Virus record (IMG/VR): IMGVR_UViG_3300042868_001142
Location: 1 to 53,613 of that record
DNA: 53,613 nucleotides
Origin: a virus
Taxonomy: Duplodnaviria > Caudoviricetes
Reading direction: 5' to 3' (one strand)
Below the pieces are notes generated by a model. It had not been told where the DNA came from, did not search any database, and saw only the letters and a list, made by a program, of their open reading frames with translations. The position numbers were made by a program, and so were the translations under genes. This document shows, one piece after another, positions 1-53,613 of this stretch. Positions within the stretch are counted from its first letter, which is position 1; every line of letters begins with the position of its first letter.

Positions 1-180
1 GATTTCTAGACCACTGCTGGTCAGGCGCATGGCCTCGGTGGCTGTTAGCTTCCAGATATAACTTGCTGCGTCAGAAATAATTGACGCATAGGAACTTCCA
101 GCATTATTTACAGCAATTAACGTAGGGTCGTTACCTGTAAATGTTATCCCAAGCTGATTAGTTCCGTTGGAAACACCAAG

Positions 181-2043
181 TTAAGTGCTAAGTGCAGTAG
201 CAGTGCCGCCAACACCCAAATTCGTCCCATCAAACGTCAGCGCAGAGCCAGTAGCCAATGCACTTGTAGAGCTTGCGTACACAACACCGTTGGCTGTGAA
301 TGACGATAAGCCAGTGCCGCCGTTTGCCGTTCCCACAACCCCGCTAGTGATCTGGTTGCCGTTGATCGCAATGGCAGTAGATGCCGCAGCCGTGAGTTGG
401 CCCTGGGCGTTCACCGTGTAGTTGGGTACTGAGCTTGCACTGCCGTAAGAACCGGCTGTAACAGTCGTGTTGGAGATGCTGAATTGCGTGCCGGTCAGCG
501 TCAGGCCCGTGCCTGCTGTGTATGTCCCCGCTCCGGAGAACTGCTGCCAAATGATGGCGTCAGTGCCGACAGTGGTCACCGGCTGAGTCTGAACCCAGCC
601 CGTTCCGGCGTACAGAGTCCCGTTGGTGACAAACGAATAATCTCCGCTTGCAATCTCAACTGACGTATCAAAATCCGTCGCCCTGGTCAAAACCGTGCCG
701 CCAGTGGCCCAGGTGTAGATGCCGTTGTTTGCCTGCGTTGCCTCGTTCTTGACCATCAGGCGGTTGCCGTTGAGCAGCGTGTAGCCGTCCACCACCGTCA
801 GAGGCGAGGAAAGCGTCAGGGTCGCACCAACCCCAGCCGTGCCGTTGTTGTACGTCACCGTGCCGCCAGTCAGCGAAGCCAGCGTGCCTGTGGTTGCCGC
901 ATCGCAAGAGGCGTGGATGTGCAGACCTTCAACAAAAGCGTCCACGTACTGCTTTGTGGCCAGTTGCAGGGCAGTTGTAGGGTCTTGGGTGACCTCAACA
1001 GAGGTCAGGCCACCCAGGGTAAGGCTGGACGCTCCAAGGCTGATTGCAGTCGTTCCAATGGTCACTGCGCTGTTGGTCAGGCTTGCGTTGGCAATATTGG
1101 TCAGCGTGTTGGATGAGCCGCTGATTGACTTGTTGGTCAGGGTCTGCGCGGCCGTGTTGGTGGTGACCGTGTCAGATCCGACCGTGGCGGCAGTCATGTT
1201 GAACGTGCCGCCTGTCACCGTCTTACCCGTGAAGGTCAGGGCATTTGGCAGCGACAAGACAACATCTGCCGCGCCTGTGGCTGTGATCTCGTTGGGCGTA
1301 CCCGTGACCGAAAGCACGCCGCCCGTCTGGGCAAACTGACGCCAAGCGCCAGCAGAATAGCCCTCATAAGCCCCGTCAGTGGTGTTATAGCGGATCTTGC
1401 CGTTGACGCCAGCAGGACGCTGACCAAGTGAGCCAGCAGGGATCAGGATTGCGCCAGCGCCCGGAATGATCGGGTTGTCAGCCAAGCCAATCGTCGGGTT
1501 TCCTGCGATGCCATTGGCGTTGGTCACGACCGTCTGGTCAGCTACGCCTGCAATCTGGGTGGCCGACAGCGCACCAGCCGTGGTGATCGTCATCAGACCG
1601 TTGGCGCTCAGGTTGGCCAGATTCAGAACTTGGCCAGCCAGGGACGTTGTCGGATCTCCCGCAATGCCATCGGCGTTGACGATTGACAGACCAGCCCCGG
1701 AAACGGCCATGGAACGGCCTGTAATGGCTGTTCCAGACGTTTTTACCTGAAAGCCAGTGCCAGATGCCACCAGGGCCGATAAAGCGCCTGTGGTCGTTAT
1801 ATTGAGCACACCCTGAGCACCACCGTCAGTGATGGTCAGCCCGTTGGTCGCACCAAGGTAGCGGCTGTTGGCCAACTGGGGCGTCTGGGTGACCGTCAGG
1901 TAGGTGTAAGGCTGCGACGGAGACGCGGCAATTGCGCCCGTGGTGGTCTGCACCGTCACGCCATTTTGGACAATCGGGACAGACTCAGCGCCAGTGATAG
2001 CACCAGCCGATGGGAGTTGGAGAATATCAACTTGTGCGGACAT
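181..2043 (-). CDS. Tail fibre-like structural protein, module L (frame stays open past the TAA to the window edge)
   Basis: 620 aa, G/T/A/S-rich; fibre motifs RP..GKIRYNT..YEGY, DPTTALQLATKQYVD, NRLMVKNE...NNGIY, YTAGTGLTLTG; last gene of the structural operon. Confidence 0.8.
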   Translation of the reverse strand: MSAQVDILQLPSAGAITGAESVPIVQNGVTVQTTTGAIAASPSQPYTYLTVTQTPQLANSRYLGATNGLTITDGGAQGVLNITTTGALSALVASGTGFQVKTSGTAITGRSMAVSGAGLSIVNADGIAGDPTTSLAGQVLNLANLSANGLMTITTAGALSATQIAGVADQTVVTNANGIAGNPTIGLADNPIIPGAGAILIPAGSLGQRPAGVNGKIRYNTTDGAYEGYSAGAWRQFAQTGGVLSVTGTPNEITATGAADVVLSLPNALTFTGKTVTGGTFNMTAATVGSDTVTTNTAAQTLTNKSISGSSNTLTNIANASLTNSAVTIGTTAISLGASSLTLGGLTSVEVTQDPTTALQLATKQYVDAFVEGLHIHASCDAATTGTLASLTGGTVTYNNGTAGVGATLTLSSPLTVVDGYTLLNGNRLMVKNEATQANNGIYTWATGGTVLTRATDFDTSVEIASGDYSFVTNGTLYAGTGWVQTQPVTTVGTDAIIWQQFSGAGTYTAGTGLTLTGTQFSISNTTVTAGSYGSASSVPNYTVNAQGQLTAAASTAIAINGNQITSGVVGTANGGTGLSSFTANGVVYASSTSALATGSALTFDGTNLGVGGTATALST

Positions 2044-2404
2044 TATGTGCTCGTGTTGTTGGGTGGGTTCGGTGCGATAGTGTCCTTGTTTCCGGTCGAG
2101 GTAGGCGTCTGGGTGTGTTGCCCTGAGTGGAAATCTGCAACTGAGAATTCCCGGTGGTCACCAGATAGTTGTCGCCAGCATTGAGCGGAAGGTCAGGACG
2201 AGGAAACCGAATCGTTATCCTCTCGGTTTTGCGTGCAGGCAACCGATAAGGGTCAAGCTGATCTGCGCAGCCCTCGTTGCACACCCGCAGGCCCGGAAAG
2301 TTTGGGTCGTTGCGCATCACAGCATGTGGCCGCTTTAACTTGCAGCGGTCACAAATCGCAATTGCGATGTCAGAGTAGCCCTCAGTGTCCAGAAAGATGG
2401 CCAT
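2027..2404 (-). CDS. Hypothetical phage protein with Cys motifs (CDRC...CNEGC); probable frameshift near 2115
   Basis: ORF track; TAATG coupling to the upstream endonuclease; an alternative frame ends at TAATG coupled to the fibre gene. Confidence 0.65.
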   Translation of the reverse strand: MAIFLDTEGYSDIAIAICDRCKLKRPHAVMRNDPNFPGLRVCNEGCADQLDPYRLPARKTERITIRFPRPDLPLNAGDNYLVTTGNSQLQISTQGNTPRRLPRPETRTLSHRTHPTTRAHNVRTS

Positions 2405-2931
2405 TAAACAGTCCTTCCTTGCGCAGCCAATGTGGCACGTCGAGACGCAACGCGCTTGGCAATCTGCTCAGGCGTCTGCTTGCTTCCTTTTTTCTTGGCC
2501 GATAACTTTGCGCGAGTTTCATCAGAAGATGGCACGCCTGCATTCGCGGGCGTTCTTCCAATCATCCAAGGCGTTGAACGAGACACACCCTTGAGTGGGC
2601 TGACATAACCTTCGCCACGAAACTTGGCCACAGGCGGCTTACCTCCGCCCATCACCAGATTCCAGCCAATTTCCTCTGCTGGGCGCAACTTGCTTTCAAG
2701 CTCATAGCAGTACGCCTCCTCCGCCACCACGACAACAGTTTTAATCAAAGAGTCCCAGCCGTGTTTTGCAATTGCATTGGACAAGCGAGGATTGTCGTGA
2801 CGACCTTTAGCATGCGCCCATTTGTGACCGTACAACCAGCGCTTATTGGCGTTTTTAGAGACGCCAACATACCCCTCAGACGTGATGTCAGAGTGGTGTG
2901 CTGCTCGTATCCAATAAACTTGGGCAATCAT
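2404..2931 (-). CDS. Free-standing GIY-YIG homing endonuclease with NUMOD3-like DNA-binding repeats
   Basis: VYWI...GYVGVS, RW..H, E..L, GWNL..GG; C-terminal SDETRAKLSAKKKG..QTPEQIAKR. Confidence 0.8.
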   Translation of the reverse strand: MIAQVYWIRAAHHSDITSEGYVGVSKNANKRWLYGHKWAHAKGRHDNPRLSNAIAKHGWDSLIKTVVVVAEEAYCYELESKLRPAEEIGWNLVMGGGKPPVAKFRGEGYVSPLKGVSRSTPWMIGRTPANAGVPSSDETRAKLSAKKKGSKQTPEQIAKRVASRRATLAAQGRTV

Positions 2932-3989
2932 GCTGTGTACGGCCGTATGTTTGGGGCAAAGTACACAGGACTTTTGTCGCGCTCTTCCTCTTCAGCCCGA
3001 CCAAGGTACTTGCTGGCTTGGCCTTCAAGGTACTGAATGCGGGCCATTTCCACGCCAGGAAGCTCAAGGCTCATCCTGTGGGACAGCATCATGATCACGG
3101 CCTCGTACCAGCGCTGTGGCACCTCCAACTCGCCGTACAGGTCACCCACGTCCATGATCTGGCGCGAGTACCAGATGGTCATCTGGTAGAACGCATTCTG
3201 GGGCGTTGGCCACAGCACAATCTCGCTCTGAGGGATGGTGCGGTTGAACCAGAACTGGAAGGGCTGGTTGGCCGTGAAGTTCTTGTTGGGCAGGTTGGTG
3301 TAGTCGTCGCGGTTCAGGCGAGACATCGTGATCTCGGTGCTGTTGTTGCCCAAGTACCACTCGCGCAGGCTTAGGGTCGTGCCGCCGTAGGCCCGGATGC
3401 GGTAATACGGCACGGTCTGGCCGTTCTCAATGTCAGTCCACACCCACTCGTTGTTGGTCACCGTAATGGACCCAAGATCCACCAGGGTGGACCATGTCAC
3501 GTTGTCAAGGGAGTATTCGTAAATGATTGACCAAGTTCCCGTGGCCGCTGGCAGAAAGCCAATTGAGCCGATGAAGATGGGATTTGAAGGGCCGAAGTTG
3601 ACCGCAATGTTGCCATTGGCCGATGTCTGAGTGCAAACCGTCTGCACGTCCTCGTCGTACAGGTTGGACACCGTGCCGCCAGCAGAAGACGTATACGCCC
3701 CATTTGGGCGGTTCATGAAGCGGTACAGGGCGTTAAGCACATCATTGCCGCCAAGGGGCAGCAGGTACGTTGCTTTGTCTGCCGTGAAGCCGTAGACCTT
3801 CTTGTCAATTGCCCAATACTGGATGCCAATGTTGATCAGGTCCGACAGCAGGAAGAAAAGAGACTCACGGGCGCTCAGAACCTGCTCAGAGGTCAATTCC
3901 TCGGCCAGCTTGCCACAGCGACGAGCGCCGTGGTCAATCATCGTCTGGACCGTTACAACGGTCGTGCCCGTGGTTCCCGAATAAGCCAT
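2928..3989 (-). CDS. Putative head-tail adaptor protein with an internal beta-sandwich (discoidin-like) insert
   Basis: N-terminal helices (HGARRCG...SARESLFFLL), IVLWPTP and EVPQRWYEAV motifs typical of podovirus adaptors; position after head genes. Confidence 0.6.
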   Translation of the reverse strand: MAYSGTTGTTVVTVQTMIDHGARRCGKLAEELTSEQVLSARESLFFLLSDLINIGIQYWAIDKKVYGFTADKATYLLPLGGNDVLNALYRFMNRPNGAYTSSAGGTVSNLYDEDVQTVCTQTSANGNIAVNFGPSNPIFIGSIGFLPAATGTWSIIYEYSLDNVTWSTLVDLGSITVTNNEWVWTDIENGQTVPYYRIRAYGGTTLSLREWYLGNNSTEITMSRLNRDDYTNLPNKNFTANQPFQFWFNRTIPQSEIVLWPTPQNAFYQMTIWYSRQIMDVGDLYGELEVPQRWYEAVIMMLSHRMSLELPGVEMARIQYLEGQASKYLGRAEEEERDKSPVYFAPNIRPYTA

Positions 3990-3990
3990 A

Positions 3991-4407
3991 TCAGCACTTC
4001 CATCTGTTTAAGGCCGCCGCCTTGCGTGTTGGCTTGCCTTTTTCGTCTTTCATCGGCCCAGGCATACCGGACATCCGAGCGCAAAATGAGTCCTTGCGTG
4101 CGCCGCCCTGGGGCTGTGGTGCCTTCAGGTTGCTGCCCGTTGCGGCATTGTATTTCGCCCGGCCCTTGGCTGTAAGCCCTGCGCCCTTTTCAACGGGCAA
4201 CTTCTCGCCGCGACCGACAGCAAGCGACACGCCGCCACTCTTCATCTTCTTTTCAGAAAACATCTTCTCAACCATGTTCAACCGCTGAGGCTTGGTCGTC
4301 ACATCGTTGACAATTTTCAGCCGTTCAGATTTGCTTTTGGACGGCTCATAGAAGCCAGCACTCTTTAAGGACTTGGCAACTGACGGTGTCTTTTTTGTCA
4401 TGGTCAA
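3991..4407 (-). CDS. Small basic protein with a DUF6321-like C-terminal domain after an MKSGG linker
   Basis: GAGLTAKGRAKYN...SFCARM...RWKC; close paralogue at 35623..35883. Confidence 0.7.
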   Translation of the reverse strand: MTMTKKTPSVAKSLKSAGFYEPSKSKSERLKIVNDVTTKPQRLNMVEKMFSEKKMKSGGVSLAVGRGEKLPVEKGAGLTAKGRAKYNAATGSNLKAPQPQGGARKDSFCARMSGMPGPMKDEKGKPTRKAAALNRWKC

Positions 4408-4640
4408 AACCTGTATTTAGCTGTTTTTTGTGCAATCTTTTTTGGCTGCGCTACGAACTGCTTCCCGGCGGCTTTGCCCGCCCTTTTGGCCTTGGTTGTC
4501 GCGGCGTACTCGGCAGAACTGAGACTTTTGATCGCGGCCTTTGGAAGGTAGCGCTCACCAGTCTCAGAAGATTTTTTGCCACTCTTGGTGGTCCAATCTT
4601 GCTTGCCCCAATCGCTCAGGGATTTCTGTGGTGCCTTCAT
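4404..4640 (-). CDS. Small basic protein, DUF5872-like C-terminal half
   Basis: QKSL.DW.KQDW.TKSGK...ERYLPK; ATG at 4640 lies 1 nt after the upstream TGA. Confidence 0.65.
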   Translation of the reverse strand: MKAPQKSLSDWGKQDWTTKSGKKSSETGERYLPKAAIKSLSSAEYAATTKAKRAGKAAGKQFVAQPKKIAQKTAKYRF

Positions 4641-4641
4641 G

Positions 4642-4977
4642 TCAGTCTCGATAGCCGCCGCCAGCGGCCTTGTACTTCTTGGCCACAAGCTGGGCTTTTC
4701 TCGCGCTCCACTGCCCAGCGCCAGTGCCCTGCGTGGCGGCAGACTTGACTTGGCTCACGATCCGCTTGCGCAACTCGGGCTTGGTGTAGTTGCCTGCCGC
4801 GTTCACTTTGCCGCCGTCAGCCATTTTCTCCGGCAACTTGGAGTACGCCTTCTTGCCCTTGTTGGACTCGGTGTACTCTGAGGCAACGCTTTTGCTGATG
4901 CCAACTTTTTTGGCAATCTCTGGGTTGTGCTGTACCGCCTTCATCAGGCGGAATTGAGCCTGTGACTTGGCTGGCAT
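4642..4977 (-). CDS. Small basic two-part protein joined by MADGG; second part DUF5872-like N-terminal half
   Basis: NYTKPELRKRI...GQWSARKAQL..K.YK..GGGY motif. Confidence 0.65.
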   Translation of the reverse strand: MPAKSQAQFRLMKAVQHNPEIAKKVGISKSVASEYTESNKGKKAYSKLPEKMADGGKVNAAGNYTKPELRKRIVSQVKSAATQGTGAGQWSARKAQLVAKKYKAAGGGYRD

Positions 4978-4979
4978 GA

Positions 4980-5264
4980 TCAGCCGCAGAAAATGGTGAT
5001 TGATGCGTTTGTTGGCAACGTCACATGGATGTTGGTCGTGAAGCGGATGCCGTTGCCAGGGATGATGTTTGCAAACGGGTTGTTGGTGTTTGCTGGGATG
5101 TTGATCCTCAAGCGAACAGTGCCGCCAGACCCGCCATCACGAAAAACAATCTCGCCAGCAGTCCCGCCAGCCAGAGCTTGATACCCAGCAAGATTTGTTG
5201 CGCCAGCGTAAATCGTCCCCGTCGCATCAAGGTGCGCAGAAAATACATTGGTCAATGTTGTCAT
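4980..5264 (-). CDS. Small beta-rich virion protein
   Basis: 94 aa, SD GGAG; resembles 38915..39181 (GIRFTTNIHV vs GIWFSKGLYI). Confidence 0.6.
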   Translation of the reverse strand: MTTLTNVFSAHLDATGTIYAGATNLAGYQALAGGTAGEIVFRDGGSGGTVRLRINIPANTNNPFANIIPGNGIRFTTNIHVTLPTNASITIFCG

Positions 5265-5279
5265 CTAAATCTCCAATTG

Positions 5280-5302
5280 AAAGCAGGGGCCGAAGCCCCC
5301 GC
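5280..5302 (-). terminator. cUUCGg hairpin, probable weak intrinsic terminator
   Basis: minus strand GCGGGGGC-TTCG-GCCCCTGC followed by a short U run. Confidence 0.55.
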
Positions 5303-5308
5303 CTTGTT

Positions 5309-6520
5309 TCAGCAATTCACCATGCCGCCGCGCTTTTTGGCGGGCGTCACAGTGACTGACTCTTTGGTCTTCGTGACGCTGTCAGCTTTGGGTGCAGAGG
5401 AGAACAGGTCTTTGGCCACGCTCTTTACTTTACCCATCACCTTGCCGGGGAAGCCACGGATGGACTTGGCCATATCCATTTCTTCCTTGCTCGGGCCAAT
5501 AGCTTTGTCATAAGCACCCTTGGAGAGGTCGCCGCCCTCAGCCATCATCTTTGTGGGGCCGTACTTCAGATTGCTCTGGGCCTTGGCTTGCTTCATTGCA
5601 GTGGCGTTCTCCTTGTTGAAGACCGCCTGCAACTTACGGTTGCCTGGGGCTACCTTGCCCCCCTTTTTGTAAGTACCGGCGAGTTCGTCGATCCTTACAG
5701 GCTTGGGGGCAGGCTTGTTGCCCTGGGGCATCGCGACGGCGCGGCCTGAATTAACAGACCCCCCCGCCGCGAAGGCTTTTTTTGCGGCACCACCTTTTTT
5801 GTAGGGTGAAGATCCACCCATGCCATCGTCCATCATGCCGCCGCCCATCATGCCGTCACCGGCCATGCCGCCACCCATCATGCCTTTGATCTTGCCGCCT
5901 TTTTTGTAGCCGCCAGCATTGGATTTTGCGACACCGCCAGTGGCGAAGCCACCAGCATTGCCCATCTTCACGCCGCCAGTTTTGGCAGGCGAGTGGTCAG
6001 GCTTGGCCGTGTCCATCTTGGTGTTGCGGTACTCGCCACCTTGTTTTTCGGTGTTGATGATGCCGCCCTTTTTGAAGCCACCCTGGCCGTTGACAACGCC
6101 ACCGGTGGCCAGACCTTTGTGGCCCTTTGAGGCAGGCTTGGACTCGTGAGACTTCAGTTCTTTCTCAAGACCTTTCATCTTCGACATCTCGGCCTTATGC
6201 ACAGACTTGGACTCGCCGCCCTTCTTCATGCCAGGAGTTGGCATGGCAGCCTGCATCTGAGCCGCGCCACCCACAGGACCGGCAGGGCCAGCACCAGCGG
6301 GCATGCCGCGCATTGCACGGCGGCGCATGGCCAGCGAGGGGGCCATAGGGCTGTTAGCGCCCATCATGCCGCCTCGGGCAGGCATACCCTGGGGCATAGC
6401 GCTAGGAGCGCCCATCATGCCGCCGCCAGCCTTTTTGACCACCTTGCCGCCTTTTTTGAGCTTCAGCTCAACTGAAGGCTCAGTGGTCTCCATCTTCACC
6501 ATCGGTTTGAATTGACCCAT
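5309..6520 (-). CDS. Low-complexity Lys/Gly/Met-rich protein with about 10 hydrophobic-[AK]-x-GG repeats
   Basis: LKKGG, MKKGG, LATGG, FKKGG, FATGG, YKKGG x3, FAAGG, MAEGG; strong SD AAAGGAG. Confidence 0.75.
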   Translation of the reverse strand: MGQFKPMVKMETTEPSVELKLKKGGKVVKKAGGGMMGAPSAMPQGMPARGGMMGANSPMAPSLAMRRRAMRGMPAGAGPAGPVGGAAQMQAAMPTPGMKKGGESKSVHKAEMSKMKGLEKELKSHESKPASKGHKGLATGGVVNGQGGFKKGGIINTEKQGGEYRNTKMDTAKPDHSPAKTGGVKMGNAGGFATGGVAKSNAGGYKKGGKIKGMMGGGMAGDGMMGGGMMDDGMGGSSPYKKGGAAKKAFAAGGSVNSGRAVAMPQGNKPAPKPVRIDELAGTYKKGGKVAPGNRKLQAVFNKENATAMKQAKAQSNLKYGPTKMMAEGGDLSKGAYDKAIGPSKEEMDMAKSIRGFPGKVMGKVKSVAKDLFSSAPKADSVTKTKESVTVTPAKKRGGMVNC

Positions 6521-6532
6521 GTCGCTCTCCTT

Positions 6533-7504
6533 TTAGGCTTGCGTGACGCCAAAAGCGCCGGTGCGGGTTGCGTTAGGGCCGACTGCAATTGCAGGCAGGG
6601 CGATGGTCATAACCAAACGCTTGATGCCGTCAGTAGCAGAGGCAGGGACAAACGTGCCGCGCACATCACCGGTGGTGGTGGTTGCGGTGGCGGTAACGGC
6701 TGCAACAGCGGTGCCAGCATTGTCAGCCAGGGTGTTGTTGTAACCAGCATGGACGATGTAGCCCAGGTCAAGGATACGAACAGGGGAGCCGAGGATGTCA
6801 GTGGTGCCAATTGCAATCGTTGCGCCCAAAGCACCAGAAATGCTTGCGGATGCAATTTGATAGAAGGCTTTTTTGCCGTTGACAGTGGTTGACTGGACAG
6901 TGCCGGTGGCAATCACTTCGCTCATTGGCTGGCCGTAGTAGTCGTAGCCAGTGATGGTCACGTTACGGTTGGTCAAAGTGCCAGTGCCAGAAACAATGCT
7001 GACTGCGCGAGGGCAATCAAGTTGCAACACCGTAGTGCCGTTGTTCAGCAAAACAGAAGTCACAAAACTTCCGGCAGTCAAGGCAATCGTTGACGAGGTC
7101 GTCTGAACAGCCGCAATGTTGCTGGCCGCAAGAGCCTGAGCCACAACGTCCCAAACGTAAACGCGGCCCAAAGGACCAACACCAACGCTCATTGGGGACG
7201 GGTTGCTCAAAAAGGCGTTGCCTGCACCAGTGATGGTCGCGCTTGCCGAGGTTTGTGAGGCGCTTATCGTGTAAGTGCCAACGCCGCCAGAACCAGTGCC
7301 AAAGGCAGTGATGTAAGCGACTGTGCCCACGTTTGCGCCGTCGATCCACATGCCAACGGTGATCGGGTCACCAGAGAGCATTTCGGTCACGGTCAGCGTG
7401 GTCGTTGCGATGGAGCCAGTAAATGTGGCTGAGTTGGGATATACGTCAAGGCCCTGATAGCCCACTGCCGTACCCAAAAAGAGATCATCTGAAAATTGAG
7501 GCAT
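6533..7504 (-). CDS. Virion structural protein (decoration/whisker-like)
   Basis: T/G/A-rich beta protein just after the capsid gene; SD AAGGAG favours start MPQFSDD at 7504. Confidence 0.65.
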   Translation of the reverse strand: MPQFSDDLFLGTAVGYQGLDVYPNSATFTGSIATTTLTVTEMLSGDPITVGMWIDGANVGTVAYITAFGTGSGGVGTYTISASQTSASATITGAGNAFLSNPSPMSVGVGPLGRVYVWDVVAQALAASNIAAVQTTSSTIALTAGSFVTSVLLNNGTTVLQLDCPRAVSIVSGTGTLTNRNVTITGYDYYGQPMSEVIATGTVQSTTVNGKKAFYQIASASISGALGATIAIGTTDILGSPVRILDLGYIVHAGYNNTLADNAGTAVAAVTATATTTTGDVRGTFVPASATDGIKRLVMTIALPAIAVGPNATRTGAFGVTQA

Positions 7505-7537
7505 GGTCTGCTCCTTGAAAAGTTTGACCAAACATTG

Positions 7538-7570
7538 AAAAAAAAGGGGAGGCTTTTGGCCGTCCCCCTT
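7538..7570 (-). terminator. Intrinsic terminator after the module-L capsid gene
   Basis: minus strand GGGGACGGCC-AAAA-GCCTCCCC followed by 8 U. Confidence 0.75.
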
Positions 7571-7576
7571 GTGGCT

Positions 7577-8491
7577 TTACATGCCGGGCGTGCCGTACAT
7601 TGCGCGTGGGTCGGTAAACCCAGGAATGTAACGCTCGGTAGCCTTGTAGCGCATTGAGTCGGTCTCAAAATCGCCTTCCATGGTCTTCTCCAGCTTGCGG
7701 CGCATCATGAGCTTCATGCCTTCTGGGGCGTCGGTCTGCACGAAGAATGCCGTGGGGCTGGTCAGACGGCTGATCACGGCAGCGCCTTCGTCCAGCAAGC
7801 CGATAGACTTGACAGGGTTCAGGTCGTTGTTTGCCGTGCCTGAGCGCAGAACGCTCTTGAGCAGCACTTCGGCCTGGAAGACGTTGCCAGGAGCGACCAC
7901 CAGTTGGCGGGGCACCAGACGGATCTTCTTGCCGTTGTTGTCCACAGCCTGACGGATCTGGATCAACATCTGCTCCAGAGAAGTCTGGGACAGGTTGGCC
8001 GCAGTGGTCAACTGGTTGCTGAACGTACCGTTCACGATGGGGTGAGCAGTGTTGATCAGGGACACGCCGTCGCCGCCAGGAAACGCGCTGTTGAAAGCAC
8101 GGTTCAAGACGTTTGCGCACAAGGTCTCTTTGGTCTCAATCAGAGACTGAGCCAAGTGGCGAGCGTAAACCTGACCGATACGGATGTGGTCGCCGTCTTC
8201 AACCAGCACTTTGGTCAACGCGAAGGCCAAGCCAAACACGTTGTACACATAGCGCTGCAGGAACAGAACGCCGCCCTGCTGGTAGCTAACGGGAGTGCCG
8301 TCAGGCAACTGGGGGGCCGCGCCAAAACCGTACAGGACGGGTTCTTCGTGGTAGTTGCGGGGGATACCGTCTTGTTCGCGGAACACACGGCTCCACTCGT
8401 CGGTACGTTGGTCGTAGACTCCGTCGAAGCACTCGTTGAGGATAGGCTCAACGATTGACCGAAAGTCCGTACTGCGCATTGGTGCTGCCAT
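7577..8491 (-). CDS. Major capsid protein, module L (Bbp17/Mu gpT-like, HK97 fold)
   Basis: 304 aa; LYGFGAAP, FALTKVLVED, ARHLAQSL.ETKE, GGDGVSL...AHP, EGDFETDSMRYKATERY, DPRAMYG; optimised codons. Confidence 0.85.
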   Translation of the reverse strand: MAAPMRSTDFRSIVEPILNECFDGVYDQRTDEWSRVFREQDGIPRNYHEEPVLYGFGAAPQLPDGTPVSYQQGGVLFLQRYVYNVFGLAFALTKVLVEDGDHIRIGQVYARHLAQSLIETKETLCANVLNRAFNSAFPGGDGVSLINTAHPIVNGTFSNQLTTAANLSQTSLEQMLIQIRQAVDNNGKKIRLVPRQLVVAPGNVFQAEVLLKSVLRSGTANNDLNPVKSIGLLDEGAAVISRLTSPTAFFVQTDAPEGMKLMMRRKLEKTMEGDFETDSMRYKATERYIPGFTDPRAMYGTPGM

Positions 8492-8502
8492 TTTATTGCT
8501 CC

Positions 8503-9075
8503 TTAGATGGCGTTAATGGTAGCGACGTACTGGCTGCGGCTCACTTGAACCTGAACCACGGTGTACGCATCACCCCAGGCGTTGTCAACGCCGTTAGACA
8601 AACCAATGATCCGCAGATCACCGACCGCACCCGAACCCACCAGCGAGGTGGAGATCATGCATTGTGACAAGCCCGTGGTCGTGGAACCAGCGGTGATGCT
8701 TGCAAAGTTGGCCTGATCGCCGATGGAGGTTTGAGCCAAGCTACCGTTGGCCTGAATGTCGTAAACGATATTCGGGTCAGAGTAGTAGTAAGTCACTTGT
8801 GAGCCAGCTTGATAGGCGGTGTTGGCCACCCACTGGTTGCTGACCAAGCGACGGCCAGTCGTATCAGTGAACTCATGGCCAACAAAAGCACCTTGGTAGG
8901 CGCTGCCAGCAGTAGCTGCAATGATGTTTCCAGACGTGTCAAGGGCCACAGGCTGGCCCTTCAAGATACCGGTGTTGTAACCGGAGGCAATACCGTTTGC
9001 GAGCGCCACAGCGCGATCCAGACCCGAAGGATGGAACGAAGGACGCAAGCCGAACGGAGCAGAGGTTGCACTCAT
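8503..9075 (-). CDS. Putative capsid cement/decoration protein
   Basis: N-terminal APFGLRP, DPNIVYDIQ; directly upstream of the capsid gene. Confidence 0.65.
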   Translation of the reverse strand: MSATSAPFGLRPSFHPSGLDRAVALANGIASGYNTGILKGQPVALDTSGNIIAATAGSAYQGAFVGHEFTDTTGRRLVSNQWVANTAYQAGSQVTYYYSDPNIVYDIQANGSLAQTSIGDQANFASITAGSTTTGLSQCMISTSLVGSGAVGDLRIIGLSNGVDNAWGDAYTVVQVQVSRSQYVATINAI

Positions 9076-9097
9076 AATTAACTCCTTTGTTGAGTCC

Positions 9098-9640
9098 TCA
9101 CCCGTGGAATACGGGAGTTTGGACGTTTCGGTTCAAATTGCCAAAGCCTTCGCCTTCAACGCTTCCCAGACTCTTGCCTGAACTATCGCGGTTCCCTTGA
9201 AGCTGCTCAACTTGGACTTGGACCTTGTCCGACTCCTCATTGGGCGCATCATGGTGCATCTGAGTCATGACCTCTTGATAAACCTCCATTGGAAGTTTGT
9301 ACAAGCGCATCTCATTGCACGCGATAAAACCTACGTCTTCTCCAGCCTTTACGCGGTAATTGTCGAATCCAGGCAACTCATCCGCTCTCACGGGAACATA
9401 GCCCAGTCGCATCCGCTTATCAATACTGTCGTAGCCGTTGGTGGTTGATAACCAGCAAATATGCCATCCCGGAATATCCGGAACCTTTGGCAGCGCACTT
9501 TGTGTCCATTCATCGCTCCACATCTTGCGACGTTCCTGCTTTGAAATGAACGCCTCTTCAGGGGCGGCTCGTGATAAATCTTGTGAAGATCGGCTTTCAC
9601 GGCCACCCGCGTTGAGGGTTTTTTTGAGACGAGAATCCAT
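9098..9640 (-). CDS. Hypothetical head-module protein
   Basis: 180 aa; IPGWHICWLST...RMRLGYVPV; between scaffold and capsid genes. Confidence 0.65.
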   Translation of the reverse strand: MDSRLKKTLNAGGRESRSSQDLSRAAPEEAFISKQERRKMWSDEWTQSALPKVPDIPGWHICWLSTTNGYDSIDKRMRLGYVPVRADELPGFDNYRVKAGEDVGFIACNEMRLYKLPMEVYQEVMTQMHHDAPNEESDKVQVQVEQLQGNRDSSGKSLGSVEGEGFGNLNRNVQTPVFHG

Positions 9641-9645
9641 AATGT

Positions 9646-10581
9646 TTAGTACCTTTTGTTGCGGGCTTCAATTGCGTATCGTTTGATCATCTTGCTGCGT
9701 TTTTCTGGGTCATCCCAAAATCCTGCGTCCTTCATTGCTCTGACCTGTTCAGGGGCCAAAACAAATTGGTTGCCGGAAACGCTGCCGGAAGATTCACGAC
9801 TCGATCCTGTTACCACACTTCGGGGACTCCTTCTGGAAGGCTCGTCAGTGTTTCGAGTATAACGGTGTGGCAAACGCTTTTGCAAGCGATTGTCAAGCTC
9901 ATCCCAGTAATCCTGAGTGGATGGGTCCCAGCCCTCAGAAACAAGCCGGTTGTCAATAACCTTGGCAATTTGAGTGTCCTCGTCTCCAGCCTCTGGGTCG
10001 TACCAAGAGTTGCGCTCCATCCAGCCGTTGGCCAGCCGAACCAACTTGGGATTGGCTGGCGCTGACTCCTGCGCGCCCGCCTTGGCCACCTGCTCTTTGT
10101 AGTTGTTCATCGCCTCAAGTTTGCGGCGACTGTCGTACCAGAGTTCCTGAGCCTTTGTAAATGCCGCGCCGTCAGAGTTGTCTGTGGCCTGCTGCATTTT
10201 CTGCTGGGCGTAGCGCAGACGGTACTCCTCGTCCTCCATCGCCTTCTCGTAGCGGGCCATGTCGGCCCCGTGCGTCTTGCGCTCCAAGACTGCAAGTCGG
10301 TCTTGCAATTCCTGATTCTGACGCTGCATCAACGTAAGGCGCTGATCCTTCTCTTCGTTGGTGCGCTTGATGTATTCCTTCTTGGCCCGGCGACGGTTGC
10401 GGCGGGCCTCACGGACTGCTTCAGTGTCGTCTGGATGGTCTACATCCCCACCATCGTCTTGACTGCTCTCAGGCTCGTTACTGTCGTTGGAGTGGTCAGC
10501 CAGATGGTCTGGCAGATCTACAGTGACGGAGCCGTCCTTTTCCTCAACAACGCTGAGTTCTTCAATTTTGGGATCGCTCAT
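9646..10581 (-). CDS. Putative scaffolding protein, module L
   Basis: acidic N-terminus, long coiled coil, W.ERNSWY, YWDELD, short C-terminal helix; synteny. Confidence 0.65.
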   Translation of the reverse strand: MSDPKIEELSVVEEKDGSVTVDLPDHLADHSNDSNEPESSQDDGGDVDHPDDTEAVREARRNRRRAKKEYIKRTNEEKDQRLTLMQRQNQELQDRLAVLERKTHGADMARYEKAMEDEEYRLRYAQQKMQQATDNSDGAAFTKAQELWYDSRRKLEAMNNYKEQVAKAGAQESAPANPKLVRLANGWMERNSWYDPEAGDEDTQIAKVIDNRLVSEGWDPSTQDYWDELDNRLQKRLPHRYTRNTDEPSRRSPRSVVTGSSRESSGSVSGNQFVLAPEQVRAMKDAGFWDDPEKRSKMIKRYAIEARNKRY

Positions 10582-11015
10582 AGGAAGGCCCTCATCTGGA
10601 GTGGGTCACCGGTCAGCTTGGCGATCACCTCGTGATCGTTCAGGACCATGAACAAGGCGCTGTCTTCGTTTGCATCCTCGCCGGGGACATGCACTTCCCA
10701 ACGGTCACCGCCCCATTTGGGCACTCGAATGTAATCGCCGACCTCACACCAAGATCCTTCCGGCCAGCCCAACATCGTGTCACGATGCTTGAAGGCAAGC
10801 GGTCCAATCTCAATGACCTTGGCCACCATGTTTTGCCACTTTTCGGTCTCCTTGGTTTCTTCGACCAAGATAATTCCAGATGCAGTTGTCGTCTTTTTTG
10901 TACGGCGGAGTTGTACCAACAATCGTCCACCAAGAGGCTTTGCACCGGGATCTACGCTCGGAAATGCCCAAGCCATCTCAGCTTCGTTAGAAGCTACCGG
11001 GTTACTCATTTTCAT
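10578..11015 (-). CDS. groES: GroES/Cpn10-like co-chaperonin
   Basis: KPLGGRLLV, mobile loop TASGIILVE, VIEIGP, VGD, LNDHEVIA. Confidence 0.8.
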   Translation of the reverse strand: MKMSNPVASNEAEMAWAFPSVDPGAKPLGGRLLVQLRRTKKTTTASGIILVEETKETEKWQNMVAKVIEIGPLAFKHRDTMLGWPEGSWCEVGDYIRVPKWGGDRWEVHVPGEDANEDSALFMVLNDHEVIAKLTGDPLQMRAFL

Positions 11016-11184
11016 CTTCCTTCATGAGGTTATTCAAAATGTCGAGGGCCTCCTGTAAGCCCCCGTTGTGACCAACCAGCCGAATGTAAGACTCCCAGTT
11101 CGTCGCATTTCCAGCAACAAGGGACGAGGCTATTTCAGCCTGACGAGCCTTAATTCCACCGATCAAGTCCGAGAGGGTTCTCAT
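11002..11184 (-). CDS. Hypothetical helical protein
   Basis: 60 aa, ATGA-coupled to the upstream ORF and overlapping groES. Confidence 0.6.
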   Translation of the reverse strand: MRTLSDLIGGIKARQAEIASSLVAGNATNWESYIRLVGHNGGLQEALDILNNLMKEDENE

Positions 11185-11327
11185 TTTTTCTTCGCCTGTG
11201 ACAGACCTCCTGACTGCTTGGTTGGGGTGGAACCCTTCATGCTCTGGCCGTCAATCGGAACGCCCATTGCCATACGCTTGTGCTGGGGCACATTGATGCT
11301 CTTTTGCTCTTGGTCACTCGTAGCCAT
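11181..11327 (-). CDS. Small hypothetical protein (48 aa, MATSDQEQ...)
   Basis: SD AAGGAG before ATG 11327; overlaps the portal stop. Confidence 0.5.
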   Translation of the reverse strand: MATSDQEQKSINVPQHKRMAMGVPIDGQSMKGSTPTKQSGGLSQAKKK

Positions 11328-13866
11328 AACGGTCTCCTTGGGTTGATACAGCCTTGGTTTGCTCGAAGTTGAGCTTTGCCGCATCGCGTGTTAAGCGGGC
11401 TGTCTCGATGCGTTCTTTCATCTTTTGGTCGCTGGTGGCGATAGCCAACTTCAATTGAAGCTCTTCCATCGCCTCCTGCTGGCTCTGTTGCAGCTTGGCC
11501 ATGTCCAACTGGATCTTGGCTGCAAGCTCTTTGTCCTTGAGGCCCATCTCTGCCTCGTCGCGCTTGGCACGGCGCTCGGTCTCGGCCATGCTGGTGTCCA
11601 GCAGAACCTTGGTGTCCGGTGTCATCTGCGGCTGGGGCTTGAATTGCTGCAAGCCCTGCATCAGTTGCTGGATCACAGGCAGGATTCCCTTGAGCGTCTG
11701 GTCAGCGTCCATCTCAACGTGCTGTGACGCCAAGGCATACAGCTTGTCCACCGCTTTGGGATCGGCCTGCAAGTCGTAGTCTTCCAACTTTTCGCCCATG
11801 GCCTTTTGCACATAGCCCGTCATGCGGTTCAAGTACCACAGCACGATGTGCTGTTTGATGTGTTCGACCGACTTGGGCAGGTAAGCGGGCGCAATCATGG
11901 GGTTGCTGCCAAAAATCGGACTCTTTGCAAAGTCCAAGTGGGCCTGGATGTGGCCGAGGTGGTCCTGCTCTGGGTACGCGAAGGCAGCCTGACCGATGGC
12001 CATGGACACGTTCTCGTTGGCTGCGTCCATCTTGACCGGCGCAGGCACGTCGACCATGATTTCGTTGATGCCGGGCACTTTGATCTGCTTCAAGAAGCGG
12101 GTGATGACCACTTTCTTGTTGAAAAGCTCAGGGTTGTCCTTCATAACGGCCATAACCGCCTGGGTCTGGGCCATCCGCTGGGTTTCGCTGAAGATGTGCG
12201 GGTCAGAGACGGGAATAACGTCTGTCACGCGGGCAAAATCCTCCCGCTTGATCTCCAAATCCTCCACCACCTCGCCGCGCTGCATGTCGTCCAGATACCA
12301 GCGGTTGATTCGGCTCAAAACGCGCAGCACGCGGCCCTGAGACTCGTGTAAACGGGCGTGAATGGATGAGAAAACAGCCGCGCCCTGCTCAATCAGCGCC
12401 TGGGTGGTGCCAACTGGGGTGTTGCTGTTGACATCGGCAATCTTTTCTTCGGCGGTGGTCACCACACCCTTGGCGGCGCTCGTCAACCAGCCCAAAAGCT
12501 GGAAAAGTACCGGCGATGGAGGGTTGAACGGCATCGGCATGGCAATCTTGCGCACGTCGTCAACCCCCGGAGCGCCTTCAATCTCCACAACCTGGGTCAC
12601 TTCGATCTCTTGAGATTGGCCAGAGATCTTGCCGCCCTTGAGCTTCAGGAGCGTCGCAGCGTTGTTGATGTGGGCTGAGTCCAGCAAGGCCCGCAAAGCG
12701 CCTGTAAGGGCCGCTGAAAGCCCTCCAATGAGCTGCGGCAGGCCAACTGCGTATGCCCCACGCCATGGGATGAACTTGAACTCAATTACCCAGTCCAATT
12801 TGGTGTAAGTGTCGTCGCCTTCTTCCCAATTTCGGTACAGGCCGATCACGTCGGTCGACAGGTCGTCGATCATCAGGATGTACGGGGCCATCTCACCCTT
12901 GGTGACAGGGTCGTCCTCCAGTTCCAGCCATGTGTAGATGTGGTACACCCGGCGAACAGCGTCTTCGTTGTCGTTCTGGGACTTGCCTTCGATCTTGTTC
13001 GTGGCCTTTTGCGCCCCAGTCATCTCTGGGTCCATCGTGGCGCGAGACAAAACCGTGTCGCGGTACAGGCCAGAGTCAACGCGGCGCTTGTAATCCCAGT
13101 CCGATATGTCTTCAACCTCGGTAAAACGCTCTGCGGTGTAGAAATTTCCCGCCGCAAAGGGCAAAAGCACGTTGTCGATGGGCAAGAACTGAGCGCAAGG
13201 ACGGCGTTTTTTTTGGTCGTACCAGAGTTTGAGGTACTGCGACCCGCCCAAAGGCAACTGGGTCAGCATCTGCTCTTGCTCGTCGCGGAATTCCTCGATC
13301 TGCTCGGTCAACTGCCAGTTCATGAAATCGCGTTTGCGCTCGGCAATCGTCGTCTTGTCCTCAGTCACGTCGCCCAGGATCTTGGTTTTGGTCGGGCCGT
13401 CAGGCGGAAACATCTCCTTGATGGCCCTGGCCGCAAAGTCGATACAAGTCTCAGCCATCACGGGGTGAACCACCTTGGACGCACCGTTGAAGTTCGCACC
13501 GCCTGGGGCATCGTTGCCCATTCCAGTGCGCTTGATGCCCTCCTCGTACTGCTTGTCACGCTGCTTGCGGGCGTCCTTGTCCTTCTCGACAAGCTCAATG
13601 TAGCGCAGGGCAAGCGCTCCCAGGTCGTAATCCTGAATCAGGTCGCTGTCGGACAAGTTTTGGTAGAAGTCCTCGTCCTCCATCGGCCCCTTGGTGTCCA
13701 GGGTGACCACTACAGAGCCGTCAGGAAGCTCCTCAAGCTCAGAGTCCAGCAAGTCAGGCATGTCGACGACCTGGGCCACCTCCTCGCCACCGGCCTCCTC
13801 GTCTTGGTTGGGATTGCCGTCAATGAAGCGGTTGAACTCTGGGTCTATTGGGAATTGCGTGGCCAT
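11314..13866 (-). CDS. Portal protein, module L
   Basis: 850 aa; GASKVVHP, FPPDGP, FMNWQLTE, PVGTTQALIEQG, PVSDPHIFS; C-terminal coiled coil; synteny. Confidence 0.8.
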   Translation of the reverse strand: MATQFPIDPEFNRFIDGNPNQDEEAGGEEVAQVVDMPDLLDSELEELPDGSVVVTLDTKGPMEDEDFYQNLSDSDLIQDYDLGALALRYIELVEKDKDARKQRDKQYEEGIKRTGMGNDAPGGANFNGASKVVHPVMAETCIDFAARAIKEMFPPDGPTKTKILGDVTEDKTTIAERKRDFMNWQLTEQIEEFRDEQEQMLTQLPLGGSQYLKLWYDQKKRRPCAQFLPIDNVLLPFAAGNFYTAERFTEVEDISDWDYKRRVDSGLYRDTVLSRATMDPEMTGAQKATNKIEGKSQNDNEDAVRRVYHIYTWLELEDDPVTKGEMAPYILMIDDLSTDVIGLYRNWEEGDDTYTKLDWVIEFKFIPWRGAYAVGLPQLIGGLSAALTGALRALLDSAHINNAATLLKLKGGKISGQSQEIEVTQVVEIEGAPGVDDVRKIAMPMPFNPPSPVLFQLLGWLTSAAKGVVTTAEEKIADVNSNTPVGTTQALIEQGAAVFSSIHARLHESQGRVLRVLSRINRWYLDDMQRGEVVEDLEIKREDFARVTDVIPVSDPHIFSETQRMAQTQAVMAVMKDNPELFNKKVVITRFLKQIKVPGINEIMVDVPAPVKMDAANENVSMAIGQAAFAYPEQDHLGHIQAHLDFAKSPIFGSNPMIAPAYLPKSVEHIKQHIVLWYLNRMTGYVQKAMGEKLEDYDLQADPKAVDKLYALASQHVEMDADQTLKGILPVIQQLMQGLQQFKPQPQMTPDTKVLLDTSMAETERRAKRDEAEMGLKDKELAAKIQLDMAKLQQSQQEAMEELQLKLAIATSDQKMKERIETARLTRDAAKLNFEQTKAVSTQGDRYGYE

Positions 13867-13879
13867 GTTTTTTCCTTGA

Positions 13880-16800
13880 TCAGTCGTGGCAGCCGCACAA
13901 CTTGTTTACTGTAGACAGGCCGCTGACGGTTCCGCCAGCTTTAAAACCTTCGCGGATTAAATGGCGAATGTATGGGTTGTTAAGTTCTTGACTCGGCAAG
14001 CCCTCACCCTTGACGCCAAGTGCGAGATCGTAATATCCCGGACCCTTACGGTCAGGGTTGGCCTTCTTAAATCTGCTATGCCACTCAGGCAAGTACACCT
14101 CGGTTGGTGTTGGAATCATGTTTACGCCCAAGTCCTTGCCGCTGATCAGCGTTGGGAAGCCTGGGTGCAAATCTGGGCGGTACTCAGACATGGGGTCCAT
14201 TTTGAATAGGCGTGGACCAGCCGCAAATGTAGGAGCACTCCCGCCATGCTCAGGATGCAGCAAACCCGGCTCAGTCTCACGCTTGAGAATGTCCGTGGGC
14301 TTGAAGATTACACCCTTGCCGCTCTTCTCGCCACCGAGGGCTACGCCACCCTTGCCGGGTGCGATACCCTGGCCCATCATCAGGTCAGCCAAAGCCGCAC
14401 GCTTCTCAAAGGTGTCGGCTTCTTTCCAAATCTTGGGGTCGCGAATTTGAGCGCCTTCACCAAAAGTCAGTGCAAGGTTGTGATTGATTTTGGCCTCCAA
14501 CTCAGGGCTAAGATTGCCCGCTTTCATGGATTCCAAGAAGCCCTTCTTGAGCTTGTCAAAAACTATGGGGTTGGTCTTGAGTTGGTTCGCCGAGCCAAGC
14601 ATGGTGGTCCATGCGGTCTCTGGATCTGTTAGGTTCTTCAGCCGGGCAGCCGTGCCCTCATCCATCACGCCCCAGACCTTGCCAGCGTAAGCCGGGTCAA
14701 CCTCAGAGATCGCTGAGAACGGTGCGCCACCAATGTTGCCACCACCCACGCGGGTGCGGTCAGCCTGCGTTGTGGTGGTTTTCTTAAAGCCTTTCTCCAT
14801 CGCTTGACCTAGCGCCTCAGATGCCTTGACCGGCGGCTGAGACTTGATCAACTCTGCGGCCTTCCTGCCAGCAGCGGCGCGTTCAGCGGCGGTCACCTCC
14901 TGGGCGGCGGTGTCAGCGCCGGGCTTCAGCAGCTTCTTCAGCACCTCTTTCATTGCCCCACCGCGAGCCATCTTGACGGGGCCGCCAGCCTTCATGCCTT
15001 CTGGGGGACGACCAGCCATCTCGTTCAAGAAGTCCATGCTCGGGCCAGGAGTGGGTGGGGGCATTTGGGATTTAAGGGCGTCCTCCCATTCGGCACGGGT
15101 CATGTATGGCTGAATTCTTCCTGCTGCCTTAGCCTTTTCAAAGGCTGCATCGCGCTCTGCCTTGGTGGCAACAAAACTTTCAGGCATGAAGTTGACGATG
15201 TCTTTTGATGAGTACAGCCCAGTGTTGCCAAGATCACCAACGTCCGACCACTTGCCGCCACGGACAAAATCTTGAACAAAGGGCAGGTACTGTTCGTTGG
15301 GGGCGCGGTTCTGCTTGCCTTTGATCTGGACGATCTTGTTTTCAGTTGCATTCAAAAGCTCTGGCGCTTCAGCCTTTAAGAATTCAGGCCAACTGTTAAA
15401 ATATTTGTTTCTGTTTTCGCTGTATTTTGCGTACAGATCAGGCAAGTTTTCTTTTGCATATCGAGACTCAAGATTTGGGTTGTGTGGCTGCGCCTCCACC
15501 GTCACATGCGGCTCACCCTTGGCATCACGCAGGCTGAAGATGCGGCTCTTGCCCTCCAGCACGTCAGGGCAGTAACCACCAACGCAGTGGCCCATCGTCT
15601 CGCCTTCGTATTTGAGGGCGTCTTCAAGAGCCTTGTGCTGACCTGAGATGCGGATGGCCTCCGCCTTTGTCTTGGCCCAACCGATGTCTTCTCCGTTGGG
15701 GCCGACGATGTCAAACCCTCCAGCCTTCGGCTCAAGCGTGACGCCGCCAGTAAGATCCTTCGGCGGGGCCAACTCAATCCACTTGTACCCCTCTGGGTAC
15801 TCCTTGTGGACAGGCATGCCCTCGGTCATCTTGATCTGCGCCTCGCGCATCTTCTTGGCCATCTCTTGGTCAAACTCACTGGTGCGGCGTACTGCCTGCT
15901 CCATGCTGACCTTGCTCAACTGCTCGGGCGCGATGCGTCCAGCAGCAACGTCTTGACGCAGAACATCCATGATGTGGTCAAAGCCAAAATTGCTGGGATC
16001 AAAGTTTCGCTCAAGACTATAAACTTTTGATTCTGGATCAAGTTTTTCAAGCCAGGGATACTGTTCTTTTTTTGATTCTGCCTCGGCAATATTGCCTGAA
16101 ATACTATTTTGTTTTTGATAGGACGGATCAATTAACTCTTTAACAGAACGAGGAGTTATTGCAACATCCGTAGCGTCCTCCCATGCTTTTGCAGCCCCAG
16201 ATATTCCAAGTTGTTCAGTTTTATTTTGCCTACGAAATCGTGGCGCGGCAATATTATTTATACCCACCTGATCCGGAGCAATGTGAAATATGTGGTTAAG
16301 CGCAATTTCATACTCTGACTTTGCTTCATTCATCATAGTCTGAGCTTGACGAGTCAAATTCGCCTTGCGCCGTGGGTCAGTCTCTGCTGCCGCTCTATCA
16401 GCCATCTTCTGAGCGCGTTCTTCGTCTTTGGCATACTTGCCTTCAATTTCAACCTGACGCTTGTCAATCATCAACCGCACTGGGTCTTGCGGCGTTGCCA
16501 TCTCATTTTTGACGTAGCTGGTCAAGTTGCGGTCAATCCACTGATTGAGGGCATCTTGTTCGCGTAATTCACGGAATGACATTCCCTGCCCAAAGCCAAT
16601 GTTCTGGTCTGCTGCCTCCGCAAGTCTTGTCTTTAACGGCTTCAAGTTTTTCTCTATGCTACCCGTCAGCCAGTTCCCGCCCTTGGGCTTGATCACGCGA
16701 GGGGCAGCAGCAGCCGATGCCTTGGCAAACTCCTGCGCACCGTGCTTGATGGCCCCTGGAAGCGCTCCAACGGCCCTCAGAGGCGATCCAGGCCCCAAGT

Positions 16801-18688
16801 AGAACCCACCGGCCAACTGGCCAGCCCCGGACGCTGCACGGCTTACAGGAGCCTCTGACCTGAACGGCAGGCGCTTCTCAATGTCCTCTGACGTTGGCAG
16901 GAATGTCGGGGAATCCTTGCCGGTGATCAACTCATACGGCAGCCGGGCAAATGACTCGATGTCGCCAGGAGCACCAAGCACGCCAGAGACAAAGCCACGA
17001 GCCAGATCCACCGGCACATTTTTGGCAGCCTCGGGATCTTGCTTGCTGCGGCGAGGCTTCATCTGCGGGAAGACGCCAAAGGCAGCGCCACCCTTGTCCA
17101 TGTGGACATCACCACCAGCGGCCTCGTTCAGGTCGGGCTTGTTGGTGTCGTATGTCCCCTTGTTGCCGATGGCCGACTTGACCGCACCCGGCTTGTAGGA
17201 CACCACCTCGCTCAGGTCGCCGTCGCGGTACTGCATCAGGCCATCGTAGCCGGCCGCTCGGGCGCGGGACTCCACCTCTTTGCCGATGTAGCCTTTGTTC
17301 TCGTAGGCCCGCTCCACCATACTGGCGGCCTTGTCCTCATCGATCCCGAGCTTGATCAGCGCCTCGATCATCGGGTCGCCCTTGCCCTCGATGACCAGCG
17401 GGTTCTTGATCTGGGCATAGACCGGCAGCATGTTGCCGCCCACCTGACCCTCACGGATTGTGCCGCTGGCACGGTCAGCCATGAACTGGTCAGCCATGCT
17501 CTTTGCAGATGGATGACCCGCCATCAGGGAGATCGCCTCATCGTTAGGGATGCCGCTGTAGCCGCTTGCCTGCGCTGCTTTCGGCGTCAGGTAGGTGCCT
17601 GAGCCGAGCGATCCCTCTTTGCTGGGCCTGATGTTTCGGATGGCCTCAGCGCCCTTGCCGCCCTCGGTGGCCGTCGTGCCGTGATACAGGCGCATGGGCG
17701 TCTTGCTCTCAGCCAGCATCTTCTGAAGGTTGGCCTCACGTTGGGCAGCAGGAAGCACCTCCTGCGTTCCCTTGAGGCTCTTGAGCAGCCTAGAGATACC
17801 ACCAGCCTGCATCCCAACCTCACCGCCCTCGGCGTAGATGTCAGGCAGCCGAAGAACATTAATGTTGTCCTCACCAATAACCATTCGGTCTTTCAGGTCA
17901 AGCTCTTTGCGTAGTGCCTCAATGAACTCCTCCCTAGAACGACGGGGAAGCTCTTCACGCAAGCCGCCACTCGGATAAATGTTGACCAAGCTCGATGGCT
18001 CACCCATTTCCGCCAGAGCGCGACTTCTGTGCCTGCCCTCATGACCCCTCACATTCGGAAACATCGGTAGGCCAGTTTCATCCTTGTAAAGGGTGAGATA
18101 TGGCACCTCATCAAACCCGCCTTGCACTCGCATCAGGTGCTGGATGTACTCATCGGTTGGAACGGTGTACTTGTCAATTTGTCCCCGCTTTGCCAGTTCA
18201 GCCGCCTTGGGGCCAATGTCAGCGCGAGTGCGCTCTTCAAGTTTTTTGGCAAACTTCTCAAAGTCGGCAGGGTTCATGGTCACCAAAGCCTTGGCGTTGT
18301 CGCCAAGAAACAACTCTCTGAGCGCCTCCGGCTTGTACAGCCTTTCAATGTTCTTGACCTCGTCAGCAGCGCGTTGCAATCGCTTTGCGCCGTACTGCCC
18401 AGACTTTTGAGCCACCTCAGCCTGAAACTCACTGAGCCTGCTTGGAACAACGACAGCGGGGGCTTCTTTGGCGGTCTTGGCGGCTTTGAGCAGCTTGGAG
18501 ATCCCTCCAACCTGCATGTGAACGTCACCACCCTCAGCGTACTGCTTGACCTTGCGATCCCACACATGCTCCCGCCCCTTGTACTGGAGCGGAACACCAC
18601 CACCAGCCATCGCCCATTCCTGAAAAGACTGCTTCTTGGAAACCGAATCGGTTCCGCTTGGCTTTGACTTGGGTTTATTGATGGCCAT
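13880..18688 (-). CDS. Polyvalent multidomain protein (ParB-like, ADP-ribosyltransferase, PcfJ-like and unknown domains) with GG linkers
   Basis: GHEGRHR; YHGT...GSGTYLT...GYDG...EVV...KSAIGN.G.YD; EGETMGHCVGGY...IFSLRD..G.PHVTVE...QIKGKQN; AGAAAGG upstream favours start 18688 (track start 18721). Confidence 0.75.
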   Translation of the reverse strand: MAINKPKSKPSGTDSVSKKQSFQEWAMAGGGVPLQYKGREHVWDRKVKQYAEGGDVHMQVGGISKLLKAAKTAKEAPAVVVPSRLSEFQAEVAQKSGQYGAKRLQRAADEVKNIERLYKPEALRELFLGDNAKALVTMNPADFEKFAKKLEERTRADIGPKAAELAKRGQIDKYTVPTDEYIQHLMRVQGGFDEVPYLTLYKDETGLPMFPNVRGHEGRHRSRALAEMGEPSSLVNIYPSGGLREELPRRSREEFIEALRKELDLKDRMVIGEDNINVLRLPDIYAEGGEVGMQAGGISRLLKSLKGTQEVLPAAQREANLQKMLAESKTPMRLYHGTTATEGGKGAEAIRNIRPSKEGSLGSGTYLTPKAAQASGYSGIPNDEAISLMAGHPSAKSMADQFMADRASGTIREGQVGGNMLPVYAQIKNPLVIEGKGDPMIEALIKLGIDEDKAASMVERAYENKGYIGKEVESRARAAGYDGLMQYRDGDLSEVVSYKPGAVKSAIGNKGTYDTNKPDLNEAAGGDVHMDKGGAAFGVFPQMKPRRSKQDPEAAKNVPVDLARGFVSGVLGAPGDIESFARLPYELITGKDSPTFLPTSEDIEKRLPFRSEAPVSRAASGAGQLAGGFYLGPGSPLRAVGALPGAIKHGAQEFAKASAAAAPRVIKPKGGNWLTGSIEKNLKPLKTRLAEAADQNIGFGQGMSFRELREQDALNQWIDRNLTSYVKNEMATPQDPVRLMIDKRQVEIEGKYAKDEERAQKMADRAAAETDPRRKANLTRQAQTMMNEAKSEYEIALNHIFHIAPDQVGINNIAAPRFRRQNKTEQLGISGAAKAWEDATDVAITPRSVKELIDPSYQKQNSISGNIAEAESKKEQYPWLEKLDPESKVYSLERNFDPSNFGFDHIMDVLRQDVAAGRIAPEQLSKVSMEQAVRRTSEFDQEMAKKMREAQIKMTEGMPVHKEYPEGYKWIELAPPKDLTGGVTLEPKAGGFDIVGPNGEDIGWAKTKAEAIRISGQHKALEDALKYEGETMGHCVGGYCPDVLEGKSRIFSLRDAKGEPHVTVEAQPHNPNLESRYAKENLPDLYAKYSENRNKYFNSWPEFLKAEAPELLNATENKIVQIKGKQNRAPNEQYLPFVQDFVRGGKWSDVGDLGNTGLYSSKDIVNFMPESFVATKAERDAAFEKAKAAGRIQPYMTRAEWEDALKSQMPPPTPGPSMDFLNEMAGRPPEGMKAGGPVKMARGGAMKEVLKKLLKPGADTAAQEVTAAERAAAGRKAAELIKSQPPVKASEALGQAMEKGFKKTTTTQADRTRVGGGNIGGAPFSAISEVDPAYAGKVWGVMDEGTAARLKNLTDPETAWTTMLGSANQLKTNPIVFDKLKKGFLESMKAGNLSPELEAKINHNLALTFGEGAQIRDPKIWKEADTFEKRAALADLMMGQGIAPGKGGVALGGEKSGKGVIFKPTDILKRETEPGLLHPEHGGSAPTFAAGPRLFKMDPMSEYRPDLHPGFPTLISGKDLGVNMIPTPTEVYLPEWHSRFKKANPDRKGPGYYDLALGVKGEGLPSQELNNPYIRHLIREGFKAGGTVSGLSTVNKLCGCHD
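18641..18653. promoter_or_regulatory. Palindrome AACCGAATCGGTT, operator-like
   Basis: perfect 6+1+6 inverted repeat; same core at 21637..21651. Confidence 0.35.
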
Positions 18689-18736
18689 GCTCGTCGCCTT
18701 TCTGAGGTATGACGCCATCATAAACGGTGAGCTGTG

Positions 18737-18940
18737 TCAAGTCCATCCTTTGAAGTCTCTGAGAATCTGGGGCATCTCGCGGTATCCCCGGCAGTGCTCA
18801 AGGAAGTGACCCACCTGATCGGGGATCTCCTTGTCAACGTAAGGGTAGTCCTTGCACCAGATGTCAAGCAAGATCTGCTGACCCTTGGTCAATCCTTGCT
18901 CGTCACTAATCTCGTCAAGCCACTCTCTTGTTACCTGCAT
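18737..18940 (-). CDS. Small hypothetical protein
   Basis: 67 aa with SD-like AGAGG. Confidence 0.55.
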   Translation of the reverse strand: MQVTREWLDEISDEQGLTKGQQILLDIWCKDYPYVDKEIPDQVGHFLEHCRGYREMPQILRDFKGWT

Positions 18941-19194
18941 TTGATGCCTCTGGTGGTGAATGTTTGAGCAAAGCGTAGCCTTACCGTGGTCAAGACCAAA
19001 GTTCGCTCTACGCCTCGACGATCCTCTGTATGGAGCCAGTCGTCGCTTACGCTATCCCAGACTTGTTTCAACCGCCCGGCTCTGGGAATTCGCCCACCGC
19101 CCCTGCTATGGCTTGCTCGTGTCACAGGGTTTTTTAAGACTCCACCACCGACGTGCCGCATGATGTCCGAGTCACCGAAGAAAAGTCCAGACGT

Positions 19195-19317
19195 AAAAAA
19201 GCCGCTTACAACTGCGCCCGGTCGGAGCCTTGCCAAATGACCCTCCCACAGAGAGCATTTGGTAAGGCGGGACGCATGTGTAAACGGCCTCAATTTCGTC
19301 GCCTCCGACAGCAACGA
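19195..19317 (-). ncRNA. Structured RNA resembling c4/CI-type antisense elements
   Basis: 88-nt interrupted hairpin 19201..19288 ending in U6; upstream 8-bp hairpin 19296..19317 whose GUCGGAG is complementary to a bulged CUCCGAC. Confidence 0.55.
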
Positions 19318-19338
19318 CTTGTTTGTACCACAGCCAGA

Positions 19339-20757
19339 TCAGATTGCATAGGGGTTAACCCTTCTGACACGTCCGGTATCTGCAAAGTCGTCCTCATCCC
19401 AGTCCTCATCAGGCGGCGGGTCGATGTCCAGCCACCCGGCATCCCGCAGATACCGCAGGGCCTGGGTGCAGGCGTCCACGAGGTCGTCGTGGGTCGTCTC
19501 AGGGAAGCTACAGATCTGGCTGACGAAGCCCTCGGCCCAGTCCTTGACGTAGCCCTTCCTGTGGTCAGACTCAGGAATCCACACCCGGCCACGGGCGATC
19601 ACGTTGGACACAATGTTGAGGCGCTGCATCTTGTCAGCCCTGCCAGGGTTGTACGCCCTCACGGGCAGGTGGGCACGCTGCAAGTCTTGGATCAGCGAGA
19701 TGCCAGCCGACTTGTCCTCGATCAACAGCAGGTCCACCCGCTTCCTGTCCTTGCCCTCACCGAAAATGGTCTCGTACTCCTCAATGACCTTGGGACGCAA
19801 GTCAGGGTATTGCAGCCTCTCCTGCCAGCAGTCGATCACCATGGCGCTCATAGGCCCGTCCTGGGGCTTGAAAACGCCAAAGGTGATCGAGGCCGTCGGA
19901 TCGTTCTGCACCTTCTCGCTGGTGGCAACGTCATACGATTGCAGGATGTACTCAAACCTGGGGAAGGGACGCCCTGCTGGCCAGAGCTTGAACATCTCCC
20001 GCTTGACGATGCCGCCCTCTTCGGGGTCGATGATCTCAGCGTAGATCTCCTGCCTGCCCAGCTTCGTGCCCTCGTAGGCCAGGATCTGCTTCCTGAAGTT
20101 GTCGGACAAGTTCTTGAGGTTGGCGTAAGTGGAGGCGGTGGTCAGCACCACATCGTCACCCTCCCGGCCCATCAGATCAATGATCAGATCCTTCGGCCTG
20201 GGCGTGGTCGTGACAATCATGCGGGTGCGCTTGCCCAGGCGCATGCCGAATTGGATCTGGTCCCAGGCTTCTTGGATGTACTCCCAGGCGGCAAGCTCGT
20301 CGCACCATCCACCGTGGAACTGCGGCCCCCGGAAGCGCTCAGGCTCGGATGCGGGGATGCCCTTGATCAGCGATCCGTTGGTCAGGCGCAGTTCGTGCGC
20401 GGTCTTGTTGTAGTCGGCCACCAGTGACTTAGGGATGATCGTCATCAAGCCAGAGTCACCCTCAAAGCAGGTAGCCCTCACGTCAGCCGACGTAGGAGCC
20501 GCCACAAGCCATCGAGTCCCAGGCTGCTCATACGCCCACCAAGCAATCTGCTCCGCCGCTGTACGGGTCTTGCCAGCCCCACGGCCAGCCAGCATCAGCC
20601 AGATCGACCACCAGTCCCCAGGCGGGAGAGTCTGGTGGGCATGCTGCGTGGAGAACCAACTCATCCTCCAGGCCCACGCAAGCCGGTACTCAGGGCTGGC
20701 CAGCGCGAGATACTTCTGCGTCTGGGGGTCAGCCATGACCTCGGCCATGTCACTCAT
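19339..20757 (-). CDS. terL: Terminase large subunit, module L
   Basis: Walker A AGRGAGKT, Walker B GWCDE, TTTP, nuclease SYD...IEDK...HDDLVDA. Confidence 0.93.
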   Translation of the reverse strand: MSDMAEVMADPQTQKYLALASPEYRLAWAWRMSWFSTQHAHQTLPPGDWWSIWLMLAGRGAGKTRTAAEQIAWWAYEQPGTRWLVAAPTSADVRATCFEGDSGLMTIIPKSLVADYNKTAHELRLTNGSLIKGIPASEPERFRGPQFHGGWCDELAAWEYIQEAWDQIQFGMRLGKRTRMIVTTTPRPKDLIIDLMGREGDDVVLTTASTYANLKNLSDNFRKQILAYEGTKLGRQEIYAEIIDPEEGGIVKREMFKLWPAGRPFPRFEYILQSYDVATSEKVQNDPTASITFGVFKPQDGPMSAMVIDCWQERLQYPDLRPKVIEEYETIFGEGKDRKRVDLLLIEDKSAGISLIQDLQRAHLPVRAYNPGRADKMQRLNIVSNVIARGRVWIPESDHRKGYVKDWAEGFVSQICSFPETTHDDLVDACTQALRYLRDAGWLDIDPPPDEDWDEDDFADTGRVRRVNPYAI

Positions 20758-21352
20758 TCGCGTCCACTTGCTTGGTCAGCTCAATGTTCTTGAGGAGAGT
20801 CGCTAGATAAGTGTCGGCCTCGGACTGGACCTCAATCCTCAGCGGGTTCTCAGCGTCACCACCCAAAGCCAGCTTGTCGCCGTACTTCTTCGGCTTGAGC
20901 TTCATGGCCGTCCACTTGCGGGCGTCAATCCGCTGCTTCTGGTAGGCCACATACCCCGAGTCAATCTTGATGTCGAGCACATTCCCCTCGCTGTCCCGGA
21001 TCTCGTTGGTGCGCGGGTTTTCGTCGGAAATCGCAATGATTTCGTCGGCCAACGTGTCAGCCTGTTCTTCACGGGCGCGTGCGTATTTGTCGCAGAAGGC
21101 GGGTTGCTCCAACAACCACCGGTAAACAGTCGCCCTATTTGGCATCCCCTCTGTCTTCACGATCTCCTTCAGGCTCTCCCCCTCAGCCAACCGTATGCAG
21201 ATGATGTCAGCCATCTGTGTGGTGTAGGTTGACCTGCCTACCTGCTTTGGAGCCTTAGAGACGTTTTCTTGTGTGGCAGCACCCTTGGCCTTAGTCTTAG
21301 GCTTCGGGGCTGCTGTAGCTCGTTTTGATGGCTTTGCGGCGGTTTCTGGCAT
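20750..21352 (-). CDS. terS: Terminase small subunit, module L (Sf6 gp1-like)
   Basis: ICIRLAEGESL..I...MP.RATVYRWL, YARAREEQAD, RIDARKW...KL.PKKYG; SD GAGG favours start 21352. Confidence 0.85.
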   Translation of the reverse strand: MPETAAKPSKRATAAPKPKTKAKGAATQENVSKAPKQVGRSTYTTQMADIICIRLAEGESLKEIVKTEGMPNRATVYRWLLEQPAFCDKYARAREEQADTLADEIIAISDENPRTNEIRDSEGNVLDIKIDSGYVAYQKQRIDARKWTAMKLKPKKYGDKLALGGDAENPLRIEVQSEADTYLATLLKNIELTKQVDANE

Positions 21353-21395
21353 GACCGTAGTCCTCGTCCGTTTAGATGAGGCGGATGTTACCAAG

Positions 21396-21611
21396 TTACT
21401 CGCCGTCGAGCGGGTGGCTAATCTGCTCAGGTGGGCGGTACTGCTCAATCTTGGTTCCCTCAGACAACTCACGAACCAGATCATCCTGGGTTGCGACGTG
21501 AATGTTGAACTCGCCGTTTGCAACGTGGCTCAAGGCTTGCTGACGAAGACTGGCTTTAACGAGGCGAGTGCCCTGTTGGCTGCCGTAGACGATGTAGATG
21601 CGTTCTGCCAT
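21396..21611 (-). CDS. Hypothetical protein (MAERIYIV...)
   Basis: SD AGGAG before ATG 21611; upstream of terS. Confidence 0.65.
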   Translation of the reverse strand: MAERIYIVYGSQQGTRLVKASLRQQALSHVANGEFNIHVATQDDLVRELSEGTKIEQYRPPEQISHPLDGE

Positions 21612-21636
21612 TTTGGCTCTCCTGTTTGTTTTGAGT

Positions 21637-21651
21637 AAACCGATTCGGTTT
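21637..21651. promoter_or_regulatory. Palindrome AAACCGATTCGGTTT upstream of the module-L packaging operon
   Basis: perfect 7+1+7 inverted repeat in an intergenic gap. Confidence 0.4.
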
Positions 21652-21706
21652 CTTTTCGCTTCCCAATCGCTTTGCGTAATAGCTTGCACCATGCAAAAGC
21701 GTGGTC

Positions 21707-21949
21707 TTATTTTACTTCAGAGTTAACCGGGTGTGGGCAGTTTTCTGGAGGAATTACAACGCACCAGACAGCGCTGTACTGCCCACGGTCTGGCCCCACC
21801 CAACGGTCAATGTAGGCATCTGGCATGGCATCAAGTATGCGACTCAGTGAGTCAGCCTCAACTTGCACTTGTACTGTGATCTGCTTTGTTGTTAAACCGT
21901 CTGCGTTGTCGCGCAGCACCTTGCGAACGAGGTCGTGCTTAGACTTCAT
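21707..21949 (-). CDS. Hypothetical protein, possible winged HTH
   Basis: VLR...DGLT...MPDAYIDRW...AVWCVV.PPENCP.P; ATGA coupling. Confidence 0.65.
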   Translation of the reverse strand: MKSKHDLVRKVLRDNADGLTTKQITVQVQVEADSLSRILDAMPDAYIDRWVGPDRGQYSAVWCVVIPPENCPHPVNSEVK

Positions 21950-22092
21950 GCTTGTCCCCTTGATTGATGGTGCGGATACCCAATGGGTAAGTCAGTGCCG
22001 CATCGTCCACACCTGTCGTGTGTAACCTCCCAATCGGTTATGCAACTGATGGTGTTGCGGTGTCCAAAAATCCAGCAAAGAAGTTTTTTCAT
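21946..22092 (-). CDS. Small Cys/His protein, DUF1660-like (48 aa, not in the ORF track)
   Basis: MKKLLCWIFGH...CGRCG...RGQA; ATGA-coupled at both ends. Confidence 0.6.
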   Translation of the reverse strand: MKKLLCWIFGHRNTISCITDWEVTHDRCGRCGTDLPIGYPHHQSRGQA

Positions 22093-22487
22093 GCTTGCCC
22101 CCTTGCTCGGATGGCGTGAGCGCAGTCAGCAGGCGTGGGCCATTTGCAGCATTCAGTGCCTTCTGCTTCTTGTTCCATGTGGTCGCATATCTTGGCGCAT
22201 TGCTCACGCTCGGCAAGCACAGCCTCATTAATGCGCTTGATCCAAAGCTCTGCACGTTTAAAACCAATCTCACGCTCAAGTTCCTCAAGCAAGCCCTCTA
22301 TCGTGTCGCCGTGGCCCGTGGCGTAGCCCTGCGCCATCATCCATGTGGCCAGCTTGTTGCGCTCGGCAGCACGGACAAGGGCGGCGAAGCGTTGAAGGTC
22401 TTCATCAATGCCTGTCACGCGCAGCAAGAAGCCGTGCTCCAGATTGAACCCGGCCTCTTGCGCCCATTTGATGATGTCTTCTTTCAT
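22089..22487 (-). CDS. Hypothetical phage protein
   Basis: LQRFAALVRAAER...AEREQCAKIC...AIRARG; ATGA-coupled start at 22487. Confidence 0.7.
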   Translation of the reverse strand: MKEDIIKWAQEAGFNLEHGFLLRVTGIDEDLQRFAALVRAAERNKLATWMMAQGYATGHGDTIEGLLEELEREIGFKRAELWIKRINEAVLAEREQCAKICDHMEQEAEGTECCKWPTPADCAHAIRARGQA

Positions 22488-22738
22488 TTCAAAAACCCCA
22501 CGATCTGCTCGTACACGCCGTTGCGGGCGCTGTTGTCTGTCTCGTACTTGGTCCATCCTGCGTAGCGCATCTCTGTCTCTGCGCGGCGCAGCAGGTCAAA
22601 CGCTCGGTCAGAGTCTTTCACAATTGCATCTATCTCAGTCTGGTGCGACTGCTTGAGGGCTTTGGTCAATGGGCTGTCCAGCCAAGCGTGGTAGTCGGCT
22701 GTTGAAAGTTTCTGGTGCATGTTGTGATCTCCGCTCAT
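22484..22738 (-). CDS. Hypothetical protein
   Basis: 84 aa, ATGA coupling at both ends. Confidence 0.6.
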   Translation of the reverse strand: MSGDHNMHQKLSTADYHAWLDSPLTKALKQSHQTEIDAIVKDSDRAFDLLRRAETEMRYAGWTKYETDNSARNGVYEQIVGFLK

Positions 22739-22935
22739 GATGGTTTCCTTTCTCCGCGCTCAAATGCCTCGCGGTTATCTGCGCTGTTATGGATGGCAAG
22801 AAAATCAACAGGGTCAATTTCTGGGTTACACCAGCAGCTTGGCAGCAGCTCGTGTTCGCGTAGATCGGCTACCGGCACAATGTGTTGTACAAAATTGCCA
22901 GCCTCGGATGGGAAACCAATAAGTCTCCAGCTCAT
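22735..22935 (-). CDS. Hypothetical protein with an H/C cluster (putative Zn binding)
   Basis: HIVP..DLREH...CWCNP...HNS.D.RE. Confidence 0.65.
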   Translation of the reverse strand: MSWRLIGFPSEAGNFVQHIVPVADLREHELLPSCWCNPEIDPVDFLAIHNSADNREAFERGERKPS

Positions 22936-23141
22936 GCTTGCCCCCTTGCCTTGAGCATGGCGTCGGCCAGTCCGTATGCGTTGTCAGCAATGATCTGGGC
23001 ATACTTCGGGCCGCAGTCGATGTCAGTGGCTAACAACCCCTGCATCACCCTTGCAGCAAAGTAATCGCGCAGGGTCATGCCCGCCGTCACCGGCTGGTGC
23101 AGATGCTCGATGGTGTGTGGGAAGGCGTATTCGTTGCTCAT
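22932..23141 (-). CDS. Hypothetical phage protein (GMTLRDYFAA family)
   Basis: AFP...GMTLRDYFAA..MQG...AY.LADAML.AR. Confidence 0.75.
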   Translation of the reverse strand: MSNEYAFPHTIEHLHQPVTAGMTLRDYFAARVMQGLLATDIDCGPKYAQIIADNAYGLADAMLKARGQA

Positions 23142-23416
23142 GTGTTCTTCTCCTTAAGGATTGACTCGGCGCTTGTCGCAGCCTGAAGTTTTGTCAGGCA
23201 GGATTGGTTAATCGCCGAGAAGTCTTTCTCCGTCAGCCCGACCCACTGGCGCTGTGCTGGTTGCTTCTCAGCCTCTGCGATGGCGGCGCGTAATTTGCCA
23301 AAAGCAACGACCATTGATGCGTATGCTTTCGCATCTTCTTGACTATCCGATGCGTTGTTGTACGCATCCCACGCATTCAGCGCGGTCTTCATGGCTTCAA
23401 TAGGGTGCTGGCTCAT
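23138..23416 (-). CDS. Hypothetical phage protein
   Basis: WVGLT...LKEKNT C-terminal module; ATGA coupling. Confidence 0.6.
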   Translation of the reverse strand: MSQHPIEAMKTALNAWDAYNNASDSQEDAKAYASMVVAFGKLRAAIAEAEKQPAQRQWVGLTEKDFSAINQSCLTKLQAATSAESILKEKNT

Positions 23417-23507
23417 GATCGTCCTTGGTGGGGTTGAACTTAGCCGGCGCGGCGGGCTGGCCGGGCCGGTCGAGCGGGTTGGGGAAGGGCGGGAACGGCC
23501 AGGTCAT
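23397..23507 (-). CDS. Small Pro-rich protein (36 aa, MTWPFPPFP...)
   Basis: hand translation; ATGA-coupled to 23504..23680. Confidence 0.45.
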   Translation of the reverse strand: MTWPFPPFPNPLDRPGQPAAPAKFNPTKDDHEPAPY

Positions 23508-23680
23508 GCGGTCACCACTTGTTGCAGTGCAGCAATCAGTTCCTTCGCCTGCTCGTGCGTCAGCACGGTGGCGACGTTGCCGTGCCTAACGTACAGGCTC
23601 AGCCACACGGTGTCTTTGTCGTAGCGGTTGACAAAAACATTCGAGCCTTCACGGCCATTGATTTGAAATCCATCGTCCAT
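23504..23680 (-). CDS. Hypothetical protein, first gene of the leftward operon
   Basis: SD GGAG before ATG 23680; L..EQAKELIAAL motif. Confidence 0.6.
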   Translation of the reverse strand: MDDGFQINGREGSNVFVNRYDKDTVWLSLYVRHGNVATVLTHEQAKELIAALQQVVTA

Positions 23681-23710
23681 AGGGTACTCCAGTTGATTGA
23701 GGGAGCCGCG

Positions 23711-23760
23711 ATCATAACGAGTAAAAAACTTTCGCGCAACAACTTTTTTCGTGCTATGAT
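23711..23760. promoter_or_regulatory. Back-to-back sigma70 promoters with overlapping -35 boxes
   Basis: leftward TTGCGC(23739-34)-17nt-TATGAT(23716-11); rightward TCGCGC-17nt-TATGAT(23755-60) with an extended-10 TG. Confidence 0.65.
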
Positions 23761-23788
23761 GGTGGCTCAACAACTACAGGAGCGTACA

Positions 23789-24904
23789 GTGCAACACTCA
23801 AACATCGTCGGCGGCTCTACAGCCAAGCGCGTGATCGCGTGCCCCGGCTCGGTGAAGCTGGTGCAAAAGATGCCGCCGCAGCCGTCGAGCGTCCACGCTG
23901 ATCGCGGCACGATGCTGCACGACGTGATCAGCCGCATCCTGCTCGACCAAGGCGTCATCATCGGCCAGTACAAACACAAAGACCAACTACTCACACAGGA
24001 GCTTTACGATGAGAAGATTGCACCTGCCTTGGACGCGCTCGACGAGATCGATCCCTACGGTCGGCTGGTATACGAGGTTGAGACACGGGTTGGCTTCGGC
24101 GACCTTTTGCCTGGAGTGTTTGGTAGCACTGATCTTGTTGGTCGTATCGATCATCGCGCTATCGTCCTTGATTGGAAGTTTGGCGACGGTGTTGTTGTCG
24201 ATGCTGTAGAGAACGCGCAACTGATGTTCTACGCGGCAGCGGCCATGCGTACCGATGACCTGAAGTGGGCCTTCGAGGGTGCCACCGAGATCGAGTGCAT
24301 CATCGTGCAGCCGCCAGCGATCAGGCGCTGGGTGACGACCGTGGGCCGCATCAAGCAGTTCGAGCACGAGCTGGTGTCTGCGGTCAAGACCGCGCTGCGC
24401 GATGACGCGCCGCTGGCGCAGGGCGACCACTGCCGCTGGTGCGCGGCCAAGCCGATCTGCCCGCAGATGACCGGCGCTGTCGATCGCGCACTGAAGCAGC
24501 AATTGATCAACTTGGATGTTGACACGCTTGGCCGGTATCTGCACAATGCCGACCTCTTGGAGGAATGGATCAAAGACTTGCGTGCGCTGGCTTTCGGGAT
24601 GCTTGAGAAGGGCGTTAACGTGCCCGGCGTCAAGATCGTCCAGAAGCAAGCGCGGCGCAAGTGGACCGATGAGAGCAAAGCCAAGCAGGCGTTGCTCTCA
24701 CTCGGTCTGAAAGAATCTGTCGTCGTCGAGACTACGATCATGTCCCCGGCGCAGGCCGAGAAGGCGCTCAAAAAGCGCTTTAGCGAACTGCCCGAGGACT
24801 TGATCAAGTCCGAGTCGTCAGGTACGACGCTCGCCCCGGAGGATGACCCCCGGCCAGCGGTGCAGTCGTTTGTCGGGCTGTCAAAAGCCCTTTCTAAACT
24901 GTAA
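23789..24904 (+). CDS. Cas4-like PD-(D/E)xK exonuclease (DUF2800-like)
   Basis: HS..GGS.A.R..CPGS, GT.LH, GSTD, VLDWKFG, QLMFYA, C-terminal HCRWC.AK..CP; GTG start after AGGAG. Confidence 0.85.
   Translation: MQHSNIVGGSTAKRVIACPGSVKLVQKMPPQPSSVHADRGTMLHDVISRILLDQGVIIGQYKHKDQLLTQELYDEKIAPALDALDEIDPYGRLVYEVETRVGFGDLLPGVFGSTDLVGRIDHRAIVLDWKFGDGVVVDAVENAQLMFYAAAAMRTDDLKWAFEGATEIECIIVQPPAIRRWVTTVGRIKQFEHELVSAVKTALRDDAPLAQGDHCRWCAAKPICPQMTGAVDRALKQQLINLDVDTLGRYLHNADLLEEWIKDLRALAFGMLEKGVNVPGVKIVQKQARRKWTDESKAKQALLSLGLKESVVVETTIMSPAQAEKALKKRFSELPEDLIKSESSGTTLAPEDDPRPAVQSFVGLSKALSKL
24009..24209 (+). CDS. Candidate overprinted small membrane protein (+1 frame of the Cas4-like gene)
   Basis: AGGAG-7nt-ATG; basic N-terminus and about 33-aa hydrophobic C-terminus; host codons locally T-ending. 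Confidence 0.55.
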   Translation: MRRLHLPWTRSTRSIPTVGWYTRLRHGLASATFCLECLVALILLVVSIIALSSLIGSLATVLLSML

Positions 24905-24914
24905 TGGAGTTCAC

Positions 24915-25550
24915 ATGTCTAATCTCGTAAAGTTCTCTGGCGCTAACCTGCCTTCCGTCACTTCCCTGTCCACCGCGCTGCGTAGCATCGCCACCGACGT
25001 TGGTGCCTCGACCACGGCCATCATCAAGATGGACCGCACGGGGCACTGGGTCTTCGGCGCTGACCAGACCGAGGCCGAGGCCGACGCAACTTGGGCTGTC
25101 AATCCCTTCTCCTTCGTCCACGGCTTCATCGCCTGGGGCGACGGCGAGGTGCTTGGCGAGAAGCTGGTGCCTGTCACCGAGCCTCTGCCCGAGTTGGAGG
25201 CCGCGCCTCACGGCGCTAAGAAGGGCTGGGAGCCGCAGACGGGCCTGAGCCTGAAGTGCATCAGCGGCGAAGACGCCGGCATGGAAGCGCGGTTCACCAC
25301 CACCAGCGTCGGCGGCCGCAAGGCCGTGCAGGCTCTGGCTGTGGAGATCGCCGCGCAGGTTGAGAAGGACCAGTCCAAGCCGGTGCCCGTCGTCAAGCTG
25401 GGTAAAGACCACTACACGCACAAGAGCTACGGCCGTATCTATACGCCGGTGTTTGAGGTCGTGGAGTGGGTCAGCATGAATGGCGAGGCTGATGAGGCTG
25501 CGCCTGAGGCCGCGCCTGCGGCTGGCCGTCGTCGCCGCGCTGCGGTGTAA
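24915..25550 (+). CDS. Putative single-stranded DNA-binding protein
   Basis: between nuclease and polA; Y.HKSYG.IY.P.F motif; SD GGAG. Confidence 0.7.
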   Translation: MSNLVKFSGANLPSVTSLSTALRSIATDVGASTTAIIKMDRTGHWVFGADQTEAEADATWAVNPFSFVHGFIAWGDGEVLGEKLVPVTEPLPELEAAPHGAKKGWEPQTGLSLKCISGEDAGMEARFTTTSVGGRKAVQALAVEIAAQVEKDQSKPVPVVKLGKDHYTHKSYGRIYTPVFEVVEWVSMNGEADEAAPEAAPAAGRRRRAAV

Positions 25551-25556
25551 TGTAAA

Positions 25557-25585
25557 AGGGCGGGGCCGAAAGGCTCCGTCTTTTT
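25557..25585 (+). terminator. GAAA-tetraloop intrinsic terminator
   Basis: GGGCGGGGCC-GAAA-GGCTCCGTC followed by TTTTT. Confidence 0.7.
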
Positions 25586-25587
25586 CT

Positions 25588-25887
25588 ATGCTGGACGAAG
25601 ATCGCATAGACGCGATTTCAAACGCTATCGCTGAAATCGAGTCGGGTATGTTGGATGTCACCACTATCCTTGGCACTGAAGTTTCGCTGGTTCACAACAG
25701 TGTTTTGCGGAACTTAGAAGAACACGAGTTCAAGTACTTTGAACTGAAAAAAGTACTGGATAAGTTAGACGCCTTAACGCTGGAGTTGTACCGCGTTAAG
25801 AAAGGGTTCACTCCTTCAAAAGAAGATGTGGAGCTATACAAAAATTTTCGCAAAAACGCCATACGCATTTTGCAAGGTAGGCTATGA
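25588..25887 (+). CDS. AT-rich inserted hypothetical protein (moron-like, 99 aa)
   Basis: composition differs from neighbours; ATGA overlap with polA. Confidence 0.55.
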   Translation: MLDEDRIDAISNAIAEIESGMLDVTTILGTEVSLVHNSVLRNLEEHEFKYFELKKVLDKLDALTLELYRVKKGFTPSKEDVELYKNFRKNAIRILQGRL

Positions 25888-27809
25888 GTCTATGGCTTGA
25901 CTTCGAGACGCGCAGCCGGGTTGACCTCGGCGCCAAGGGCGTCTACAACTACGCGCAAGACATGAGCACCGAGGTGCTGTGCATGTCCTACGCCTTCGAC
26001 GATGGCGAGGTCGTCACCTGGACGCCCGACCAGCCCTTTCCCGAGGATGTGCGGCGCCACGAGGGGCCGATCTACGCCCACAACGCCGCGTTCGAGCGGC
26101 TGATCTTTTCCTACGTGCTGCAAGTGCCGTTCAGGCTGGAGCAGTTCTACTGCACCGCCACGCAGGCTAGAGCCAACTGCGCGCCTGGCAGCCTTGAGGA
26201 CGTGGGGCGCTTCGCCAGCGCCAGCATGAAGAAGGACCACCGAGGCGCGCAACTGATCCGCTTGCTGTCGATCCCACAGGCTGACGGCAAGTTCCGCGAG
26301 GACGCCGACCTGATGGCCGAGATGATCCGCTACTGCGAGCAGGACGTCAGGGCCATGCGCGAGATCAGCAAGGCCATGCGGCCGCTGTCTGAGGACGAGC
26401 TTGCCGACTACCACGTCAACGAGCGCATCAACGACCGTGGCGTGCTGGTGGACGTGGCGCTCGCCAAGGCCGCCATGCGCTACGCCCACGACGAGTTGAT
26501 CGAGATCGAGGAGCGCGTGGCCGAACTGACCGATGGCGACATCACCAGCGTGCGCTCGCCCAAGATGCGCGAGTGGGTGCTTGAGCGCGTCGGCGAGCAG
26601 GCCAAGAAGCTGATGATGGTCAACGGCAAGTATTCGATTGACAAGACTGTGCGGGCCAACCTGCTCGCGATGGAGAACCCCGATGAGATACCGCCCGCTG
26701 TCGCCGAGGTTATACAGTGCGCCGACGACCTCTGGGCGTCATCGGTTGCGAAGTTCAGCCGCATGGCAGACCTGGCAGACGACGAAGATTGTCGAGTCCG
26801 TGGAGCTTTTGTCTTCGCTGGGGGTGCCGCCACGGGTCGTGCATCGAGCTATGGACTCCAAGTGCATAACTTCACTCGCAAGTGCGCTAAGGAACCTGAT
26901 GCAGTACGAACCGCTATGGTCCGAGGACACAACATCGTCCCAGCTTACGGACGCCGAGTTACAGATGTACTACGGGGAATGCTCCGGCCCGCACTGATAC
27001 CGGCCAAGGGTAAGCACCTCGTCGTCGCCGACTGGTCGGCCATCGAAGGGCGCGTCAACCCGTGGCTGGCCGCCAGCGACCAAGGCGAGGCCAAGCTGGA
27101 CGTGTTCCGCAAGCGCCTAGACCCGTACAAGGTCAACGCCGCTGCGACCTACAGCGTGGCCTACGACGACGTGACGGGCGAGCAGCGCCAGGTCGGTAAG
27201 GTGCAAGAGTTGGCGCTGGGCTTTGCCGGCGGCGTGGGGGCGTTCGCTGCGATGGGCCGCGCCTATGGCGTGCACTTCGAGGAGGCGCAGGCCAGGCGCA
27301 TCGTCGAGGCGTGGCGCCGCGCCAACCCGTGGTCCGTGCGCTTCTGGCAGCAGCTAGAGGAGGCGTACACGCGGGCGATGCGTAACGTCGGGCACGAGTT
27401 CTACGCCGGGCGCGTGGCGTACATGTTCGACGGGCAGCACCTGTGGTATGCGCTTCCGTCGGGCCGCGTGCTATGCTACCCCTACGCTCGGCTGGAAAGC
27501 GATGGGGTGACTTACGCTAAAGCATCTTGGAAGCCCGCCGCCGACGCGACAGAATGGCCCCGAGCGCGCCTTTGGAAGGGGCTTGCGTGCGAGAACATCA
27601 CCCAAGCCGCTGCCAATGACATCCTACGCCACGCCCTGCGCCAACTCGACGGCGTGGTGCTGCACGTCCACGACGAGATCGTCGTCGAGACAGACAAACC
27701 CGAAGCCGTCAAGCAGGAGATGGAGCGTATCATGTGCTCCCCGCCTGCATGGGCCGAGGGCATCCCGCTGGCCGTCGAGGCCAAAATCATGACAAGGTAT
27801 GGAAAATAA
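25884..27809 (+). CDS. polA: Family A DNA polymerase with 3'-5' exonuclease
   Basis: DFETRS, AHNAAFE, YCEQDV; motif A ADWSAIEGR, motif B RQVGKVQELALGF, motif C HVHDE. Confidence 0.92.
   Translation: MSLWLDFETRSRVDLGAKGVYNYAQDMSTEVLCMSYAFDDGEVVTWTPDQPFPEDVRRHEGPIYAHNAAFERLIFSYVLQVPFRLEQFYCTATQARANCAPGSLEDVGRFASASMKKDHRGAQLIRLLSIPQADGKFREDADLMAEMIRYCEQDVRAMREISKAMRPLSEDELADYHVNERINDRGVLVDVALAKAAMRYAHDELIEIEERVAELTDGDITSVRSPKMREWVLERVGEQAKKLMMVNGKYSIDKTVRANLLAMENPDEIPPAVAEVIQCADDLWASSVAKFSRMADLADDEDCRVRGAFVFAGGAATGRASSYGLQVHNFTRKCAKEPDAVRTAMVRGHNIVPAYGRRVTDVLRGMLRPALIPAKGKHLVVADWSAIEGRVNPWLAASDQGEAKLDVFRKRLDPYKVNAAATYSVAYDDVTGEQRQVGKVQELALGFAGGVGAFAAMGRAYGVHFEEAQARRIVEAWRRANPWSVRFWQQLEEAYTRAMRNVGHEFYAGRVAYMFDGQHLWYALPSGRVLCYPYARLESDGVTYAKASWKPAADATEWPRARLWKGLACENITQAAANDILRHALRQLDGVVLHVHDEIVVETDKPEAVKQEMERIMCSPPAWAEGIPLAVEAKIMTRYGK
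26683..26997 (+). CDS. Candidate overprinted protein (104 aa, +1 frame of polA)
   Basis: GGAG-7nt-ATG; host codons become A/T-ending across most of this ORF. Confidence 0.45.
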   Translation: MRYRPLSPRLYSAPTTSGRHRLRSSAAWQTWQTTKIVESVELLSSLGVPPRVVHRAMDSKCITSLASALRNLMQYEPLWSEDTTSSQLTDAELQMYYGECSGPH

Positions 27810-27833
27810 AAACGCCCGGTTGCAGCCGGGCGT
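27808..27833. terminator. GC hairpin between polA and primase
   Basis: ACGCCCGG-TTGCAG-CCGGGCGT preceded by an A run (U tract on the minus strand). Confidence 0.5.
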
Positions 27834-27853
27834 CTTCACCAAAGGAGCTACTG

Positions 27854-30169
27854 ATGGATTTCTTGGAGTATATGACAAATCTCGCGCCCGAGGGCGAGAC
27901 GTTCTTGGTTGTCAGGCAAAAGCCACAGCTAAAGGACAAGCAGATGCAGTACCACGCCGACGGTGCGGTCAAGGCCACTTGGCCGGCGTTCCTGCCCACG
28001 CATAAGATGAAGGACGGGCAGTCGTGGTACGGCAACACCGCCTCGTTCATCGTTGACCGCTTCACCGACGGCAAGGTCAGCGCCTCGGCCGCCAACTGCG
28101 AGTACGTCCTGTGCATGGTGCTTGACGACGTGGGCGACCCAGAGAAGGCGCCCAAGACGCCGCCGCTGGCCCCGACGTGGATCATGGAGACGAGCGAGGG
28201 CAGCGTCCAGTGGGGCTACGCCTTCGGCCTGGACGACCAGCCGACCAAGGCCGAGTACAGCGCGGCCATCCTAGCGATCGCCGAGGCCGGCTACAGCGAC
28301 CGGGGCGCGATCAACCCGGTCCGCAACTTCCGCCTACCTGGCTCAATCAACATGAAGCCCGGCCGCAACAGCTTCGCCTCGCGCCTGGTCGAGTTTGATC
28401 CAAAAAGAGAGTTCACCCTGCCCCAGATATGCGAGGCGCTGGGCGTCACCCCGGCCGAGGCCGGCAGCAACCCCTACAGGCCCGTCCGCGTCTCCGACGA
28501 CGGCGCCGACGACGTGCTGGCGTGGCTGTCGGGGCAGGGGCTGGTGCTGGCCAAGCCTAACGCGCAGGGCTGGGCCGGCGTCATCTGCCCCAACAGTGCC
28601 GAGCACAGCGACGGCAACCCAGAGGGGCGCTACAACCCGTCCATGCGGGCGTTTTGCTGCCTGCACAGCCACTGCATCGATCTGGACAGCAATACGTTCC
28701 TTGCGTGGGTGGCAAGCCAAGGTGGCCCGTCCCACGCCCCTGGCCTGCGCGATGAGCTACTGGCATCGATGATGACCGACGCGCTTGACAAGCTGCACCC
28801 TACTGAGGCGTTCCCCGACGAGGCCAAGCGCGTCATTGCTGAAGTGGAGCGCAAGGAGCTTGGCCGCACGACGATGGCCGACTGGTACAAACGCTTCTGT
28901 TATGTTCAAGAAGGCGACCACTACTTTGATCTGCAAGACCGCCGCGAGATCAGCCGCAGCACCTTCAACGCGCTGTTTAGGCACATTGAGTGCCGGTCAC
29001 AATTTGGCAAAAGGCCCAAGATCGAGGCGTCGTATTGCTTTGACGAGAATCGCCAAGAGATGGGCGCCCGCGCCCTGGTCGGCATCACCTACGCGGCCGG
29101 CGAGGGCGTGCTAGTGGCGCTTGACGGCGACGTGTACGGTAACCGCTGGCGCGACGCCCGGCCGCCGATCGACGCCGATGCCGGCGCCGACGTCAGCCCT
29201 TGGCTGGCCCACTGCGCGGCGCTCATCCCCGAGGCGTCCGAGCGTGAGCACGTCTTCAATGTGATGGCGTACAAGGTCCAACATCCAGAAGTGAAGATCA
29301 ACCACGCGGTGCTGCACGGCGGCGATCAAGGCTGTGGCAAGGATACGCTGTGGGCGCCGTTCATATGGGCCGTGTGCGGGCCGCAACTGAAAAACCGGGG
29401 GCTACTCGACAACGATACGCTTGGGTCACAGTGGGGCTACGCGTTGGAGTCCGAAATCCTGATCTTGAACGAGCTAAAAGAGCCAGAGGCCAAGGACCGC
29501 CGCGCCTTGTCGAACAAGCTCAAGCCCGTGATCGCTGCGCCCCCGGACATGCTCACGATCAACCGTAAGGGGCTGCACCCGTACGACAGTCTGAACCGCA
29601 TGTTTGTACTGGCGTTTTCCAATGACCCCGTGCCGATTTCGCTGGATTCGCAAGACCGCCGGTGGTTCGCGATCTGGTCCACCGCGCCGCGCATGGCCCC
29701 GGACGCCGCCGCGCGGCTGTGGGCCTGGTATAAGGCCGGCGGTTATGAAGCGATCGCCGCCTGGCTGCACGCCCGTGACGTCTCGGCGTTCAATCCGTCC
29801 GCAGCCCCTGCTTGGACTGAGTTCAAGGCGAACCTAGTCGAGCATGGGATGAGCATCGCCGAGTCCTACCTGGTCGAGATGATGCGCGCGCGTCGGGGTG
29901 AGTTCGCCAAGGGCGTCGTCGGCTCGCCCTTCCACGCCCTCTGCGACCGCGTGGCCGGCTCGGCGCCGTCTGGGGTCAAAGTGCCCCAGGCCGCGCTGCT
30001 GCACGCCCTTAAAGAGGCCGGTTGGGTCAACCTAGGGCGGCTGGCGTCGGGCGATTACCCGTCCAAGAAAAACGTCTACTGTCACCCGTCGATGGTCGAT
30101 CACACTAAGTCGGACCTGCGCCGTTTGTGTGAGGATGCGCCAGCGCCGGCAATGGTGCGGGTCAAGTAA
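27854..30169 (+). CDS. RepB-type primase fused to a Zn-binding domain and SF3 helicase (DUF5906-like)
   Basis: VLDD, ETSEGS.QWGY, RNFRLPGS.N.K; CP...EH...CLHSHC; Walker A GDQGCGKD, LILNE, FSND; SD AAAGGAG. Confidence 0.85.
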   Translation: MDFLEYMTNLAPEGETFLVVRQKPQLKDKQMQYHADGAVKATWPAFLPTHKMKDGQSWYGNTASFIVDRFTDGKVSASAANCEYVLCMVLDDVGDPEKAPKTPPLAPTWIMETSEGSVQWGYAFGLDDQPTKAEYSAAILAIAEAGYSDRGAINPVRNFRLPGSINMKPGRNSFASRLVEFDPKREFTLPQICEALGVTPAEAGSNPYRPVRVSDDGADDVLAWLSGQGLVLAKPNAQGWAGVICPNSAEHSDGNPEGRYNPSMRAFCCLHSHCIDLDSNTFLAWVASQGGPSHAPGLRDELLASMMTDALDKLHPTEAFPDEAKRVIAEVERKELGRTTMADWYKRFCYVQEGDHYFDLQDRREISRSTFNALFRHIECRSQFGKRPKIEASYCFDENRQEMGARALVGITYAAGEGVLVALDGDVYGNRWRDARPPIDADAGADVSPWLAHCAALIPEASEREHVFNVMAYKVQHPEVKINHAVLHGGDQGCGKDTLWAPFIWAVCGPQLKNRGLLDNDTLGSQWGYALESEILILNELKEPEAKDRRALSNKLKPVIAAPPDMLTINRKGLHPYDSLNRMFVLAFSNDPVPISLDSQDRRWFAIWSTAPRMAPDAAARLWAWYKAGGYEAIAAWLHARDVSAFNPSAAPAWTEFKANLVEHGMSIAESYLVEMMRARRGEFAKGVVGSPFHALCDRVAGSAPSGVKVPQAALLHALKEAGWVNLGRLASGDYPSKKNVYCHPSMVDHTKSDLRRLCEDAPAPAMVRVK

Positions 30170-30171
30170 AG

Positions 30172-30205
30172 AAAAACCCCCACGGGCTTGTGGCCGGTGG
30201 GGGTT
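30172..30205. terminator. Terminator hairpin between convergent transcripts
   Basis: AACCCCCAC...GTGGGGGTT stem with a flanking A run. Confidence 0.65.
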
Positions 30206-30226
30206 AAGACAGGAGGTGGCAACTGC

Positions 30227-30289
30227 TCAGAGGTCGAGGAAGACCACTAGCAGCGCCACTAGTGTAACAGCAATCAATCCTGCGACCAT
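30227..30289 (-). CDS. 20-aa hydrophobic micropeptide MVAGLIAVTLVALLVVFLDL
   Basis: hand translation; purine-rich GAGGAAGG upstream; ends just before the terminator. Confidence 0.45.
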   Translation of the reverse strand: MVAGLIAVTLVALLVVFLDL

Positions 30290-30489
30290 ATCGCGCCTTC
30301 CTCGATCTGGCCGATTAAATCGTTTCCGAGCAGGGGCAGGATATCGACGCCGCCTACCTTGGCGCTGGTCAGGTACGCGGCCGGCGGAAACGGCGGATTG
30401 ATCTCATCAGCCGTCTGACCGGGGTCATATTCAAGCTCGCAATCAAGCTCGATCTCGCCAAAGCGGTGCAAATAGCCTATTGTTCGCAT
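30274..30489 (-). CDS. Small acidic hypothetical protein
   Basis: LDCELEY.P...VGGVDILPLL...I.QIE. Confidence 0.65.
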   Translation of the reverse strand: MRTIGYLHRFGEIELDCELEYDPGQTADEINPPFPPAAYLTSAKVGGVDILPLLGNDLIGQIEEGAIWSQD

Positions 30490-30782
30490 ACGGCTCCCGA
30501 TTTTTCGCGTGCATTCAGTACATCACATATATGCCGCAATTCGGTGTAGTGGCCCCCGCGAATGTTTGTTTCGTTCGCGCCGCTGTAAGTTTTAACTCGG
30601 TCAATGTGCACCCATTGCGGAGATGGGTCAAGAACCCAAGCCCCCCTAGTCGTGCGACCCCCAAGGATAAAAACTTCGGTCAGCCAATTGGCGTCCGTAT
30701 GCGTTTTGCCGGTCCACACGGCCATGTGCATTTCATGGTCGCCCTCGTAGCGACTCAAGGCTATCGTTTCTGGCGTTTTCAT
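30477..30782 (-). CDS. Hypothetical protein
   Basis: 101 aa, ATGA-coupled, lower GC. Confidence 0.55.
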   Translation of the reverse strand: MKTPETIALSRYEGDHEMHMAVWTGKTHTDANWLTEVFILGGRTTRGAWVLDPSPQWVHIDRVKTYSGANETNIRGGHYTELRHICDVLNAREKSGAVCEQ

Positions 30783-31102
30783 TCTGTAATCTCCACCACT
30801 TCAGGGGTTGACGGGTCCAACATGGCCGCTGGCCGGTCGGCGTGCTCGTAGTCCACCTTGGCAAGGTGCAAATGGCCGTTAAGGGCCGCGTAGCGTGCCA
30901 CATAGTCGGCCGTGCTCATTCCGGCCGCAAACACCGGGAAATGGCGTTTACTGCTATCGTGCTTGGCGTGGCCCTTGGGCCGGGTCAACTTGGCGCCTTT
31001 GCGGCCCTTGGATTTGTCAATCAAAGCCAGTAGTTCGCGCGTCGGTTCGGCGTTTTCGGGCTTGACAGTGAAAGTGGCGCGATTGTGGGTGATGGTAATC
31101 AT
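30779..31102 (-). CDS. Hypothetical protein
   Basis: 107 aa, SD GGGAG; FP.F.AGMSTADYV..Y. Confidence 0.65.
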   Translation of the reverse strand: MITITHNRATFTVKPENAEPTRELLALIDKSKGRKGAKLTRPKGHAKHDSSKRHFPVFAAGMSTADYVARYAALNGHLHLAKVDYEHADRPAAMLDPSTPEVVEITE

Positions 31103-31106
31103 GGGG

Positions 31107-31256
31107 TTAGTCTCCCTTTAAAACAATGTAGGAATCATTGGAATAGGGCGCTTGGCCGGCTTTAGACTCGGCCGCGCTACGCGACTCAGCCAGCACTGGA
31201 ACACTGTAAACAAGGCCAGTGCTAATGTGCTTGATTTTTACAAAGTAAGTTTTCAT
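31107..31256 (-). CDS. Small hypothetical protein (49 aa)
   Basis: SD GGGGAG before ATG 31256. Confidence 0.5.
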   Translation of the reverse strand: MKTYFVKIKHISTGLVYSVPVLAESRSAAESKAGQAPYSNDSYIVLKGD

Positions 31257-31260
31257 GACG

Positions 31261-31590
31261 TCACTCCCCAAACTCAGCGTAATGCTCACCCATTGCGTGA
31301 GCCATGAGCGTGAGGATGCGAGCGTTTTCCTTGCCATATACCTCAGGCCGGGCCCAAAAGCCCGCGCCGTGACCGTTACGGGTCAACCATAAATCATGGC
31401 CTACCTGCGCGGGATCAAATTGGCTCAAATCAATCTCGCCCGAGCACGCTAAACGCAGACGATGGCAAGCCATAAACGCCTCGCGCTTAGTGTCAGGGCT
31501 TAACGGCTCATCAGCCGATGGCTGGTCATCTTCGCCCGTTTCAGTGAAATAGATTGCCTCGATGTAGGCGTCAGTCATTTTGTCGTTCAT
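31261..31590 (-). CDS. Hypothetical protein (GHDLWLTRNGHGAGFW family)
   Basis: distinctive motif; ATGA-coupled start at 31590. Confidence 0.7.
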   Translation of the reverse strand: MNDKMTDAYIEAIYFTETGEDDQPSADEPLSPDTKREAFMACHRLRLACSGEIDLSQFDPAQVGHDLWLTRNGHGAGFWARPEVYGKENARILTLMAHAMGEHYAEFGE

Positions 31591-31715
31591 GGCTTCATGT
31601 TCCAAAAGTAAAGGGCAAAGGGCGCGCCGATGAGCGCAGCGACGATAGCGGCTTGCAGGAGGTCGCGCAGGACGCTTGGCCGGCGCTCAGGTTCGGGCGT
31701 GTAGTGTTGTCTCAT
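31587..31715 (-). CDS. Small membrane protein (42 aa, not in the ORF track)
   Basis: MRQHYTP...LLQAAIVAALIGAPFALYFW; ATGA-coupled at both ends. Confidence 0.55.
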   Translation of the reverse strand: MRQHYTPEPERRPSVLRDLLQAAIVAALIGAPFALYFWNMKP

Positions 31716-31921
31716 GATGCGGCCCGATCGACGATAAAGTCATGCAGGAAGATTTCCAGCATGGTGACGCGCGGCAGGCCGTCGAAATCACCATCAGGGT
31801 CATTCCATGCGATAGCGGCGCGCAATTCGTCGTCTGGCGCGGCGTAAATGTCCCATGCGGTTTCTGGTACGCCATGAAACAGTCGGACCAGTTGGCCCTC
31901 TTTGAAATCGTAAGACGTCAT
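31712..31921 (-). CDS. Small acidic hypothetical protein
   Basis: 69 aa, WNDPDGDF motif, ATGA coupling. Confidence 0.6.
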   Translation of the reverse strand: MTSYDFKEGQLVRLFHGVPETAWDIYAAPDDELRAAIAWNDPDGDFDGLPRVTMLEIFLHDFIVDRAAS

Positions 31922-32178
31922 TCCGCATACTCCTCAAGCATGTGCGCGGCAATTTCGCGCCAATTAACATCAGACAGAAAGGCGAGGGCGTAGTCGCGGG
32001 CGAGGCCCGGCTCGGATGAGCACTCGACGTAGTACTCTGCGCGCTCTTGGCAGGCGTCTGCGAGCGCGTGCGCATCGTCGGCGTCGCTGAAGTCCTCAAG
32101 GGGCAGGCTGTCGAAGATTTCAAGATGGACGCGCCAAGTGGCGTAGTTGGTCCAGCCGTTGTAAGTGTTGTCGGTCAT
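31918..32178 (-). CDS. Hypothetical early protein (YNGWTNY.TW family)
   Basis: YNGWTNYATW...FLSDVNWREIA; SD AAGGAG. Confidence 0.75.
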   Translation of the reverse strand: MTDNTYNGWTNYATWRVHLEIFDSLPLEDFSDADDAHALADACQERAEYYVECSSEPGLARDYALAFLSDVNWREIAAHMLEEYAE

Positions 32179-32181
32179 GGC

Positions 32182-32424
32182 TCAGGCTCCTTGGCGGTTA
32201 TGGTGAGCTTGCAGGCGCTGCGCGTAGGCGAGATAGGACGCATTGGCAGGATGGTCCATCGACCAACGGTCTGGCTCAGTGCCGAGGGTCTGGGCGTAGG
32301 CGATAGCGTCAGCATAGGACGCCATCGGCAGGAGCTTGGAGCCAAGCTCGACGTACACGCCGTGCGTGCCGAGCTTCTCGGCGTAGTCTGATGTTGGGTA
32401 GGCGTAACCGATTGAGTGTTTCAT
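32182..32424 (-). CDS. Hypothetical protein
   Basis: 80 aa, SD AAAGGA. Confidence 0.6.
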   Translation of the reverse strand: MKHSIGYAYPTSDYAEKLGTHGVYVELGSKLLPMASYADAIAYAQTLGTEPDRWSMDHPANASYLAYAQRLQAHHNRQGA

Positions 32425-32477
32425 GTTTGTCCTTTACTTGATTGAGCGCGGCGCTCGGGCCGCGCGAGGGTTGAGGG

Positions 32478-32675
32478 TTAGACGTTAACGGTCTGCTTTG
32501 CGAGGTCATACATAGACCAGCAATCCCTGCTAGACCAGTGCGCGAGGTCGTCAGGGTCTGCAACGATGCGCGCAACTTCGCGTAACACGTAATAGTTGGA
32601 CCAGTCATCTTCAGCGCGAGGGAATTGGTATTGCAGCCAACGCTCAAAAAAGTTCATGTAGTCTGTGTGGGTCAT
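32478..32675 (-). CDS. Hypothetical protein, first gene after the leftward promoter
   Basis: 65 aa, SD AGGAG. Confidence 0.6.
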   Translation of the reverse strand: MTHTDYMNFFERWLQYQFPRAEDDWSNYYVLREVARIVADPDDLAHWSSRDCWSMYDLAKQTVNV

Positions 32676-32707
32676 GTCGTTTGCTCCTAGTGAGTTGGTG
32701 ATCCATC

Positions 32708-32752
32708 AGTGTAAAGAAATCCCTTGCAACTGTGAACTAGGGATAAACCCTA
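32708..32752 (-). promoter_or_regulatory. Leftward promoter with an adjacent palindrome
   Basis: TTCACA(32736-31)-17nt-TACACT(32713-08); TAGGG-ATAAA-CCCTA at 32738..32752. Confidence 0.5.
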
Positions 32753-32994
32753 ACCAGCTTGGCGCGCATGTTGACGCGAAACGATGCCTCGCCAGCGCGC
32801 ACGTAAACGACACCCTTAGGCGTGCGCTGATGCACCTCAACAGGGGCGGGCAAAGCTGGCGCGGCGGCCAAGCTGATGACCTCAAGCTGACTGCGCGTGA
32901 GATGGCCGCGCACATGAAGCACAGACAACAGATCGTAGAGATGGTGTCGATCGTTGACGTGCGGGAGAGATAGCAAGGGGGCTTTTGTGGGCAT
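32737..32994 (-). CDS. Hypothetical protein
   Basis: 85 aa, SD GGAG, own promoter upstream. Confidence 0.5.
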   Translation of the reverse strand: MPTKAPLLSLPHVNDRHHLYDLLSVLHVRGHLTRSQLEVISLAAAPALPAPVEVHQRTPKGVVYVRAGEASFRVNMRAKLVRVYP

Positions 32995-33025
32995 GTTGCG
33001 CTCCAGGTGGTTGATAGGAGCGCAA

Positions 33026-33064
33026 ATAATACGCTAGATCGTAGAAATACGCAACAGCGTATTT
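33026..33064 (-). promoter_or_regulatory. Leftward promoter whose -35 lies in a palindromic operator
   Basis: TTGCGT-17nt-TATTAT; AAATACGC-AACA-GCGTATTT at 33045..33064. Confidence 0.55.
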
Positions 33065-33066
33065 TA

Positions 33067-33480
33067 TGGGGTCATGGATTGTTGCGGTTTGGTCGTGTTG
33101 GCGAGGCGAGATGACCCATGATCGTCTCCAATAGAAATGGGGTCTGTTGGGTCAAATTGTCATCTAGAGTATAGGTAATAGTAAGAGAGAGATATATTGT
33201 ATACAGTATGGTGTACAGCCTCGACTGCACCGGCGCCGCCAGCCGCCGCAAAGGGGGTCGCTTAACTTCAACTCGGTGACAAAATGACCTAAATGACCCA
33301 AAGCCGCCCGGCCCCCCTTGCCCGTTGGGTCATCTGGGTCATGGCCCGGTCATGACCCAAATGACCCAAGCCTTGCGCCCAGGTGCTAGCCAGCCGATCA
33401 ACCTTGAGCCGCGTGACAAACTGACCCAAATGACCCAAAGCCCGTGACCGGCCGGCCATGTGAGTGAGTGCCCACTGACC
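33067..33480. repeat. Iteron-like (A)TGACC(CA) repeats in both orientations; candidate origin or packaging region
   Basis: more than 10 copies, often as 10-nt-spaced pairs, e.g. ATGACCCAAATGACCCAA and TGGGTCATCTGGGTCAT. Confidence 0.75.
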
Positions 33481-33481
33481 A

Positions 33482-33508
33482 GGGGGGAGGGGGGGAGGGG
33501 GGAGGGGG
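33482..33508 (+). other. G-quadruplex-forming motif G6-A-G7-A-G6-A-G5
   Basis: four G tracts separated by single A. Confidence 0.65.
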
Positions 33509-33607
33509 CCGGCGGGGCGAAGGTCACAGCAGCGGAGGGGCTACAAACAATTTATTTTTTGCTAGAAATCCACAGCACCAAACAATTTTTCTTTTTTCAA
33601 AAATTTT

Positions 33608-33616
33608 TGGTATATT
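33608..33616 (+). promoter_or_regulatory. Extended -10 promoter for terS-R, probably giving a leaderless mRNA
   Basis: TG-G-TATATT ends 6 nt before the ATG; no SD; A/T tracts upstream. Confidence 0.5.
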
Positions 33617-33622
33617 CCGCGC

Positions 33623-34087
33623 ATGTTTGAGACTTTGCCGTATGAGCCGCGTCAGTTGCGTGCGACTGAGGATCGGCTCCATCGCATATACAAGGCTGCC
33701 AAGCGCGGCCTCAAGGGCGACGCTCTCGCGTTGGCCGCCGGCATGTTGCCCAAGGAGTACCAGCTACTCAAGCAGTTCGACGAGATCGCGGAGTACGCCG
33801 AACTCAAGGGCCGCGCCGAGGGCGAGATGGAGATGAGCGAGTTGCTGCACCAGGCAGCGCAGCAGGGCGACGCCAAGGCGGCGCTGGCAATCTTGCAGAA
33901 CGTCCACGGCTGGGTGGCTAAGCAAGCCATCAGTGTGGACGTCAACCAGCAGATCAGCATCACGGCGGCGCTACAGGAGGCGCAGCGCCGCGTACTGGAC
34001 GTCACCGACGTAGAGGCTATCAATGAAAATACTTCTGTGGATCGCCTTATTTCTAGCAATCATCTGGCTCGTCAGCCCGCTGTTTGA
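33623..34087 (+). CDS. terS: Terminase small subunit, module R
   Basis: 154 aa directly upstream of terL; GD.KAALAIL...HGW, ISI..AL.EA..RV. Confidence 0.7.
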   Translation: MFETLPYEPRQLRATEDRLHRIYKAAKRGLKGDALALAAGMLPKEYQLLKQFDEIAEYAELKGRAEGEMEMSELLHQAAQQGDAKAALAILQNVHGWVAKQAISVDVNQQISITAALQEAQRRVLDVTDVEAINENTSVDRLISSNHLARQPAV

Positions 34088-34093
34088 TCTGTA

Positions 34094-35623
34094 ATGCAGA
34101 CCACACGCTACAGCGCGCAGGACGAGCAAGAGCTAATGGCTCGGCTGTGGTCGCCGGCCATCAAGGACAACCCGCTCGCGTTCGTGATGTTCGCGTACCC
34201 GTGGGGCGTCAAGGGCACGCCGCTGGAGCACTTCACTGGGCCGCGTAAATGGCAGCGCGAGGTGCTCGCGACTATGGCCGAGCACATCAAGCAGAACGGC
34301 GGCCGTCTAGATTTTGATGTGCTGCGCCTGGCAGTCAGTTCGGGCCGTGGTATCGGCAAGTCGGCGCTAGTCAGTTGGATCACGGACTGGATGCTGTCCA
34401 CGCGGATCGGCTCGACGACCATCATCTCGGCCAACAGTGAGTCGCAGCTCAGGTCAATCACCTGGGCCGAGTTGACAAAGTGGCTGGCGATGTCGATCAA
34501 CAGCCACTGGTTCGAGGTGTCAGCCACCAGGCTGATGCCGGCCAAGTGGCTTACCGAGCTAGTCGAGCGCGATCTGCGAAAAGGCACCCGTTACTGGGGC
34601 GTCGAGGGGCGGTTGTGGTCGGCGGAGAACCCCGACGCCTACGCTGGCGTACACAACTTTGACGGCGTGATGGTGATTTTTGACGAGGCGTCGGGTATTG
34701 ACGACTCGATCTGGGCCGTAACGAGCGGTTTTTTCACAGAAAACACGCCAAATCGTTTTTGGCTGGCGTTTTCCAACCCGCGCCGCAACACGGGGTACTT
34801 CTACGAGGCGTTTAACAGCAAACGCGAGTTCTGGAAGTCGAAAATCGTGGACGCAAGGACGGTCGAGGGCACCGACAAGCAGGTCTACGAGCAGATCATC
34901 GCGGAATACGGGCCGGACAGCAGCCAAGCGCACGTCGAGGTGTACGGTCAGTTCCCCAACGAGGGCGACGACCAGTTCATCAGCATCGGCATCGTGGACG
35001 CGGCGATGAAGCGGCAGCCGTACAAGGACGAATCGGCGCCGATTGTGGTGGGCGTAGACCCGGCGCGGTTCGGGGCGGACGCGACCGTCATCGCCGTGCG
35101 GCAGGGGCGGGACATTTTGAAGCTGATCAGGCACCGGGGCGACGACACCATGACGGTGGTCGGGCACGTCATCGACGCGATCGAGGAGTTCAAGCCCACG
35201 CTGGTCAACATCGACGAGGGCGGGCTGGGCGCGGGCGTCGTGGACCGGCTCAAGGAGCAGCGGTACAAGATCAGGGGCGTGAACTTCGGCAACAAGGCCA
35301 AGAACCCGATCATGTACGGCAACAAGAGGGCGGAAATCTGGGGTGAGATGCGCGACTGGCTCAAGTCGGCCAGCGTGCCAAACGACAGGTTCTTGAAGTC
35401 TGACCTGATTTCGCCTAAGATGAAGCCCGATTCTCGTGGTACGATCTACCTAGAGTCCAAAAAGGACATGAAAGCCCGTGGTTTGGCAAGCCCCGACGCA
35501 GCCGATGCAATAGCGTTGACGTTTGCCTTCCCTGTGGCGCACCGCGAGATGCGCGAAGACAAGCAGCGCACCGCGCGGTCGATGGGCTACGGTACTGTCT
35601 CAACCTCATGGATGGGGGCGTAA
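34094..35623 (+). CDS. terL: Terminase large subunit, module R
   Basis: Walker A SGRGIGKS, Walker B IFDEASG, FSNP, GVDPARFG.D, SPD.ADA. Confidence 0.93.
   Translation: MQTTRYSAQDEQELMARLWSPAIKDNPLAFVMFAYPWGVKGTPLEHFTGPRKWQREVLATMAEHIKQNGGRLDFDVLRLAVSSGRGIGKSALVSWITDWMLSTRIGSTTIISANSESQLRSITWAELTKWLAMSINSHWFEVSATRLMPAKWLTELVERDLRKGTRYWGVEGRLWSAENPDAYAGVHNFDGVMVIFDEASGIDDSIWAVTSGFFTENTPNRFWLAFSNPRRNTGYFYEAFNSKREFWKSKIVDARTVEGTDKQVYEQIIAEYGPDSSQAHVEVYGQFPNEGDDQFISIGIVDAAMKRQPYKDESAPIVVGVDPARFGADATVIAVRQGRDILKLIRHRGDDTMTVVGHVIDAIEEFKPTLVNIDEGGLGAGVVDRLKEQRYKIRGVNFGNKAKNPIMYGNKRAEIWGEMRDWLKSASVPNDRFLKSDLISPKMKPDSRGTIYLESKKDMKARGLASPDAADAIALTFAFPVAHREMREDKQRTARSMGYGTVSTSWMGA
35393..35421 (+). promoter_or_regulatory. 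Candidate internal promoter in the 3' end of terL-R
   Basis: TTGAAG-17nt-TAAGAT in a local AT-shifted stretch. Confidence 0.4.
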
Positions 35624-35883
35624 TGGCGAAAAAAGGCGTGTCTCTTAGCGTTGGACGGGGCGAGAAGCTACCCGTCAGCAAGGGCGCGGGCCTGACCGCC
35701 AAGGGCCGCGCCAAGTACAACGCAGCCACCGGCTCCAACCTCAAGCCGCCGGCGCCCAGCCCCAAGACTAAGGCCGACGCTGGCCGCAAGGCGTCCTTCT
35801 GTGCCCGCATGGAAGGGGTCGTCAAGAACGCCAAAGGCGACGCCGAGCGCGCCAAGGCATCACTCAAACGATGGAAGTGCTAA
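35623..35883 (+). CDS. Small basic DUF6321-like protein
   Basis: GAGLTAKGRAKYN...SFCARM...RWKC; TAATG coupling to terL. Confidence 0.7.
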   Translation: MAKKGVSLSVGRGEKLPVSKGAGLTAKGRAKYNAATGSNLKPPAPSPKTKADAGRKASFCARMEGVVKNAKGDAERAKASLKRWKC

Positions 35884-35885
35884 TC

Positions 35886-36041
35886 ATGGCTACCAAACCC
35901 GGACTCTACGCTAACATCCACGCCAAGCGCGAGCGCATCAAAGAAGGCTCGGGCGAGAAGATGAGGAAGCCTGGCTCGCCTGGCGCGCCGACCAACAAGG
36001 CGTTCAAACAGTCGGCCAAGACGGCCAAGAAGGGCAAGTAA
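35886..36041 (+). CDS. Small basic protein (51 aa, MATKPGLYANIHAKR...)
   Basis: hand translation; TAATG coupling downstream. Confidence 0.65.
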   Translation: MATKPGLYANIHAKRERIKEGSGEKMRKPGSPGAPTNKAFKQSAKTAKKGK

Positions 36042-36178
36042 TGCCGCTCGTCAAGTCTGCTAGTAAGGAAGCCTTCCGCAAGAACGTGAAGGCTGAAGTC
36101 AAGGCTGGCAAGCCGGTCAAACAGGCCGTTGCCATCGCATATGCTGTCAAGCGCGCTGCGCCGAAAGGAAAGAAATGA
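36041..36178 (+). CDS. Small basic protein (45 aa, MPLVKS...KQAVAIAY)
   Basis: hand translation; coupled at both ends. Confidence 0.65.
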   Translation: MPLVKSASKEAFRKNVKAEVKAGKPVKQAVAIAYAVKRAAPKGKK

Positions 36179-36360
36179 GCAAGCACCTCGAACCCATCAG
36201 CAAACTCAACGCTCGCGAGCCGAAGATGTCCGGCGGCGGGATGCCCGACCGCAACAAAGAGACGTACTCCAAGATGCCCGGCATGGGCTGCCACGGTAGC
36301 ATTCCCGCAGGCAACAACGTCAAAGCGACCGTTGCCAAGGTTCTGAGCAAGATTAAGTGA
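36175..36360 (+). CDS. Small basic hypothetical protein
   Basis: 61 aa, ATGA coupling, SD AAAGGA. Confidence 0.6.
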   Translation: MSKHLEPISKLNAREPKMSGGGMPDRNKETYSKMPGMGCHGSIPAGNNVKATVAKVLSKIK

Positions 36361-36362
36361 CT

Positions 36363-38543
36363 ATGGACTACACAGGAATCGCCGCTGCTGGCGCGGTCAG
36401 CGAAGGCGGCTCGGCCAAGGACAAGAGCGACTCCGAGGTGCTCTCGACGGCCCGCAGCCGCCTGAACATGGCGATTTCTGCGCTGTCTGAGTCGCGTGAG
36501 GACGAGCTAGACGACCTGCGCTTTTACGCCGGCTCGCCCGACAACCACTGGCAGTGGCCGGCCGACGTGCTGGCAACTCGCGGTGCGGTGCAGGGCCAGA
36601 CGATCAACGCCAGGCCGTGCCTGACGATCAACAAGCTGCCGCAGCACGTCCATCAAGTGACCAACGAGCAGCGGCAAAACAGGCCGCAGCCCAAGGTGAT
36701 CCCGGCCGACGACGGCGCTGACGTCGAGGTGGCGGAAATCTTCAACGGCATGATCCGGCACATCGAGTACATCTCGGACGCCGACGTGGCCTACGACACC
36801 GCCTGCGAGAACCAAGTGTCTTACGGCGAGGGCTACGCGCGCATCTTGACCGAGTACTGCGACGACAACACGTTCGACCAAGACATCAAGATCGGGCGCA
36901 TCCGCAACTCGTTTAGCGTCTACATGGACCCGCTGATCCAAGACCCGTGCGGCTCCGATGCCCGCTGGTGCTTCATTACCGAGGACATTCCCAAGGACGA
37001 GTACGAGCGCCAGTACCCGGACGCTGCGCCCATCACCACGCTGCAAACGCTGGGTGTGGGCGACCAAGGCTTTAGCCAGTGGATGAACGAAAACACGGTG
37101 CGGATCGCCGAGTATTTCTACATCGAAAACACCAAAGAGACGCTCAACCTGTACCCCGGCAACGTCACGGCGTTCCAAGGCACGCCCGAGGACAAGATGC
37201 TGCGGATGCAGTTTGGCAAGCCCCTGCGCTCGCGCCCGTCTGACCGCAAGAAAGTCAAGTGGCTCAAGATCAACGGCTACGAGGTGCTGGAGCGGTCCGA
37301 CTGGGCTGGCTCGCACATCCCGGTGGTGCGCTGCGTGGGCAACGAGTTTGAGGTTGAAGGCCGGCTGTACGTCAGCGGCCTCGTGCGTAACGCCAAAGAC
37401 GCGCAGCGCATGTACAACTACTGGACGAGCCAAGAAGCCGAGATGCTGGCCTTGGCCCCCAAGGCGCCGTTCATCGGCTACGGCGGTCAGTTCGAGGGCT
37501 ACGAGATGCAGTGGAAGACTGCAAACACCCAGAACTGGCCCTACCTTGAGGTCAACCCGGACGTCACCGACGGCGCAGGCGCCGTGCTGCCGCTGCCCCA
37601 GCGCGCAGCCCCGCCGCTGCCCCAGACGGGTCTGATCCAGGCCAAGATGGGCGCGTCTGACGACATCAAGAACACGACAGGCCAGTACAACGCATCGCTG
37701 GGCCAGACGTCCAACGAGCGCAGCGGCAAGGCCATCCTAGCCCGTCAGCGTGAGTCGGACACCGGCACGTACCACTACGTGGACAACTACGCTCGGTTCA
37801 TCCGCTACATCGGCCGGCAACTGATCGACCTGATCCCGAAAATCTACGACACGCAGCGCATCGCCCGCATCGTCGGCGAGGACGGCCAGTCTAAGATGGT
37901 CAAGATCAACCCGATGCAGCCCGAGCCGGTCAAAAAGATCGTCAACGAGCAAGGCATCGTGGTCGAGAAAATCTACAACCCCGGCGTCGGCAAGTACGAC
38001 GTCATGGTTATCACTGGCCCCGGCTTTGCCACCAAGCGCCAAGAGTCGCTTGAAGCAATGGCCCAGCTACTGCAAGGCAACCCAGACCTCTGGCGTGTGG
38101 CTGGCGACCTGTTCGTCAAGAACATGGACTGGCCGGGCGCTCAGGAAATGTCGCAACGCTTTGCCAAGGTAATCGATCCGGCCATCATCGGCGACGACGA
38201 GGACAACCCGGCACTGGCAGCGGCCAAGCAACAGATGGAGGCCATGAACCAAGAGATGCAGCAGATGGCCGGCATGTTGCAGAACGTGCAGAAGTCAATG
38301 GAAGCGCGTGATCTGTCGATCAAGGAGTTCGAGGCTGAGATCAAGGCGTACCAGGCCGAGACGCAGCGCATCAGCGCCGTGCAGGCCGGCATGACCGAGC
38401 AGCAGATTCAAGACATCGCTATGGGCGTTGTAGCCGCTGCGATGGAGAGTAATAACCTGAACGCGCAGATGCCTGATATGCAGCCCGAGATGCCGCCGTC
38501 AGAGATGATGCAGCCAGAGATGCAACCAGGAGCTATGCAATGA
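36363..38543 (+). CDS. Portal protein, P22 gp1-like, module R
   Basis: DDLRF..G..QW, RPCLTINKL, SGKAILARQ, IPKIYD..R..RI.G, GKYDV....GP...TKRQE. Confidence 0.9.
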   Translation: MDYTGIAAAGAVSEGGSAKDKSDSEVLSTARSRLNMAISALSESREDELDDLRFYAGSPDNHWQWPADVLATRGAVQGQTINARPCLTINKLPQHVHQVTNEQRQNRPQPKVIPADDGADVEVAEIFNGMIRHIEYISDADVAYDTACENQVSYGEGYARILTEYCDDNTFDQDIKIGRIRNSFSVYMDPLIQDPCGSDARWCFITEDIPKDEYERQYPDAAPITTLQTLGVGDQGFSQWMNENTVRIAEYFYIENTKETLNLYPGNVTAFQGTPEDKMLRMQFGKPLRSRPSDRKKVKWLKINGYEVLERSDWAGSHIPVVRCVGNEFEVEGRLYVSGLVRNAKDAQRMYNYWTSQEAEMLALAPKAPFIGYGGQFEGYEMQWKTANTQNWPYLEVNPDVTDGAGAVLPLPQRAAPPLPQTGLIQAKMGASDDIKNTTGQYNASLGQTSNERSGKAILARQRESDTGTYHYVDNYARFIRYIGRQLIDLIPKIYDTQRIARIVGEDGQSKMVKINPMQPEPVKKIVNEQGIVVEKIYNPGVGKYDVMVITGPGFATKRQESLEAMAQLLQGNPDLWRVAGDLFVKNMDWPGAQEMSQRFAKVIDPAIIGDDEDNPALAAAKQQMEAMNQEMQQMAGMLQNVQKSMEARDLSIKEFEAEIKAYQAETQRISAVQAGMTEQQIQDIAMGVVAAAMESNNLNAQMPDMQPEMPPSEMMQPEMQPGAMQ

Positions 38544-38905
38544 GCACCGCCGCCAACTTTATGGGCGTCTTGTTCTTGGCCCGCGACGTGGCCCATTCAG
38601 TGCATCTGAACACGCGCAGCTACTCTAAGCATGTGGCGCTTAACATTTTCTATGACCGCATCATCGGCGCGGCTGACGACTTTGCCGAGGCGTACCAAGG
38701 CCGTCACGGTCTTATCGGGCCAATCACTTTGCACTCGGCCAAGAAGACATCCAACATCATCGAGTTCCTTGAAGCATCGCTGGCCGAGGTTGAGGAAATG
38801 CGCTACAAGGTGGCGAAAAAAGAAGACTCATCGTTGCAACAGTTGATTGATAATATCGTCGAGATATATCTGCGAACGCTGTACAAACTCAAATTCCTCG
38901 CATAA
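38540..38905 (+). CDS. Ferritin/Dps-like four-helix protein (DUF5856-like)
   Basis: AH..HL.T.SY.KH.AL..FY......D.FAE.YQG, TLYKLKFL. Confidence 0.7.
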   Translation: MSTAANFMGVLFLARDVAHSVHLNTRSYSKHVALNIFYDRIIGAADDFAEAYQGRHGLIGPITLHSAKKTSNIIEFLEASLAEVEEMRYKVAKKEDSSLQQLIDNIVEIYLRTLYKLKFLA

Positions 38906-38914
38906 GGACGCATC

Positions 38915-39181
38915 ATGGCACTTTACAGACAAGGCAACGCCGACGCCCAGATCAAAATTGGCGGCGGTAAGCTCTTCGGCGTGTTTATTTCCAGCACCTC
39001 TAGCGGGACGTTTGCTCTGTACGACAGCGCCACGGCCAGCACCAGCGATCCTAAGATTGCAAACACCGTGACGGTAGCTGCCGGTACTCAGTACATCAGT
39101 TTCCCGCCCGGCATTTGGTTCAGCAAAGGTCTGTACATCGACATTGCAAACACCATCGAATACACTGTCGTCTACGAGTAA
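38915..39181 (+). CDS. Small beta-rich virion protein
   Basis: 88 aa, SD AAGGA; resembles 4980..5264. Confidence 0.6.
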   Translation: MALYRQGNADAQIKIGGGKLFGVFISSTSSGTFALYDSATASTSDPKIANTVTVAAGTQYISFPPGIWFSKGLYIDIANTIEYTVVYE

Positions 39182-39230
39182 TCTCCAAACTGTACTGGCC
39201 CAGTAGACCAGGGTTCCTACGGAACATGAA

Positions 39231-40022
39231 ATGACTGAAGAAGTCCAGCAAGCCTTAGCGGAAGTTGAATCCGCGCCAGCACCCGAGGCGACGGCCGCCC
39301 CGGAAAGTGCACAAAACGCGCCGGAAGTAGTTGAGAATCAACCCGAGCAGACGCCCGAGGAGAAGAAATTCACCCAGGCTGAGATCGATGCGATGATCAG
39401 CAAGCGCCTTGCCAGAGAGCAGCGCAAATGGGAACGTGAGCAGCAGGCAAAACTTGCACAACCGCAAGCGCCGAAAGAAGTCCCGCCTATCGAGCATTTC
39501 GAGTCGCCTGATGCCTACGCGGAAGCGTTGGCGGTCAGAAAGGCCGAAGAACTGCTTGCGCAGCGTGAGTTCCAGAAGCAGCAGGCTGAGATTAACGACG
39601 CCTATCACGAGCGTGAGGAAGAAGCTAGGGCCAAGTACGACGATTTTGAACAAGTCGCCTACAACCCGCAGCTTCGCGTCACCGACGTGATGGCCGAGAC
39701 AATCAAGGCGTCCGACATGGGGCCGGACCTAGCCTACTGGCTGGGAACCAACCCGAAGGAAGCTGATCGCATTTCCCGTCTGTCACCTCTTTTGCAGGCT
39801 CGTGAGATTGGAAAGATTGAGGCCAAACTTGGCACCAATCCGATCGTAAAACCAACAACGTCTGCGCCCGCACCGATTTCGCCTGTTACCGCACGAACCA
39901 GTGGAAGCTCGTCCTACGATACAACTGACCCTCGCTCTGTGAAGGCCATGAGTACGTCGGACTGGATTGAAGCTGAACGTGCCCGGCAGATGAAAAAGCT
40001 GCAAGCGCAAATGAACCGCTAA
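39231..40022 (+). CDS. Scaffolding protein, module R
   Basis: acidic N-terminus, FTQ.E.D...KRL.RE, coiled coil, GP.LAY.L..NP.EA.RI; directly before the coat gene. Confidence 0.8.
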   Translation: MTEEVQQALAEVESAPAPEATAAPESAQNAPEVVENQPEQTPEEKKFTQAEIDAMISKRLAREQRKWEREQQAKLAQPQAPKEVPPIEHFESPDAYAEALAVRKAEELLAQREFQKQQAEINDAYHEREEEARAKYDDFEQVAYNPQLRVTDVMAETIKASDMGPDLAYWLGTNPKEADRISRLSPLLQAREIGKIEAKLGTNPIVKPTTSAPAPISPVTARTSGSSSYDTTDPRSVKAMSTSDWIEAERARQMKKLQAQMNR

Positions 40023-40043
40023 AACTTTGAAAGGACTCGCATC

Positions 40044-41252
40044 ATGGCGAATAGCATTCTTACCATTGACATGATCACGCGGAAGGCTCTGGAGATTCTG
40101 GAGAACAACCTCGTGCTCACCCGTAACGTGAACCGTCAGTACGACGACAGCTTCGCTGTTGAAGGTGCCAAGATCGGTTCGACTCTGCGTATCCGTCTGC
40201 CTGACCGCGCTCTGGTCACCGACGGCGCGGCCCTGCAAGTTCAGGACGACAACGAGCAGTTCACCACCCTGACTGTTTCTTCACAGAAACACATCGGCGT
40301 GAACTTTACCTCTGCCGAACTGACCATGCAGTTGGACGACTTCGCAGAGCGTGTCTTGAAGCCTCGTATCAGCCAGTTGGCCTCGTCCATCGACGCCGAC
40401 GTGGCAAACAGCTACAAGTACATCGGCAACACCGTTGGCACGCCTGGCTCTACCCCCAGCACCTCGCTGGTTCTGCTGCAAGCCCAGCAGAAGCTCAACG
40501 AAAACGCTGCTGTGATGAGCCCGCGCTACGCAACCGTTAACCCGGCTGCCAATGCTGGCCTGGTTGAGGGCATGAAAGGTCTGTTCAACCCAACCGACAC
40601 CATCAGCAAGCAGTTCAAGAACGGCATGATGGGTATGGGCGTGCTGGGCTTCGACGAAGTCAACATGTCTCAGTCGATCAAGCAGTTCACCACCGGCTCG
40701 CGCACCGCTACCGGCGGCACCCTGTCGGCTGCTGTGACTGCCGAAGGCGCAACCACCATCGCCATCACCGGCGCCGGTGCTAGCGCTACCGTCAAGATCG
40801 GCGACGTGTTTACTGTTGCTGACTGCTTCGCTGTAAACCCGCAGACCCGTGAATCCACTGGTTCGCTGTTCCAGTTCGTCGCTGCTGCTGACGTGACCCT
40901 GAACGGCTCTGGCGCTGGCAACATCACCGTGGCTCCGATGTACTCGGCCAACCACGCGCTGGCTACTGTGGACGTTCTGCCGCAGAACAGCAAGGCTGTG
41001 GTGTTTGTGGGCGCGGCTTCCAGCCAGTACGCTCAGAACTTGGTCTACCACAAGGACGCGATCACCTTTGCTACCGCCGACCTGCTCCTGCCGCAAGGTG
41101 TGGACATGGCCGCTCGCGCCGTTCACAATGGCATCAGCTTGCGCGTTGTTCGTCAGTACGACATCAACAACGACCGTATGCCCTGCCGTATTGACGTGCT
41201 GTACGGCTACAGCGTGATTCGTCCTCAGATGGGCGTTCGCCTCTGGGGTTGA
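40044..41252 (+). CDS. Major capsid protein, P22 gp5-like, module R
   Basis: KIG.TLRIR.P, LDDF.ER.L.P, I.LR...QYD......CR.DVLYG....RP. Confidence 0.9.
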   Translation: MANSILTIDMITRKALEILENNLVLTRNVNRQYDDSFAVEGAKIGSTLRIRLPDRALVTDGAALQVQDDNEQFTTLTVSSQKHIGVNFTSAELTMQLDDFAERVLKPRISQLASSIDADVANSYKYIGNTVGTPGSTPSTSLVLLQAQQKLNENAAVMSPRYATVNPAANAGLVEGMKGLFNPTDTISKQFKNGMMGMGVLGFDEVNMSQSIKQFTTGSRTATGGTLSAAVTAEGATTIAITGAGASATVKIGDVFTVADCFAVNPQTRESTGSLFQFVAAADVTLNGSGAGNITVAPMYSANHALATVDVLPQNSKAVVFVGAASSQYAQNLVYHKDAITFATADLLLPQGVDMAARAVHNGISLRVVRQYDINNDRMPCRIDVLYGYSVIRPQMGVRLWG

Positions 41253-41254
41253 TC

Positions 41255-41289
41255 GAATGGGGCTTCGGCCCCGTTCTCGTAACTTTTTT
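41255..41289 (+). terminator. cUUCGg hairpin after the coat gene
   Basis: GAATGGGGC-TTCG-GCCCCGTTC with a downstream T run. Confidence 0.55.
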
Positions 41290-41303
41290 GAAAGGACTTT
41301 ATC

Positions 41304-41702
41304 ATGGCTCTTCCTAATGGCGCTGGTGGCTACCAGATTGGCGACGGCAACGTCGGCGAAGCTCAACTGTTTGTTCAAGGTGCCCCGACTGCACTGACCG
41401 CCGCAGCTACTGCTACAGCTGCTCAACTGGCAAACGGCCTGTTCACTTTCAACGGCACCGCCGGCAACCTGACGTTGCCGACCGTTGCTGAAGTAGAAGC
41501 GGACATTTCTAGCGCGTCTAAAGTGAACGCCGCGTTTGACTTCTTCGTCATCAACATTGATGCTGGCACTGACGACGTGACTGTGGCTACGGCCACGGGC
41601 TGGACGCTGGTTGGCAACATGGTTGTGACCGAGACTACCTCGGGCCACTTCCGTGCCCGCAAGACCGGCGACGGTTCTTGGACCTGCTACCGCATTTCTT
41701 AA
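41304..41702 (+). CDS. Putative capsid decoration protein
   Basis: 132 aa A/T/G-rich, after the coat gene, SD AAAGGA. Confidence 0.65.
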   Translation: MALPNGAGGYQIGDGNVGEAQLFVQGAPTALTAAATATAAQLANGLFTFNGTAGNLTLPTVAEVEADISSASKVNAAFDFFVINIDAGTDDVTVATATGWTLVGNMVVTETTSGHFRARKTGDGSWTCYRIS

Positions 41703-41707
41703 AACCG

Positions 41708-41731
41708 ACAGGGGCTTCGGCCCCTGTTTTT
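41708..41731 (+). terminator. Intrinsic terminator
   Basis: ACAGGGGC-TTCG-GCCCCTGT-TTTT. Confidence 0.7.
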
Positions 41732-41742
41732 AAAGGAACATC

Positions 41743-42261
41743 ATGCCTAATACCAAGTCTGTAGGCGTTGCGTTTAGCGACCCTGAACTGACCTCCGGCA
41801 CAACGATTACGGGGGCAATCATCGACAGCACGTCGAAGGTTTTGTCCAACATCGCCAACGGTCTTACCGCGTCTCAACAAGGCGCGACTATCACCACCAC
41901 CGGCAACAGCGACGTTTTCATCATCGCCCCTGCGGCGGGGGTGCTGACTTCTGCTGTGTTTTCGGGTGTGGACGCGCTGGCTGCAAGCGACACCAACTTC
42001 ATCACGTTTTCCGTCACCAACCTTGGAACTACGGGTTCCGGCTCCGCCGTTATGCTGGCGGCCACCGATGCCAATACGACCAAGACTACTGGCGGAACTG
42101 CGCTGACGGCTAACGCCGCACGCACGCTGGCTATCAACGGTACTGCTGCCAATTTGGTGGTGGCTGCCGGCGATCGTCTGCGTATTCGTGCAGCCGCAAC
42201 TGGCACGCTTGCCAACACGGTGACGTTTCCCGTCTACCGTCTTAACTTTAGCGTTGCGTAA
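41743..42261 (+). CDS. Putative virion structural protein
   Basis: 172 aa beta-rich, MPNTK.VGVAF.DP start. Confidence 0.6.
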   Translation: MPNTKSVGVAFSDPELTSGTTITGAIIDSTSKVLSNIANGLTASQQGATITTTGNSDVFIIAPAAGVLTSAVFSGVDALAASDTNFITFSVTNLGTTGSGSAVMLAATDANTTKTTGGTALTANAARTLAINGTAANLVVAAGDRLRIRAAATGTLANTVTFPVYRLNFSVA

Positions 42262-42265
42262 TCGG

Positions 42266-42287
42266 GCGGGGGCTTCGGTCCCCGCTT
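42266..42287 (+). terminator. cUUCGg hairpin
   Basis: GCGGGGGC-TTCG-GTCCCCGC, weak U tract. Confidence 0.45.
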
Positions 42288-42295
42288 CTACACAT

Positions 42296-42484
42296 ATGGC
42301 AGCAATCTACCTTACCCATCCCGTCCACGGCGCCAAAGTCGCTACGCTGGACATTGAAGCTGATTTGGATGTCCAAAACGGCTGGTCACGGTACAATCCC
42401 GAGCCAGAGACTGAAGAAGTCAGCCCCGAGCCTGTGGCGCGGCGCAGCCGACGCAATAAGGACGTTTTAATCCAAGAGGAATAG
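42296..42484 (+). CDS. Small hypothetical protein
   Basis: IYL.HP.HGAKVA....EA..D..NGW..Y. Confidence 0.65.
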   Translation: MAAIYLTHPVHGAKVATLDIEADLDVQNGWSRYNPEPETEEVSPEPVARRSRRNKDVLIQEE

Positions 42485-42485
42485 C

Positions 42486-43217
42486 ATGGCGACCTACACC
42501 GCAGGCGAACAGATTAACCGGGCGTTGCGGCTGCTAGGTGTGCTGGCCGAGAGCGAAACGCCGACGGCCGCTGTGTCTCAAGACGCCTTGATGGCGCTCA
42601 ACCAGATGATCGACTCGTGGAACACCGAGCGGTTGTCTGTCTTTGCCACCATCGACCAGATCGTCAACTGGCCGGTCGGCTCGATCAACGAAACCCTTGG
42701 CCCTAGCGGCTCCTTGGTGCGCCTCAATGGCACCGCCGTGCGCCCGGTCTTGGTGGACGACGCCACCTACTTCAAAGACCCCGGCACGGGCGTGTCCTAC
42801 GGCATCAAGCTGATCAATCAGCAGCAGTACGACGGCATCGCGGTCAAGACCGTGACCTCGACCTTCCCGCAGGTGATGTTCGTCAACAACACCTACCCGA
42901 ACTTCGACATCTACATCTACCCGCGCCCGACACGGCTGCTGGAGTGGCACTTCATCAGCGTGCAAGAGTTGACGCAGCCGGCTGAGTTGGTCACTGAGAT
43001 TCTTTTCCCGCCAGGCTACCTGCGGGCCTTCACATACAACTTGGCTTGCGAGCTTGCGCCAGAGTTTGGCGTCGAGCCGTCGCCTCAAGTGCAGCGCATT
43101 GCCATGACCAGCAAGCGCAACCTCAAGCGCATCAACAACCCTGACGATGTGATGTCGATGCCGTACTCGCTGATTGCGACGCGGCAGCGGTTCAACATCT
43201 ACGCCGGCAACTATTGA
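42486..43217 (+). CDS. Head-tail adaptor, P22 gp4-like
   Basis: INRALRLLGVL...AL.ALNQMIDSW, PPGY..A..YNLA.ELAPEFG. Confidence 0.75.
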   Translation: MATYTAGEQINRALRLLGVLAESETPTAAVSQDALMALNQMIDSWNTERLSVFATIDQIVNWPVGSINETLGPSGSLVRLNGTAVRPVLVDDATYFKDPGTGVSYGIKLINQQQYDGIAVKTVTSTFPQVMFVNNTYPNFDIYIYPRPTRLLEWHFISVQELTQPAELVTEILFPPGYLRAFTYNLACELAPEFGVEPSPQVQRIAMTSKRNLKRINNPDDVMSMPYSLIATRQRFNIYAGNY

Positions 43218-44662
43218 TGAAAACGCCGATCTTAGGTTCCAGCTACGTCGCCCGCAGCGTCAATGCTGCGGACAACCGCATGGTCAACATGTACCCCGAG
43301 ATCGTGCCCGAAGGCGGCAAGAGCGCGGCGTTTCTGTCGCGCTGCCCTGGCCTGCGCCGGCTGGTTGCGGCCGGCAGCGGCCCGATCCGTGGGCTGTGGG
43401 TGCTCAAGGAGTACCTGTACGCCGTCTCAGGCGACACGTTCTACCGGCTCAACGTGATCGGCGACACGACCCGCTGGAAGATCAAGCCATTGGGCACGGT
43501 GACCGGAACCGGCCCGGTGTCCATATCGGACAACGGCACGCAGATTTTCATCGCCTGCAACCCCGACGGCTTCATCTACAACGCGACCACTGAGGTGTTC
43601 GCTAAGATCACTGACCCGGATTTCCCCGGCGCGGTCAAGGTGGGCTACCTTGATGGCTACTTCGTGTTCAACGAACCTAACAGCGCGCGGGTGTGGGTGA
43701 CGTCCTTGCTCGACGGCCTGTCTGTCGATCCGCTTGACTTCGCCAGCGCCGAGGGTGACCCGGACGGCTTGGTGTCGCTGATCGTCGATCACCGCGAGGC
43801 GTGGCTGTTCGGCACCAACTCGATCGAGGTCTGGTACGACGCGGGGCTGCCTGACTTCCCGTTGCAGCGCATCCAAGGCGCGTTCAACGAGATCGGCTGC
43901 GCTGCCCCGTACTCGGTTGCCAAGCTCGACAACGGCCTGTTCTGGCTGGGGTCTGACGCTCGCGGCCGAGGCATCGTCTACCGCGCCAACGGCTACACCG
44001 GCACGCGCATCTCAACCCATGCGATTGAGTGGCAAATCCAGCAGTACGGCAACTTGTCGGATGCCATCGGCTACACCTACCAGCAAGACGGTCACGCCTT
44101 CTACGTGCTGATTTTCCCGAGCGCCCAGACCACTTGGGTCTACGACGTGGCGACCCAAGCCTGGCACGAGCGGGCCGGCTGGGACAATGGCGACTTTGTG
44201 CGCCATCGGTCTAACTGCCAGGCGGTCTACGACGACCAGATCGTTGTCGGCGACTTCGAGAACGGCAACATCTACGCCTTTGACCTGAACGAGTACGCCG
44301 ACAACGGCGACATACAGAAGTGGCTGCGCTCGTGGCGGGCGCTGCCGCCCGGCACCAACACCCTCAAGAGGACCGCGCACCACAGCCTGCAAGTCGATTG
44401 CGAGGCGGGCGTCGGCACCAACACCGGCCAAGGCAGCGACCCGCAGATGATGCTGCGCTGGTCGGACGACGGCGGGCACACTTGGTCTAACGAGTATTGG
44501 GTGCCGATGGGCAAGATCGGCGAGTACTACCGCCGCGTCATTTGGCGGCGGCTGGGCATGACGCTCAAGCTGCGTGACCGTGTGTACGAGATTTCGGGCA
44601 CAGACCCTGTCAAGCTCGCTATCATGGACGCCGAACTGATCGTGTCGCCGACCAATGCCTGA
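43217..44662 (+). CDS. Tail hub / packaged DNA stabilisation protein, P22 gp10-like
   Basis: DFASAEG.PD, GCAA..S, RIST.AIE, LRWSDDGG.TWS. Confidence 0.85.
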   Translation: MKTPILGSSYVARSVNAADNRMVNMYPEIVPEGGKSAAFLSRCPGLRRLVAAGSGPIRGLWVLKEYLYAVSGDTFYRLNVIGDTTRWKIKPLGTVTGTGPVSISDNGTQIFIACNPDGFIYNATTEVFAKITDPDFPGAVKVGYLDGYFVFNEPNSARVWVTSLLDGLSVDPLDFASAEGDPDGLVSLIVDHREAWLFGTNSIEVWYDAGLPDFPLQRIQGAFNEIGCAAPYSVAKLDNGLFWLGSDARGRGIVYRANGYTGTRISTHAIEWQIQQYGNLSDAIGYTYQQDGHAFYVLIFPSAQTTWVYDVATQAWHERAGWDNGDFVRHRSNCQAVYDDQIVVGDFENGNIYAFDLNEYADNGDIQKWLRSWRALPPGTNTLKRTAHHSLQVDCEAGVGTNTGQGSDPQMMLRWSDDGGHTWSNEYWVPMGKIGEYYRRVIWRRLGMTLKLRDRVYEISGTDPVKLAIMDAELIVSPTNA

Positions 44663-46241
44663 ACAGCAAAATATCACCAACATACCCTCTAACCGTGTCG
44701 AGATCATTGATCCGCGCACGGGGATGGTGTCGCGTGAGTGGTATCGGTTCTTTCTCAACCTGTTCAACCTTGCCGGCAACGGCGGCAACCAGACGTCGCT
44801 AGACGATCTGCAAGTCGGCCCTCCGCCGATACCAGACTCCGGCGGTGGGGGTGGCGGCTCGGGCACGGTGACCTCGGTCAACATGACGGTGCCTACGGGG
44901 CTGTCCGTCTCCGGCAACCCGGTCACCACGGCCGGCACGCTGGCGGTCACCTACACAGCCGGCTACTCCATCCCCACCACTGCAAGCCAAACGAATTGGG
45001 ATACAGCCTATTCGGAGCGGTTGCAGTGGGACGGCGGGGCCACGAACCTTGTGGCCGCCACGGGCCGCACGTCGCTCGGCGCCACGACGGTGGGCGCTAA
45101 CTTCTTCACTCTAGCCAACCCCAGCGCCATTACGTTCGTCCAGATCAACGCGGACAACAGCATCACCACGATGGACGCGCCCACGTTCCGCACGGCCATT
45201 GGCGCGGGCACTGGTTCGGGCACGGTGACGTCGGTCAGTGGCACAGGCACGGTCAGCGGGCTGACCCTGACCGGCACGGTGACGTCCTCGGGCAGCCTGA
45301 CGTTGGGCGGCACGCTGGCCGTCACGCCGTCGGACTTTGCGTCCCAGAGCGCCAATACGTTCTTGGCCGCGCCCAACGGCTCTGCGGGCGTGCCGTCTTT
45401 CCGCACAATAGTTGCTGCCGACGTGCCGGCCCTGAGCTACGTCAGTTCAGTTGGCGCCTCGGCCCCGCTGGCGTCTACGGGAGGGTTAACCCCTACGCTC
45501 AGTATCCCGGTTGCTACGTCCAGCGCCGACGGCTACCTGTCCAGCACCGACTGGAGCACGTTCAACAGCAAGCAGCCGGCAGGAGCGTACCTGACCTCGG
45601 TGGCTGTGGCGACGGCCAACGGGTTTGCGGGCACTTCTAGCGGCGGCACAACGCCGTCCCTGACGCTCACGACCAGCGTGACTGGGGTGCTCAAGGGCGA
45701 CGGCACGGCGATCTCTGCGGCCACGGCGGGCACCGACTACTCGGCTGGCACCAGTTCGCTGGCAACTGGCATCCTGAAGTCCACCACAGGGACTGGCGCG
45801 CTGACGATCGCTGTCGCAGGCGATTTCCCAACCCTCAATCAGAACACCACGGGCACTGCGGCCAACGTGACTGGCACGGTGGCGATCGCCAACGGCGGCA
45901 CGGGCCAGACCACTCAAACGGCGGCGTTTGACGCCCTGTCGCCCTTGACCACCAAGGGCGACCTGATCGGGTTCGACGGCACGGACAACGTGCGGCTGGC
46001 CGTGGGCACGAACAACCAAGTGCTGACGGCCGACTCGACCACGGCTACGGGCCTCAAGTGGGCTGCGGCGTCTGGGGGCAGCAGCAACATCACGGCGCTG
46101 GGGCTGTGGGAAAATAACGCGACGATTTCGGCCAACTATTCGATCACTGCCGGCAACAACGGGATGTCCTCTGGCCCGATTTCGGTGGCCTCTGGCGTCA
46201 CGGTTACGGTGCCGTCAGGCTCGTCGTGGGCTGTTGTTTAA
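44655..46241 (+). CDS. Tail-associated fibre-like protein
   Basis: N-terminal REWYRFF module, GSGTVTSV repeats, IANGGTG, LTTKGDL; C-terminal EN...GPISV...VTVP...W domain. Confidence 0.65.
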   Translation: MPEQQNITNIPSNRVEIIDPRTGMVSREWYRFFLNLFNLAGNGGNQTSLDDLQVGPPPIPDSGGGGGGSGTVTSVNMTVPTGLSVSGNPVTTAGTLAVTYTAGYSIPTTASQTNWDTAYSERLQWDGGATNLVAATGRTSLGATTVGANFFTLANPSAITFVQINADNSITTMDAPTFRTAIGAGTGSGTVTSVSGTGTVSGLTLTGTVTSSGSLTLGGTLAVTPSDFASQSANTFLAAPNGSAGVPSFRTIVAADVPALSYVSSVGASAPLASTGGLTPTLSIPVATSSADGYLSSTDWSTFNSKQPAGAYLTSVAVATANGFAGTSSGGTTPSLTLTTSVTGVLKGDGTAISAATAGTDYSAGTSSLATGILKSTTGTGALTIAVAGDFPTLNQNTTGTAANVTGTVAIANGGTGQTTQTAAFDALSPLTTKGDLIGFDGTDNVRLAVGTNNQVLTADSTTATGLKWAAASGGSSNITALGLWENNATISANYSITAGNNGMSSGPISVASGVTVTVPSGSSWAVV

Positions 46242-46250
46242 GGAATTAAC

Positions 46251-46592
46251 ATGACCGTCACAGCGCGAAACCTAGTGCCTGCGAAGCTGGTGGAGGACAC
46301 CCAGACTACTCAGTACATCGTGCCGACCAACGCCACGGCCACGATCATCGACAAGTTCACCGCGACAAATGTCAGTGGTAGCCCGGCCACAATCAGTGTA
46401 AACTTGGTCACAGGTTCGGACGTCCCAGGTAACAACAACTTGATCACCAAGACCAAAAGTCTAGCGGCGGCCGAGGTCTACACGTTTCCTGAATTGGTGG
46501 GGCAGATCATGCCAACAGCCTCGTTCATCTCAACGATTGCCAGTGCTGCCAGCGCCATCAACATGCGTGTCAGTGGGCGCGAAGTGACGTAA
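46251..46592 (+). CDS. Small tail-associated protein
   Basis: 113 aa beta-rich, IDKFTATN, SGRE end; SD AAGGA. Confidence 0.6.
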   Translation: MTVTARNLVPAKLVEDTQTTQYIVPTNATATIIDKFTATNVSGSPATISVNLVTGSDVPGNNNLITKTKSLAAAEVYTFPELVGQIMPTASFISTIASAASAINMRVSGREVT

Positions 46593-46602
46593 GGAGATCG
46601 CA

Positions 46603-47313
46603 ATGGTTTGGAACGTAATTATTCCCGCCGCCGCCGCGTTAGTCGGCGGTCGTATGTCGGCTAGAGCAGCAACTAGCGCGGCTGAAACTCAAGCCGCCGC
46701 CGCAGATCGCGCATCTGAAGTGCAGCGCGACATTTTTGAGCGGCAGGTTGAACTTAGCAGACCTTATCGAGAGGCCGGCGAACTCGCGCTCAACAAACTC
46801 ATCCCTCTGGCGACCGAGTACACGCCGTTTGGGATGGAGCAGTTCCAAGCCGATCCGGGCTATGCGTTCCGCATGTCTGAGGGCATGAAAGGTTTGGAGC
46901 GGTCGGCTGCGGCTCGTGGCGGCCTGCTGTCTGGCTCCATGCTTAAAGGCATCCAGCGGTACGGCCAAGACCTTGGCTCGCAAGAGTACATGAATGCGTT
47001 TAATCGGTACCAGACTGAGCGCAACGCGCGGCTCAACCCGTTGCAATCGCTTGCCGGCGTGGGCCAGACTGCGTCGCAGACGTTGGGCGAAGCGGCGCGC
47101 GGCTATGGTACTAATGTTGGCAACCTCATGATGGGTTCTGCTGAAGCTGCGGGTAACGCACGAATGGCTCGCGCATCGGCCTACGGTAACACGCTGAACC
47201 AACTAGCGTATTTGGGCGGCCGTTACATGGGTGGCGGTGGCGGTGGTGGTGGTGGTGGCGGTGGCGGCGGTGGTGGCTACATGCCGGGCTATGACCCTTA
47301 TCTTGACAGGTAA
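46603..47313 (+). CDS. DNA ejection (pilot) protein, P22 gp7-like, with a poly-Gly tail
   Basis: Ala-rich N-terminus, DPGY.FR..EG, SAAARGGLLSG; 16 Gly codons at 47230..47277. Confidence 0.75.
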   Translation: MVWNVIIPAAAALVGGRMSARAATSAAETQAAAADRASEVQRDIFERQVELSRPYREAGELALNKLIPLATEYTPFGMEQFQADPGYAFRMSEGMKGLERSAAARGGLLSGSMLKGIQRYGQDLGSQEYMNAFNRYQTERNARLNPLQSLAGVGQTASQTLGEAARGYGTNVGNLMMGSAEAAGNARMARASAYGNTLNQLAYLGGRYMGGGGGGGGGGGGGGGGYMPGYDPYLDR

Positions 47314-47319
47314 CTAATC

Positions 47320-49332
47320 ATGGCACTTAATTTCGGGTCTTTTCAGACTGCTCAACCAGTCACTGCGTTTTTCAAAGGCCAAGAAGATGTGGCCCGTGAA
47401 GCGCTCGCGCAGGAAAACAGGATGCTGGCGCGGGAAAAGCTATCGCAAGAGCGCGAGGTGAACGCTCTGCGTAGGCAGCAACTGATGGGTGAAATGCAGC
47501 AGCAGCAACAGACGCAGCGTAAACAAGCCCGCGTAGAAAAAACGGGCTTGTTTCGTGATCGTCTTCTCCGCGCAGCAGACCCAAACGCGGCCCGTGAAGT
47601 TGTCAGGATGCAGTACGCTGACCCGGATGTAGGCCCGTTTCTGTCGCAATTTAGCACGCTGGACCAAGCACTGGCTGAGGTGCCGGAAGACCCGACGAGA
47701 TTTGAAGCCTACCGCCAACAAGAGGCGATGGGCATGGGTGAGTGGATCAAAAGCCAAGCGGCTGAACGAAAGACGCTTGACAACCAACGGCGGTGGGAGG
47801 CGTATCAAGCCAGCCGGCGTCCCGGTGGCGGCGCGTCGTTGGCGCCGGCTGTTGCACAAGAGCCGCCCGCAGAGGCCGCTCCGGCAGCGCAACCTGTTGA
47901 TAGGCCTGTAGCCGCAGAATCGGTGTTTCCAAGAAAAGATGCTGTTTTTAGCAATCCAACGAGAGCCGTTTCCGAAGATGAAGCTGGGCGTATTAACAGT
48001 GCAATTAGGACTTACAACCAAGCTATGCAGCTTGCTGCTGGTGAAACACCTTCTTGGTGGGCTGGAAAAGAACCTTTGGATGCAAACGCAAGACAAAAGG
48101 AACTTGGCATAGCAGAAGACCTCCGGAAATCACTTGAAACACTCTACGGCATTCAGTTGGTTCGGCCGTATGGCACTCCAAGTACGGCGCCCCGATCTCC
48201 AATCATAGGCACTCCGCCCGCGCCTGCCGCCGCACCTGTCGCCGCGCCCGCAGGCGCTGCCAACGTGCTGGCCGCTCAACAAGGCGCCGCACCGCCGGAA
48301 AGCCTCAACCAGTTGGCCGTTGGGCCTAATCTGCAAAGTTTGCTCAGTGACTACCGCGAAGTGTCGGAAATAGACACGCCTGGCGCCCGAGCTGAAGCAG
48401 CGCTTTTACTTAAACAGATTGACGCGGCGTTCAAACGTAATACGTTGTCAGATCGTTTTGTGCCTGTCGGTAACTTGGTGTTTGACCGTCAAACCGAACG
48501 ATTTATCACCCCAACAGAAGCGCAGTTGGCCGCGACACGCGCGCAGCCGCAGCCTGGTGCGCCAGTTGCGGTCATTGGCCCTGACGGTAAACCGAGGTAC
48601 GTCACACGCGAACAGGCTATCGGCCTGACACCGTTTACGCCTGCGGCTGTGCAAGTGTTGGGTATGGGGCCGGGGCGTGAGCCAACAGCGGCGGCTCGTC
48701 AGCCAGCAGGCGCAGCAGGTGCAGCAGGTGCAGCAGGCGCTCCGCAACCCAGACCGCTTACAGCAGTGCAGGAGGCCGCGCGCCGAGACAAACTTGGGAA
48801 AGAGTTTAAGTCGGCTACCGCCGCACTTCAGACCACTCAAGACGTTCTTGACTCGATTTTGTTTGTCAGGGCTGAACCCGGTCTGTCAAGAGCCACTGGC
48901 TTTACCGGAACCTTTTTGCCATCCTTCTCTGAAGGCGCGGCGGCGTCGGCAGAGACACGGCTGAAGAACTTGGAGGGCAAAGTCACCGCCCTCGGTAAAG
49001 CTCAAGCGGCTGCAACCGGCGCAATCGGGTCTATTGCCAACCAAGAGTGGCAAATTCTGCGCGACCAGATTGCTGCTATTGACCGAACCAAAGGTACGGG
49101 GCCGCTCTTGAAACAGTTGGAGTTGGTAGAACTGCAAGCTAAAGGTGCGATGGCGCGCATTCGGGATGCGTACCAAAGACAGTTCGGCGAAGATTTTGAG
49201 CGGTTTCCTCAGTTCTCCGACCTGCCGCCGCCCCAATCGTCGTTTAGGCCCGGCGCGGCGCCTGGAGCGGCGCCTGGAGCGGCGCAACAAGGAACCGGCA
49301 GATTTAGATACCTTGGCACAGAGGCTAAATAA
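47320..49332 (+). CDS. Putative DNA ejection protein (gp20 position)
   Basis: helical, Q/A/P-rich; synteny after the gp7-like gene. Confidence 0.6.
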   Translation: MALNFGSFQTAQPVTAFFKGQEDVAREALAQENRMLAREKLSQEREVNALRRQQLMGEMQQQQQTQRKQARVEKTGLFRDRLLRAADPNAAREVVRMQYADPDVGPFLSQFSTLDQALAEVPEDPTRFEAYRQQEAMGMGEWIKSQAAERKTLDNQRRWEAYQASRRPGGGASLAPAVAQEPPAEAAPAAQPVDRPVAAESVFPRKDAVFSNPTRAVSEDEAGRINSAIRTYNQAMQLAAGETPSWWAGKEPLDANARQKELGIAEDLRKSLETLYGIQLVRPYGTPSTAPRSPIIGTPPAPAAAPVAAPAGAANVLAAQQGAAPPESLNQLAVGPNLQSLLSDYREVSEIDTPGARAEAALLLKQIDAAFKRNTLSDRFVPVGNLVFDRQTERFITPTEAQLAATRAQPQPGAPVAVIGPDGKPRYVTREQAIGLTPFTPAAVQVLGMGPGREPTAAARQPAGAAGAAGAAGAPQPRPLTAVQEAARRDKLGKEFKSATAALQTTQDVLDSILFVRAEPGLSRATGFTGTFLPSFSEGAAASAETRLKNLEGKVTALGKAQAAATGAIGSIANQEWQILRDQIAAIDRTKGTGPLLKQLELVELQAKGAMARIRDAYQRQFGEDFERFPQFSDLPPPQSSFRPGAAPGAAPGAAQQGTGRFRYLGTEAK

Positions 49333-51572
49333 TGGCTACCAAATACCGCGTTCAAGGCCCAGACGGTGCAATTCATATTTTTGAAGGCCCAGACAATGCG
49401 ACGCCCGCTGAAGTGGAAGCGTTCGCGGCGCGGGTTTTTGAGGGTGTTGGTGCCAGGCGGCCCGGTTCTGCTGTAGACCAGATACCCGGCTACGGTCGGC
49501 CAGTGCCCGCCGCTGCAACGCGGCAAGACGCTATCCCAACCCGCAGACAAGCAATCGCTGAGTTTATCGCGCCTACAGTAGAGGCCTTGGGCACTGTTGG
49601 CGGCGCGGTGGTCGGCGCTCCAGTAGGGCCGGCAGGTGCGGTGGTTGGCGCTGGCGCAGGCTACGCGGGCGCTAAGGAACTCATGCGCGCGGTGGGGGGT
49701 GGCGCCGCACCTGAAACGCTGTCTCAATCTGCTGTTCGTCAAACAAGAAACGTGCTTGAGGGCGCTACGATGGAGGCCGCAGGCCGAGGGGTCATCGCGC
49801 CAATAATTGGAAAAGGCATGGAGTACGCCAGTAAGCTTAGAAACGTCAAGCTAGACACGTACATCAAAGCGATTGGCAACAAAGGCGACGACATCGTAAA
49901 CGCGCTTAGGGGGCGGGCGTCAGCCGTCCCTGGCGCCGCCCCGACAGCGGGCGAAGTCGCTGCGCCTGCGGGCAGTGCTGGGTTTTCTACGCTACAAGCC
50001 AGAGCGTTGGAAGTTCCTGCGATGTCCGATACCTACGCGGATATGGCGGCCCAGACAAACCAAGCGCGGCTGGCTCAACAAGCCCGAGCCGATGCAAAGT
50101 TTCGGGCGTCAGCAGACAGAGTTAATCGAAGAATTGAGTCTGGCTTGACAAACGTCAGCCAGCGCGAGGCAGGGCAGACGCTGTTGGATGCGGCAAGAGC
50201 CGAGCAACAGACGGCAAAATTAACGGTTACTGAACCAGCGTACAACCGGGCGTTTGCGGCAGCAGGCGACGCCAAGATCGATGTCGGCAACGTGATCAGT
50301 GAAGCCGAGTCCATTTTGGGCCGGAAGCTGTCTACGTTTGACCCGAGCACCGCGCCGGCAACAGTTACTAAGCTGCTGTCCTTGCAGCCCGCCGCGCCTG
50401 CGGCAAAGCCCCTTGGCTCTGGCTTGGTGTCTTCTCGCATAAACGCCCCTACGCCGCCTGCTGCTGCGCCTGAAGTCACGCTCGCGCAGCTTGATGACGT
50501 TCGCAAGGCCATCAACGCTGACATCGCCGCCGCAGCTAGGTCTAGCGACCCCTCGGCGGCAGTGACGCTTCGCAACCTCGGCAAGCTGCACCGCGCGATC
50601 GACGCTGCGGTTGACTCTAGCTCTACGCTGCCCGCAGAGGCCAAGGCGTTGTACACAGAGGCGCTTAATACCTACCGCACGCAGTACGCGCCCCGGTTTA
50701 AGACCGGCGTCAACGCAAACTTGTTCAAGCAGACGTCGCTTAACGAGCCTCGGCTCAACCCCGACGACGTGATCAAGACGTACTTCCAGCCCAAGGGCGA
50801 GCGCGAAGCCCAGCAGTTTGTGACGATGTTTGGCAAGAACGCCGACGCTACCCGCGTGGCGCGCGCCGGCATCGAGGACTTGTACCGCAGAGAAGTCACC
50901 GACGCTGCCGGCCGCGTGACGCCAGAAGCACACGCTAAGTTTTTGAAAAAGTACGCCGATCCGATCCGCATTCTCGACGAGGCAGGCATGAGCCTCACGC
51001 CTCGGCTGGACGCAGTAGCCAAGGACGCGGCACGTCTGGCAAGAATTGAGTCGCTCGCGGCTGCAAGTCAGAACAAACTTGCGCCGCCGCTGCCGCCAGG
51101 ATCGAACGCTTTGGCGATCGACAAGCGCATTGCTGAGTTGACCAAAAACTTTACGCCCCAGCAGTTGTCGCACGTCAACGCCGTCCGCGATGATCTTCTG
51201 CGAGAGGGTGAGTACCAGCGGCTTGTGGACGCTGGTGCGAAATCTGACATTAAAGTTCGCGGCTTGGGGACTGAAACAGGCCGCGAATTAGGGCTTCCAT
51301 TGCCTCCTCTTCTTAACACCTCAATCACGATCTTTAACAACGCGGTTAAAAAGCTGGCGCTCAGGATGGACGACAAGATCGCGATGGAGATCGCTCGCGA
51401 AATGACCAGCCCTGCCAAAGCGGCTGAAATGGTCGAGGCTGCTATGGCGCTGCGCCGCAGCCGCGAGATGAACCAGATGCCTGAGTTCTACGGCCGCGCT
51501 GCCGCACAGTTCGGAAACGAGTTGTCTCGCCGGGCAGAGCCGATGCAGCAATCTAACGCCCTTGCGCGCTGA
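49332..51572 (+). CDS. Putative DNA ejection protein (gp16 position)
   Basis: N-terminal YRVQGPDG..H.FEGP motif, Gly/Ala hydrophobic segment, helical body. Confidence 0.6.
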   Translation: MATKYRVQGPDGAIHIFEGPDNATPAEVEAFAARVFEGVGARRPGSAVDQIPGYGRPVPAAATRQDAIPTRRQAIAEFIAPTVEALGTVGGAVVGAPVGPAGAVVGAGAGYAGAKELMRAVGGGAAPETLSQSAVRQTRNVLEGATMEAAGRGVIAPIIGKGMEYASKLRNVKLDTYIKAIGNKGDDIVNALRGRASAVPGAAPTAGEVAAPAGSAGFSTLQARALEVPAMSDTYADMAAQTNQARLAQQARADAKFRASADRVNRRIESGLTNVSQREAGQTLLDAARAEQQTAKLTVTEPAYNRAFAAAGDAKIDVGNVISEAESILGRKLSTFDPSTAPATVTKLLSLQPAAPAAKPLGSGLVSSRINAPTPPAAAPEVTLAQLDDVRKAINADIAAAARSSDPSAAVTLRNLGKLHRAIDAAVDSSSTLPAEAKALYTEALNTYRTQYAPRFKTGVNANLFKQTSLNEPRLNPDDVIKTYFQPKGEREAQQFVTMFGKNADATRVARAGIEDLYRREVTDAAGRVTPEAHAKFLKKYADPIRILDEAGMSLTPRLDAVAKDAARLARIESLAAASQNKLAPPLPPGSNALAIDKRIAELTKNFTPQQLSHVNAVRDDLLREGEYQRLVDAGAKSDIKVRGLGTETGRELGLPLPPLLNTSITIFNNAVKKLALRMDDKIAMEIAREMTSPAKAAEMVEAAMALRRSREMNQMPEFYGRAAAQFGNELSRRAEPMQQSNALAR

Positions 51573-51589
51573 CCGCAATTAGCTAGAAT
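51562..51589 (+). promoter_or_regulatory. Candidate promoter for tail genes
   Basis: TTGCGC-16nt-TAGAAT; same -35 as at 23734..23739. Confidence 0.35.
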
Positions 51590-51606
51590 CCACCAAGGAC
51601 TAAGAC

Positions 51607-52284
51607 ATGGCCTCACTCTCTCCGCCGCCAAAGCTACAGTTTTTCGGGACTGATGGGTTGCCTCTTGTCGGTGGCAAGCTGTTCACCTACGCGGCGGGCA
51701 CGACCACGCCGATCGCCACGTACACGGACCATACCGGCAGCAGCCTAAACACCAACCCGATCATCTTGGACTCGGCCGGGCAGGCCAACGTGTGGCTGAC
51801 CGACACCACCACGTACAAGTACACCCTGACCACGCCCACCAACGTGCCTCTGTTCACGGTCGATTACGTGTCGGTGCCCTTGACGACCAACTCGTTCGCC
51901 TCGCCCCCGGCTATCGGCAGCAGCGTTCCCAACGAAGGCACGTTCACCAACCTGAACGTCGTGGACCTGATGACCCTTGAGGGCACGGGCGCTGCGATCA
52001 TCAACGTCGGCACCACGGGCGAGCGGCCAGCAAGCCCCGAGGAGGGTATGGTTCGCTACAATAGCACCACGACCAAGTTCGAGGGCTACAACGGCGCGTG
52101 GGGCGCTCTGGGCGGCGGTGCGACGGGCGGCGGCTCCGACACGGTGTTCTTCGAGAACAGCTTGACCGTGACGCAGAACTACACCATCCCCGCTGACAAG
52201 AACGCCGGCACCTTCGGCCCCATCTCGGTTGCTGACAGCATCACCGTGACCGTGCCGTCCACCAGTGTATGGTCAATAGTTTGA
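51607..52284 (+). CDS. Tail fibre base/adaptor (head-binding N-terminal domain plus hinge)
   Basis: G.PL.GGKL.TY.AGTTTP, NPIILDSAG, RP....G..RYN.T..FEGY, C-terminal FEN...GPISV domain. Confidence 0.7.
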   Translation: MASLSPPPKLQFFGTDGLPLVGGKLFTYAAGTTTPIATYTDHTGSSLNTNPIILDSAGQANVWLTDTTTYKYTLTTPTNVPLFTVDYVSVPLTTNSFASPPAIGSSVPNEGTFTNLNVVDLMTLEGTGAAIINVGTTGERPASPEEGMVRYNSTTTKFEGYNGAWGALGGGATGGGSDTVFFENSLTVTQNYTIPADKNAGTFGPISVADSITVTVPSTSVWSIV

Positions 52285-52297
52285 TTTAGGAGCCGTC

Positions 52298-52894
52298 ATG
52301 GGTGTTAAATTAGTTTCGGCAAGCGGCGGCTCGGTTGAGATCAACCCGCCCGCCACCGCGAGCAGCTTCACGGCCACGATGCCCGCCGGCACTGGCAACG
52401 TGGTGGTCGCCGGCATCAACAGCGCGATTGTCTCGGGCACCGCTCAGGCATCGACGTCTGGTACGTCGATTGATTTTACCGGCATCCCGTCGTGGGTGCG
52501 GCGGGTCACGGTGATGTTCAACGGGGTGAGCACGAACGGGACTAGTTCAATTCAACTTCAAATTGGCACTAGTTCTGGGGTTGTCTCTACTGGATATCTT
52601 TCACATTCTGGTTTCATACAATCAAGCGCAGTTGGCTCAAGCGTAGCTACAACTGGCTATGTAATTGTTAATGCAGTTGCAAGCGACGTGCTTTACGGCC
52701 CATTTGTTATCACAACAACCGGGTCAAATGTATGGAACGCTTCAGGCTCATTTTTTAGAGACGCCAGCACTGACTACAGCATTATCTCCACGGGGACAAT
52801 CACCCTCGGTGGCACCCTCGACCGCGTCCGCATCACAACCGTCAACGGCACTGACGCCTTCGACGCTGGCTCCATCAACATTTTGTACGAGTAA
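52298..52894 (+). CDS. Tail fibre / receptor-binding module
   Basis: STSGTSIDFTGIPSWV.R.TV...LDRVRITT.NGTD.FDAGSINILYE. Confidence 0.6.
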   Translation: MGVKLVSASGGSVEINPPATASSFTATMPAGTGNVVVAGINSAIVSGTAQASTSGTSIDFTGIPSWVRRVTVMFNGVSTNGTSSIQLQIGTSSGVVSTGYLSHSGFIQSSAVGSSVATTGYVIVNAVASDVLYGPFVITTTGSNVWNASGSFFRDASTDYSIISTGTITLGGTLDRVRITTVNGTDAFDAGSINILYE

Positions 52895-52899
52895 ACACC

Positions 52900-53565
52900 A
52901 TGCCAACAAAAATCGATGGAAACAACGGTGTCTTGCAGTCGTATGACTTCCAAGTCCTGACAACGGGCTTCTCGTACACCTTCGCCTCGGGCACCACGAC
53001 CCTGATCGCGGTGCCCGCCGGCACGCTGGCGACGGGCACGATCACGATGCCAGGCTCGCCGGCTGACGGCATGGTGATTACCATCACCACCACGCAGCAG
53101 ATCACGGCGCTCACGATTGCCGGCAACACAGGCCAGTCGATCGGCGGCACCCAGGTGTCGCTGATGGCCGCCAACAGCGCCATGAGCTTTGTGTACCGCC
53201 TGTCCGACACAACATGGTACCGCAACAGCGCCCCGGCGCTGGGCAACATCGGCACCGCGCCCGTGTACGCCGCCCGCGCTTGGGTGAACTTCAACGGCAC
53301 GGGCACCGTGGCGATCCGCGCCTCGGGCAACGTGACTTCGATTACCGACAACGGCACGGGCGACTACACCATCAACTTCACGACGGCGATGCCGGATGCA
53401 GATTACGCAATCACTGTTGGGGCGATAAACAATGCAACAAATACAAATACAGCCAACAACATCAATCAAGGGTCATCGCCAACAACAACCTCATTCAGAA
53501 TACAACACGTTGAAAATAGCTCTCCGGCTGATACTACCTATATCAATTGCTCAGTATTCCGTTAA
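52900..53565 (+). CDS. Tail fibre / receptor-binding module
   Basis: ARAWVNFNG...NV.SITD.GTGDY..NF...M.DA.Y. Confidence 0.6.
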   Translation: MPTKIDGNNGVLQSYDFQVLTTGFSYTFASGTTTLIAVPAGTLATGTITMPGSPADGMVITITTTQQITALTIAGNTGQSIGGTQVSLMAANSAMSFVYRLSDTTWYRNSAPALGNIGTAPVYAARAWVNFNGTGTVAIRASGNVTSITDNGTGDYTINFTTAMPDADYAITVGAINNATNTNTANNINQGSSPTTTSFRIQHVENSSPADTTYINCSVFR

Positions 53566-53574
53566 GGACTAATC

Positions 53575-53613
53575 ATGCCAATCACGATAGACGGTAACGG
53601 GATCATCACAGGC
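53575..53613 (+). CDS. Start of a further tail module (truncated by the window edge)
   Basis: SD AAGGA; MPITIDGNGIITG resembles the MPTKIDGNNG start of the previous gene. Confidence 0.45.
   Translation, partial: MPITIDGNGIITG

What the first reader, a model, noticed from the sequence alone, without database searches (positions are those of the whole stretch)
1..53613. Two unrelated virion-assembly kits diverging from a single replication module
Seen: two TerS, two TerL, two portals, two scaffolds, two capsid proteins of different families, two adaptors and two fibre sets on opposite strands, with one nuclease-SSB-PolA-primase block between them and no host DNA, integrase or att site. Established: tailed phages normally carry one head/packaging module, and phage P22 packs roughly 43 kb, less than this window. 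Inference: a natural hybrid or dual-virion element, a recombination co-integrate of two phages, or an assembly chimera through a shared small gene. Chimera is the conservative explanation, but no seam is visible.
Basis: partly seen in the sequence, partly recalled or inferred. Interest (0 to 1): 0.85.

Follow-up and report, generated by a model that had tools for sequence, protein, structure and literature searches.

The report
Two lake phages joined in one contig
The contig really does carry two complete virus-building gene sets, but it is most likely pieces of two ordinary lake phages stitched together by the assembler at a short stretch of early genes that these phages share.

Summary
The window is a 53,613-bp IMG/VR virus record, classed linear with no end repeat. 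It carries two packaging/head/tail gene sets on opposite strands and one exonuclease-SSB-PolA-primase block.

The replication block is not shared. It belongs to the right arm (R, 22,932-53,613). R is collinear with 37-39 kb circular P22-like phages and essentially the same strain as three IMG/VR contigs that carry a different, conventional left flank. One of these closes R into a circle of about 36 kb.

The left arm (L, 1-21,962) is the late arm of a Riverwalkvirus-like podophage. Complete L-type relatives have one virion kit and their own replication genes.

A seam does exist, at 21,962-23,290. It is a mosaic of small early-gene cassettes shared among three co-occurring phage lineages and bounded by an 18-nt motif. 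One stretch of 141 nt is identical in the window, R-type and a third lineage.

None of 164 related contigs shows an L-R join. Against this, L and R have equal depth in three lake runs; a fourth holds R-like sequence only.

Verdict: assembly chimera about 0.68, real recombinant or cointegrate about 0.22, adjacent prophages about 0.05, working dual-virion phage about 0.03.

The parts
181..2043 (-). L arm: tail-fibre-like protein (620 aa). The contig ends 180 nt after its stop codon.
   Evidence: 41% identity over 750 aa to the 'phage-related tail fiber protein' region of MW202545.1; phrog hits.
2404..2931 (-). Homing-endonuclease-like gene inside the L arm.
   Evidence: phrog_314, E 7e-17. No tblastn match in MW202545.1 at E 1e-4.
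2928..3989 (-). L arm: head-tail adaptor-like protein.
   Evidence: 63% identity to the MW202545.1 'tail adaptor'; phrog_12985; weak PF24175 SU10_adaptor match below cut-off.
7577..8491 (-). L arm: major capsid protein.
   Evidence: PF25209, E 8.5e-10, and Mu gpT. 90% aa identity to the MW202545.1 MCP and 77% to RW_GP086c. 100% aa identity in the complete 53.8-kb record G003.
11314..13866 (-). L arm: portal protein.
   Evidence: phrog_1216; 63% identity to the MW202545.1 'head to tail connecting protein'.
13880..18721 (-). L arm: 1613-aa polyvalent protein between TerL and portal.
   Evidence: PF18760 ART-PolyVal, E 8.5e-12, and PF14284 PcfJ, E 5e-9.
19339..20757 (-). L arm: terminase large subunit.
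   Evidence: Terminase_6N/6C. 66% identity to MW202545.1; 97-98% aa in IMG/VR loci L006, L007, L088 and L089.
20750..21523 (-). L arm: terminase small subunit. The true start is probably nearer 21400.
   Evidence: PF20901 Sf6_terminase, E 5e-37; phrog_1482.
21396..21706 (-). 71-aa gene (start 21611) plus the 95-nt intergenic stretch 21612-21706. Both are specific to the L lineage.
   Evidence: The 71-aa protein is found in 40 L-type loci, 0 R-type and 0 T-type. A 46-nt probe from the intergenic stretch is exact in L006, L007 and L171. Logan contigs of X1 and X2 cover 21327-22262 and 21327-22116 without mismatch.
21707..23773 (-). Seam zone: eight tightly packed small early genes of 80, 48, 132, 84, 66, 69, 92 and 89 aa, forming a mosaic of cassettes.
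   Evidence: ORFs. Breakpoints against relatives: L006/L007 stop matching at 21962; L088/L089/L118 at 22392; T-type L168/L169 match 22470-23290; R-type L008-L010 match from 22932. Protein sharing across lineages.
22932..22949 (-). 18-nt boundary motif, read on the coding strand as GCAAGGGGGCAAGCATGA. It combines the C-terminus ..RGQA, the stop codon, the RBS and the next start. Further copies lie at 22089-22106 and, with 1 mismatch, at 21947-21961. This copy is the exact point where R-type relatives begin to match.
   Evidence: The motif also occurs in 9 of 89 L-type loci and 14 of 82 R-type loci; shuffled controls gave 0-1 hits.
23786..24904 (+). R arm: RecB-type/PD-(D/E)XK exonuclease. The likely start is 23786, not 23519.
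   Evidence: phrog_69, E 1e-74. Aligns end to end with the MW202483.1 gene (53%). 323 IMG/VR relatives.
24843..25550 (+). R arm: gene at the SSB position.
   Evidence: 61% identity to the MW202483.1 neighbour of the exonuclease; phrog_9528; no Pfam hit.
25884..27809 (+). R arm: family A DNA polymerase.
   Evidence: phrog_17, E 1.6e-95; 62% identity to the MW202483.1 DNA polymerase.
27734..30169 (+). R arm: primase / VirE-like protein.
   Evidence: phrog_1156; 51% identity over 848 aa to MW202483.1 'virulence associated protein E'.
33623..35623 (+). R arm: putative TerS (33623-34087) and TerL (34094-35623).
   Evidence: TerL: phrog_2; 77% identity to MW202483.1 and 68% to DSL-LC05. TerS is named by position only.
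36357..38543 (+). R arm: P22-like portal.
   Evidence: PF16510, E 9e-178.
39231..41252 (+). R arm: scaffold (39231-40022) and P22-type coat protein (40044-41252).
   Evidence: phrog_8865 and phrog_283; PF11651, E 1e-39; 83% identity to the MW202483.1 coat.
42486..47313 (+). R arm: gp4-like adaptor, gp10-like head closure, a 528-aa protein, a 113-aa protein and an ejection protein.
   Evidence: phrog_12985/637, phrog_578 and phrog_598.
51607..53565 (+). R arm: three fibre-like genes. The contig ends 48 nt after the last stop codon.
   Evidence: phrog tail-fibre hits. The homologous stretch in L009 continues about 5.8 kb (fibre, endolysin, ferredoxin-like, SNF2-type helicase) back to window position 22932.

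Best explanation
The contig is most likely an assembly chimera of two ordinary, unrelated lake phages.

- **R** (about 22,932-53,613) is 30.7 kb of a roughly 36-38 kb circular P22-like phage. It owns the exonuclease-SSB-PolA-primase block.
- **L** (1 to about 21,962) is the late-gene arm of a roughly 54-57 kb Riverwalkvirus-like podophage. Its own replication genes are not in the contig.

Both lineages, and a third one (T), carry an operon of small early genes in the same orientation. That operon is built from interchangeable cassettes. Cassettes that are 98-100% identical occur in different lineages.

The assembler probably walked out of the L genome into such a shared cassette and left it along the R genome.

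Shown:
- the lineage of each arm;
- the position and mosaic nature of the seam;
- the existence of the same R strain with a different flank;
- the absence of the join from other assemblies.

Inferred: that the L strain in the source sample carries the cassette, and that the join is an artefact rather than a real crossover.
For: 1. **The replication block and the R virion kit are contiguous elsewhere.**
   - They are collinear in circular genomes MW202483.1 (38.8 kb) and DSL-LC05 (37.6 kb).
   - They are also collinear in IMG/VR contigs L011, L019, L033 and L036.

2. **The same R strain exists with a different left flank.**
   - L008, L009 and L010 come from three other samples and match the window at 99.1-99.6% from exactly 22932 rightwards.
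   - L008 and L009 show 0 mismatches over 22932-23831. L008 is mostly 0 mismatches per 300 nt over 6.8 kb.
   - Left of 22932 they carry a flank shared with other R-type contigs.
   - L009 links window 51555-53406, through about 5.8 kb (fibre, endolysin, ferredoxin-like, SNF2-type helicase), back to 22932. R therefore closes on itself.

3. **L-type relatives are complete with one kit.**
   - G003 is 53,844 bp with a 127-nt end repeat. Its MCP is 100% identical in aa, and it has no P22 coat.
   - MW202545.1 is 57.5 kb and circular.
   - L171/L007 (90% nt) carry initiator, primase and DnaB-like genes upstream of TerS, where the window has R.

4. **No related contig shows the join.**
   - 0 of 80 L-type loci match the window right of 22620.
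   - 0 of 80 R-type loci match any L structural gene. The only hits are about 120 nt at 22265-22406 in 5 loci, and the small gene at 3987-4233 in 3 loci.
   - L006, L007 and L171 do not show it either.
   - A 60-nt probe across 22470 found 0 contigs in IMG/VR and 0 in JGI metagenome contigs.

5. **The seam is repeat-rich between genomes.**
   - T-type contigs L168/L169 share 22470-23290 at 98%.
   - 22932-23072 (141 nt) is identical in the window, R-type and T-type.
   - L170 joins the T-type left flank to the R-type right flank through the same cassette.
   - Different assemblies therefore pair the flanks differently.

6. **The window has no end repeat** and is classed linear.

7. **R-like sequence occurs without L.** Run X17 holds an R-like variant at depth 10-21 and essentially no L.
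Against: - **Equal depth of the arms.** Long Logan contig pieces with 0-1 mismatches to the window:

  | Run | L pieces | R pieces |
  |---|---|---|
  | X1 | 15.2, 17.8, 23, 12.1 | 15.9, 17.2, 18.2, 16.8 |
  | X2 | 13.4, 20.9, 18.1, 17.9, 13.4 | 18.4, 14.4, 18.8 |
  | X7 | 4.3, 5.2, 3.2, 3.5 | 4.4, 4.9, 4.2 |

  The coverage step that a chimera of unrelated phages would usually show is absent. Two points weaken this. X1 and X2 may be sibling samples or the source. And, as I recall, metagenome assemblers are most prone to mis-join across a repeat when the two genomes have similar coverage.
- **The assumed L strain was not found.** I found no L-type genome that carries the g84-g66-g69 cassette in the window's form and then continues into L-type early genes. 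The shared L/R repeat that the chimera needs is inferred, not shown.
- **The left part of the seam is real in reads.** Logan contigs of X1 and X2 span 21327-22262 and 21327-22116 without mismatch.
- **Real crossover is plausible.** Cassette indels at the motif borders appear in the reads (joints), so real recombination at these borders does occur.
Confidence: 0.68

Rival explanations
1. The join is real DNA. A crossover in the homologous early-gene cassettes between a co-infecting L-type and R-type phage produced a recombinant or cointegrate. The window shows one of its two junctions. The molecule need not be packageable or functional as a dual-virion phage.
For: - The L:R depth ratio is about 1 in X1, X2 and X7, and the pieces have 0-1 mismatches to the window.
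- Both lineages carry homologous cassette genes in the same orientation. One search counts: g80 in 8 L-type and 12 R-type loci; g132 in 6 and 6; g69 in 2 and 26; g89 in 11 and 33.
- The boundary motif occurs in both lineages.
- Cassette indels at motif borders appear in reads (table 5).
- L170 shows a comparable T-R join.
Against: - If the arms are linked at equal depth, the whole population of both arms in those runs would have to be the linked form. A full cointegrate (about 54 + 36 kb) exceeds the genome sizes of either lineage's relatives.
- The join appears in only one assembly.
- The identical R strain occurs with its conventional flank in three other assemblies.
- No listed contig piece bridges 22262-23243 in X1 or X2. 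Only the longest pieces are listed.
Confidence: 0.22
2. L and R are two prophages, or prophage-like elements, resident in the same host strain, adjacent or in the same cell. Their depths then equal the host's depth.
For: Equal depth in three runs. Both contig ends lie inside phage genes, so host DNA could lie beyond them.
Against: - No integrase, tRNA or att-like repeat in the window.
- No integrase among the six large ORFs scanned in L009's closing region.
- There is no host DNA between the arms. The join is gene-to-gene inside an operon of phage cassettes.
- Relatives are circular or end-repeat viral genomes.
Confidence: 0.05
3. A working hybrid phage of about 54 kb carries two virion kits, replicates with the R module, and is packaged in the larger L-type head.
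For: - The window is 53,613 bp, close to the complete L-type genome of 53,844 bp.
- Depth of the arms is equal.
- All large ORFs listed under 'parts' are open.
Against: - No end repeat or circular closure.
- The L arm stops at the fibre gene. It lacks the genes that follow the fibre in MW202545.1: tail protein, 'stabilization protein', endolysin and a transglycosylase-domain protein.
- The R arm lacks its endolysin and SNF2-type helicase.
- No relative among 164 contigs has two kits.
- My literature search for phages with two capsid/portal/terminase sets found no such report. I saw the listing only.
Confidence: 0.03

Closest known systems
Uncultured P22-like lake phages MW202483.1 (38.8 kb, circular) and Phage DSL-LC05 (OR003940.1, 37.6 kb; proposed family 'Luchaoviridae', PMC10611076, passages read)
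   Same: R arm. The gene order is the same: exonuclease, SSB-position gene, PolA, primase/VirE, then TerS, TerL, P22 portal, scaffold, P22 coat, gp4-like adaptor, gp10-like protein and ejection proteins. Identity to MW202483.1 is 51-83% aa and to DSL-LC05 up to 79%. IMG/VR contigs L008-L010 are 99.1-99.6% identical in nt.
   Different: The window lacks about 5.8 kb that closes the circle in L009: fibre, endolysin, ferredoxin-like gene and SNF2-type helicase. In its place, left of 22932, it has cassettes followed by the L arm.
Riverwalkvirus-like podophages: Caulobacter phages RW/RLK/KcrB/GB2A (62 kb; PMC11053796, section 3.5 read), MW202545.1 (57.5 kb) and IMG/VR record G003 (53.8 kb)
   Same: L arm. 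It is collinear from TerS through TerL, portal, GroES-like gene and capsid protein to adaptor and fibre. MCP identity is 77% to RW, 90% to MW202545.1 and 100% to G003.
   Different: - Only the 21.9-kb late arm is present. The lineage's own replication genes are absent. In RW these are helicase/primase, DUF2800, DUF2815 and PolA. In L171 they are initiator, primase and DnaB-like genes.
- The window has a 1613-aa polyvalent protein where MW202545.1 has a shorter hypothetical gene (46150-48822).
- The window also has an extra homing-endonuclease-like gene.
Inter-genome repeat chimeras in short-read metagenome assemblies (general knowledge; search listing seen, no paper read)
   Same: - Two genomes of different lineage are joined at a stretch shared at near identity.
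- Both contig ends lie in hypervariable fibre genes.
- The flanks are paired differently in different assemblies (window, L168/L169, L170).
   Different: No coverage step between the arms in the three runs laid. The shared L/R stretch itself was not recovered from an independent L-type contig.
Mosaic module boundaries in tailed phages (conserved short boundary sequences at gene borders in lambdoid phages; recalled, no paper read here)
   Same: Small early genes are swapped as cassettes at gene borders that carry a conserved short sequence. That sequence overlaps the stop codon, the RBS and the next start.
   Different: Here the same 15-18-nt motif and near-identical cassettes occur in three lineages with unrelated virion genes in lake metagenomes. 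Its role in recombination was not tested.

Membership tests
P22-like phage (R arm) | P22-type coat protein and P22-type portal | tested here: met
   PF11651, E 1e-39 over the full length. PF16510, E 9e-178.
P22-like phage (R arm) | gp4-like adaptor, gp10-like head closure protein and ejection protein downstream of the coat gene | tested here: met
   phrog_637/12985, phrog_578 (E 5e-129) and phrog_598.
P22-like phage (R arm) | Genome of about 36-44 kb that closes on itself with one virion kit | tested here: met
   For relatives only. MW202483.1 and DSL-LC05 are circular. L009 links window 53406 to 22932 through about 5.8 kb. The window itself does not close.
Riverwalkvirus-like phage (L arm) | Collinear late operon with the lineage's capsid, portal and TerL | tested here: met
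   identity to RW is 77% (MCP), 46% (portal) and 42% (TerL). Identity to MW202545.1 is 90%, 63% and 66%.
Riverwalkvirus-like phage (L arm) | The lineage's own replication genes on the same molecule | tested here: not met
   None in the window. The replication block matches the R lineage: 51-62% identity to MW202483.1, against 29-32% to RW for the exonuclease and PolA.
Single genome with two virion kits (hybrid or cointegrate) | The same join in independent assemblies | tested here: not met
   0 of 80 L-type and 0 of 80 R-type IMG/VR loci, and none of L006, L007, L171 or G003, carry both arms. The probe across 22470 gave 0 hits in two collections.
Single genome with two virion kits (hybrid or cointegrate) | Reads or contigs that bridge L-specific and R-specific sequence | tested here: inconclusive
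   Logan contigs cover 21327-22262 (X1) and 23243-23881 (X2). No listed piece spans 22262-23243 in X1 or X2. The X7 piece at 22380-23175 diverges left of about 22445. Only the longest of 1146 pieces are listed. The runs are kept as contigs, not raw reads.
Single genome with two virion kits (hybrid or cointegrate) | Equal abundance of the two arms across samples | tested here: inconclusive
   The ratio is about 1 in 3 of the 4 runs laid. X17 holds R-like sequence only.
Single genome with two virion kits (hybrid or cointegrate) | Terminal repeat or circular closure | tested here: not met
   No end repeat. IMG/VR class 'linear'.
Assembly chimera across an inter-genome repeat | The join lies in sequence shared between different genomes over at least the assembler's word length | tested here: inconclusive
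   Met for the R and T lineages: 141 nt are identical and 22470-23072 is 99.8% identical. The 127-nt end repeat of G003 suggests words of 127 in such assemblies; this is an inference. Not shown for an L-type genome.
Assembly chimera across an inter-genome repeat | Coverage step between the joined parts | tested here: not met
   Equal depth in X1, X2 and X7.
Assembly chimera across an inter-genome repeat | The same strain of one arm occurs with another flank | tested here: met
   L008, L009 and L010.

The most novel reading that the evidence does not exclude
The join is real. In this lake population, a Riverwalkvirus-like late arm and a near-complete P22-like phage sit on one replicon of about L-type genome size. 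It was made by crossover at motif-bounded early-gene cassettes. It carries two intact virion kits and is maintained at one-to-one stoichiometry.
Probability: 0.05. Interest if true: 0.85.

Novelty: not a real feature. Interest (0 to 1): 0.25.

Why it matters
If the join is an artefact, as is most likely, the record is a warning for viral databases. CheckV rates this contig 100% complete, yet it mixes two phages. Gene-sharing networks or host predictions built on it would link unrelated lineages.

The by-product has some interest of its own. Three phage lineages with unrelated virion genes in the same lakes share small early genes at 98-100% nucleotide identity. The cassettes are bounded by a conserved 15-18-nt stop/RBS/start motif. 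This points to very recent exchange, and probably to a common host.

If the join were real, it would be the first tailed-phage replicon known to me with two complete virion kits.

Tried and rejected
- **Seam at the 95-nt intergenic stretch 21612-21706.** Rejected. L-type relatives at 90% identity run through it to 21962. Logan contigs of X1 and X2 span it.
- **Seam between primase and the R-arm TerS (30-33.6 kb).** Rejected. R-type contigs L011, L019, L033 and L036 are collinear across it.
- **Replication block belonging to L.** I considered this because phage RW has a similar exonuclease/DUF2815/PolA cassette. Rejected on identity: 29-32% to RW against 53-62% to MW202483.1.
- **Composition.** Tetranucleotide correlation is 0.82-0.84 between adjacent segments within an arm and 0.65-0.78 between arms. 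GC is 0.56 against 0.60. This fits two genomes but says nothing about linkage.
- **Share-of-words clustering.** Shares of 0.39-0.44 in 12 of 24 runs suggest single-arm holders. Only X17 was laid, so this is no evidence.
- **Depth arithmetic in the cassette zone.** The contig at 22551 has depth 34.9 in X1 and 28.8 in X2. A variant joint at 22221>22360 has depth 19.8 and 10.1. These figures fit either reading.
- **Relatives of the 132-aa cassette protein** (35 loci). The best are 66-80% identical. None has the window's allele, so they do not show what lies beside it in an L-type genome.
- **Promoter scan of 20.5-24.5 kb.** 0 promoter-like sites.
- **Literature.** One search (two capsid/portal/terminase sets) and one search (chimeric viral contigs): listings only, nothing used beyond that. 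Supplements were not opened.

Full report
**What the window is**

The window is the whole of a one-contig IMG/VR virus record of 53,613 bp. The record is classed linear, and CheckV rates it 100% complete. I found no terminal direct repeat and no tRNA.

On the minus strand, from 21.5 kb down to 0.2 kb, lie:
- an Sf6-type TerS;
- a TerL;
- a 1613-aa polyvalent protein (ART-PolyVal and PcfJ domains);
- a portal and a GroES-like gene;
- a capsid protein of the Phage_capsid_4 / Mu gpT kind;
- an adaptor-like protein and a fibre-like protein.

On the plus strand, from 23.8 kb, lie:
- an exonuclease, an SSB-position gene, PolA and a primase/VirE protein;
- after about 3.4 kb of small genes, a putative TerS and a TerL;
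- a P22 portal, a scaffold and a P22 coat protein;
- a gp4-like adaptor, a gp10-like protein, an ejection protein and fibre genes.

- The right-arm TerS is named only by position.
- No left-arm scaffold was identified.
- The two adaptors share a PHROG family.

**Who owns what**

I compared every open frame of the window by tblastn with five reference stretches.

- **Right arm (R).** Everything from 23,444 to the right end is collinear with MW202483.1, a circular 38.8-kb P22-like genome. Identities are exonuclease 53%, SSB-position gene 61%, PolA 62%, VirE 51%, TerL 77% and coat 83%. From TerL onward it is also collinear with DSL-LC05 (37.6 kb, circular).
- **Left arm (L).** Everything from 184 to 21,529 is collinear with MW202545.1 (57.5 kb, circular; MCP 90%) and with Caulobacter phage RW (62 kb; MCP 77%). 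RW belongs to the proposed genus Riverwalkvirus (PMC11053796, section 3.5 read).

The replication block therefore belongs to the R lineage. It is not a common core. IMG/VR contigs L011, L019, L033 and L036 carry the replication block and the R packaging genes contiguously. L-type phages have their own replication genes:
- RW has helicase/primase, DUF2800, DUF2815 and PolA.
- L171/L007, 90% identical to the window's TerL-TerS region, has initiator, primase and DnaB-like genes a few kb upstream of TerS.

**Locating the seam**

Between TerS_L and the exonuclease lie nine small, tightly packed minus-strand genes. The exonuclease most likely starts at 23,786, because it aligns end to end with the MW202483.1 gene.

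Relatives stop matching the window at staggered points:

| Relatives | Lineage | Extent of match to the window |
|---|---|---|
| L006, L007, L171 (90% nt) | L-type | up to 21,962 |
| L088, L089, L118 (79-84%) | L-type | up to 22,392 |
| L152-L154 (94%) | L-type | 22,484-22,610 |
| L008, L009, L010 (99.1-99.6%) | R-type | from exactly 22,932 rightwards |
| 15 further R-type loci | R-type | from 23,392-23,404 |
| 26 R-type loci | R-type | only from 23,790 |

A 55-nt probe across 22,932 found three contigs of a third lineage, T. T has its own PolA at 26% identity, and its capsid protein is 39% identical to that of L.
- L168 and L169 share only 22,470-23,290 with the window, at 98%.
- L170 shares 22,470-23,726 at 99.4%. 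It joins the T-type left flank to the R-type right flank.

At single-base level:
- T-type differs from the window at one position (22,551) over 22,470-23,072. It then accumulates 15 differences up to 23,279.
- L008 and L009 have none over 22,932-23,831.
- So 22,932-23,072 (141 nt) is identical in the window, the R-type strain and the T-type.

**The cassette borders carry a motif**

On the coding strand the motif reads GCAAGGGGGCAAGCATGA. Three proteins end in ..RGQA, and the next gene starts in the overlap. With at most one mismatch, the 15-nt core occurs:
- 11 times in 9 of 89 L-type loci;
- 18 times in 14 of 82 R-type loci;
- in all 3 T-type loci;
- 0-1 times in shuffled controls.

The cassette proteins form a common pool:

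| Protein | L-type loci | R-type loci | T-type loci |
|---|---|---|---|
| g71 | 40 | 0 | 0 |
| g80 | 8 | 12 | 0 |
| g48 | 4 | 0 | 0 |
| g132 | 6 | 6 | 0 |
| g84 | 3 | 0 | 3 |
| g66 | 13 | 0 | 3 |
| g69 | 2 | 26 | 3 |
| g92 | 0 | 3 | 3 |
| g89 | 11 | 33 | 1 |

g84 and g66 occur in L and T but not R. g92 occurs in R and T but not L.

**Each arm is an ordinary genome elsewhere**

- L009 (11.1 kb) links window 51,555-53,406, through about 5.8 kb, back to 22,932. That stretch holds a fibre gene, an endolysin, a ferredoxin-like gene and an SNF2-type helicase. This gives an R circle of about 36 kb.
- L008 is mostly identical to the window over 6.8 kb, with three small divergent patches. The same R strain therefore exists with the conventional flank in other samples.
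- G003 is a 53,844-bp L-type genome with a 127-nt end repeat. Its MCP is identical in amino acids to the window's, and it has no P22 coat.
- None of the 80 L-type loci matches the window right of 22,620.
- None of the 80 R-type loci matches an L structural gene. The only hits are to a conserved 120-nt core of g132 and to a small mobile gene at 3,987-4,233.
- A 60-nt probe across 22,470 found nothing in IMG/VR or in JGI metagenome contigs.

**Reads**

Twenty-four lake-water runs hold part of window 17,501-27,500. I laid four of them on 12,001-32,000. All four are kept as Logan contigs, not raw reads.

- X1, X2 and X7 hold both arms with 0-1 mismatches. Depths are equal: about 17.5 against 17.7, 18.4 against 19.6, and about 4.1 against 4.5.
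- X17 holds an R-like variant only. Its depth is 10-21 from about 22.7-23.3 kb rightwards, and L is about 0.
- Contigs of X1 and X2 span 21,327-22,262 and 21,327-22,116.
- No listed piece spans 22,262-23,243 in X1 or X2. Only the longest pieces are listed.
- Joints at the motif borders (22,111>22,928; 22,116>22,484; 22,116>23,262) show cassette variants in the populations.

**Weighing the readings**

For a chimera:
- Both arms are standard single-kit genomes elsewhere.
- The identical R strain has another flank in three assemblies.
- The join is unique to this record.
- It lies in the one zone where different phages share sequence longer than assembler words.
- Flanks are paired differently in different assemblies.
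- The contig does not close.

For a real join:
- The arms have equal depth in three runs.
- No independent L-type contig was found that carries the window's cassette.

I discount the depth argument for two reasons, but not to zero. X1 and X2 may be the source or sibling samples. And, as I recall, similar coverage is the very condition under which assemblers mis-pair repeat flanks.

If the join is real, the molecule is most plausibly a recombinant or cointegrate made by crossover in the cassettes. A working dual-virion phage is unlikely: the L arm lacks the later tail and lysis genes of its lineage, and the R arm lacks its endolysin and helicase.

My odds:

| Reading | Odds |
|---|---|
| Assembly chimera | 0.68 |
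| Real recombinant or cointegrate | 0.22 |
| Co-resident or adjacent prophages | 0.05 |
| Working dual-kit phage | 0.03 |
| Other | 0.02 |

**Limits**

- No raw reads were available for these runs.
- Paper supplements were not opened.

Noticed in passing
window 21947-21961, 22089-22106, 22932-22949; L007 2042-2056 and 2269-2283: A conserved 15-18-nt stop/RBS/start motif (coding strand GCAAGGGGGCAAGCATGA) marks the borders of small early-gene cassettes. It occurs in L-, R- and T-type phages far above shuffled expectation. Three window proteins end in ..RGQA because of it. It may be a recombination hotspot at module boundaries.
   Followed up: partly
window 13880-18721 (-): A 1613-aa 'polyvalent' protein lies between TerL and portal of the L arm. 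It has an ADP-ribosyltransferase domain (ART-PolyVal) and a PcfJ-like domain. This region has no nucleotide match in the complete L-type genome G003.
   Followed up: no
window 7577-8491 (-); L005 29831-30745 (RW_GP086c): The paper on the Riverwalk cluster (PMC11053796, section 3.5) says the major capsid gene of RW has not been identified. RW_GP086c is 77% identical to the window's protein, which matches PF25209 Phage_capsid_4 and Mu gpT. It is therefore the likely capsid gene of RW.
   Followed up: partly
window 3991-4407 (-) and 35915-36175 (+): Small genes carry a domain shared between the two lineages. The L-arm gene is 64% identical (86 aa) to a gene between TerL and portal of DSL-LC05. 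An R-arm ORF is 76% identical (42 aa) to part of a MW202545.1 gene next to its adaptor. These are further signs of gene traffic between the lineages.
   Followed up: no
window 2404-2931 (-): A homing-endonuclease-like gene (phrog_314) sits between the adaptor-like gene and the small gene upstream of the fibre gene in the L arm. It has no counterpart at that place in MW202545.1.
   Followed up: no
L170 (4,309-nt IMG/VR contig): This contig joins the T-type left flank (99.3% to L168/L169) to the R-type exonuclease side (99.1% to L009/L010) through the same cassette. It is either another chimera or another recombinant.
   Followed up: partly
window 26008-26674: Summed contig depth rises to 350-369 in X1 and X2, against about 17 beside it. 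A conserved PolA segment seems to be shared by many phages in these lakes.
   Followed up: no
L055 (record G001, 58,183 bp): A 58-kb record rated complete encodes an exonuclease 75% identical to the window's. It has neither the P22-type coat nor the L-type capsid protein. The exonuclease module therefore also travels with other virion kits.
   Followed up: no

Follow-up and report, generated by a model that had tools for sequence, protein, structure and literature searches.

What kind of protein does this tailed phage encode between its terminase and portal genes, and what is the repeated peptide that joins its parts? In the window, by which we mean the whole stretch of 53,613 nucleotides analysed here (IMG/VR record IMGVR_UViG_3300042868_001142), terS, terL and the portal gene flank a single long gene, and the features of immediate concern are these:

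13880..18721, minus strand: gene of the polyvalent protein, a putative cargo protein, 1613 aa (open reading frame and translation)
19339..20757, minus strand: terminase large subunit, the upstream neighbour (Terminase_6N and Terminase_6C)
11314..13866, minus strand: portal protein, the downstream neighbour (phrog_1216, 9.3e-14; portals of named phages match)

A second possible start, the ATG at 18688 with AAGG 9 nt upstream, would give a protein of 1602 aa and is the start from which the original prediction was made; residue numbers below refer to the 1613-aa form. The setting is kept in relatives, with terL upstream of the gene in 49 of 53 loci and the portal gene downstream in 38 of 53; in the seven inspected of the 15 loci without a portal gene, the contig stops shortly past the gene. 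Both the flanking genes and the synteny agree with a polyvalent, multi-cassette protein encoded between terL and portal, as had been predicted. Pfam finds ART-PolyVal and PcfJ on the whole protein, both above their gathering cut-offs, and at least two distinct effector or enzymatic domains are present (ART-PolyVal, PcfJ-like, a candidate ParB/Srx-like fold, and the domain termed S4 below). Polyvalent proteins as presented in the main text of Iyer, Burroughs, Anand, de Souza and Aravind (2017; PMC5512222) likewise combine several effector domains with ART-PolyVal as a hallmark, have portal and terminase genes as neighbours and show mosaic architectures; they are linked there to portal-terminase systems and held likely to be packaged in the capsid. 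The window protein is a member of this known group, with new features, and its gene position together with this literature suggests, by analogy, that it too is loaded into the virion.

The chain runs from an N-terminal leader to a conserved C-terminal domain, with linkers between the cassettes:

18548..18721, minus strand: S0, N-terminal leader, aa 1-58 (comparison with relatives)
18494..18547, minus strand: linker 1, aa 59-76, core 18503-18532 (motif HMM 27.1 bits and regular expression)
17846..18493, minus strand: S1 cassette, aa 77-292, divergent ParB/Srx-like fold, weakly matched (alignment A2, model, fold matches)
17789..17845, minus strand: linker 2, aa 293-311, core 17798-17827 (motif HMM 24.5 bits)
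17135..17788, minus strand: S2 cassette, aa 312-529, ART-PolyVal ADP-ribosyltransferase domain (PF18760)
17075..17134, minus strand: linker 3, aa 530-549, core 17087-17116 (motif HMM 24.8 bits), with two recombination junctions (against L001 and against L075)
15005..17074, minus strand: S3 cassette, aa 550-1239, comprising the hydrophobic S3a and an S3b with a PcfJ-like stretch (PF14284)
16682-17074, minus strand: S3a, the hydrophobic part of S3
15446-15622, minus strand: PcfJ-like stretch within S3b (PF14284, 1.6e-9)
14948..15004, minus strand: linker 4, aa 1240-1258, core 14957-14986, a hybrid of two L001 linkers
13952..14947, minus strand: S4 core domain, aa 1259-1590, about 340 aa, no known family (alignment A1 and model)
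13883..13951, minus strand: terminal half-unit EGFKAGGTV (13925-13951) and a 14-aa tail (motif HMM, comparison with relatives)

The leader S0 occurs in 24 of 162 relatives and takes first place in every one of the 11 architecture classes that include it. S1 contains an invariant GHEGRHR in alignment A2, a loop which we take to be the Gly/Arg-rich active-site motif of the ParB/Srx family. Pfam gives no match to this region (aa 74-298) even at E≤10, and the A2 profile finds neither ParB nor Srx among PDB sequences. Its model (pLDDT 87.5) matches 18 chains at Z≥2 by VIA, nine of them of ParB/Srx type as judged by titles and fold; the best of these is weak (Srx, Z 4.5, rmsd 4.2 over 84 residues), as is the best Foldseek match (PadC, E 0.064). 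The original prediction had called aa 74-298 ParB-like; the label finds consistent if weak fold matches but nothing in Pfam, and a ParB/Srx-like fold is weakly supported by the model. The ParB_N cassette of relatives is a segment other than the window's S1. The ADP-ribosyltransferase predicted next in the chain is confirmed by PF18760 (E 5.5e-14 and 53.6 bits on the S2 segment, 46.5 bits on the whole protein, cut-off 31.2), catalysis being predicted from the profile. The hydrophobic plus PcfJ-like block, also foreseen, corresponds to S3a and S3b, PF14284 reaching 36.6-38.2 bits (cut-off 25) over profile positions 75-135 of 147 only. S3a and S3b are found separately in relatives, and additional homology breakpoints fall inside S3 near aa 670-680 and 1160-1170.

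The C-terminal domain, previously noted as unknown, proves to be real and conserved, and has no known family. Mean column identity over S4 is 72% in alignment A1, the pLDDT of its model is 81, and its 444 representatives at E≤1e-3 are known from environmental sequences only. Pfam yields nothing for S4 alone at E≤10, Foldseek nothing in the PDB at E≤0.001, and its BFVD matches are all uncharacterised phage proteins. By VIA, the best match is PH1033, of the ASCH/YTH/EVE type (Z 6.4, rmsd 3.6, 130 of 143 residues), followed by YTH, EVE and McrB-N chains (Z 3.5-5.8), all below the tool's trust level; on the model, a PUA-like barrel with a helical insert is possible. By tblastn against 50,697 phage records S4 has no match, and thus no cultured carrier there, and the whole protein matches one record, in the PcfJ-like part only. 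S4 is present in 144 of 162 relatives, at N-terminal, internal or C-terminal positions. A role for S4 as a portal anchor is doubtful, as S4 is 80% identical in two loci (L036 and L010) whose portals are only 28% identical. MuF and SPP1 gp7 head proteins, as treated in the main text of PMC5512222, resemble the window protein in tying effectors to a conserved head-associated domain beside the portal gene. Phage_Mu_F itself, however, is absent from the window protein, for which Pfam at E≤0.01 gives ART-PolyVal and PcfJ only, and S4 would have the different fold proposed above.

The linkers themselves match GG-x-V-x-M-x-x-GG at aa 64-73, 299-308, 536-545 and 1246-1255 (the cores listed above). Across 5000 composition-preserving shuffles, linkers averaged 0.0048 per shuffle and never exceeded 1, so that none reached four; the four double-GG linkers lie at the sites first proposed for them, and the final FKAGG (aa 1593-1597), likewise pointed out before, is a half-unit that closes the C-terminal domain in the listed relatives too. 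The elementary unit is PHI-[A/K]-x-G-G-x-V, where PHI is M, Y or F. A double-GG linker is two such units, the end unit of one cassette and a second (M-x-x-G-G) heading the next. There are 131 unique double-GG instances among 163 unique family proteins, and motif-HMM matches of at least 4 bits number 322 in real sequences vs 0 in shuffled ones; the full linker is absent from 71 of the 163, many of which carry spaced single units. In 181 of 238 unique family C-termini the last unit is no more than 30 aa from the end, and the stand-alone gene products of split loci likewise end in a unit. What follows the last unit is diverse: six recurrent tail types account for 100 of 239 unique C-termini, 139 fit none, and a pattern built on the window protein's own ending fits 21. 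A basic amphipathic helix had been proposed after three linkers. The segments concerned (beginning ISKLLK and ISRLLK, and AMKEVLKKLLK) do carry a net charge of +2 or +3 and have helical hydrophobic moments of 1.46-1.58, around the 95th percentile of all 14-mers of the protein (1.47), but AlphaFold models give the post-linker stretches a pLDDT below 50.

Do the linkers mark where cassettes are exchanged? Of 8000 scored candidates, 956 proteins reach E≤1e-3; this family varies in Pfam content (ART-PolyVal, PcfJ, ParB_N, LPD23, GDSL lipase and several DUFs), and its 120 listed members are 900 to 2451 aa long. Across 162 relatives, the six segments of the window protein appear in 41 different orders and combinations, so that the content of this locus is anything but invariant. 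Boundaries and linkers coincide, as expected at the outset: 388 of 611 internal BLASTP breakpoints against the window protein (P0001) fall within 10 aa of a linker, in zones that make up 9.7% of its length. When the proteins are cut at units and the pieces grouped by single linkage, 76 clusters result, 50 of them singletons, with unlike cassettes merged, so that these counts are a rough sign of diversity only.

At the DNA level, individual exchanges can be located in the linkers. The crossover at linker 4 lies within 14958-14971, a 14-nt shared stretch; the left 50 nt are 96% identical to positions 2588-2637 of the related locus L001, the right side tracks L001 from 3323, and between them L001 has 699 extra nt, a cassette flanked by its own two linkers. 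At linker 3, L001 has an additional cassette of 579 nt between the copies of a 23-nt direct repeat. L075, at 93.6% identity, follows the window through the ART cassette as far as the first GG of this linker and then continues into a different cassette. A systematic nucleotide test, with blocks at ≥85% identity, placed 15 of 148 abrupt block ends in linker zones vs 6.5 expected (p 0.002, about 2.3-fold); an earlier version of the test gave 17 of 176 vs 7.3 expected. The suggestion that linkers act as microhomology for domain shuffling thus finds direct examples in three recent crossovers in linker coding sequence, but the systematic enrichment is only about 2.3-fold. Because most recent DNA breakpoints lie outside the linkers, the clustering seen at the protein level may owe more to selection for intact domains than to a mechanism of recombination.

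The junction peptide is also kept across lineages whose portals are 28-98% identical. As a mere hinge would need no such conservation across portals only 28% identical, and PHI, V and M are kept at the peptide level beyond what a hinge or joint requires, something else probably reads the motif. In one account the conserved Met would be an internal translation start, with a Shine-Dalgarno sequence encoded by the upstream Gly-Gly, giving nested products from each cassette. The Met is indeed nearly invariant (114 of 131 instances), with the Gly-Gly codons 9 nt before it and some copies GGTGAT- or GAGG-like, but conservation of the Val and of the second Gly-Gly is at the residue level. We rejected this account, which we hold to be highly improbable, since GGA/GGG make up 11% of codons at motif glycines vs 25% at other glycines (164 vs 4452 codons), the opposite of a Shine-Dalgarno constraint, and since proteins with S4 first do not begin at that Met.

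Two further genes of the head module bear on what the unit is for:

5309..6520, minus strand: P0133, a 403-aa Gly/Met/Lys-rich head-module protein with 10 units (unit count)
7577..8491, minus strand: HK97-type major capsid protein, hypothetically a reader of the unit (Phage_capsid_4)

P0133 has no cassettes and is made almost only of junction peptide; its 10 units compare with a shuffle mean of 0.27, and none of 5000 shuffles reaches 10. It accompanies the polyprotein in seven of eight genomes with enough sequence (the window, L001, L004, G001, G002, G004 and MW202545; it is absent from G003). The major capsid protein is a bare 304-aa HK97 fold, encoded apart from a 311-aa coiled-coil, scaffold-like protein; the latter gave coiled-coil rows only against PDB sequences, and for it and P0133 the ESM Atlas gave unnamed viral clusters only.

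These genes weigh on the original proposal that the linkers are processing signals, in which the product would be a genuine polyprotein, cleaved at the Gly-Gly pairs or between them, either inside the capsid or once ejected, and P0133 a scaffold-like protein broken into peptides. All neighbouring cassettes have a site between them, and most C-termini have one close ahead. P0133, with its many sites, is reminiscent of core proteins broken down in maturation, and several viral cysteine proteases, adenain and the African swine fever virus protease among them, cut at sites of the Gly-Gly-X type. The proposal found no protease to go with it. None of the 14 head-module proteins of the window matches a protease family at E≤1, and in the complete relative G001 a scan of 54 ORFs out of 61 called (outside it were the polyprotein and one other ORF crossing a stretch border, and five short ORFs on the plus strand) returned only an endolysin-type Peptidase_M15_4. 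Moreover, a bare HK97-fold capsid protein with a separate scaffold is typical of protease-less assembly. We therefore regard processing at the linkers as unlikely, if still possible through a host protease or one that the scans missed. For polyvalent proteins, processing by zincin-like metallopeptidase domains is proposed in the main text of PMC5512222; such domains are absent here.

Alternatively, the unit, with its trailing basic helix or tail, may be mainly a cargo-loading or docking tag whose target would be a conserved part of the virion, most plausibly the highly conserved HK97-fold capsid protein at its inner face. A unit would then suffice to bring any cassette into the capsid, in the manner of encapsulin targeting peptides or the T4 capsid-targeting sequence. 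In T4, the internal proteins and Alt have one N-terminal capsid-targeting sequence, cut by the gp21 prohead protease. They resemble the window protein in being effectors, including an ADP-ribosyltransferase, that enter the head by way of a short peptide, a route that is hypothetical here; T4 uses a single N-terminal signal and a known protease, whereas the window protein has a signal-like unit at every joint and no protease was found. The conservation of the peptide across divergent portals speaks for a tag, and the repeats of P0133 together with the C-terminal position of the last unit suggest one that is recognised, possibly for capsid loading. The capsid protein would suit as a conserved reader: 594 of 598 candidate stretches were confirmed as its relatives, mean identity in alignment A3 is 94%, and across the best 80 loci it is 90-100% identical, vs about 60% for terL and portal in the same contigs. 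Encapsulin shells, too, are HK97-like and load their cargo through targeting peptides, short and terminal after a flexible linker, that dock inside the shell (PMC8229669 and PMC10960027); a similar docking is hypothetical for the window protein. Encapsulins, in contrast, are cellular compartments with one tag per cargo, and one unit per protein would be enough for loading, yet the unit is present at every joint. The diversity of tails beyond the last unit (139 of 239 outside the six types) and the disorder of the C-terminal half-unit in the S4 model also argue against a tag. Finally, in gp45 of crAss001, a proven cargo protein, the two PHI-A-x-GG sites compare with about 1.4 expected, which is about chance, and gp45 was set aside as a carrier of the unit. 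On this evidence we consider a cargo tag possible, if on balance improbable. Its stronger form is more doubtful still: the unit as a portable 'load me' code read by the HK97-fold capsid protein or another conserved head component, with the flanked cassettes encapsidated and freely exchangeable and P0133 as a multivalent partner.

Our preferred reading is that the gene encodes a phage polyvalent cargo protein whose exchangeable cassettes are joined at PHI-[A/K]-x-G-G-x-V junctions and which is packed into the capsid and ejected, and we consider this probable. Independently folding, exchangeable cassettes would be expressed in one chain from the head-assembly operon, the junction unit serving as an in-frame joint and hinge for their gain, loss and swap. 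The variety may arise as short repeated junction sequences recombine with one another and selection then retains intact modules. The ART, ParB/Srx-like, PcfJ-like and S4 modules would travel in the capsid and, on ejection into the host, act early in infection. A precedent for such a route is found in crAss001, whose cargo proteins C1 and C2 (gp45 and gp46) are, according to the main text of PMC10172136, present in the virion by mass spectrometry and cryo-EM, where they bind the portal wing, and are ejected ahead of the DNA with partial unfolding after storage in the virion. Like the window protein they are large, with structured segments joined by disordered stretches; they share no sequence similarity with it, and packaging, which is shown for them, is presumed for the window protein.

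The junction unit, S4 and the unit-rich partner are not described in the main text of PMC5512222, in which the words 'linker', 'glycine' and 'PcfJ' do not occur, and neither a full-text literature search nor the main texts of PMC5512222 and PMC10172136 yielded a description of the junction motif. With S4, an abundant and very conserved phage domain is here defined. The mode of loading of polyvalent proteins, thought to carry the phage's first-strike enzymes, and the rapid evolution of their domain sets are questions that this family makes testable: it offers a defined, conserved junction peptide, DNA footprints of cassette gain, loss and swap, a partner protein made almost only of units, and a natural library of more than 950 relatives and 444 S4 clusters. 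If the unit were a 'load me' code, the family would represent a plug-and-play cargo system in a tailed phage, akin to encapsulin targeting peptides.

In this stretch, the polyvalent protein (polyprotein) is encoded by a single long ORF at the junction of terL and portal. An alternative start at 18688, giving 1602 aa, has the better ribosome-binding context. Pfam places ART-PolyVal at aa 341-523 and, at aa 1034-1092, a PcfJ-like stretch; each exceeds its gathering cut-off.

Polyprotein gene and its neighbours, in the order terS to capsid
20750-21523: terS, upstream of the polyprotein gene
19339-20757: terL, upstream of the polyprotein gene
13880..18721, minus strand: polyprotein gene, single long ORF, 1613 aa
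11314-13866: portal, downstream of the polyprotein gene
next after portal: GroES-like gene
after the GroES-like gene: scaffold-like coiled-coil gene, 311 aa, then two small genes
7577-8491, minus strand: HK97-type capsid gene, beyond the two small genes

The polyprotein gene lies between terL and portal in all of the 53 related loci where contigs show it. Because more distant portal relatives (Caulobacter phage RW, Roseobacter phage CRP-901 and Pelagibacter phage HTVC023P) lack it or carry just a small gene at the site, it is an accessory gene inserted where terL meets portal. In the 617 nt that separate terL from the polyprotein gene (18722-19338) lies a 127-aa ORF with a TTG start (18931-19314), for which we found no family match and no homologue in the 53 related loci or in the complete relative genome G001.

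Four copies of GG-x-V-x-M-x-x-GG occur in the polyprotein (aa 64-73, 299-308, 536-545 and 1246-1255), while none of 5000 shuffles held four double-GG copies (mean 0.0048). The original prediction of four tandem double-GG linkers at these window positions, together with a final FKAGG, is thus confirmed. It had also proposed short amphipathic basic helices behind the linkers; the basic segments that follow linker 1, linker 2 and linker 4 do have helical hydrophobic moments (1.46-1.58) near the protein's 95th percentile (1.47), but structure models render them at low confidence. The GG-6-GG pattern recurs in 88 of 121 family proteins, and 131 unique instances of the double-GG linker yield the consensus [Y/K/M/F]-A-x-G-G-[E/A]-V-[H/R/K]-M-x-x-G-G, whose motif HMM gave 322 matches of at least 4 bits in real sequences, against zero after shuffling.

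Weaker HMM matches and the sequences following segment S4 show that the elementary unit is PHI-[A/K]-x-G-G-x-V (PHI being M, Y or F), two of which, spaced 8 residues, make up the compact linker. Many relatives have two to four units in an array, about 24 residues apart with a short helix between them. A unit closes each of the window's cassettes (YAEGG, YAEGG, EAAGG, MKAGG and FKAGG), and S4 ends in one in 121 of the 121 places listed and, among 122 cluster representatives that are more distant, in 93. Of the family's 238 unique C-termini, 181 have their last unit no more than 30 aa from the end (median 16 aa). Recurrent tails past it were GGLTAMSR-like (34), Cys-pair (21, the window's type), AYD..ID.I.N.F (13), DT[MQ]..EL (12), GG.IT.DDL (12) and DP.IKQII (8); these types may be separate signals.

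Searching 8000 scored candidates identified a family of 956 proteins (E <= 1e-3), with lengths of 900-2451 aa among 120 listed and varying Pfam content. The window's six segments appear in 41 orders or combinations among 162 relatives (S4 in 144, S3b in 101, S2 in 65, S3a in 59, S1 in 51 and S0 in 24), and S4 can stand at either end or inside. BLASTP against the window protein gave 611 internal breakpoints, of which 388 fell within 10 aa of a linker, zones that make up 9.7% of the protein's length. These arrangements and breakpoints lend good support to the predicted cassettes and their shuffling at linkers. At certain loci the array is split over two or three adjacent genes whose products are still unit-terminated. 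At one related locus (L017:1613-1616), the polyprotein is broken by one in-frame stop directly after Gly-Gly, where other relatives have Glu, and the frame carries on into an 878-aa ORF; this stop may stem from a sequencing error, be read through, or mark a genuine split.

Recombination footprints were also visible in the DNA. Across S4 and portal, the related contig L001 shares about 95% identity with the window, and it differs cleanly in two cassettes. The window's linker 4 follows one L001 linker on its left side (50 nt, 96%) and another on its right, 699 extra nt lying between the two in L001; the 14 nt these two L001 linkers have in common form the switch site. At linker 3, an extra 579-nt L001 cassette is flanked by a 23-nt direct repeat with one mismatch, encoding D-L-N-K-A-G-G, of which the window has a single copy. 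In another relative, L075, 93.6% identity extends through the ART cassette until the first Gly-Gly of linker 3, after which L075 continues into an S1-type cassette. A systematic test across 77 unique genes speaks against this picture: for blocks of at least 85% identity, only 15 of 148 abrupt block ends fell in linker zones (6.5 expected, p 0.002; 17 of 176 against 7.3 in a first version). Its criterion is noisy, as a small indel is scored as an abrupt end too. Even so, linker junctions are clearly not the sole crossover sites.

Among the cassettes, S2 is ART-PolyVal (5.5e-14), and S3, bearing the PcfJ-like stretch, splits into a hydrophobic S3a and a block S3b that are found apart in relatives. 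S1 (aa 77-292), predicted to be ParB-like, had no Pfam match even at E <= 10 and is distinct from the relatives' ParB_N cassette, which sits elsewhere in those proteins. Nevertheless, structural matches to its model (pLDDT 87.5) were nearly all ParB/Srx-type chains, though weak (Srx Z 4.5, Osa 3.9, PadC E 0.064), and given these and an invariant GHEGRHR loop the label is plausible. The best conserved part of the polyprotein is S4 (aa 1259-1590; mean column identity 72% over 30 loci), and its profile found 444 cluster representatives at E <= 1e-3. Its model (pLDDT 81) matched nothing in PDB by Foldseek and only uncharacterised phage proteins in BFVD, some annotated as PcfJ-like, lytic transglycosylase (LT_GEWL) or acetyltransferase-type (NAT_SF), while VIA returned a moderate, coherent PUA-like set (ASCH, YTH, EVE, McrB-N; best Z 6.4). 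S4 is a new conserved core domain.

The record itself is probably a chimeric assembly or mosaic. Apart from three, the ORFs examined at 181-21523 are matched by collinear homologues in G001, while those past 21700 have none there except one 72-aa match. The part at 21700-53613 looks like a different phage, with scaffold, capsid, head-closure and ejection genes, tail fibres and the following:

Features of the part beyond 21700
23519-30169: DNA polymerase, primase, exonuclease
34094-35623: second terL
36357-38543: P22-type portal

Upstream of the second terL sits a 30-nt direct repeat (33276-33305 and 33413-33442; 93% identical, 137 nt apart). A homing-endonuclease-like ORF (2404-2931, minus strand; phrog_314, 7e-17) separates the adaptor gene from the next structural gene and lacks a counterpart in G001, which carries a beta-ketoacyl-synthase-like gene (L101:12756-13871) among tail and internal-protein genes. 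No tRNA was found across the whole window.

The linkers had also been proposed as processing signals, for which we found no support. No protease family appeared among 14 window head-module proteins at E <= 1, nor, apart from an endolysin-type M15 peptidase, in 54 of 61 called ORFs of the 55.5-kb G001 (the other seven being two that span stretch borders, one of them the polyprotein, and five short plus-strand ORFs). With its 304 aa, the capsid protein is a bare HK97 fold, and the scaffold-like protein is separate. A host protease or an unrecognised one might still cut at the linkers.

A second unit carrier is encoded in the head module:

5309-6520: P0133, 403 aa, Gly/Met/Lys-rich, 10 units

Its 10 units compare with 0.27 expected (0 of 5000 shuffles). 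P0133 has no family match; it is kept in the relatives G001, G002, G004, MW202545, L001 and L004, and G003 yielded no match. Between its terL and portal genes, MW202545 encodes an 890-aa protein that carries four units and no detectable S4, and the stretches examined of RW, CRP-901 and HTVC023P contained no protein with at least two units. For the capsid protein, 598 candidate stretches were checked and 594 proved to be relatives; across the 80 best of these loci its identity is 90-100%, although some of their contigs have terL only about 58-69% and portal only about 61% identical, and even in Caulobacter phage RW it is 77% identical. This striking conservation could reflect strong constraint or a gene sweep.

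The polyprotein is a polyvalent protein, a kind already known; the main text of Iyer et al. 2017 (PMC5512222) defines such proteins and proposes capsid packaging and metallopeptidase processing, and the words 'linker', 'glycine' and 'PcfJ' are absent from it. The crAss001 cargo-protein paper (PMC10172136) likewise lacks 'cleav', 'glycine' and 'linker', and a full-text literature search found no description of the junction motif. What is new here is the conserved junction code and the conserved core domain. Taken together, the units of P0133, the placement of the last unit near the C-terminus of family proteins and the conservation of the capsid protein hint at a further role of the unit as a recognised peptide, possibly a handle for capsid loading.

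What the first reader, a model, noticed from the sequence alone, without database searches (positions are those of the whole stretch)
23997..24209. Overprinted membrane protein across the catalytic core of the Cas4-like nuclease
Seen: AGGAG-7nt-ATG opens a 66-aa +1 ORF: Arg-rich N-terminus, then FCLECLVALILLVVSIIALSSLIGSLATVLLSML. By hand, 21 of 34 host codons at 24104-24205 end in T versus 3 of 34 at 24209-24310. Host third positions are the second positions of the +1 frame, so this synonymous bias is what creates the hydrophobic helix, and it stops at the +1 stop codon. Inference: a hidden gene, possibly for superinfection exclusion, lysis control or membrane anchoring.
Basis: partly seen in the sequence, partly recalled or inferred. 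Interest (0 to 1): 0.75.

Follow-up and report, generated by a model that had tools for sequence, protein, structure and literature searches.

The report
Hidden membrane-protein gene inside phage nuclease
Inside the nuclease gene of a lake-water phage, a second reading frame probably encodes a small membrane protein, and relatives keep its start signals, which makes it a likely natural case of a new gene written over an old one.

Summary
A 66-codon +1 ORF (24009-24209) lies inside a DUF2800/PD-(D/E)XK nuclease gene (23789-24904). Host codons 24104-24205 end in T 21 of 34 times (7.3 expected; P 2e-7).

ORF length alone is unremarkable; its hydrophobicity follows from the T bias. The test is therefore comparative, on 138 distinct homologues plus 62 new ones.

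- **For a real gene.** The T patch recurs in most GC-rich relatives. It is T-specific, because A-ending codons do not rise. It is strongest where C would put proline in the +1 frame.
- **Start signals.** 57 of 90 T-rich sequences carry a Shine-Dalgarno 5-mer plus ATG opening the +1 frame (9.8-11.9 expected). Only 1 of 37 T-poor sequences does. No other place or frame in the gene shows such an excess.
- **Alternative starts.** Two start sites are used in a mutually exclusive way, and the synonymous sites that build them are selectively conserved.
- **Against.** Synonymous variation is not reduced. Stops and starts shift between lineages. About a quarter of T-rich sequences lack a start. The patch moves by recombination. 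There is no expression evidence.

Verdict: probably a real, accessory overprinted single-pass membrane protein (about 0.6). Its function is unknown.

The parts
23789..24904 (+). Host gene: DUF2800 / PD-(D/E)XK (Cas4-like) exonuclease, GTG start, 371 aa
   Evidence: Pfam DUF2800 E 8.6e-59 and PDDEXK_1 E 1.8e-13. PHROG phrog_69 exonuclease E 3e-73. The start was chosen from AGGAG 23778-23782 plus 6 nt plus GTG, and from homologues that begin MQHS/VQHS.
23997..24001 (+). AGGAG Shine-Dalgarno-like motif of the +1 ORF, made by host codons CAG GAG
   Evidence: In the 53 homologues with ATG at this start (21 clusters), the two synonymous sites that make it are G in 0.89 and 0.94 of clusters. Six other Q/E/K sites nearby are G in 0.26-0.71. 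In the 85 homologues without that ATG the values are 0.15 and 0.69.
24009..24011 (+). ATG start of the +1 ORF, made by host GAT-G (Asp-Glu)
   Evidence: In the 49 homologues with the AGGAG (19 clusters), this Asp codon ends in T in 0.88 of clusters. Other Y-ending two-fold sites range 0.06-0.76. Without the AGGAG the value is 0.17.
24009..24209 (+). +1 overprinted ORF, 66 codons plus TAG: Arg-rich N-terminal half, hydrophobic C-terminal half
   Evidence: No Pfam, PHROG or predicted-protein relative was found.
24089..24208 (+). T3-rich synonymous patch of the host gene, over the conserved catalytic block VGFGDLLPGVFGSTDLVGRIDHRAIVLDWKFGDGVVVDA
   Evidence: The family-wide T3 profile is 0.38-0.50 here against about 0.06-0.27 elsewhere, in 72 distinct sequences. 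It is T-specific, because A3 stays low.
24105..24206 (+). Part of the +1 ORF that encodes the 34-residue hydrophobic stretch (putative single transmembrane helix)
   Evidence: Translation. The Kyte-Doolittle 19-residue maximum is 3.01, the highest of 16 embedded alternative-frame ATG-ORFs of 60 codons or more (13 in +1, 3 in +2) in 25 genes.
24207..24209 (+). TAG stop of the +1 ORF, made by host GTA-G (rare Val codon followed by Glu)
   Evidence: GTA is used in 27 of 72 sequences at this site. The stop position varies from -13 to +59 codons among homologues.
24072..24074 (+). Latent alternative start site. It is ACG in the window, and ATG (or TTG two codons on in register) behind AAGGAG in other lineages
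   Evidence: Its Tyr codon ends in T in 0.64 of clusters that lack the upstream AGGAG, against 0.17 of clusters that have it.

Best explanation
The 66-codon +1 ORF is most likely a real, translated, accessory gene overprinted on the catalytic core of the phage's DUF2800/PD-(D/E)XK nuclease gene. The proposed mechanism has three steps. Ribosomes load at the internal AGGAG (23997-24001) and start at ATG 24009 on the same early/replication-module mRNA. The acidic helix of the nuclease, read one base later, gives a basic (Arg/Lys-rich) N-terminal segment. The Gly/Val/Asp/Leu/Phe-rich catalytic block, once its codons end in T, gives a run of Val/Leu/Ile/Phe. The product would be a roughly 66-aa single-pass inner-membrane protein, basic end in the cytoplasm by the positive-inside rule. 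Shown here: the T-specific synonymous bias, its dependence on what the alternative base would encode in the +1 frame, and the selective conservation of start signals in relatives that carry the patch. Inferred: translation, membrane insertion and any function. My best guess for function is a dispensable host-interference or superinfection-exclusion type membrane protein expressed with the replication genes. The gene is present in some lineages and absent in others, and it is shuffled by short-patch recombination.
For: (1) The T bias is real and local: 21 of 34 against 7.3 expected, P 2.1e-7.

(2) It recurs across the family. In 138 distinct homologues of 51-100% aa identity, 90 have T3 of 0.38 or more in the tract. 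Three distant GC-rich DUF2800 genes (Ralstonia C22, Octadecabacter BD1, Sinorhizobium phiM5) show none: 0.09, 0.12 and 0.16 in the tract against 0.10, 0.09 and 0.17 in the rest.

(3) It is T-specific, not low-GC-like. In 72 GC-rich T-rich sequences the tract codon boxes are CCN T 0.96, ACN 0.77, GCN 0.73 and CTN 0.69, against GGN 0.39 and GTN 0.41, with A at 0.10 or less in seven of the eight boxes (TCN 0.21). The lower-GC sister clade has GCN A 0.62 and ACN A 0.43 there.

(4) Over 36 synonymous sites, the T fraction rises with the hydropathy gained in the +1 frame by T rather than C: Spearman 0.54, P 7e-4. For xCN against xGN sites the Mann-Whitney P is 0.005, or 0.001 for enrichment.

(5) Start signals are enriched. 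Of 90 T-rich sequences, 57 have an SD 5-mer at 4-11 nt plus ATG opening the +1 frame through the hydrophobic core. Synonymous resampling conditioned on each host protein expects 9.8, or 11.9 with local codon usage. T-poor sequences show 1 of 37 against 1.1 expected.

(6) At cluster level (80% nt identity), 10 of 15 T-rich clusters carry the signal against 1.6-1.9 expected. Of the other clusters, 3 of 20 do, against 1.3 expected.

(7) In a control scan of 38 window/frame combinations along the gene, an excess appears only at the three +1 targets upstream of or at the tract: 45 against 15.0, 47 against 11.7, and 60 against 12.8. The other 35 combinations show 0-1 observed against 0-3.6 expected.

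(8) Only three internal SD+ATG positions are shared by 8 or more of the 138 sequences, and two of them are these +1 starts: 24009 in 45 sequences and 24072 in 19.

(9) The SD-making and ATG-making synonymous sites are conserved within their class, and the two starts are mutually exclusive. Meanwhile same-aa codons in the block differ at 0.45-0.65 between deep lineages, which is as much as between classes.

(10) Replication on 62 new metagenome sequences: of 45 T-rich, 17 have ATG+SD (3.3 expected) and 35 have any start plus SD. Of the other 17, 1 does.

(11) Independent pairs on a tree built without the block: of 11 pairs, about 6 go the same way, 0 the opposite way, and 5 are unchanged. The median sign-test p is 0.03.

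(12) Precedent: T-ending codons of PhiX174 gene D give the Leu-rich transmembrane domain of the nested +1 gene E (PMC8227390, passages read).
Against: - Synonymous variability in the host gene is not reduced over the ORF. The all-pairs observed/expected ratio is 1.2-1.3. Within the 30 sequences that share ATG 24009 it is 1.05 for the N-terminal part and 1.16 for the tract.
- Only the 7 closest sequences show a deficit, with 4 variable sites in 201 nt. Recent shared ancestry could explain that.
- Starts sit at three different positions, and stops range from -13 to +59 codons.
- L007, L011 and L021 are truncated to 53 aa.
- Of the 90 T-rich sequences, 22 have no SD plus ATG/GTG/TTG start. These include the whole lower-GC clade and L049/L051 with T3 0.59-0.62. 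T-richness can therefore exist without a recognisable start.
- The patch and the starts lie within about 200 nt and are exchanged by recombination. L056 and L058 are 92-98% identical in the flanking stretches 23969-24058 and 24209-24268 but 67-75% identical in the tract. The lineages are therefore not independent, and my P-values are too small by an unknown factor.
- The ATG at codon 21 is only 6 codons from the patch and could be a by-product of it. The expected frequency there is 0.2-0.44 per sequence.
- SD-like 5-mers are common in this gene, at 6-7 per sequence.
- The hydrophobicity and the absence of stops follow automatically from T at +1 second positions.
- No predicted protein of 36-116 aa resembles the peptide.
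Confidence: 0.6

Rival explanations
1. By-product. An old T-rich allele of the conserved catalytic block exists for unrelated reasons, such as neutral compositional history or import by short-patch recombination between phages of different base composition. T at +1 second positions automatically gives an open, hydrophobic frame. The start signals are chance features of two or three ancient haplotypes that hitch-hike with the patch. Nothing is translated to any purpose.
For: - The ORF length is unremarkable: 21.7% under synonymous resampling, and 28% for ATG plus open frame given local composition.
- There are 13 embedded +1 ATG-ORFs of 60 codons or more in 25 genes.
- The window is a compositional mosaic with other T-rich patches at z 4.8-5.0.
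- Recombination of the tract is evident.
- Synonymous variability is not reduced.
- Starts and stops vary, and a quarter of T-rich sequences lack a start.
- A lower-GC sister clade has T3 0.51-0.54 in the tract with no start.
- SD-like 5-mers differ between T-rich and other sequences at several irrelevant sites as well, for example 23851 with 22 against 0. This shows strong phylogenetic structure.
Against: - The patch is T-specific with A3 low, unlike the low-GC clade.
- The T preference tracks the +1 hydropathy cost.
- The SD+ATG excess is confined to this one place and frame.
- It holds under a local-composition null and in new sequences.
- The SD- and ATG-making sites are conserved while neighbouring synonymous sites in the same sequences are not, and the two starts are mutually exclusive.
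- This holds despite near-saturated synonymous divergence between lineages.
Confidence: 0.27
2. The signal serves the nuclease itself. Wobble-decoded NNT codons, with an internal SD-like motif upstream, would slow or tune translation across the catalytic core for co-translational folding or cofactor loading. The +1 ATG would then be an incidental consequence of T-ending Asp/Tyr codons.
For: The patch coincides with the most conserved protein block, with aa conservation 0.86-0.98. Both the T-ending codons and an upstream SD-like motif could in principle slow ribosomes; this rests on recalled literature, not on anything read here.
Against: - Other equally conserved blocks (23789-23860 and 24419-24493) have T3 of 0.08-0.13.
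- Rarer A-ending codons are not enriched.
- Three distant GC-rich DUF2800 genes lack the feature, and so do whole lineages of this subfamily.
- The idea does not explain the fixed 6-8 nt SD-to-start spacing, the frame specificity, the mutually exclusive starts, or the dependence on the +1 amino-acid outcome.
Confidence: 0.07
3. A DNA- or RNA-level element, such as an origin or unwinding element, a protein-binding array, a promoter or an RNA structure, lies in the tract and imposes the base composition.
For: The local GC drops to 0.50 with AT skew -0.48.
Against: - There is no repeat, iteron or inverted repeat in the tract.
- There is no promoter- or terminator-like site there.
- Synonymous sites are not conserved, as a sequence-specific element would require.
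- An unwinding element would accept A as well as T.
Confidence: 0.04

Closest known systems
PhiX174 lysis gene E nested in gene D (+1 frame)
   Same: Both are wholly nested +1 overprints in a phage gene. In both, T-ending codons of the older frame become second-position T in the new frame and yield a Leu-rich transmembrane segment (PMC8227390, passages read). Here the same geometry and T bias are seen.
   Different: There is no sequence relationship. As I recall it, E has its membrane segment at the N-terminus, whereas here the order is reversed. This is a large dsDNA tailed-phage genome with a replication-module host gene. Lysis activity is untested, and the gene is absent from many relatives.
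MS2 L-type single-gene lysis proteins (recalled, not read here)
   Same: Both are small and encoded in an alternative frame over other genes. Both have a basic N-terminal half and a hydrophobic C-terminal half. The window's peptive has 8 Arg in its first 26 residues, followed by 34 hydrophobic or small residues.
   Different: There is no homology. The genome type is dsDNA rather than ssRNA. A functional Leu-Ser motif cannot be judged from sequence, and there is no evidence of lysis function.
Rz1 o-spanin embedded in Rz (+1 frame) of lambdoid phages (recalled)
   Same: It is an embedded +1 gene in a dsDNA tailed phage that encodes a small envelope protein.
   Different: The host gene here is a nuclease, not an i-spanin. 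No lipoprotein signal with a lipobox cysteine is apparent in the peptide. The neighbourhood is replication genes, not lysis genes.
Small phage membrane proteins for superinfection exclusion or host interference (general class, recalled)
   Same: It has their size, a single predicted membrane span, early-region expression context, and a patchy, accessory distribution among close relatives.
   Different: Those genes are free-standing. No homology or function is shown here.

Membership tests
DUF2800 / PD-(D/E)XK Cas4-like nuclease (host gene) | Full-length match to the family profile | tested here: met
   Pfam DUF2800 E 8.6e-59 over residues 8-356; PDDEXK_1 E 1.8e-13. PHROG phrog_69 exonuclease E 3e-73.
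DUF2800 / PD-(D/E)XK Cas4-like nuclease (host gene) | Catalytic D ... (D/E)xK motif and a four-cysteine cluster (motif definitions recalled) | tested here: inconclusive
   By reading the translation: GSTD ... LDWK, and Cys in ACPGS plus CRWCAAKPIC. No solved relative was found by sequence to align against.
Overprinted +1 phage gene for a membrane protein (PhiX174 E type) | Nested in the +1 frame of an older, widely conserved gene | tested here: met
   The host family matched in 1,224 phage records. The +1 peptide has no relatives.
Overprinted +1 phage gene for a membrane protein (PhiX174 E type) | Host third-position T supplies the hydrophobic segment | tested here: met
   21 of 34 T3. T-specific by codon box. 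The T fraction tracks +1 hydropathy gain, Spearman 0.54, P 7e-4.
Overprinted +1 phage gene for a membrane protein (PhiX174 E type) | Own translation start signals, conserved in relatives | tested here: met
   57 of 90 T-rich sequences against 9.8-11.9 expected, and 1 of 37 T-poor. The excess is unique to this place and frame. Site-specific conservation is shown, and replication. Caveat: the lineages are not independent.
Overprinted +1 phage gene for a membrane protein (PhiX174 E type) | Reduced synonymous substitution in the host frame over the overlap | tested here: not met
   Observed/expected ratio 1.05-1.30. Only the seven closest sequences show a local deficit.
Overprinted +1 phage gene for a membrane protein (PhiX174 E type) | Product detected, with membrane location or lysis activity | not testable with these tools
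   The RNA contigs laid did not cover the ORF. No proteomic or ribosome data are available.
Rz1-type embedded o-spanin | Embedded in an i-spanin gene of a lysis cassette, with a lipoprotein signal and lipobox Cys (recalled) | tested here: not met
   The host gene is a nuclease among replication genes. By reading the peptide, neither Cys is preceded by a small residue as I recall a lipobox requires.
Holin | In a lysis cassette; membrane span(s) followed by a charged C-terminal tail (recalled) | tested here: not met
   The neighbours are an exonuclease, a phrog_9528 protein, a DNA polymerase and a primase. The ORF ends inside the hydrophobic stretch.
MS2 L-like single-gene lysis protein | Basic N-terminal domain, hydrophobic C-terminal domain, functional Leu-Ser motif (recalled) | tested here: inconclusive
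   The architecture is met by reading. Leu-Ser dipeptides occur but cannot be judged. There is no homology.

The most novel reading that the evidence does not exclude
A whole family of lake-water phages carries a polymorphic hidden gene. It encodes a single-pass membrane protein born by overprinting on the catalytic core of their Cas4-like nuclease gene. It has alternative, mutually exclusive start sites (two well supported, a third rare) and allelic 'on' (T-rich) and 'off' (C-rich) versions, and short-patch recombination swaps these between genomes. This would be a natural series that shows the birth, tuning and loss of a de novo gene inside an essential-type enzyme gene of dsDNA phages.
Probability: 0.5. 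Interest if true: 0.72.

Novelty: new member of a known kind. Interest (0 to 1): 0.6.

Why it matters
Gene callers never report ORFs nested inside longer genes. No predicted protein of 36-116 aa resembling this peptide was found in a 5.8-billion-protein collection, although dozens of contigs carry the ORF. If it is real, three things follow.

- It adds a dsDNA tailed-phage example to the short list of nested +1 membrane-protein genes.
- It shows that a conserved PD-(D/E)XK core is a ready template for a transmembrane helix, because Gly/Val/Asp/Leu/Phe codons need only a third-position T.
- It offers many natural alleles (three start positions, with and without the helix) for studying how new genes arise by overprinting, and how much synonymous freedom an enzyme gene can lend.

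It also cautions that window-averaged synonymous-rate scans can miss a low-complexity overlapping product whose constraint is compositional rather than site-by-site.

Tried and rejected
- **DNA search of the host gene.** Blastn against 50,697 phage records found no match. Relatives had to be found by protein.
- **Synonymous-rate scan as the decisive test.** It showed no reduction over the ORF. I first read this as near-refutation. I then judged it insufficient, because the tract's intermediate T/C frequencies raise pairwise differences, and because a membrane helix constrains composition more than individual sites.
- **Low-GC recombinant tract.** Considered, because a lower-GC sister clade exists. 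Rejected as the main cause, because the patch is T-specific.
- **Hypermutation or ssDNA damage (C>T, G>T).** Considered. Rejected for the L056/L058 contrast, because the alleles also differ by amino-acid changes and by an AGC/TCG serine switch.
- **Selection against AGGAG in lineages without the start.** Considered, because of the conserved rare CAA at 23996. Dropped, because neighbouring Gln/Glu sites are also A-rich.
- **Promoter, terminator and repeat scans.** Nothing lies in the tract.
- **Searches for the peptide.** Pfam, PHROGs, the predicted-protein search and the ESM Atlas gave no family. The Atlas's best score was 0.82, below its own reliability line.
- **PDB sequence search for the host protein.** No relative was found.
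- **Expression.** Six RNA runs held small shares of the stretch. The contigs of the four runs laid covered only 24571-24950 and none of the ORF. This says nothing about expression of the ORF.
- **Population-level polymorphism test.** The metagenome scan returned only a few sequences of 90% identity or more, so I used it as a replication set instead.
- **Literature.** Two full-text searches found no paper on an overlapping gene in a DUF2800 nuclease: overprinting/bacteriophage/overlapping gene/transmembrane, 249 papers with 15 listed; and DUF2800, 18 papers with 15 listed (listings only). Only PMC8227390 was opened, as passages by term search.
- **Not run.** Structure prediction, fold search and complex prediction, because a helix prediction would not discriminate between the readings.
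Full report
**What is there.**

The window is a 53.6-kb virus record of 58% GC. The stretch is held in many lake-water metagenome runs: 14 runs hold 80% or more of its sampled words. The finding lies in a 371-codon gene, GTG 23789 to 24904, preceded by AGGAG at 23778-23782.

The gene is a DUF2800 / PD-(D/E)XK exonuclease: Pfam E 8.6e-59 and 1.8e-13, PHROG phrog_69 E 3e-73. It opens a replication module, followed by a phrog_9528 protein, a small low-GC ORF, a family-A DNA polymerase and a primase-like protein.

Inside it, one base to the right of the host frame, ATG 24009 opens a 66-codon ORF that ends at TAG 24207-24209. AGGAG sits at 23997-24001, 7 nt upstream. The peptide has 8 Arg in its first 26 residues and then a 34-residue hydrophobic run to its C-terminus.

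**Checking the observation.**

Given the amino acids and the codon usage of 25 large ORFs of the window, 7.3 are expected. The exact P is 2.1e-7, and this is the single most extreme of 11,829 windows.

With shorter windows it is only narrowly ahead of T-rich patches in lower-GC3 genes, and the genome is a compositional mosaic.

The ORF as such is not remarkable. A +1 ATG-ORF of 66 codons or more appears in 21.7% of 1,500 synonymous resamples of this gene. If the region's own codons are permuted, ATG plus an open frame of at least 60 codons appears in 28% of 5,000 permutations. The 25 large ORFs hold 13 nested +1 ATG-ORFs of 60 codons or more.

What never arises by chance is the hydrophobicity (0 of 1,500). 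That follows mechanically from T at +1 second positions, which also excludes stop codons. Sequence inspection of one genome therefore cannot decide the matter. Only comparison can.

**Relatives.**

Blastn found nothing in 50,697 phage records. By protein, the nearest named record is 52.8% identical. Three scans supplied the comparison set:

- Two scans of viral contigs gave 160 loci.
- One scan of metagenome contigs gave 80 more.
- From the first two sets I built a codon alignment of 138 distinct full-length genes of 51-100% aa identity, taken from 157 genes of at least 1,000 nt. Shorter genes were dropped.

**First results, against the gene.**

Synonymous variability is not reduced over the ORF. 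The observed/expected ratio is 1.2-1.3 for all pairs of 66 sequences. Along a chain of the 30 sequences that share ATG 24009, it is 1.05 for the N-terminal part and 1.16 for the tract. Only the seven closest sequences show a deficit: 4 variable sites in 24008-24208, and none in 24108-24219.

ATG 24009 is missing from most sequences below about 77% identity, and many of those have +1 stops. Stops shift from -13 to +59 codons, and L007, L011 and L021 are cut to 53 aa.

Closely related genes can differ sharply in the tract alone. L056 and L058 are 92-98% identical in the flanking stretches 23969-24058 and 24209-24268 but 67-75% identical in the tract, with amino-acid changes and an AGC/TCG serine switch. 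The patch is therefore exchanged by recombination. At this point I put the odds at 70:25 for a by-product.

**The T patch is family-wide, T-specific and frame-aware.**

Across 72 distinct sequences, T3 peaks at 0.38-0.50 over 24089-24208, against roughly 0.06-0.27 elsewhere. The peak lies exactly over the conserved catalytic block. Other equally conserved blocks are not T-rich.

Three distant GC-rich DUF2800 genes lack it, and so do whole lineages of this subfamily, which use C instead.

In the 72 GC-rich T-rich sequences the excess is of T only: A stays at 0.10 or below in seven of the eight tract codon boxes (TCN 0.21). The lower-GC sister clade uses A-ending Ala and Thr codons in the tract, at 0.62 and 0.43. 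This argues against a simple low-GC import.

The T preference is uneven in the way the +1 frame predicts:

| Host codon box | T fraction in tract | +1 consequence of C or G instead of T |
|---|---|---|
| CCN | 0.96 | proline or arginine |
| ACN | 0.77 | proline or arginine |
| GCN | 0.73 | proline or arginine |
| GGN | 0.39 | alanine or glycine |

Over 36 sites, the T fraction correlates with the hydropathy gained by T over C in the +1 frame: Spearman 0.54, P 7e-4. The sites are few and fall into classes, so I treat this as supportive, not decisive.

**Start signals.**

This is the result that changed my reading.

| Group | Observed | Expected (own codon usage) | Expected (local usage) |
|---|---|---|---|
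| 90 T-rich sequences | 57 | 9.8 | 11.9 |
| 37 T-poor sequences | 1 | 1.1 | - |
| 15 T-rich clusters (80% identity) | 10 | 1.6 | 1.9 |
| 20 other clusters | 3 | 1.3 | - |

The expectation comes from resampling synonymous codons upstream, given each sequence's own protein.

Three start sites are used:

- Codon 0, the window's site: CAG GAG ... GAT GAG, which reads AGGAG, 7 nt, ATG.
- Codon 21: AAG GAG ATG nnn TAT GAA, which reads AAGGAG, 7 nt, ATG. In a large group the Tyr codon is replaced by ATT, giving a TTG start.
- Codon 11: GGAGG, 6 nt, ATG.

In the whole gene, only three internal SD+ATG positions are shared by 8 or more of the 138 sequences. Two of them are these +1 starts.

As a calibration, I ran the same test at 38 other window/frame combinations along the gene. 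An excess appeared only at the three +1 targets that look onto this ORF: 45 against 15.0, 47 against 11.7, and 60 against 12.8. The other 35 combinations gave 0-1 observed against 0-3.6 expected.

**Site-specific conservation.**

Among the 53 sequences with ATG at codon 0 (21 clusters at 88% identity), the two synonymous sites that create the AGGAG are G in 0.89 and 0.94 of clusters. Six other Gln/Glu/Lys sites in the same block are G in 0.26-0.71. In the 85 sequences without that ATG, the same two sites are G in 0.15 and 0.69.

Conversely, among the 49 sequences with the AGGAG, the Asp codon that makes the ATG ends in T in 0.88 of clusters, while eleven other sites range 0.06-0.76. Without the AGGAG it is 0.17.

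The Tyr codon that makes the codon-21 start behaves the opposite way, at 0.17 against 0.64, so the two starts are mutually exclusive.

Between the deep lineages that share a start, 0.45-0.65 of same-amino-acid codons in the block differ. That is as many as between classes, so neutral sites should have been randomised.

On a tree built without the block, 11 independent pairs differ in T-richness. The start signal goes the same way in about 6, the opposite way in 0, and does not change in about 5. The median sign-test p is 0.03.

**Replication.**

Of 78 full genes from metagenome contigs, 62 were distinct and new. Among 45 T-rich ones, 17 had ATG+SD (3.3 expected) and 35 had ATG, GTG or TTG plus SD. 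Among the other 17, one did.

**Weighing.**

The points in favour are hard to obtain from a by-product:

- a T-only bias that follows the +1 amino-acid outcome;
- a start-signal excess confined to one place and frame;
- conservation of exactly the synonymous sites that build the signals;
- mutually exclusive alternative starts.

The points against are real:

- no window-level synonymous constraint;
- movable ends;
- 22 of 90 T-rich sequences without any SD plus start, including the lower-GC clade and L049/L051;
- frequent SD-like 5-mers, at 6-7 per gene;
- strong phylogenetic structure at irrelevant sites;
- linkage of patch and starts within a recombining block of about 200 nt, which makes my P-values optimistic;
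- the codon-21 ATG lies close enough to the patch to be partly a by-product (expected 0.2-0.44).

There is also no expression evidence. The RNA contigs I could lay do not reach the ORF.

I therefore put a real, translated, accessory gene at about 0.6, a by-product at about 0.27, a translation-tuning feature of the nuclease at about 0.07, and a nucleic-acid element at about 0.04.

**Mechanism and comparison.**

The overlap geometry is that of PhiX174 E within D. There, T-ending codons of the older frame supply the Leu-rich membrane segment of the new one (PMC8227390, passages read).

Here the nuclease's acidic helix gives the basic N-terminus, and its Gly/Val/Asp/Leu/Phe-rich catalytic block gives the helix. 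The expected product is a single-pass inner-membrane protein with its N-terminus inside (inference).

It is not a spanin or a holin by the features I could check, and it resembles MS2 L only in layout (membership table). The function is unknown. Its patchy distribution and its place in the replication module point to a dispensable membrane-acting accessory protein (inference).

I found no report of such a gene in two literature searches (listings only).

Noticed in passing
window 24713-24901 (3' end of the nuclease gene): Synonymous variability is strongly reduced: observed/expected 0.36-0.61, z down to -8. Otherwise divergent relatives are 97-100% identical here, for example WIN against L007 and L035 against L049. 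This is most simply a recently shared recombination segment that extends into the next gene. A regulatory element for the downstream gene is not excluded.
   Followed up: partly
window 24519-24547 and 24571-24950: A sigma-70-like site (TTGACA, 17 nt, CACAAT; 10 of 12 matches) lies inside the nuclease gene. Metatranscriptome contigs from four runs cover only 24571-24950, with left ends at 24571, 24746, 24747 and 24763. This is a weak hint of an internal transcript start for the downstream genes.
   Followed up: no
window 25480-25887: A small ORF between the phrog_9528 gene and the DNA polymerase has much lower GC (0.40-0.43 over 25650-25850) than its neighbours (0.6-0.7). It has no Pfam or PHROG family. 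It looks like an inserted moron-type gene.
   Followed up: no
window 52774-53469 (- strand): This ORF has the highest T3 of the large ORFs (0.35). It contains a nested +1 ATG-ORF of 124 codons with the second-highest hydropathy (2.85), starting at 53249 on the minus strand. Either the frame call is wrong or it is another hydrophobic alternative frame.
   Followed up: no
window-wide: GC3 of crude ORF calls ranges from 0.49 to 0.86, and several genes hold T-rich patches with z 4-5. The genome is a compositional mosaic, consistent with frequent exchange among phages of different base composition.
   Followed up: partly
alignment position equal to window 24587 (host frame): An in-frame internal ATG preceded by an SD-like 5-mer is present in 13 of 138 homologues; 22 of them have the ATG. 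A possible internal start of a shorter nuclease form in some lineages was not examined.
   Followed up: no
loci L101, L103, L105, L110, L113, L115, L116, L118, L120, L144, L156: In this lineage (64-66% aa identity) the +1 ORF starts at the same AGGAG-7-ATG but runs on for 59 more codons, to 125 aa (156 in L156). The tail is Ser/Pro/Arg-rich and the hydrophobic stretch is interrupted by R-T-H-A-P. The functional core, if any, would be the first helix of about 19 residues.
   Followed up: partly
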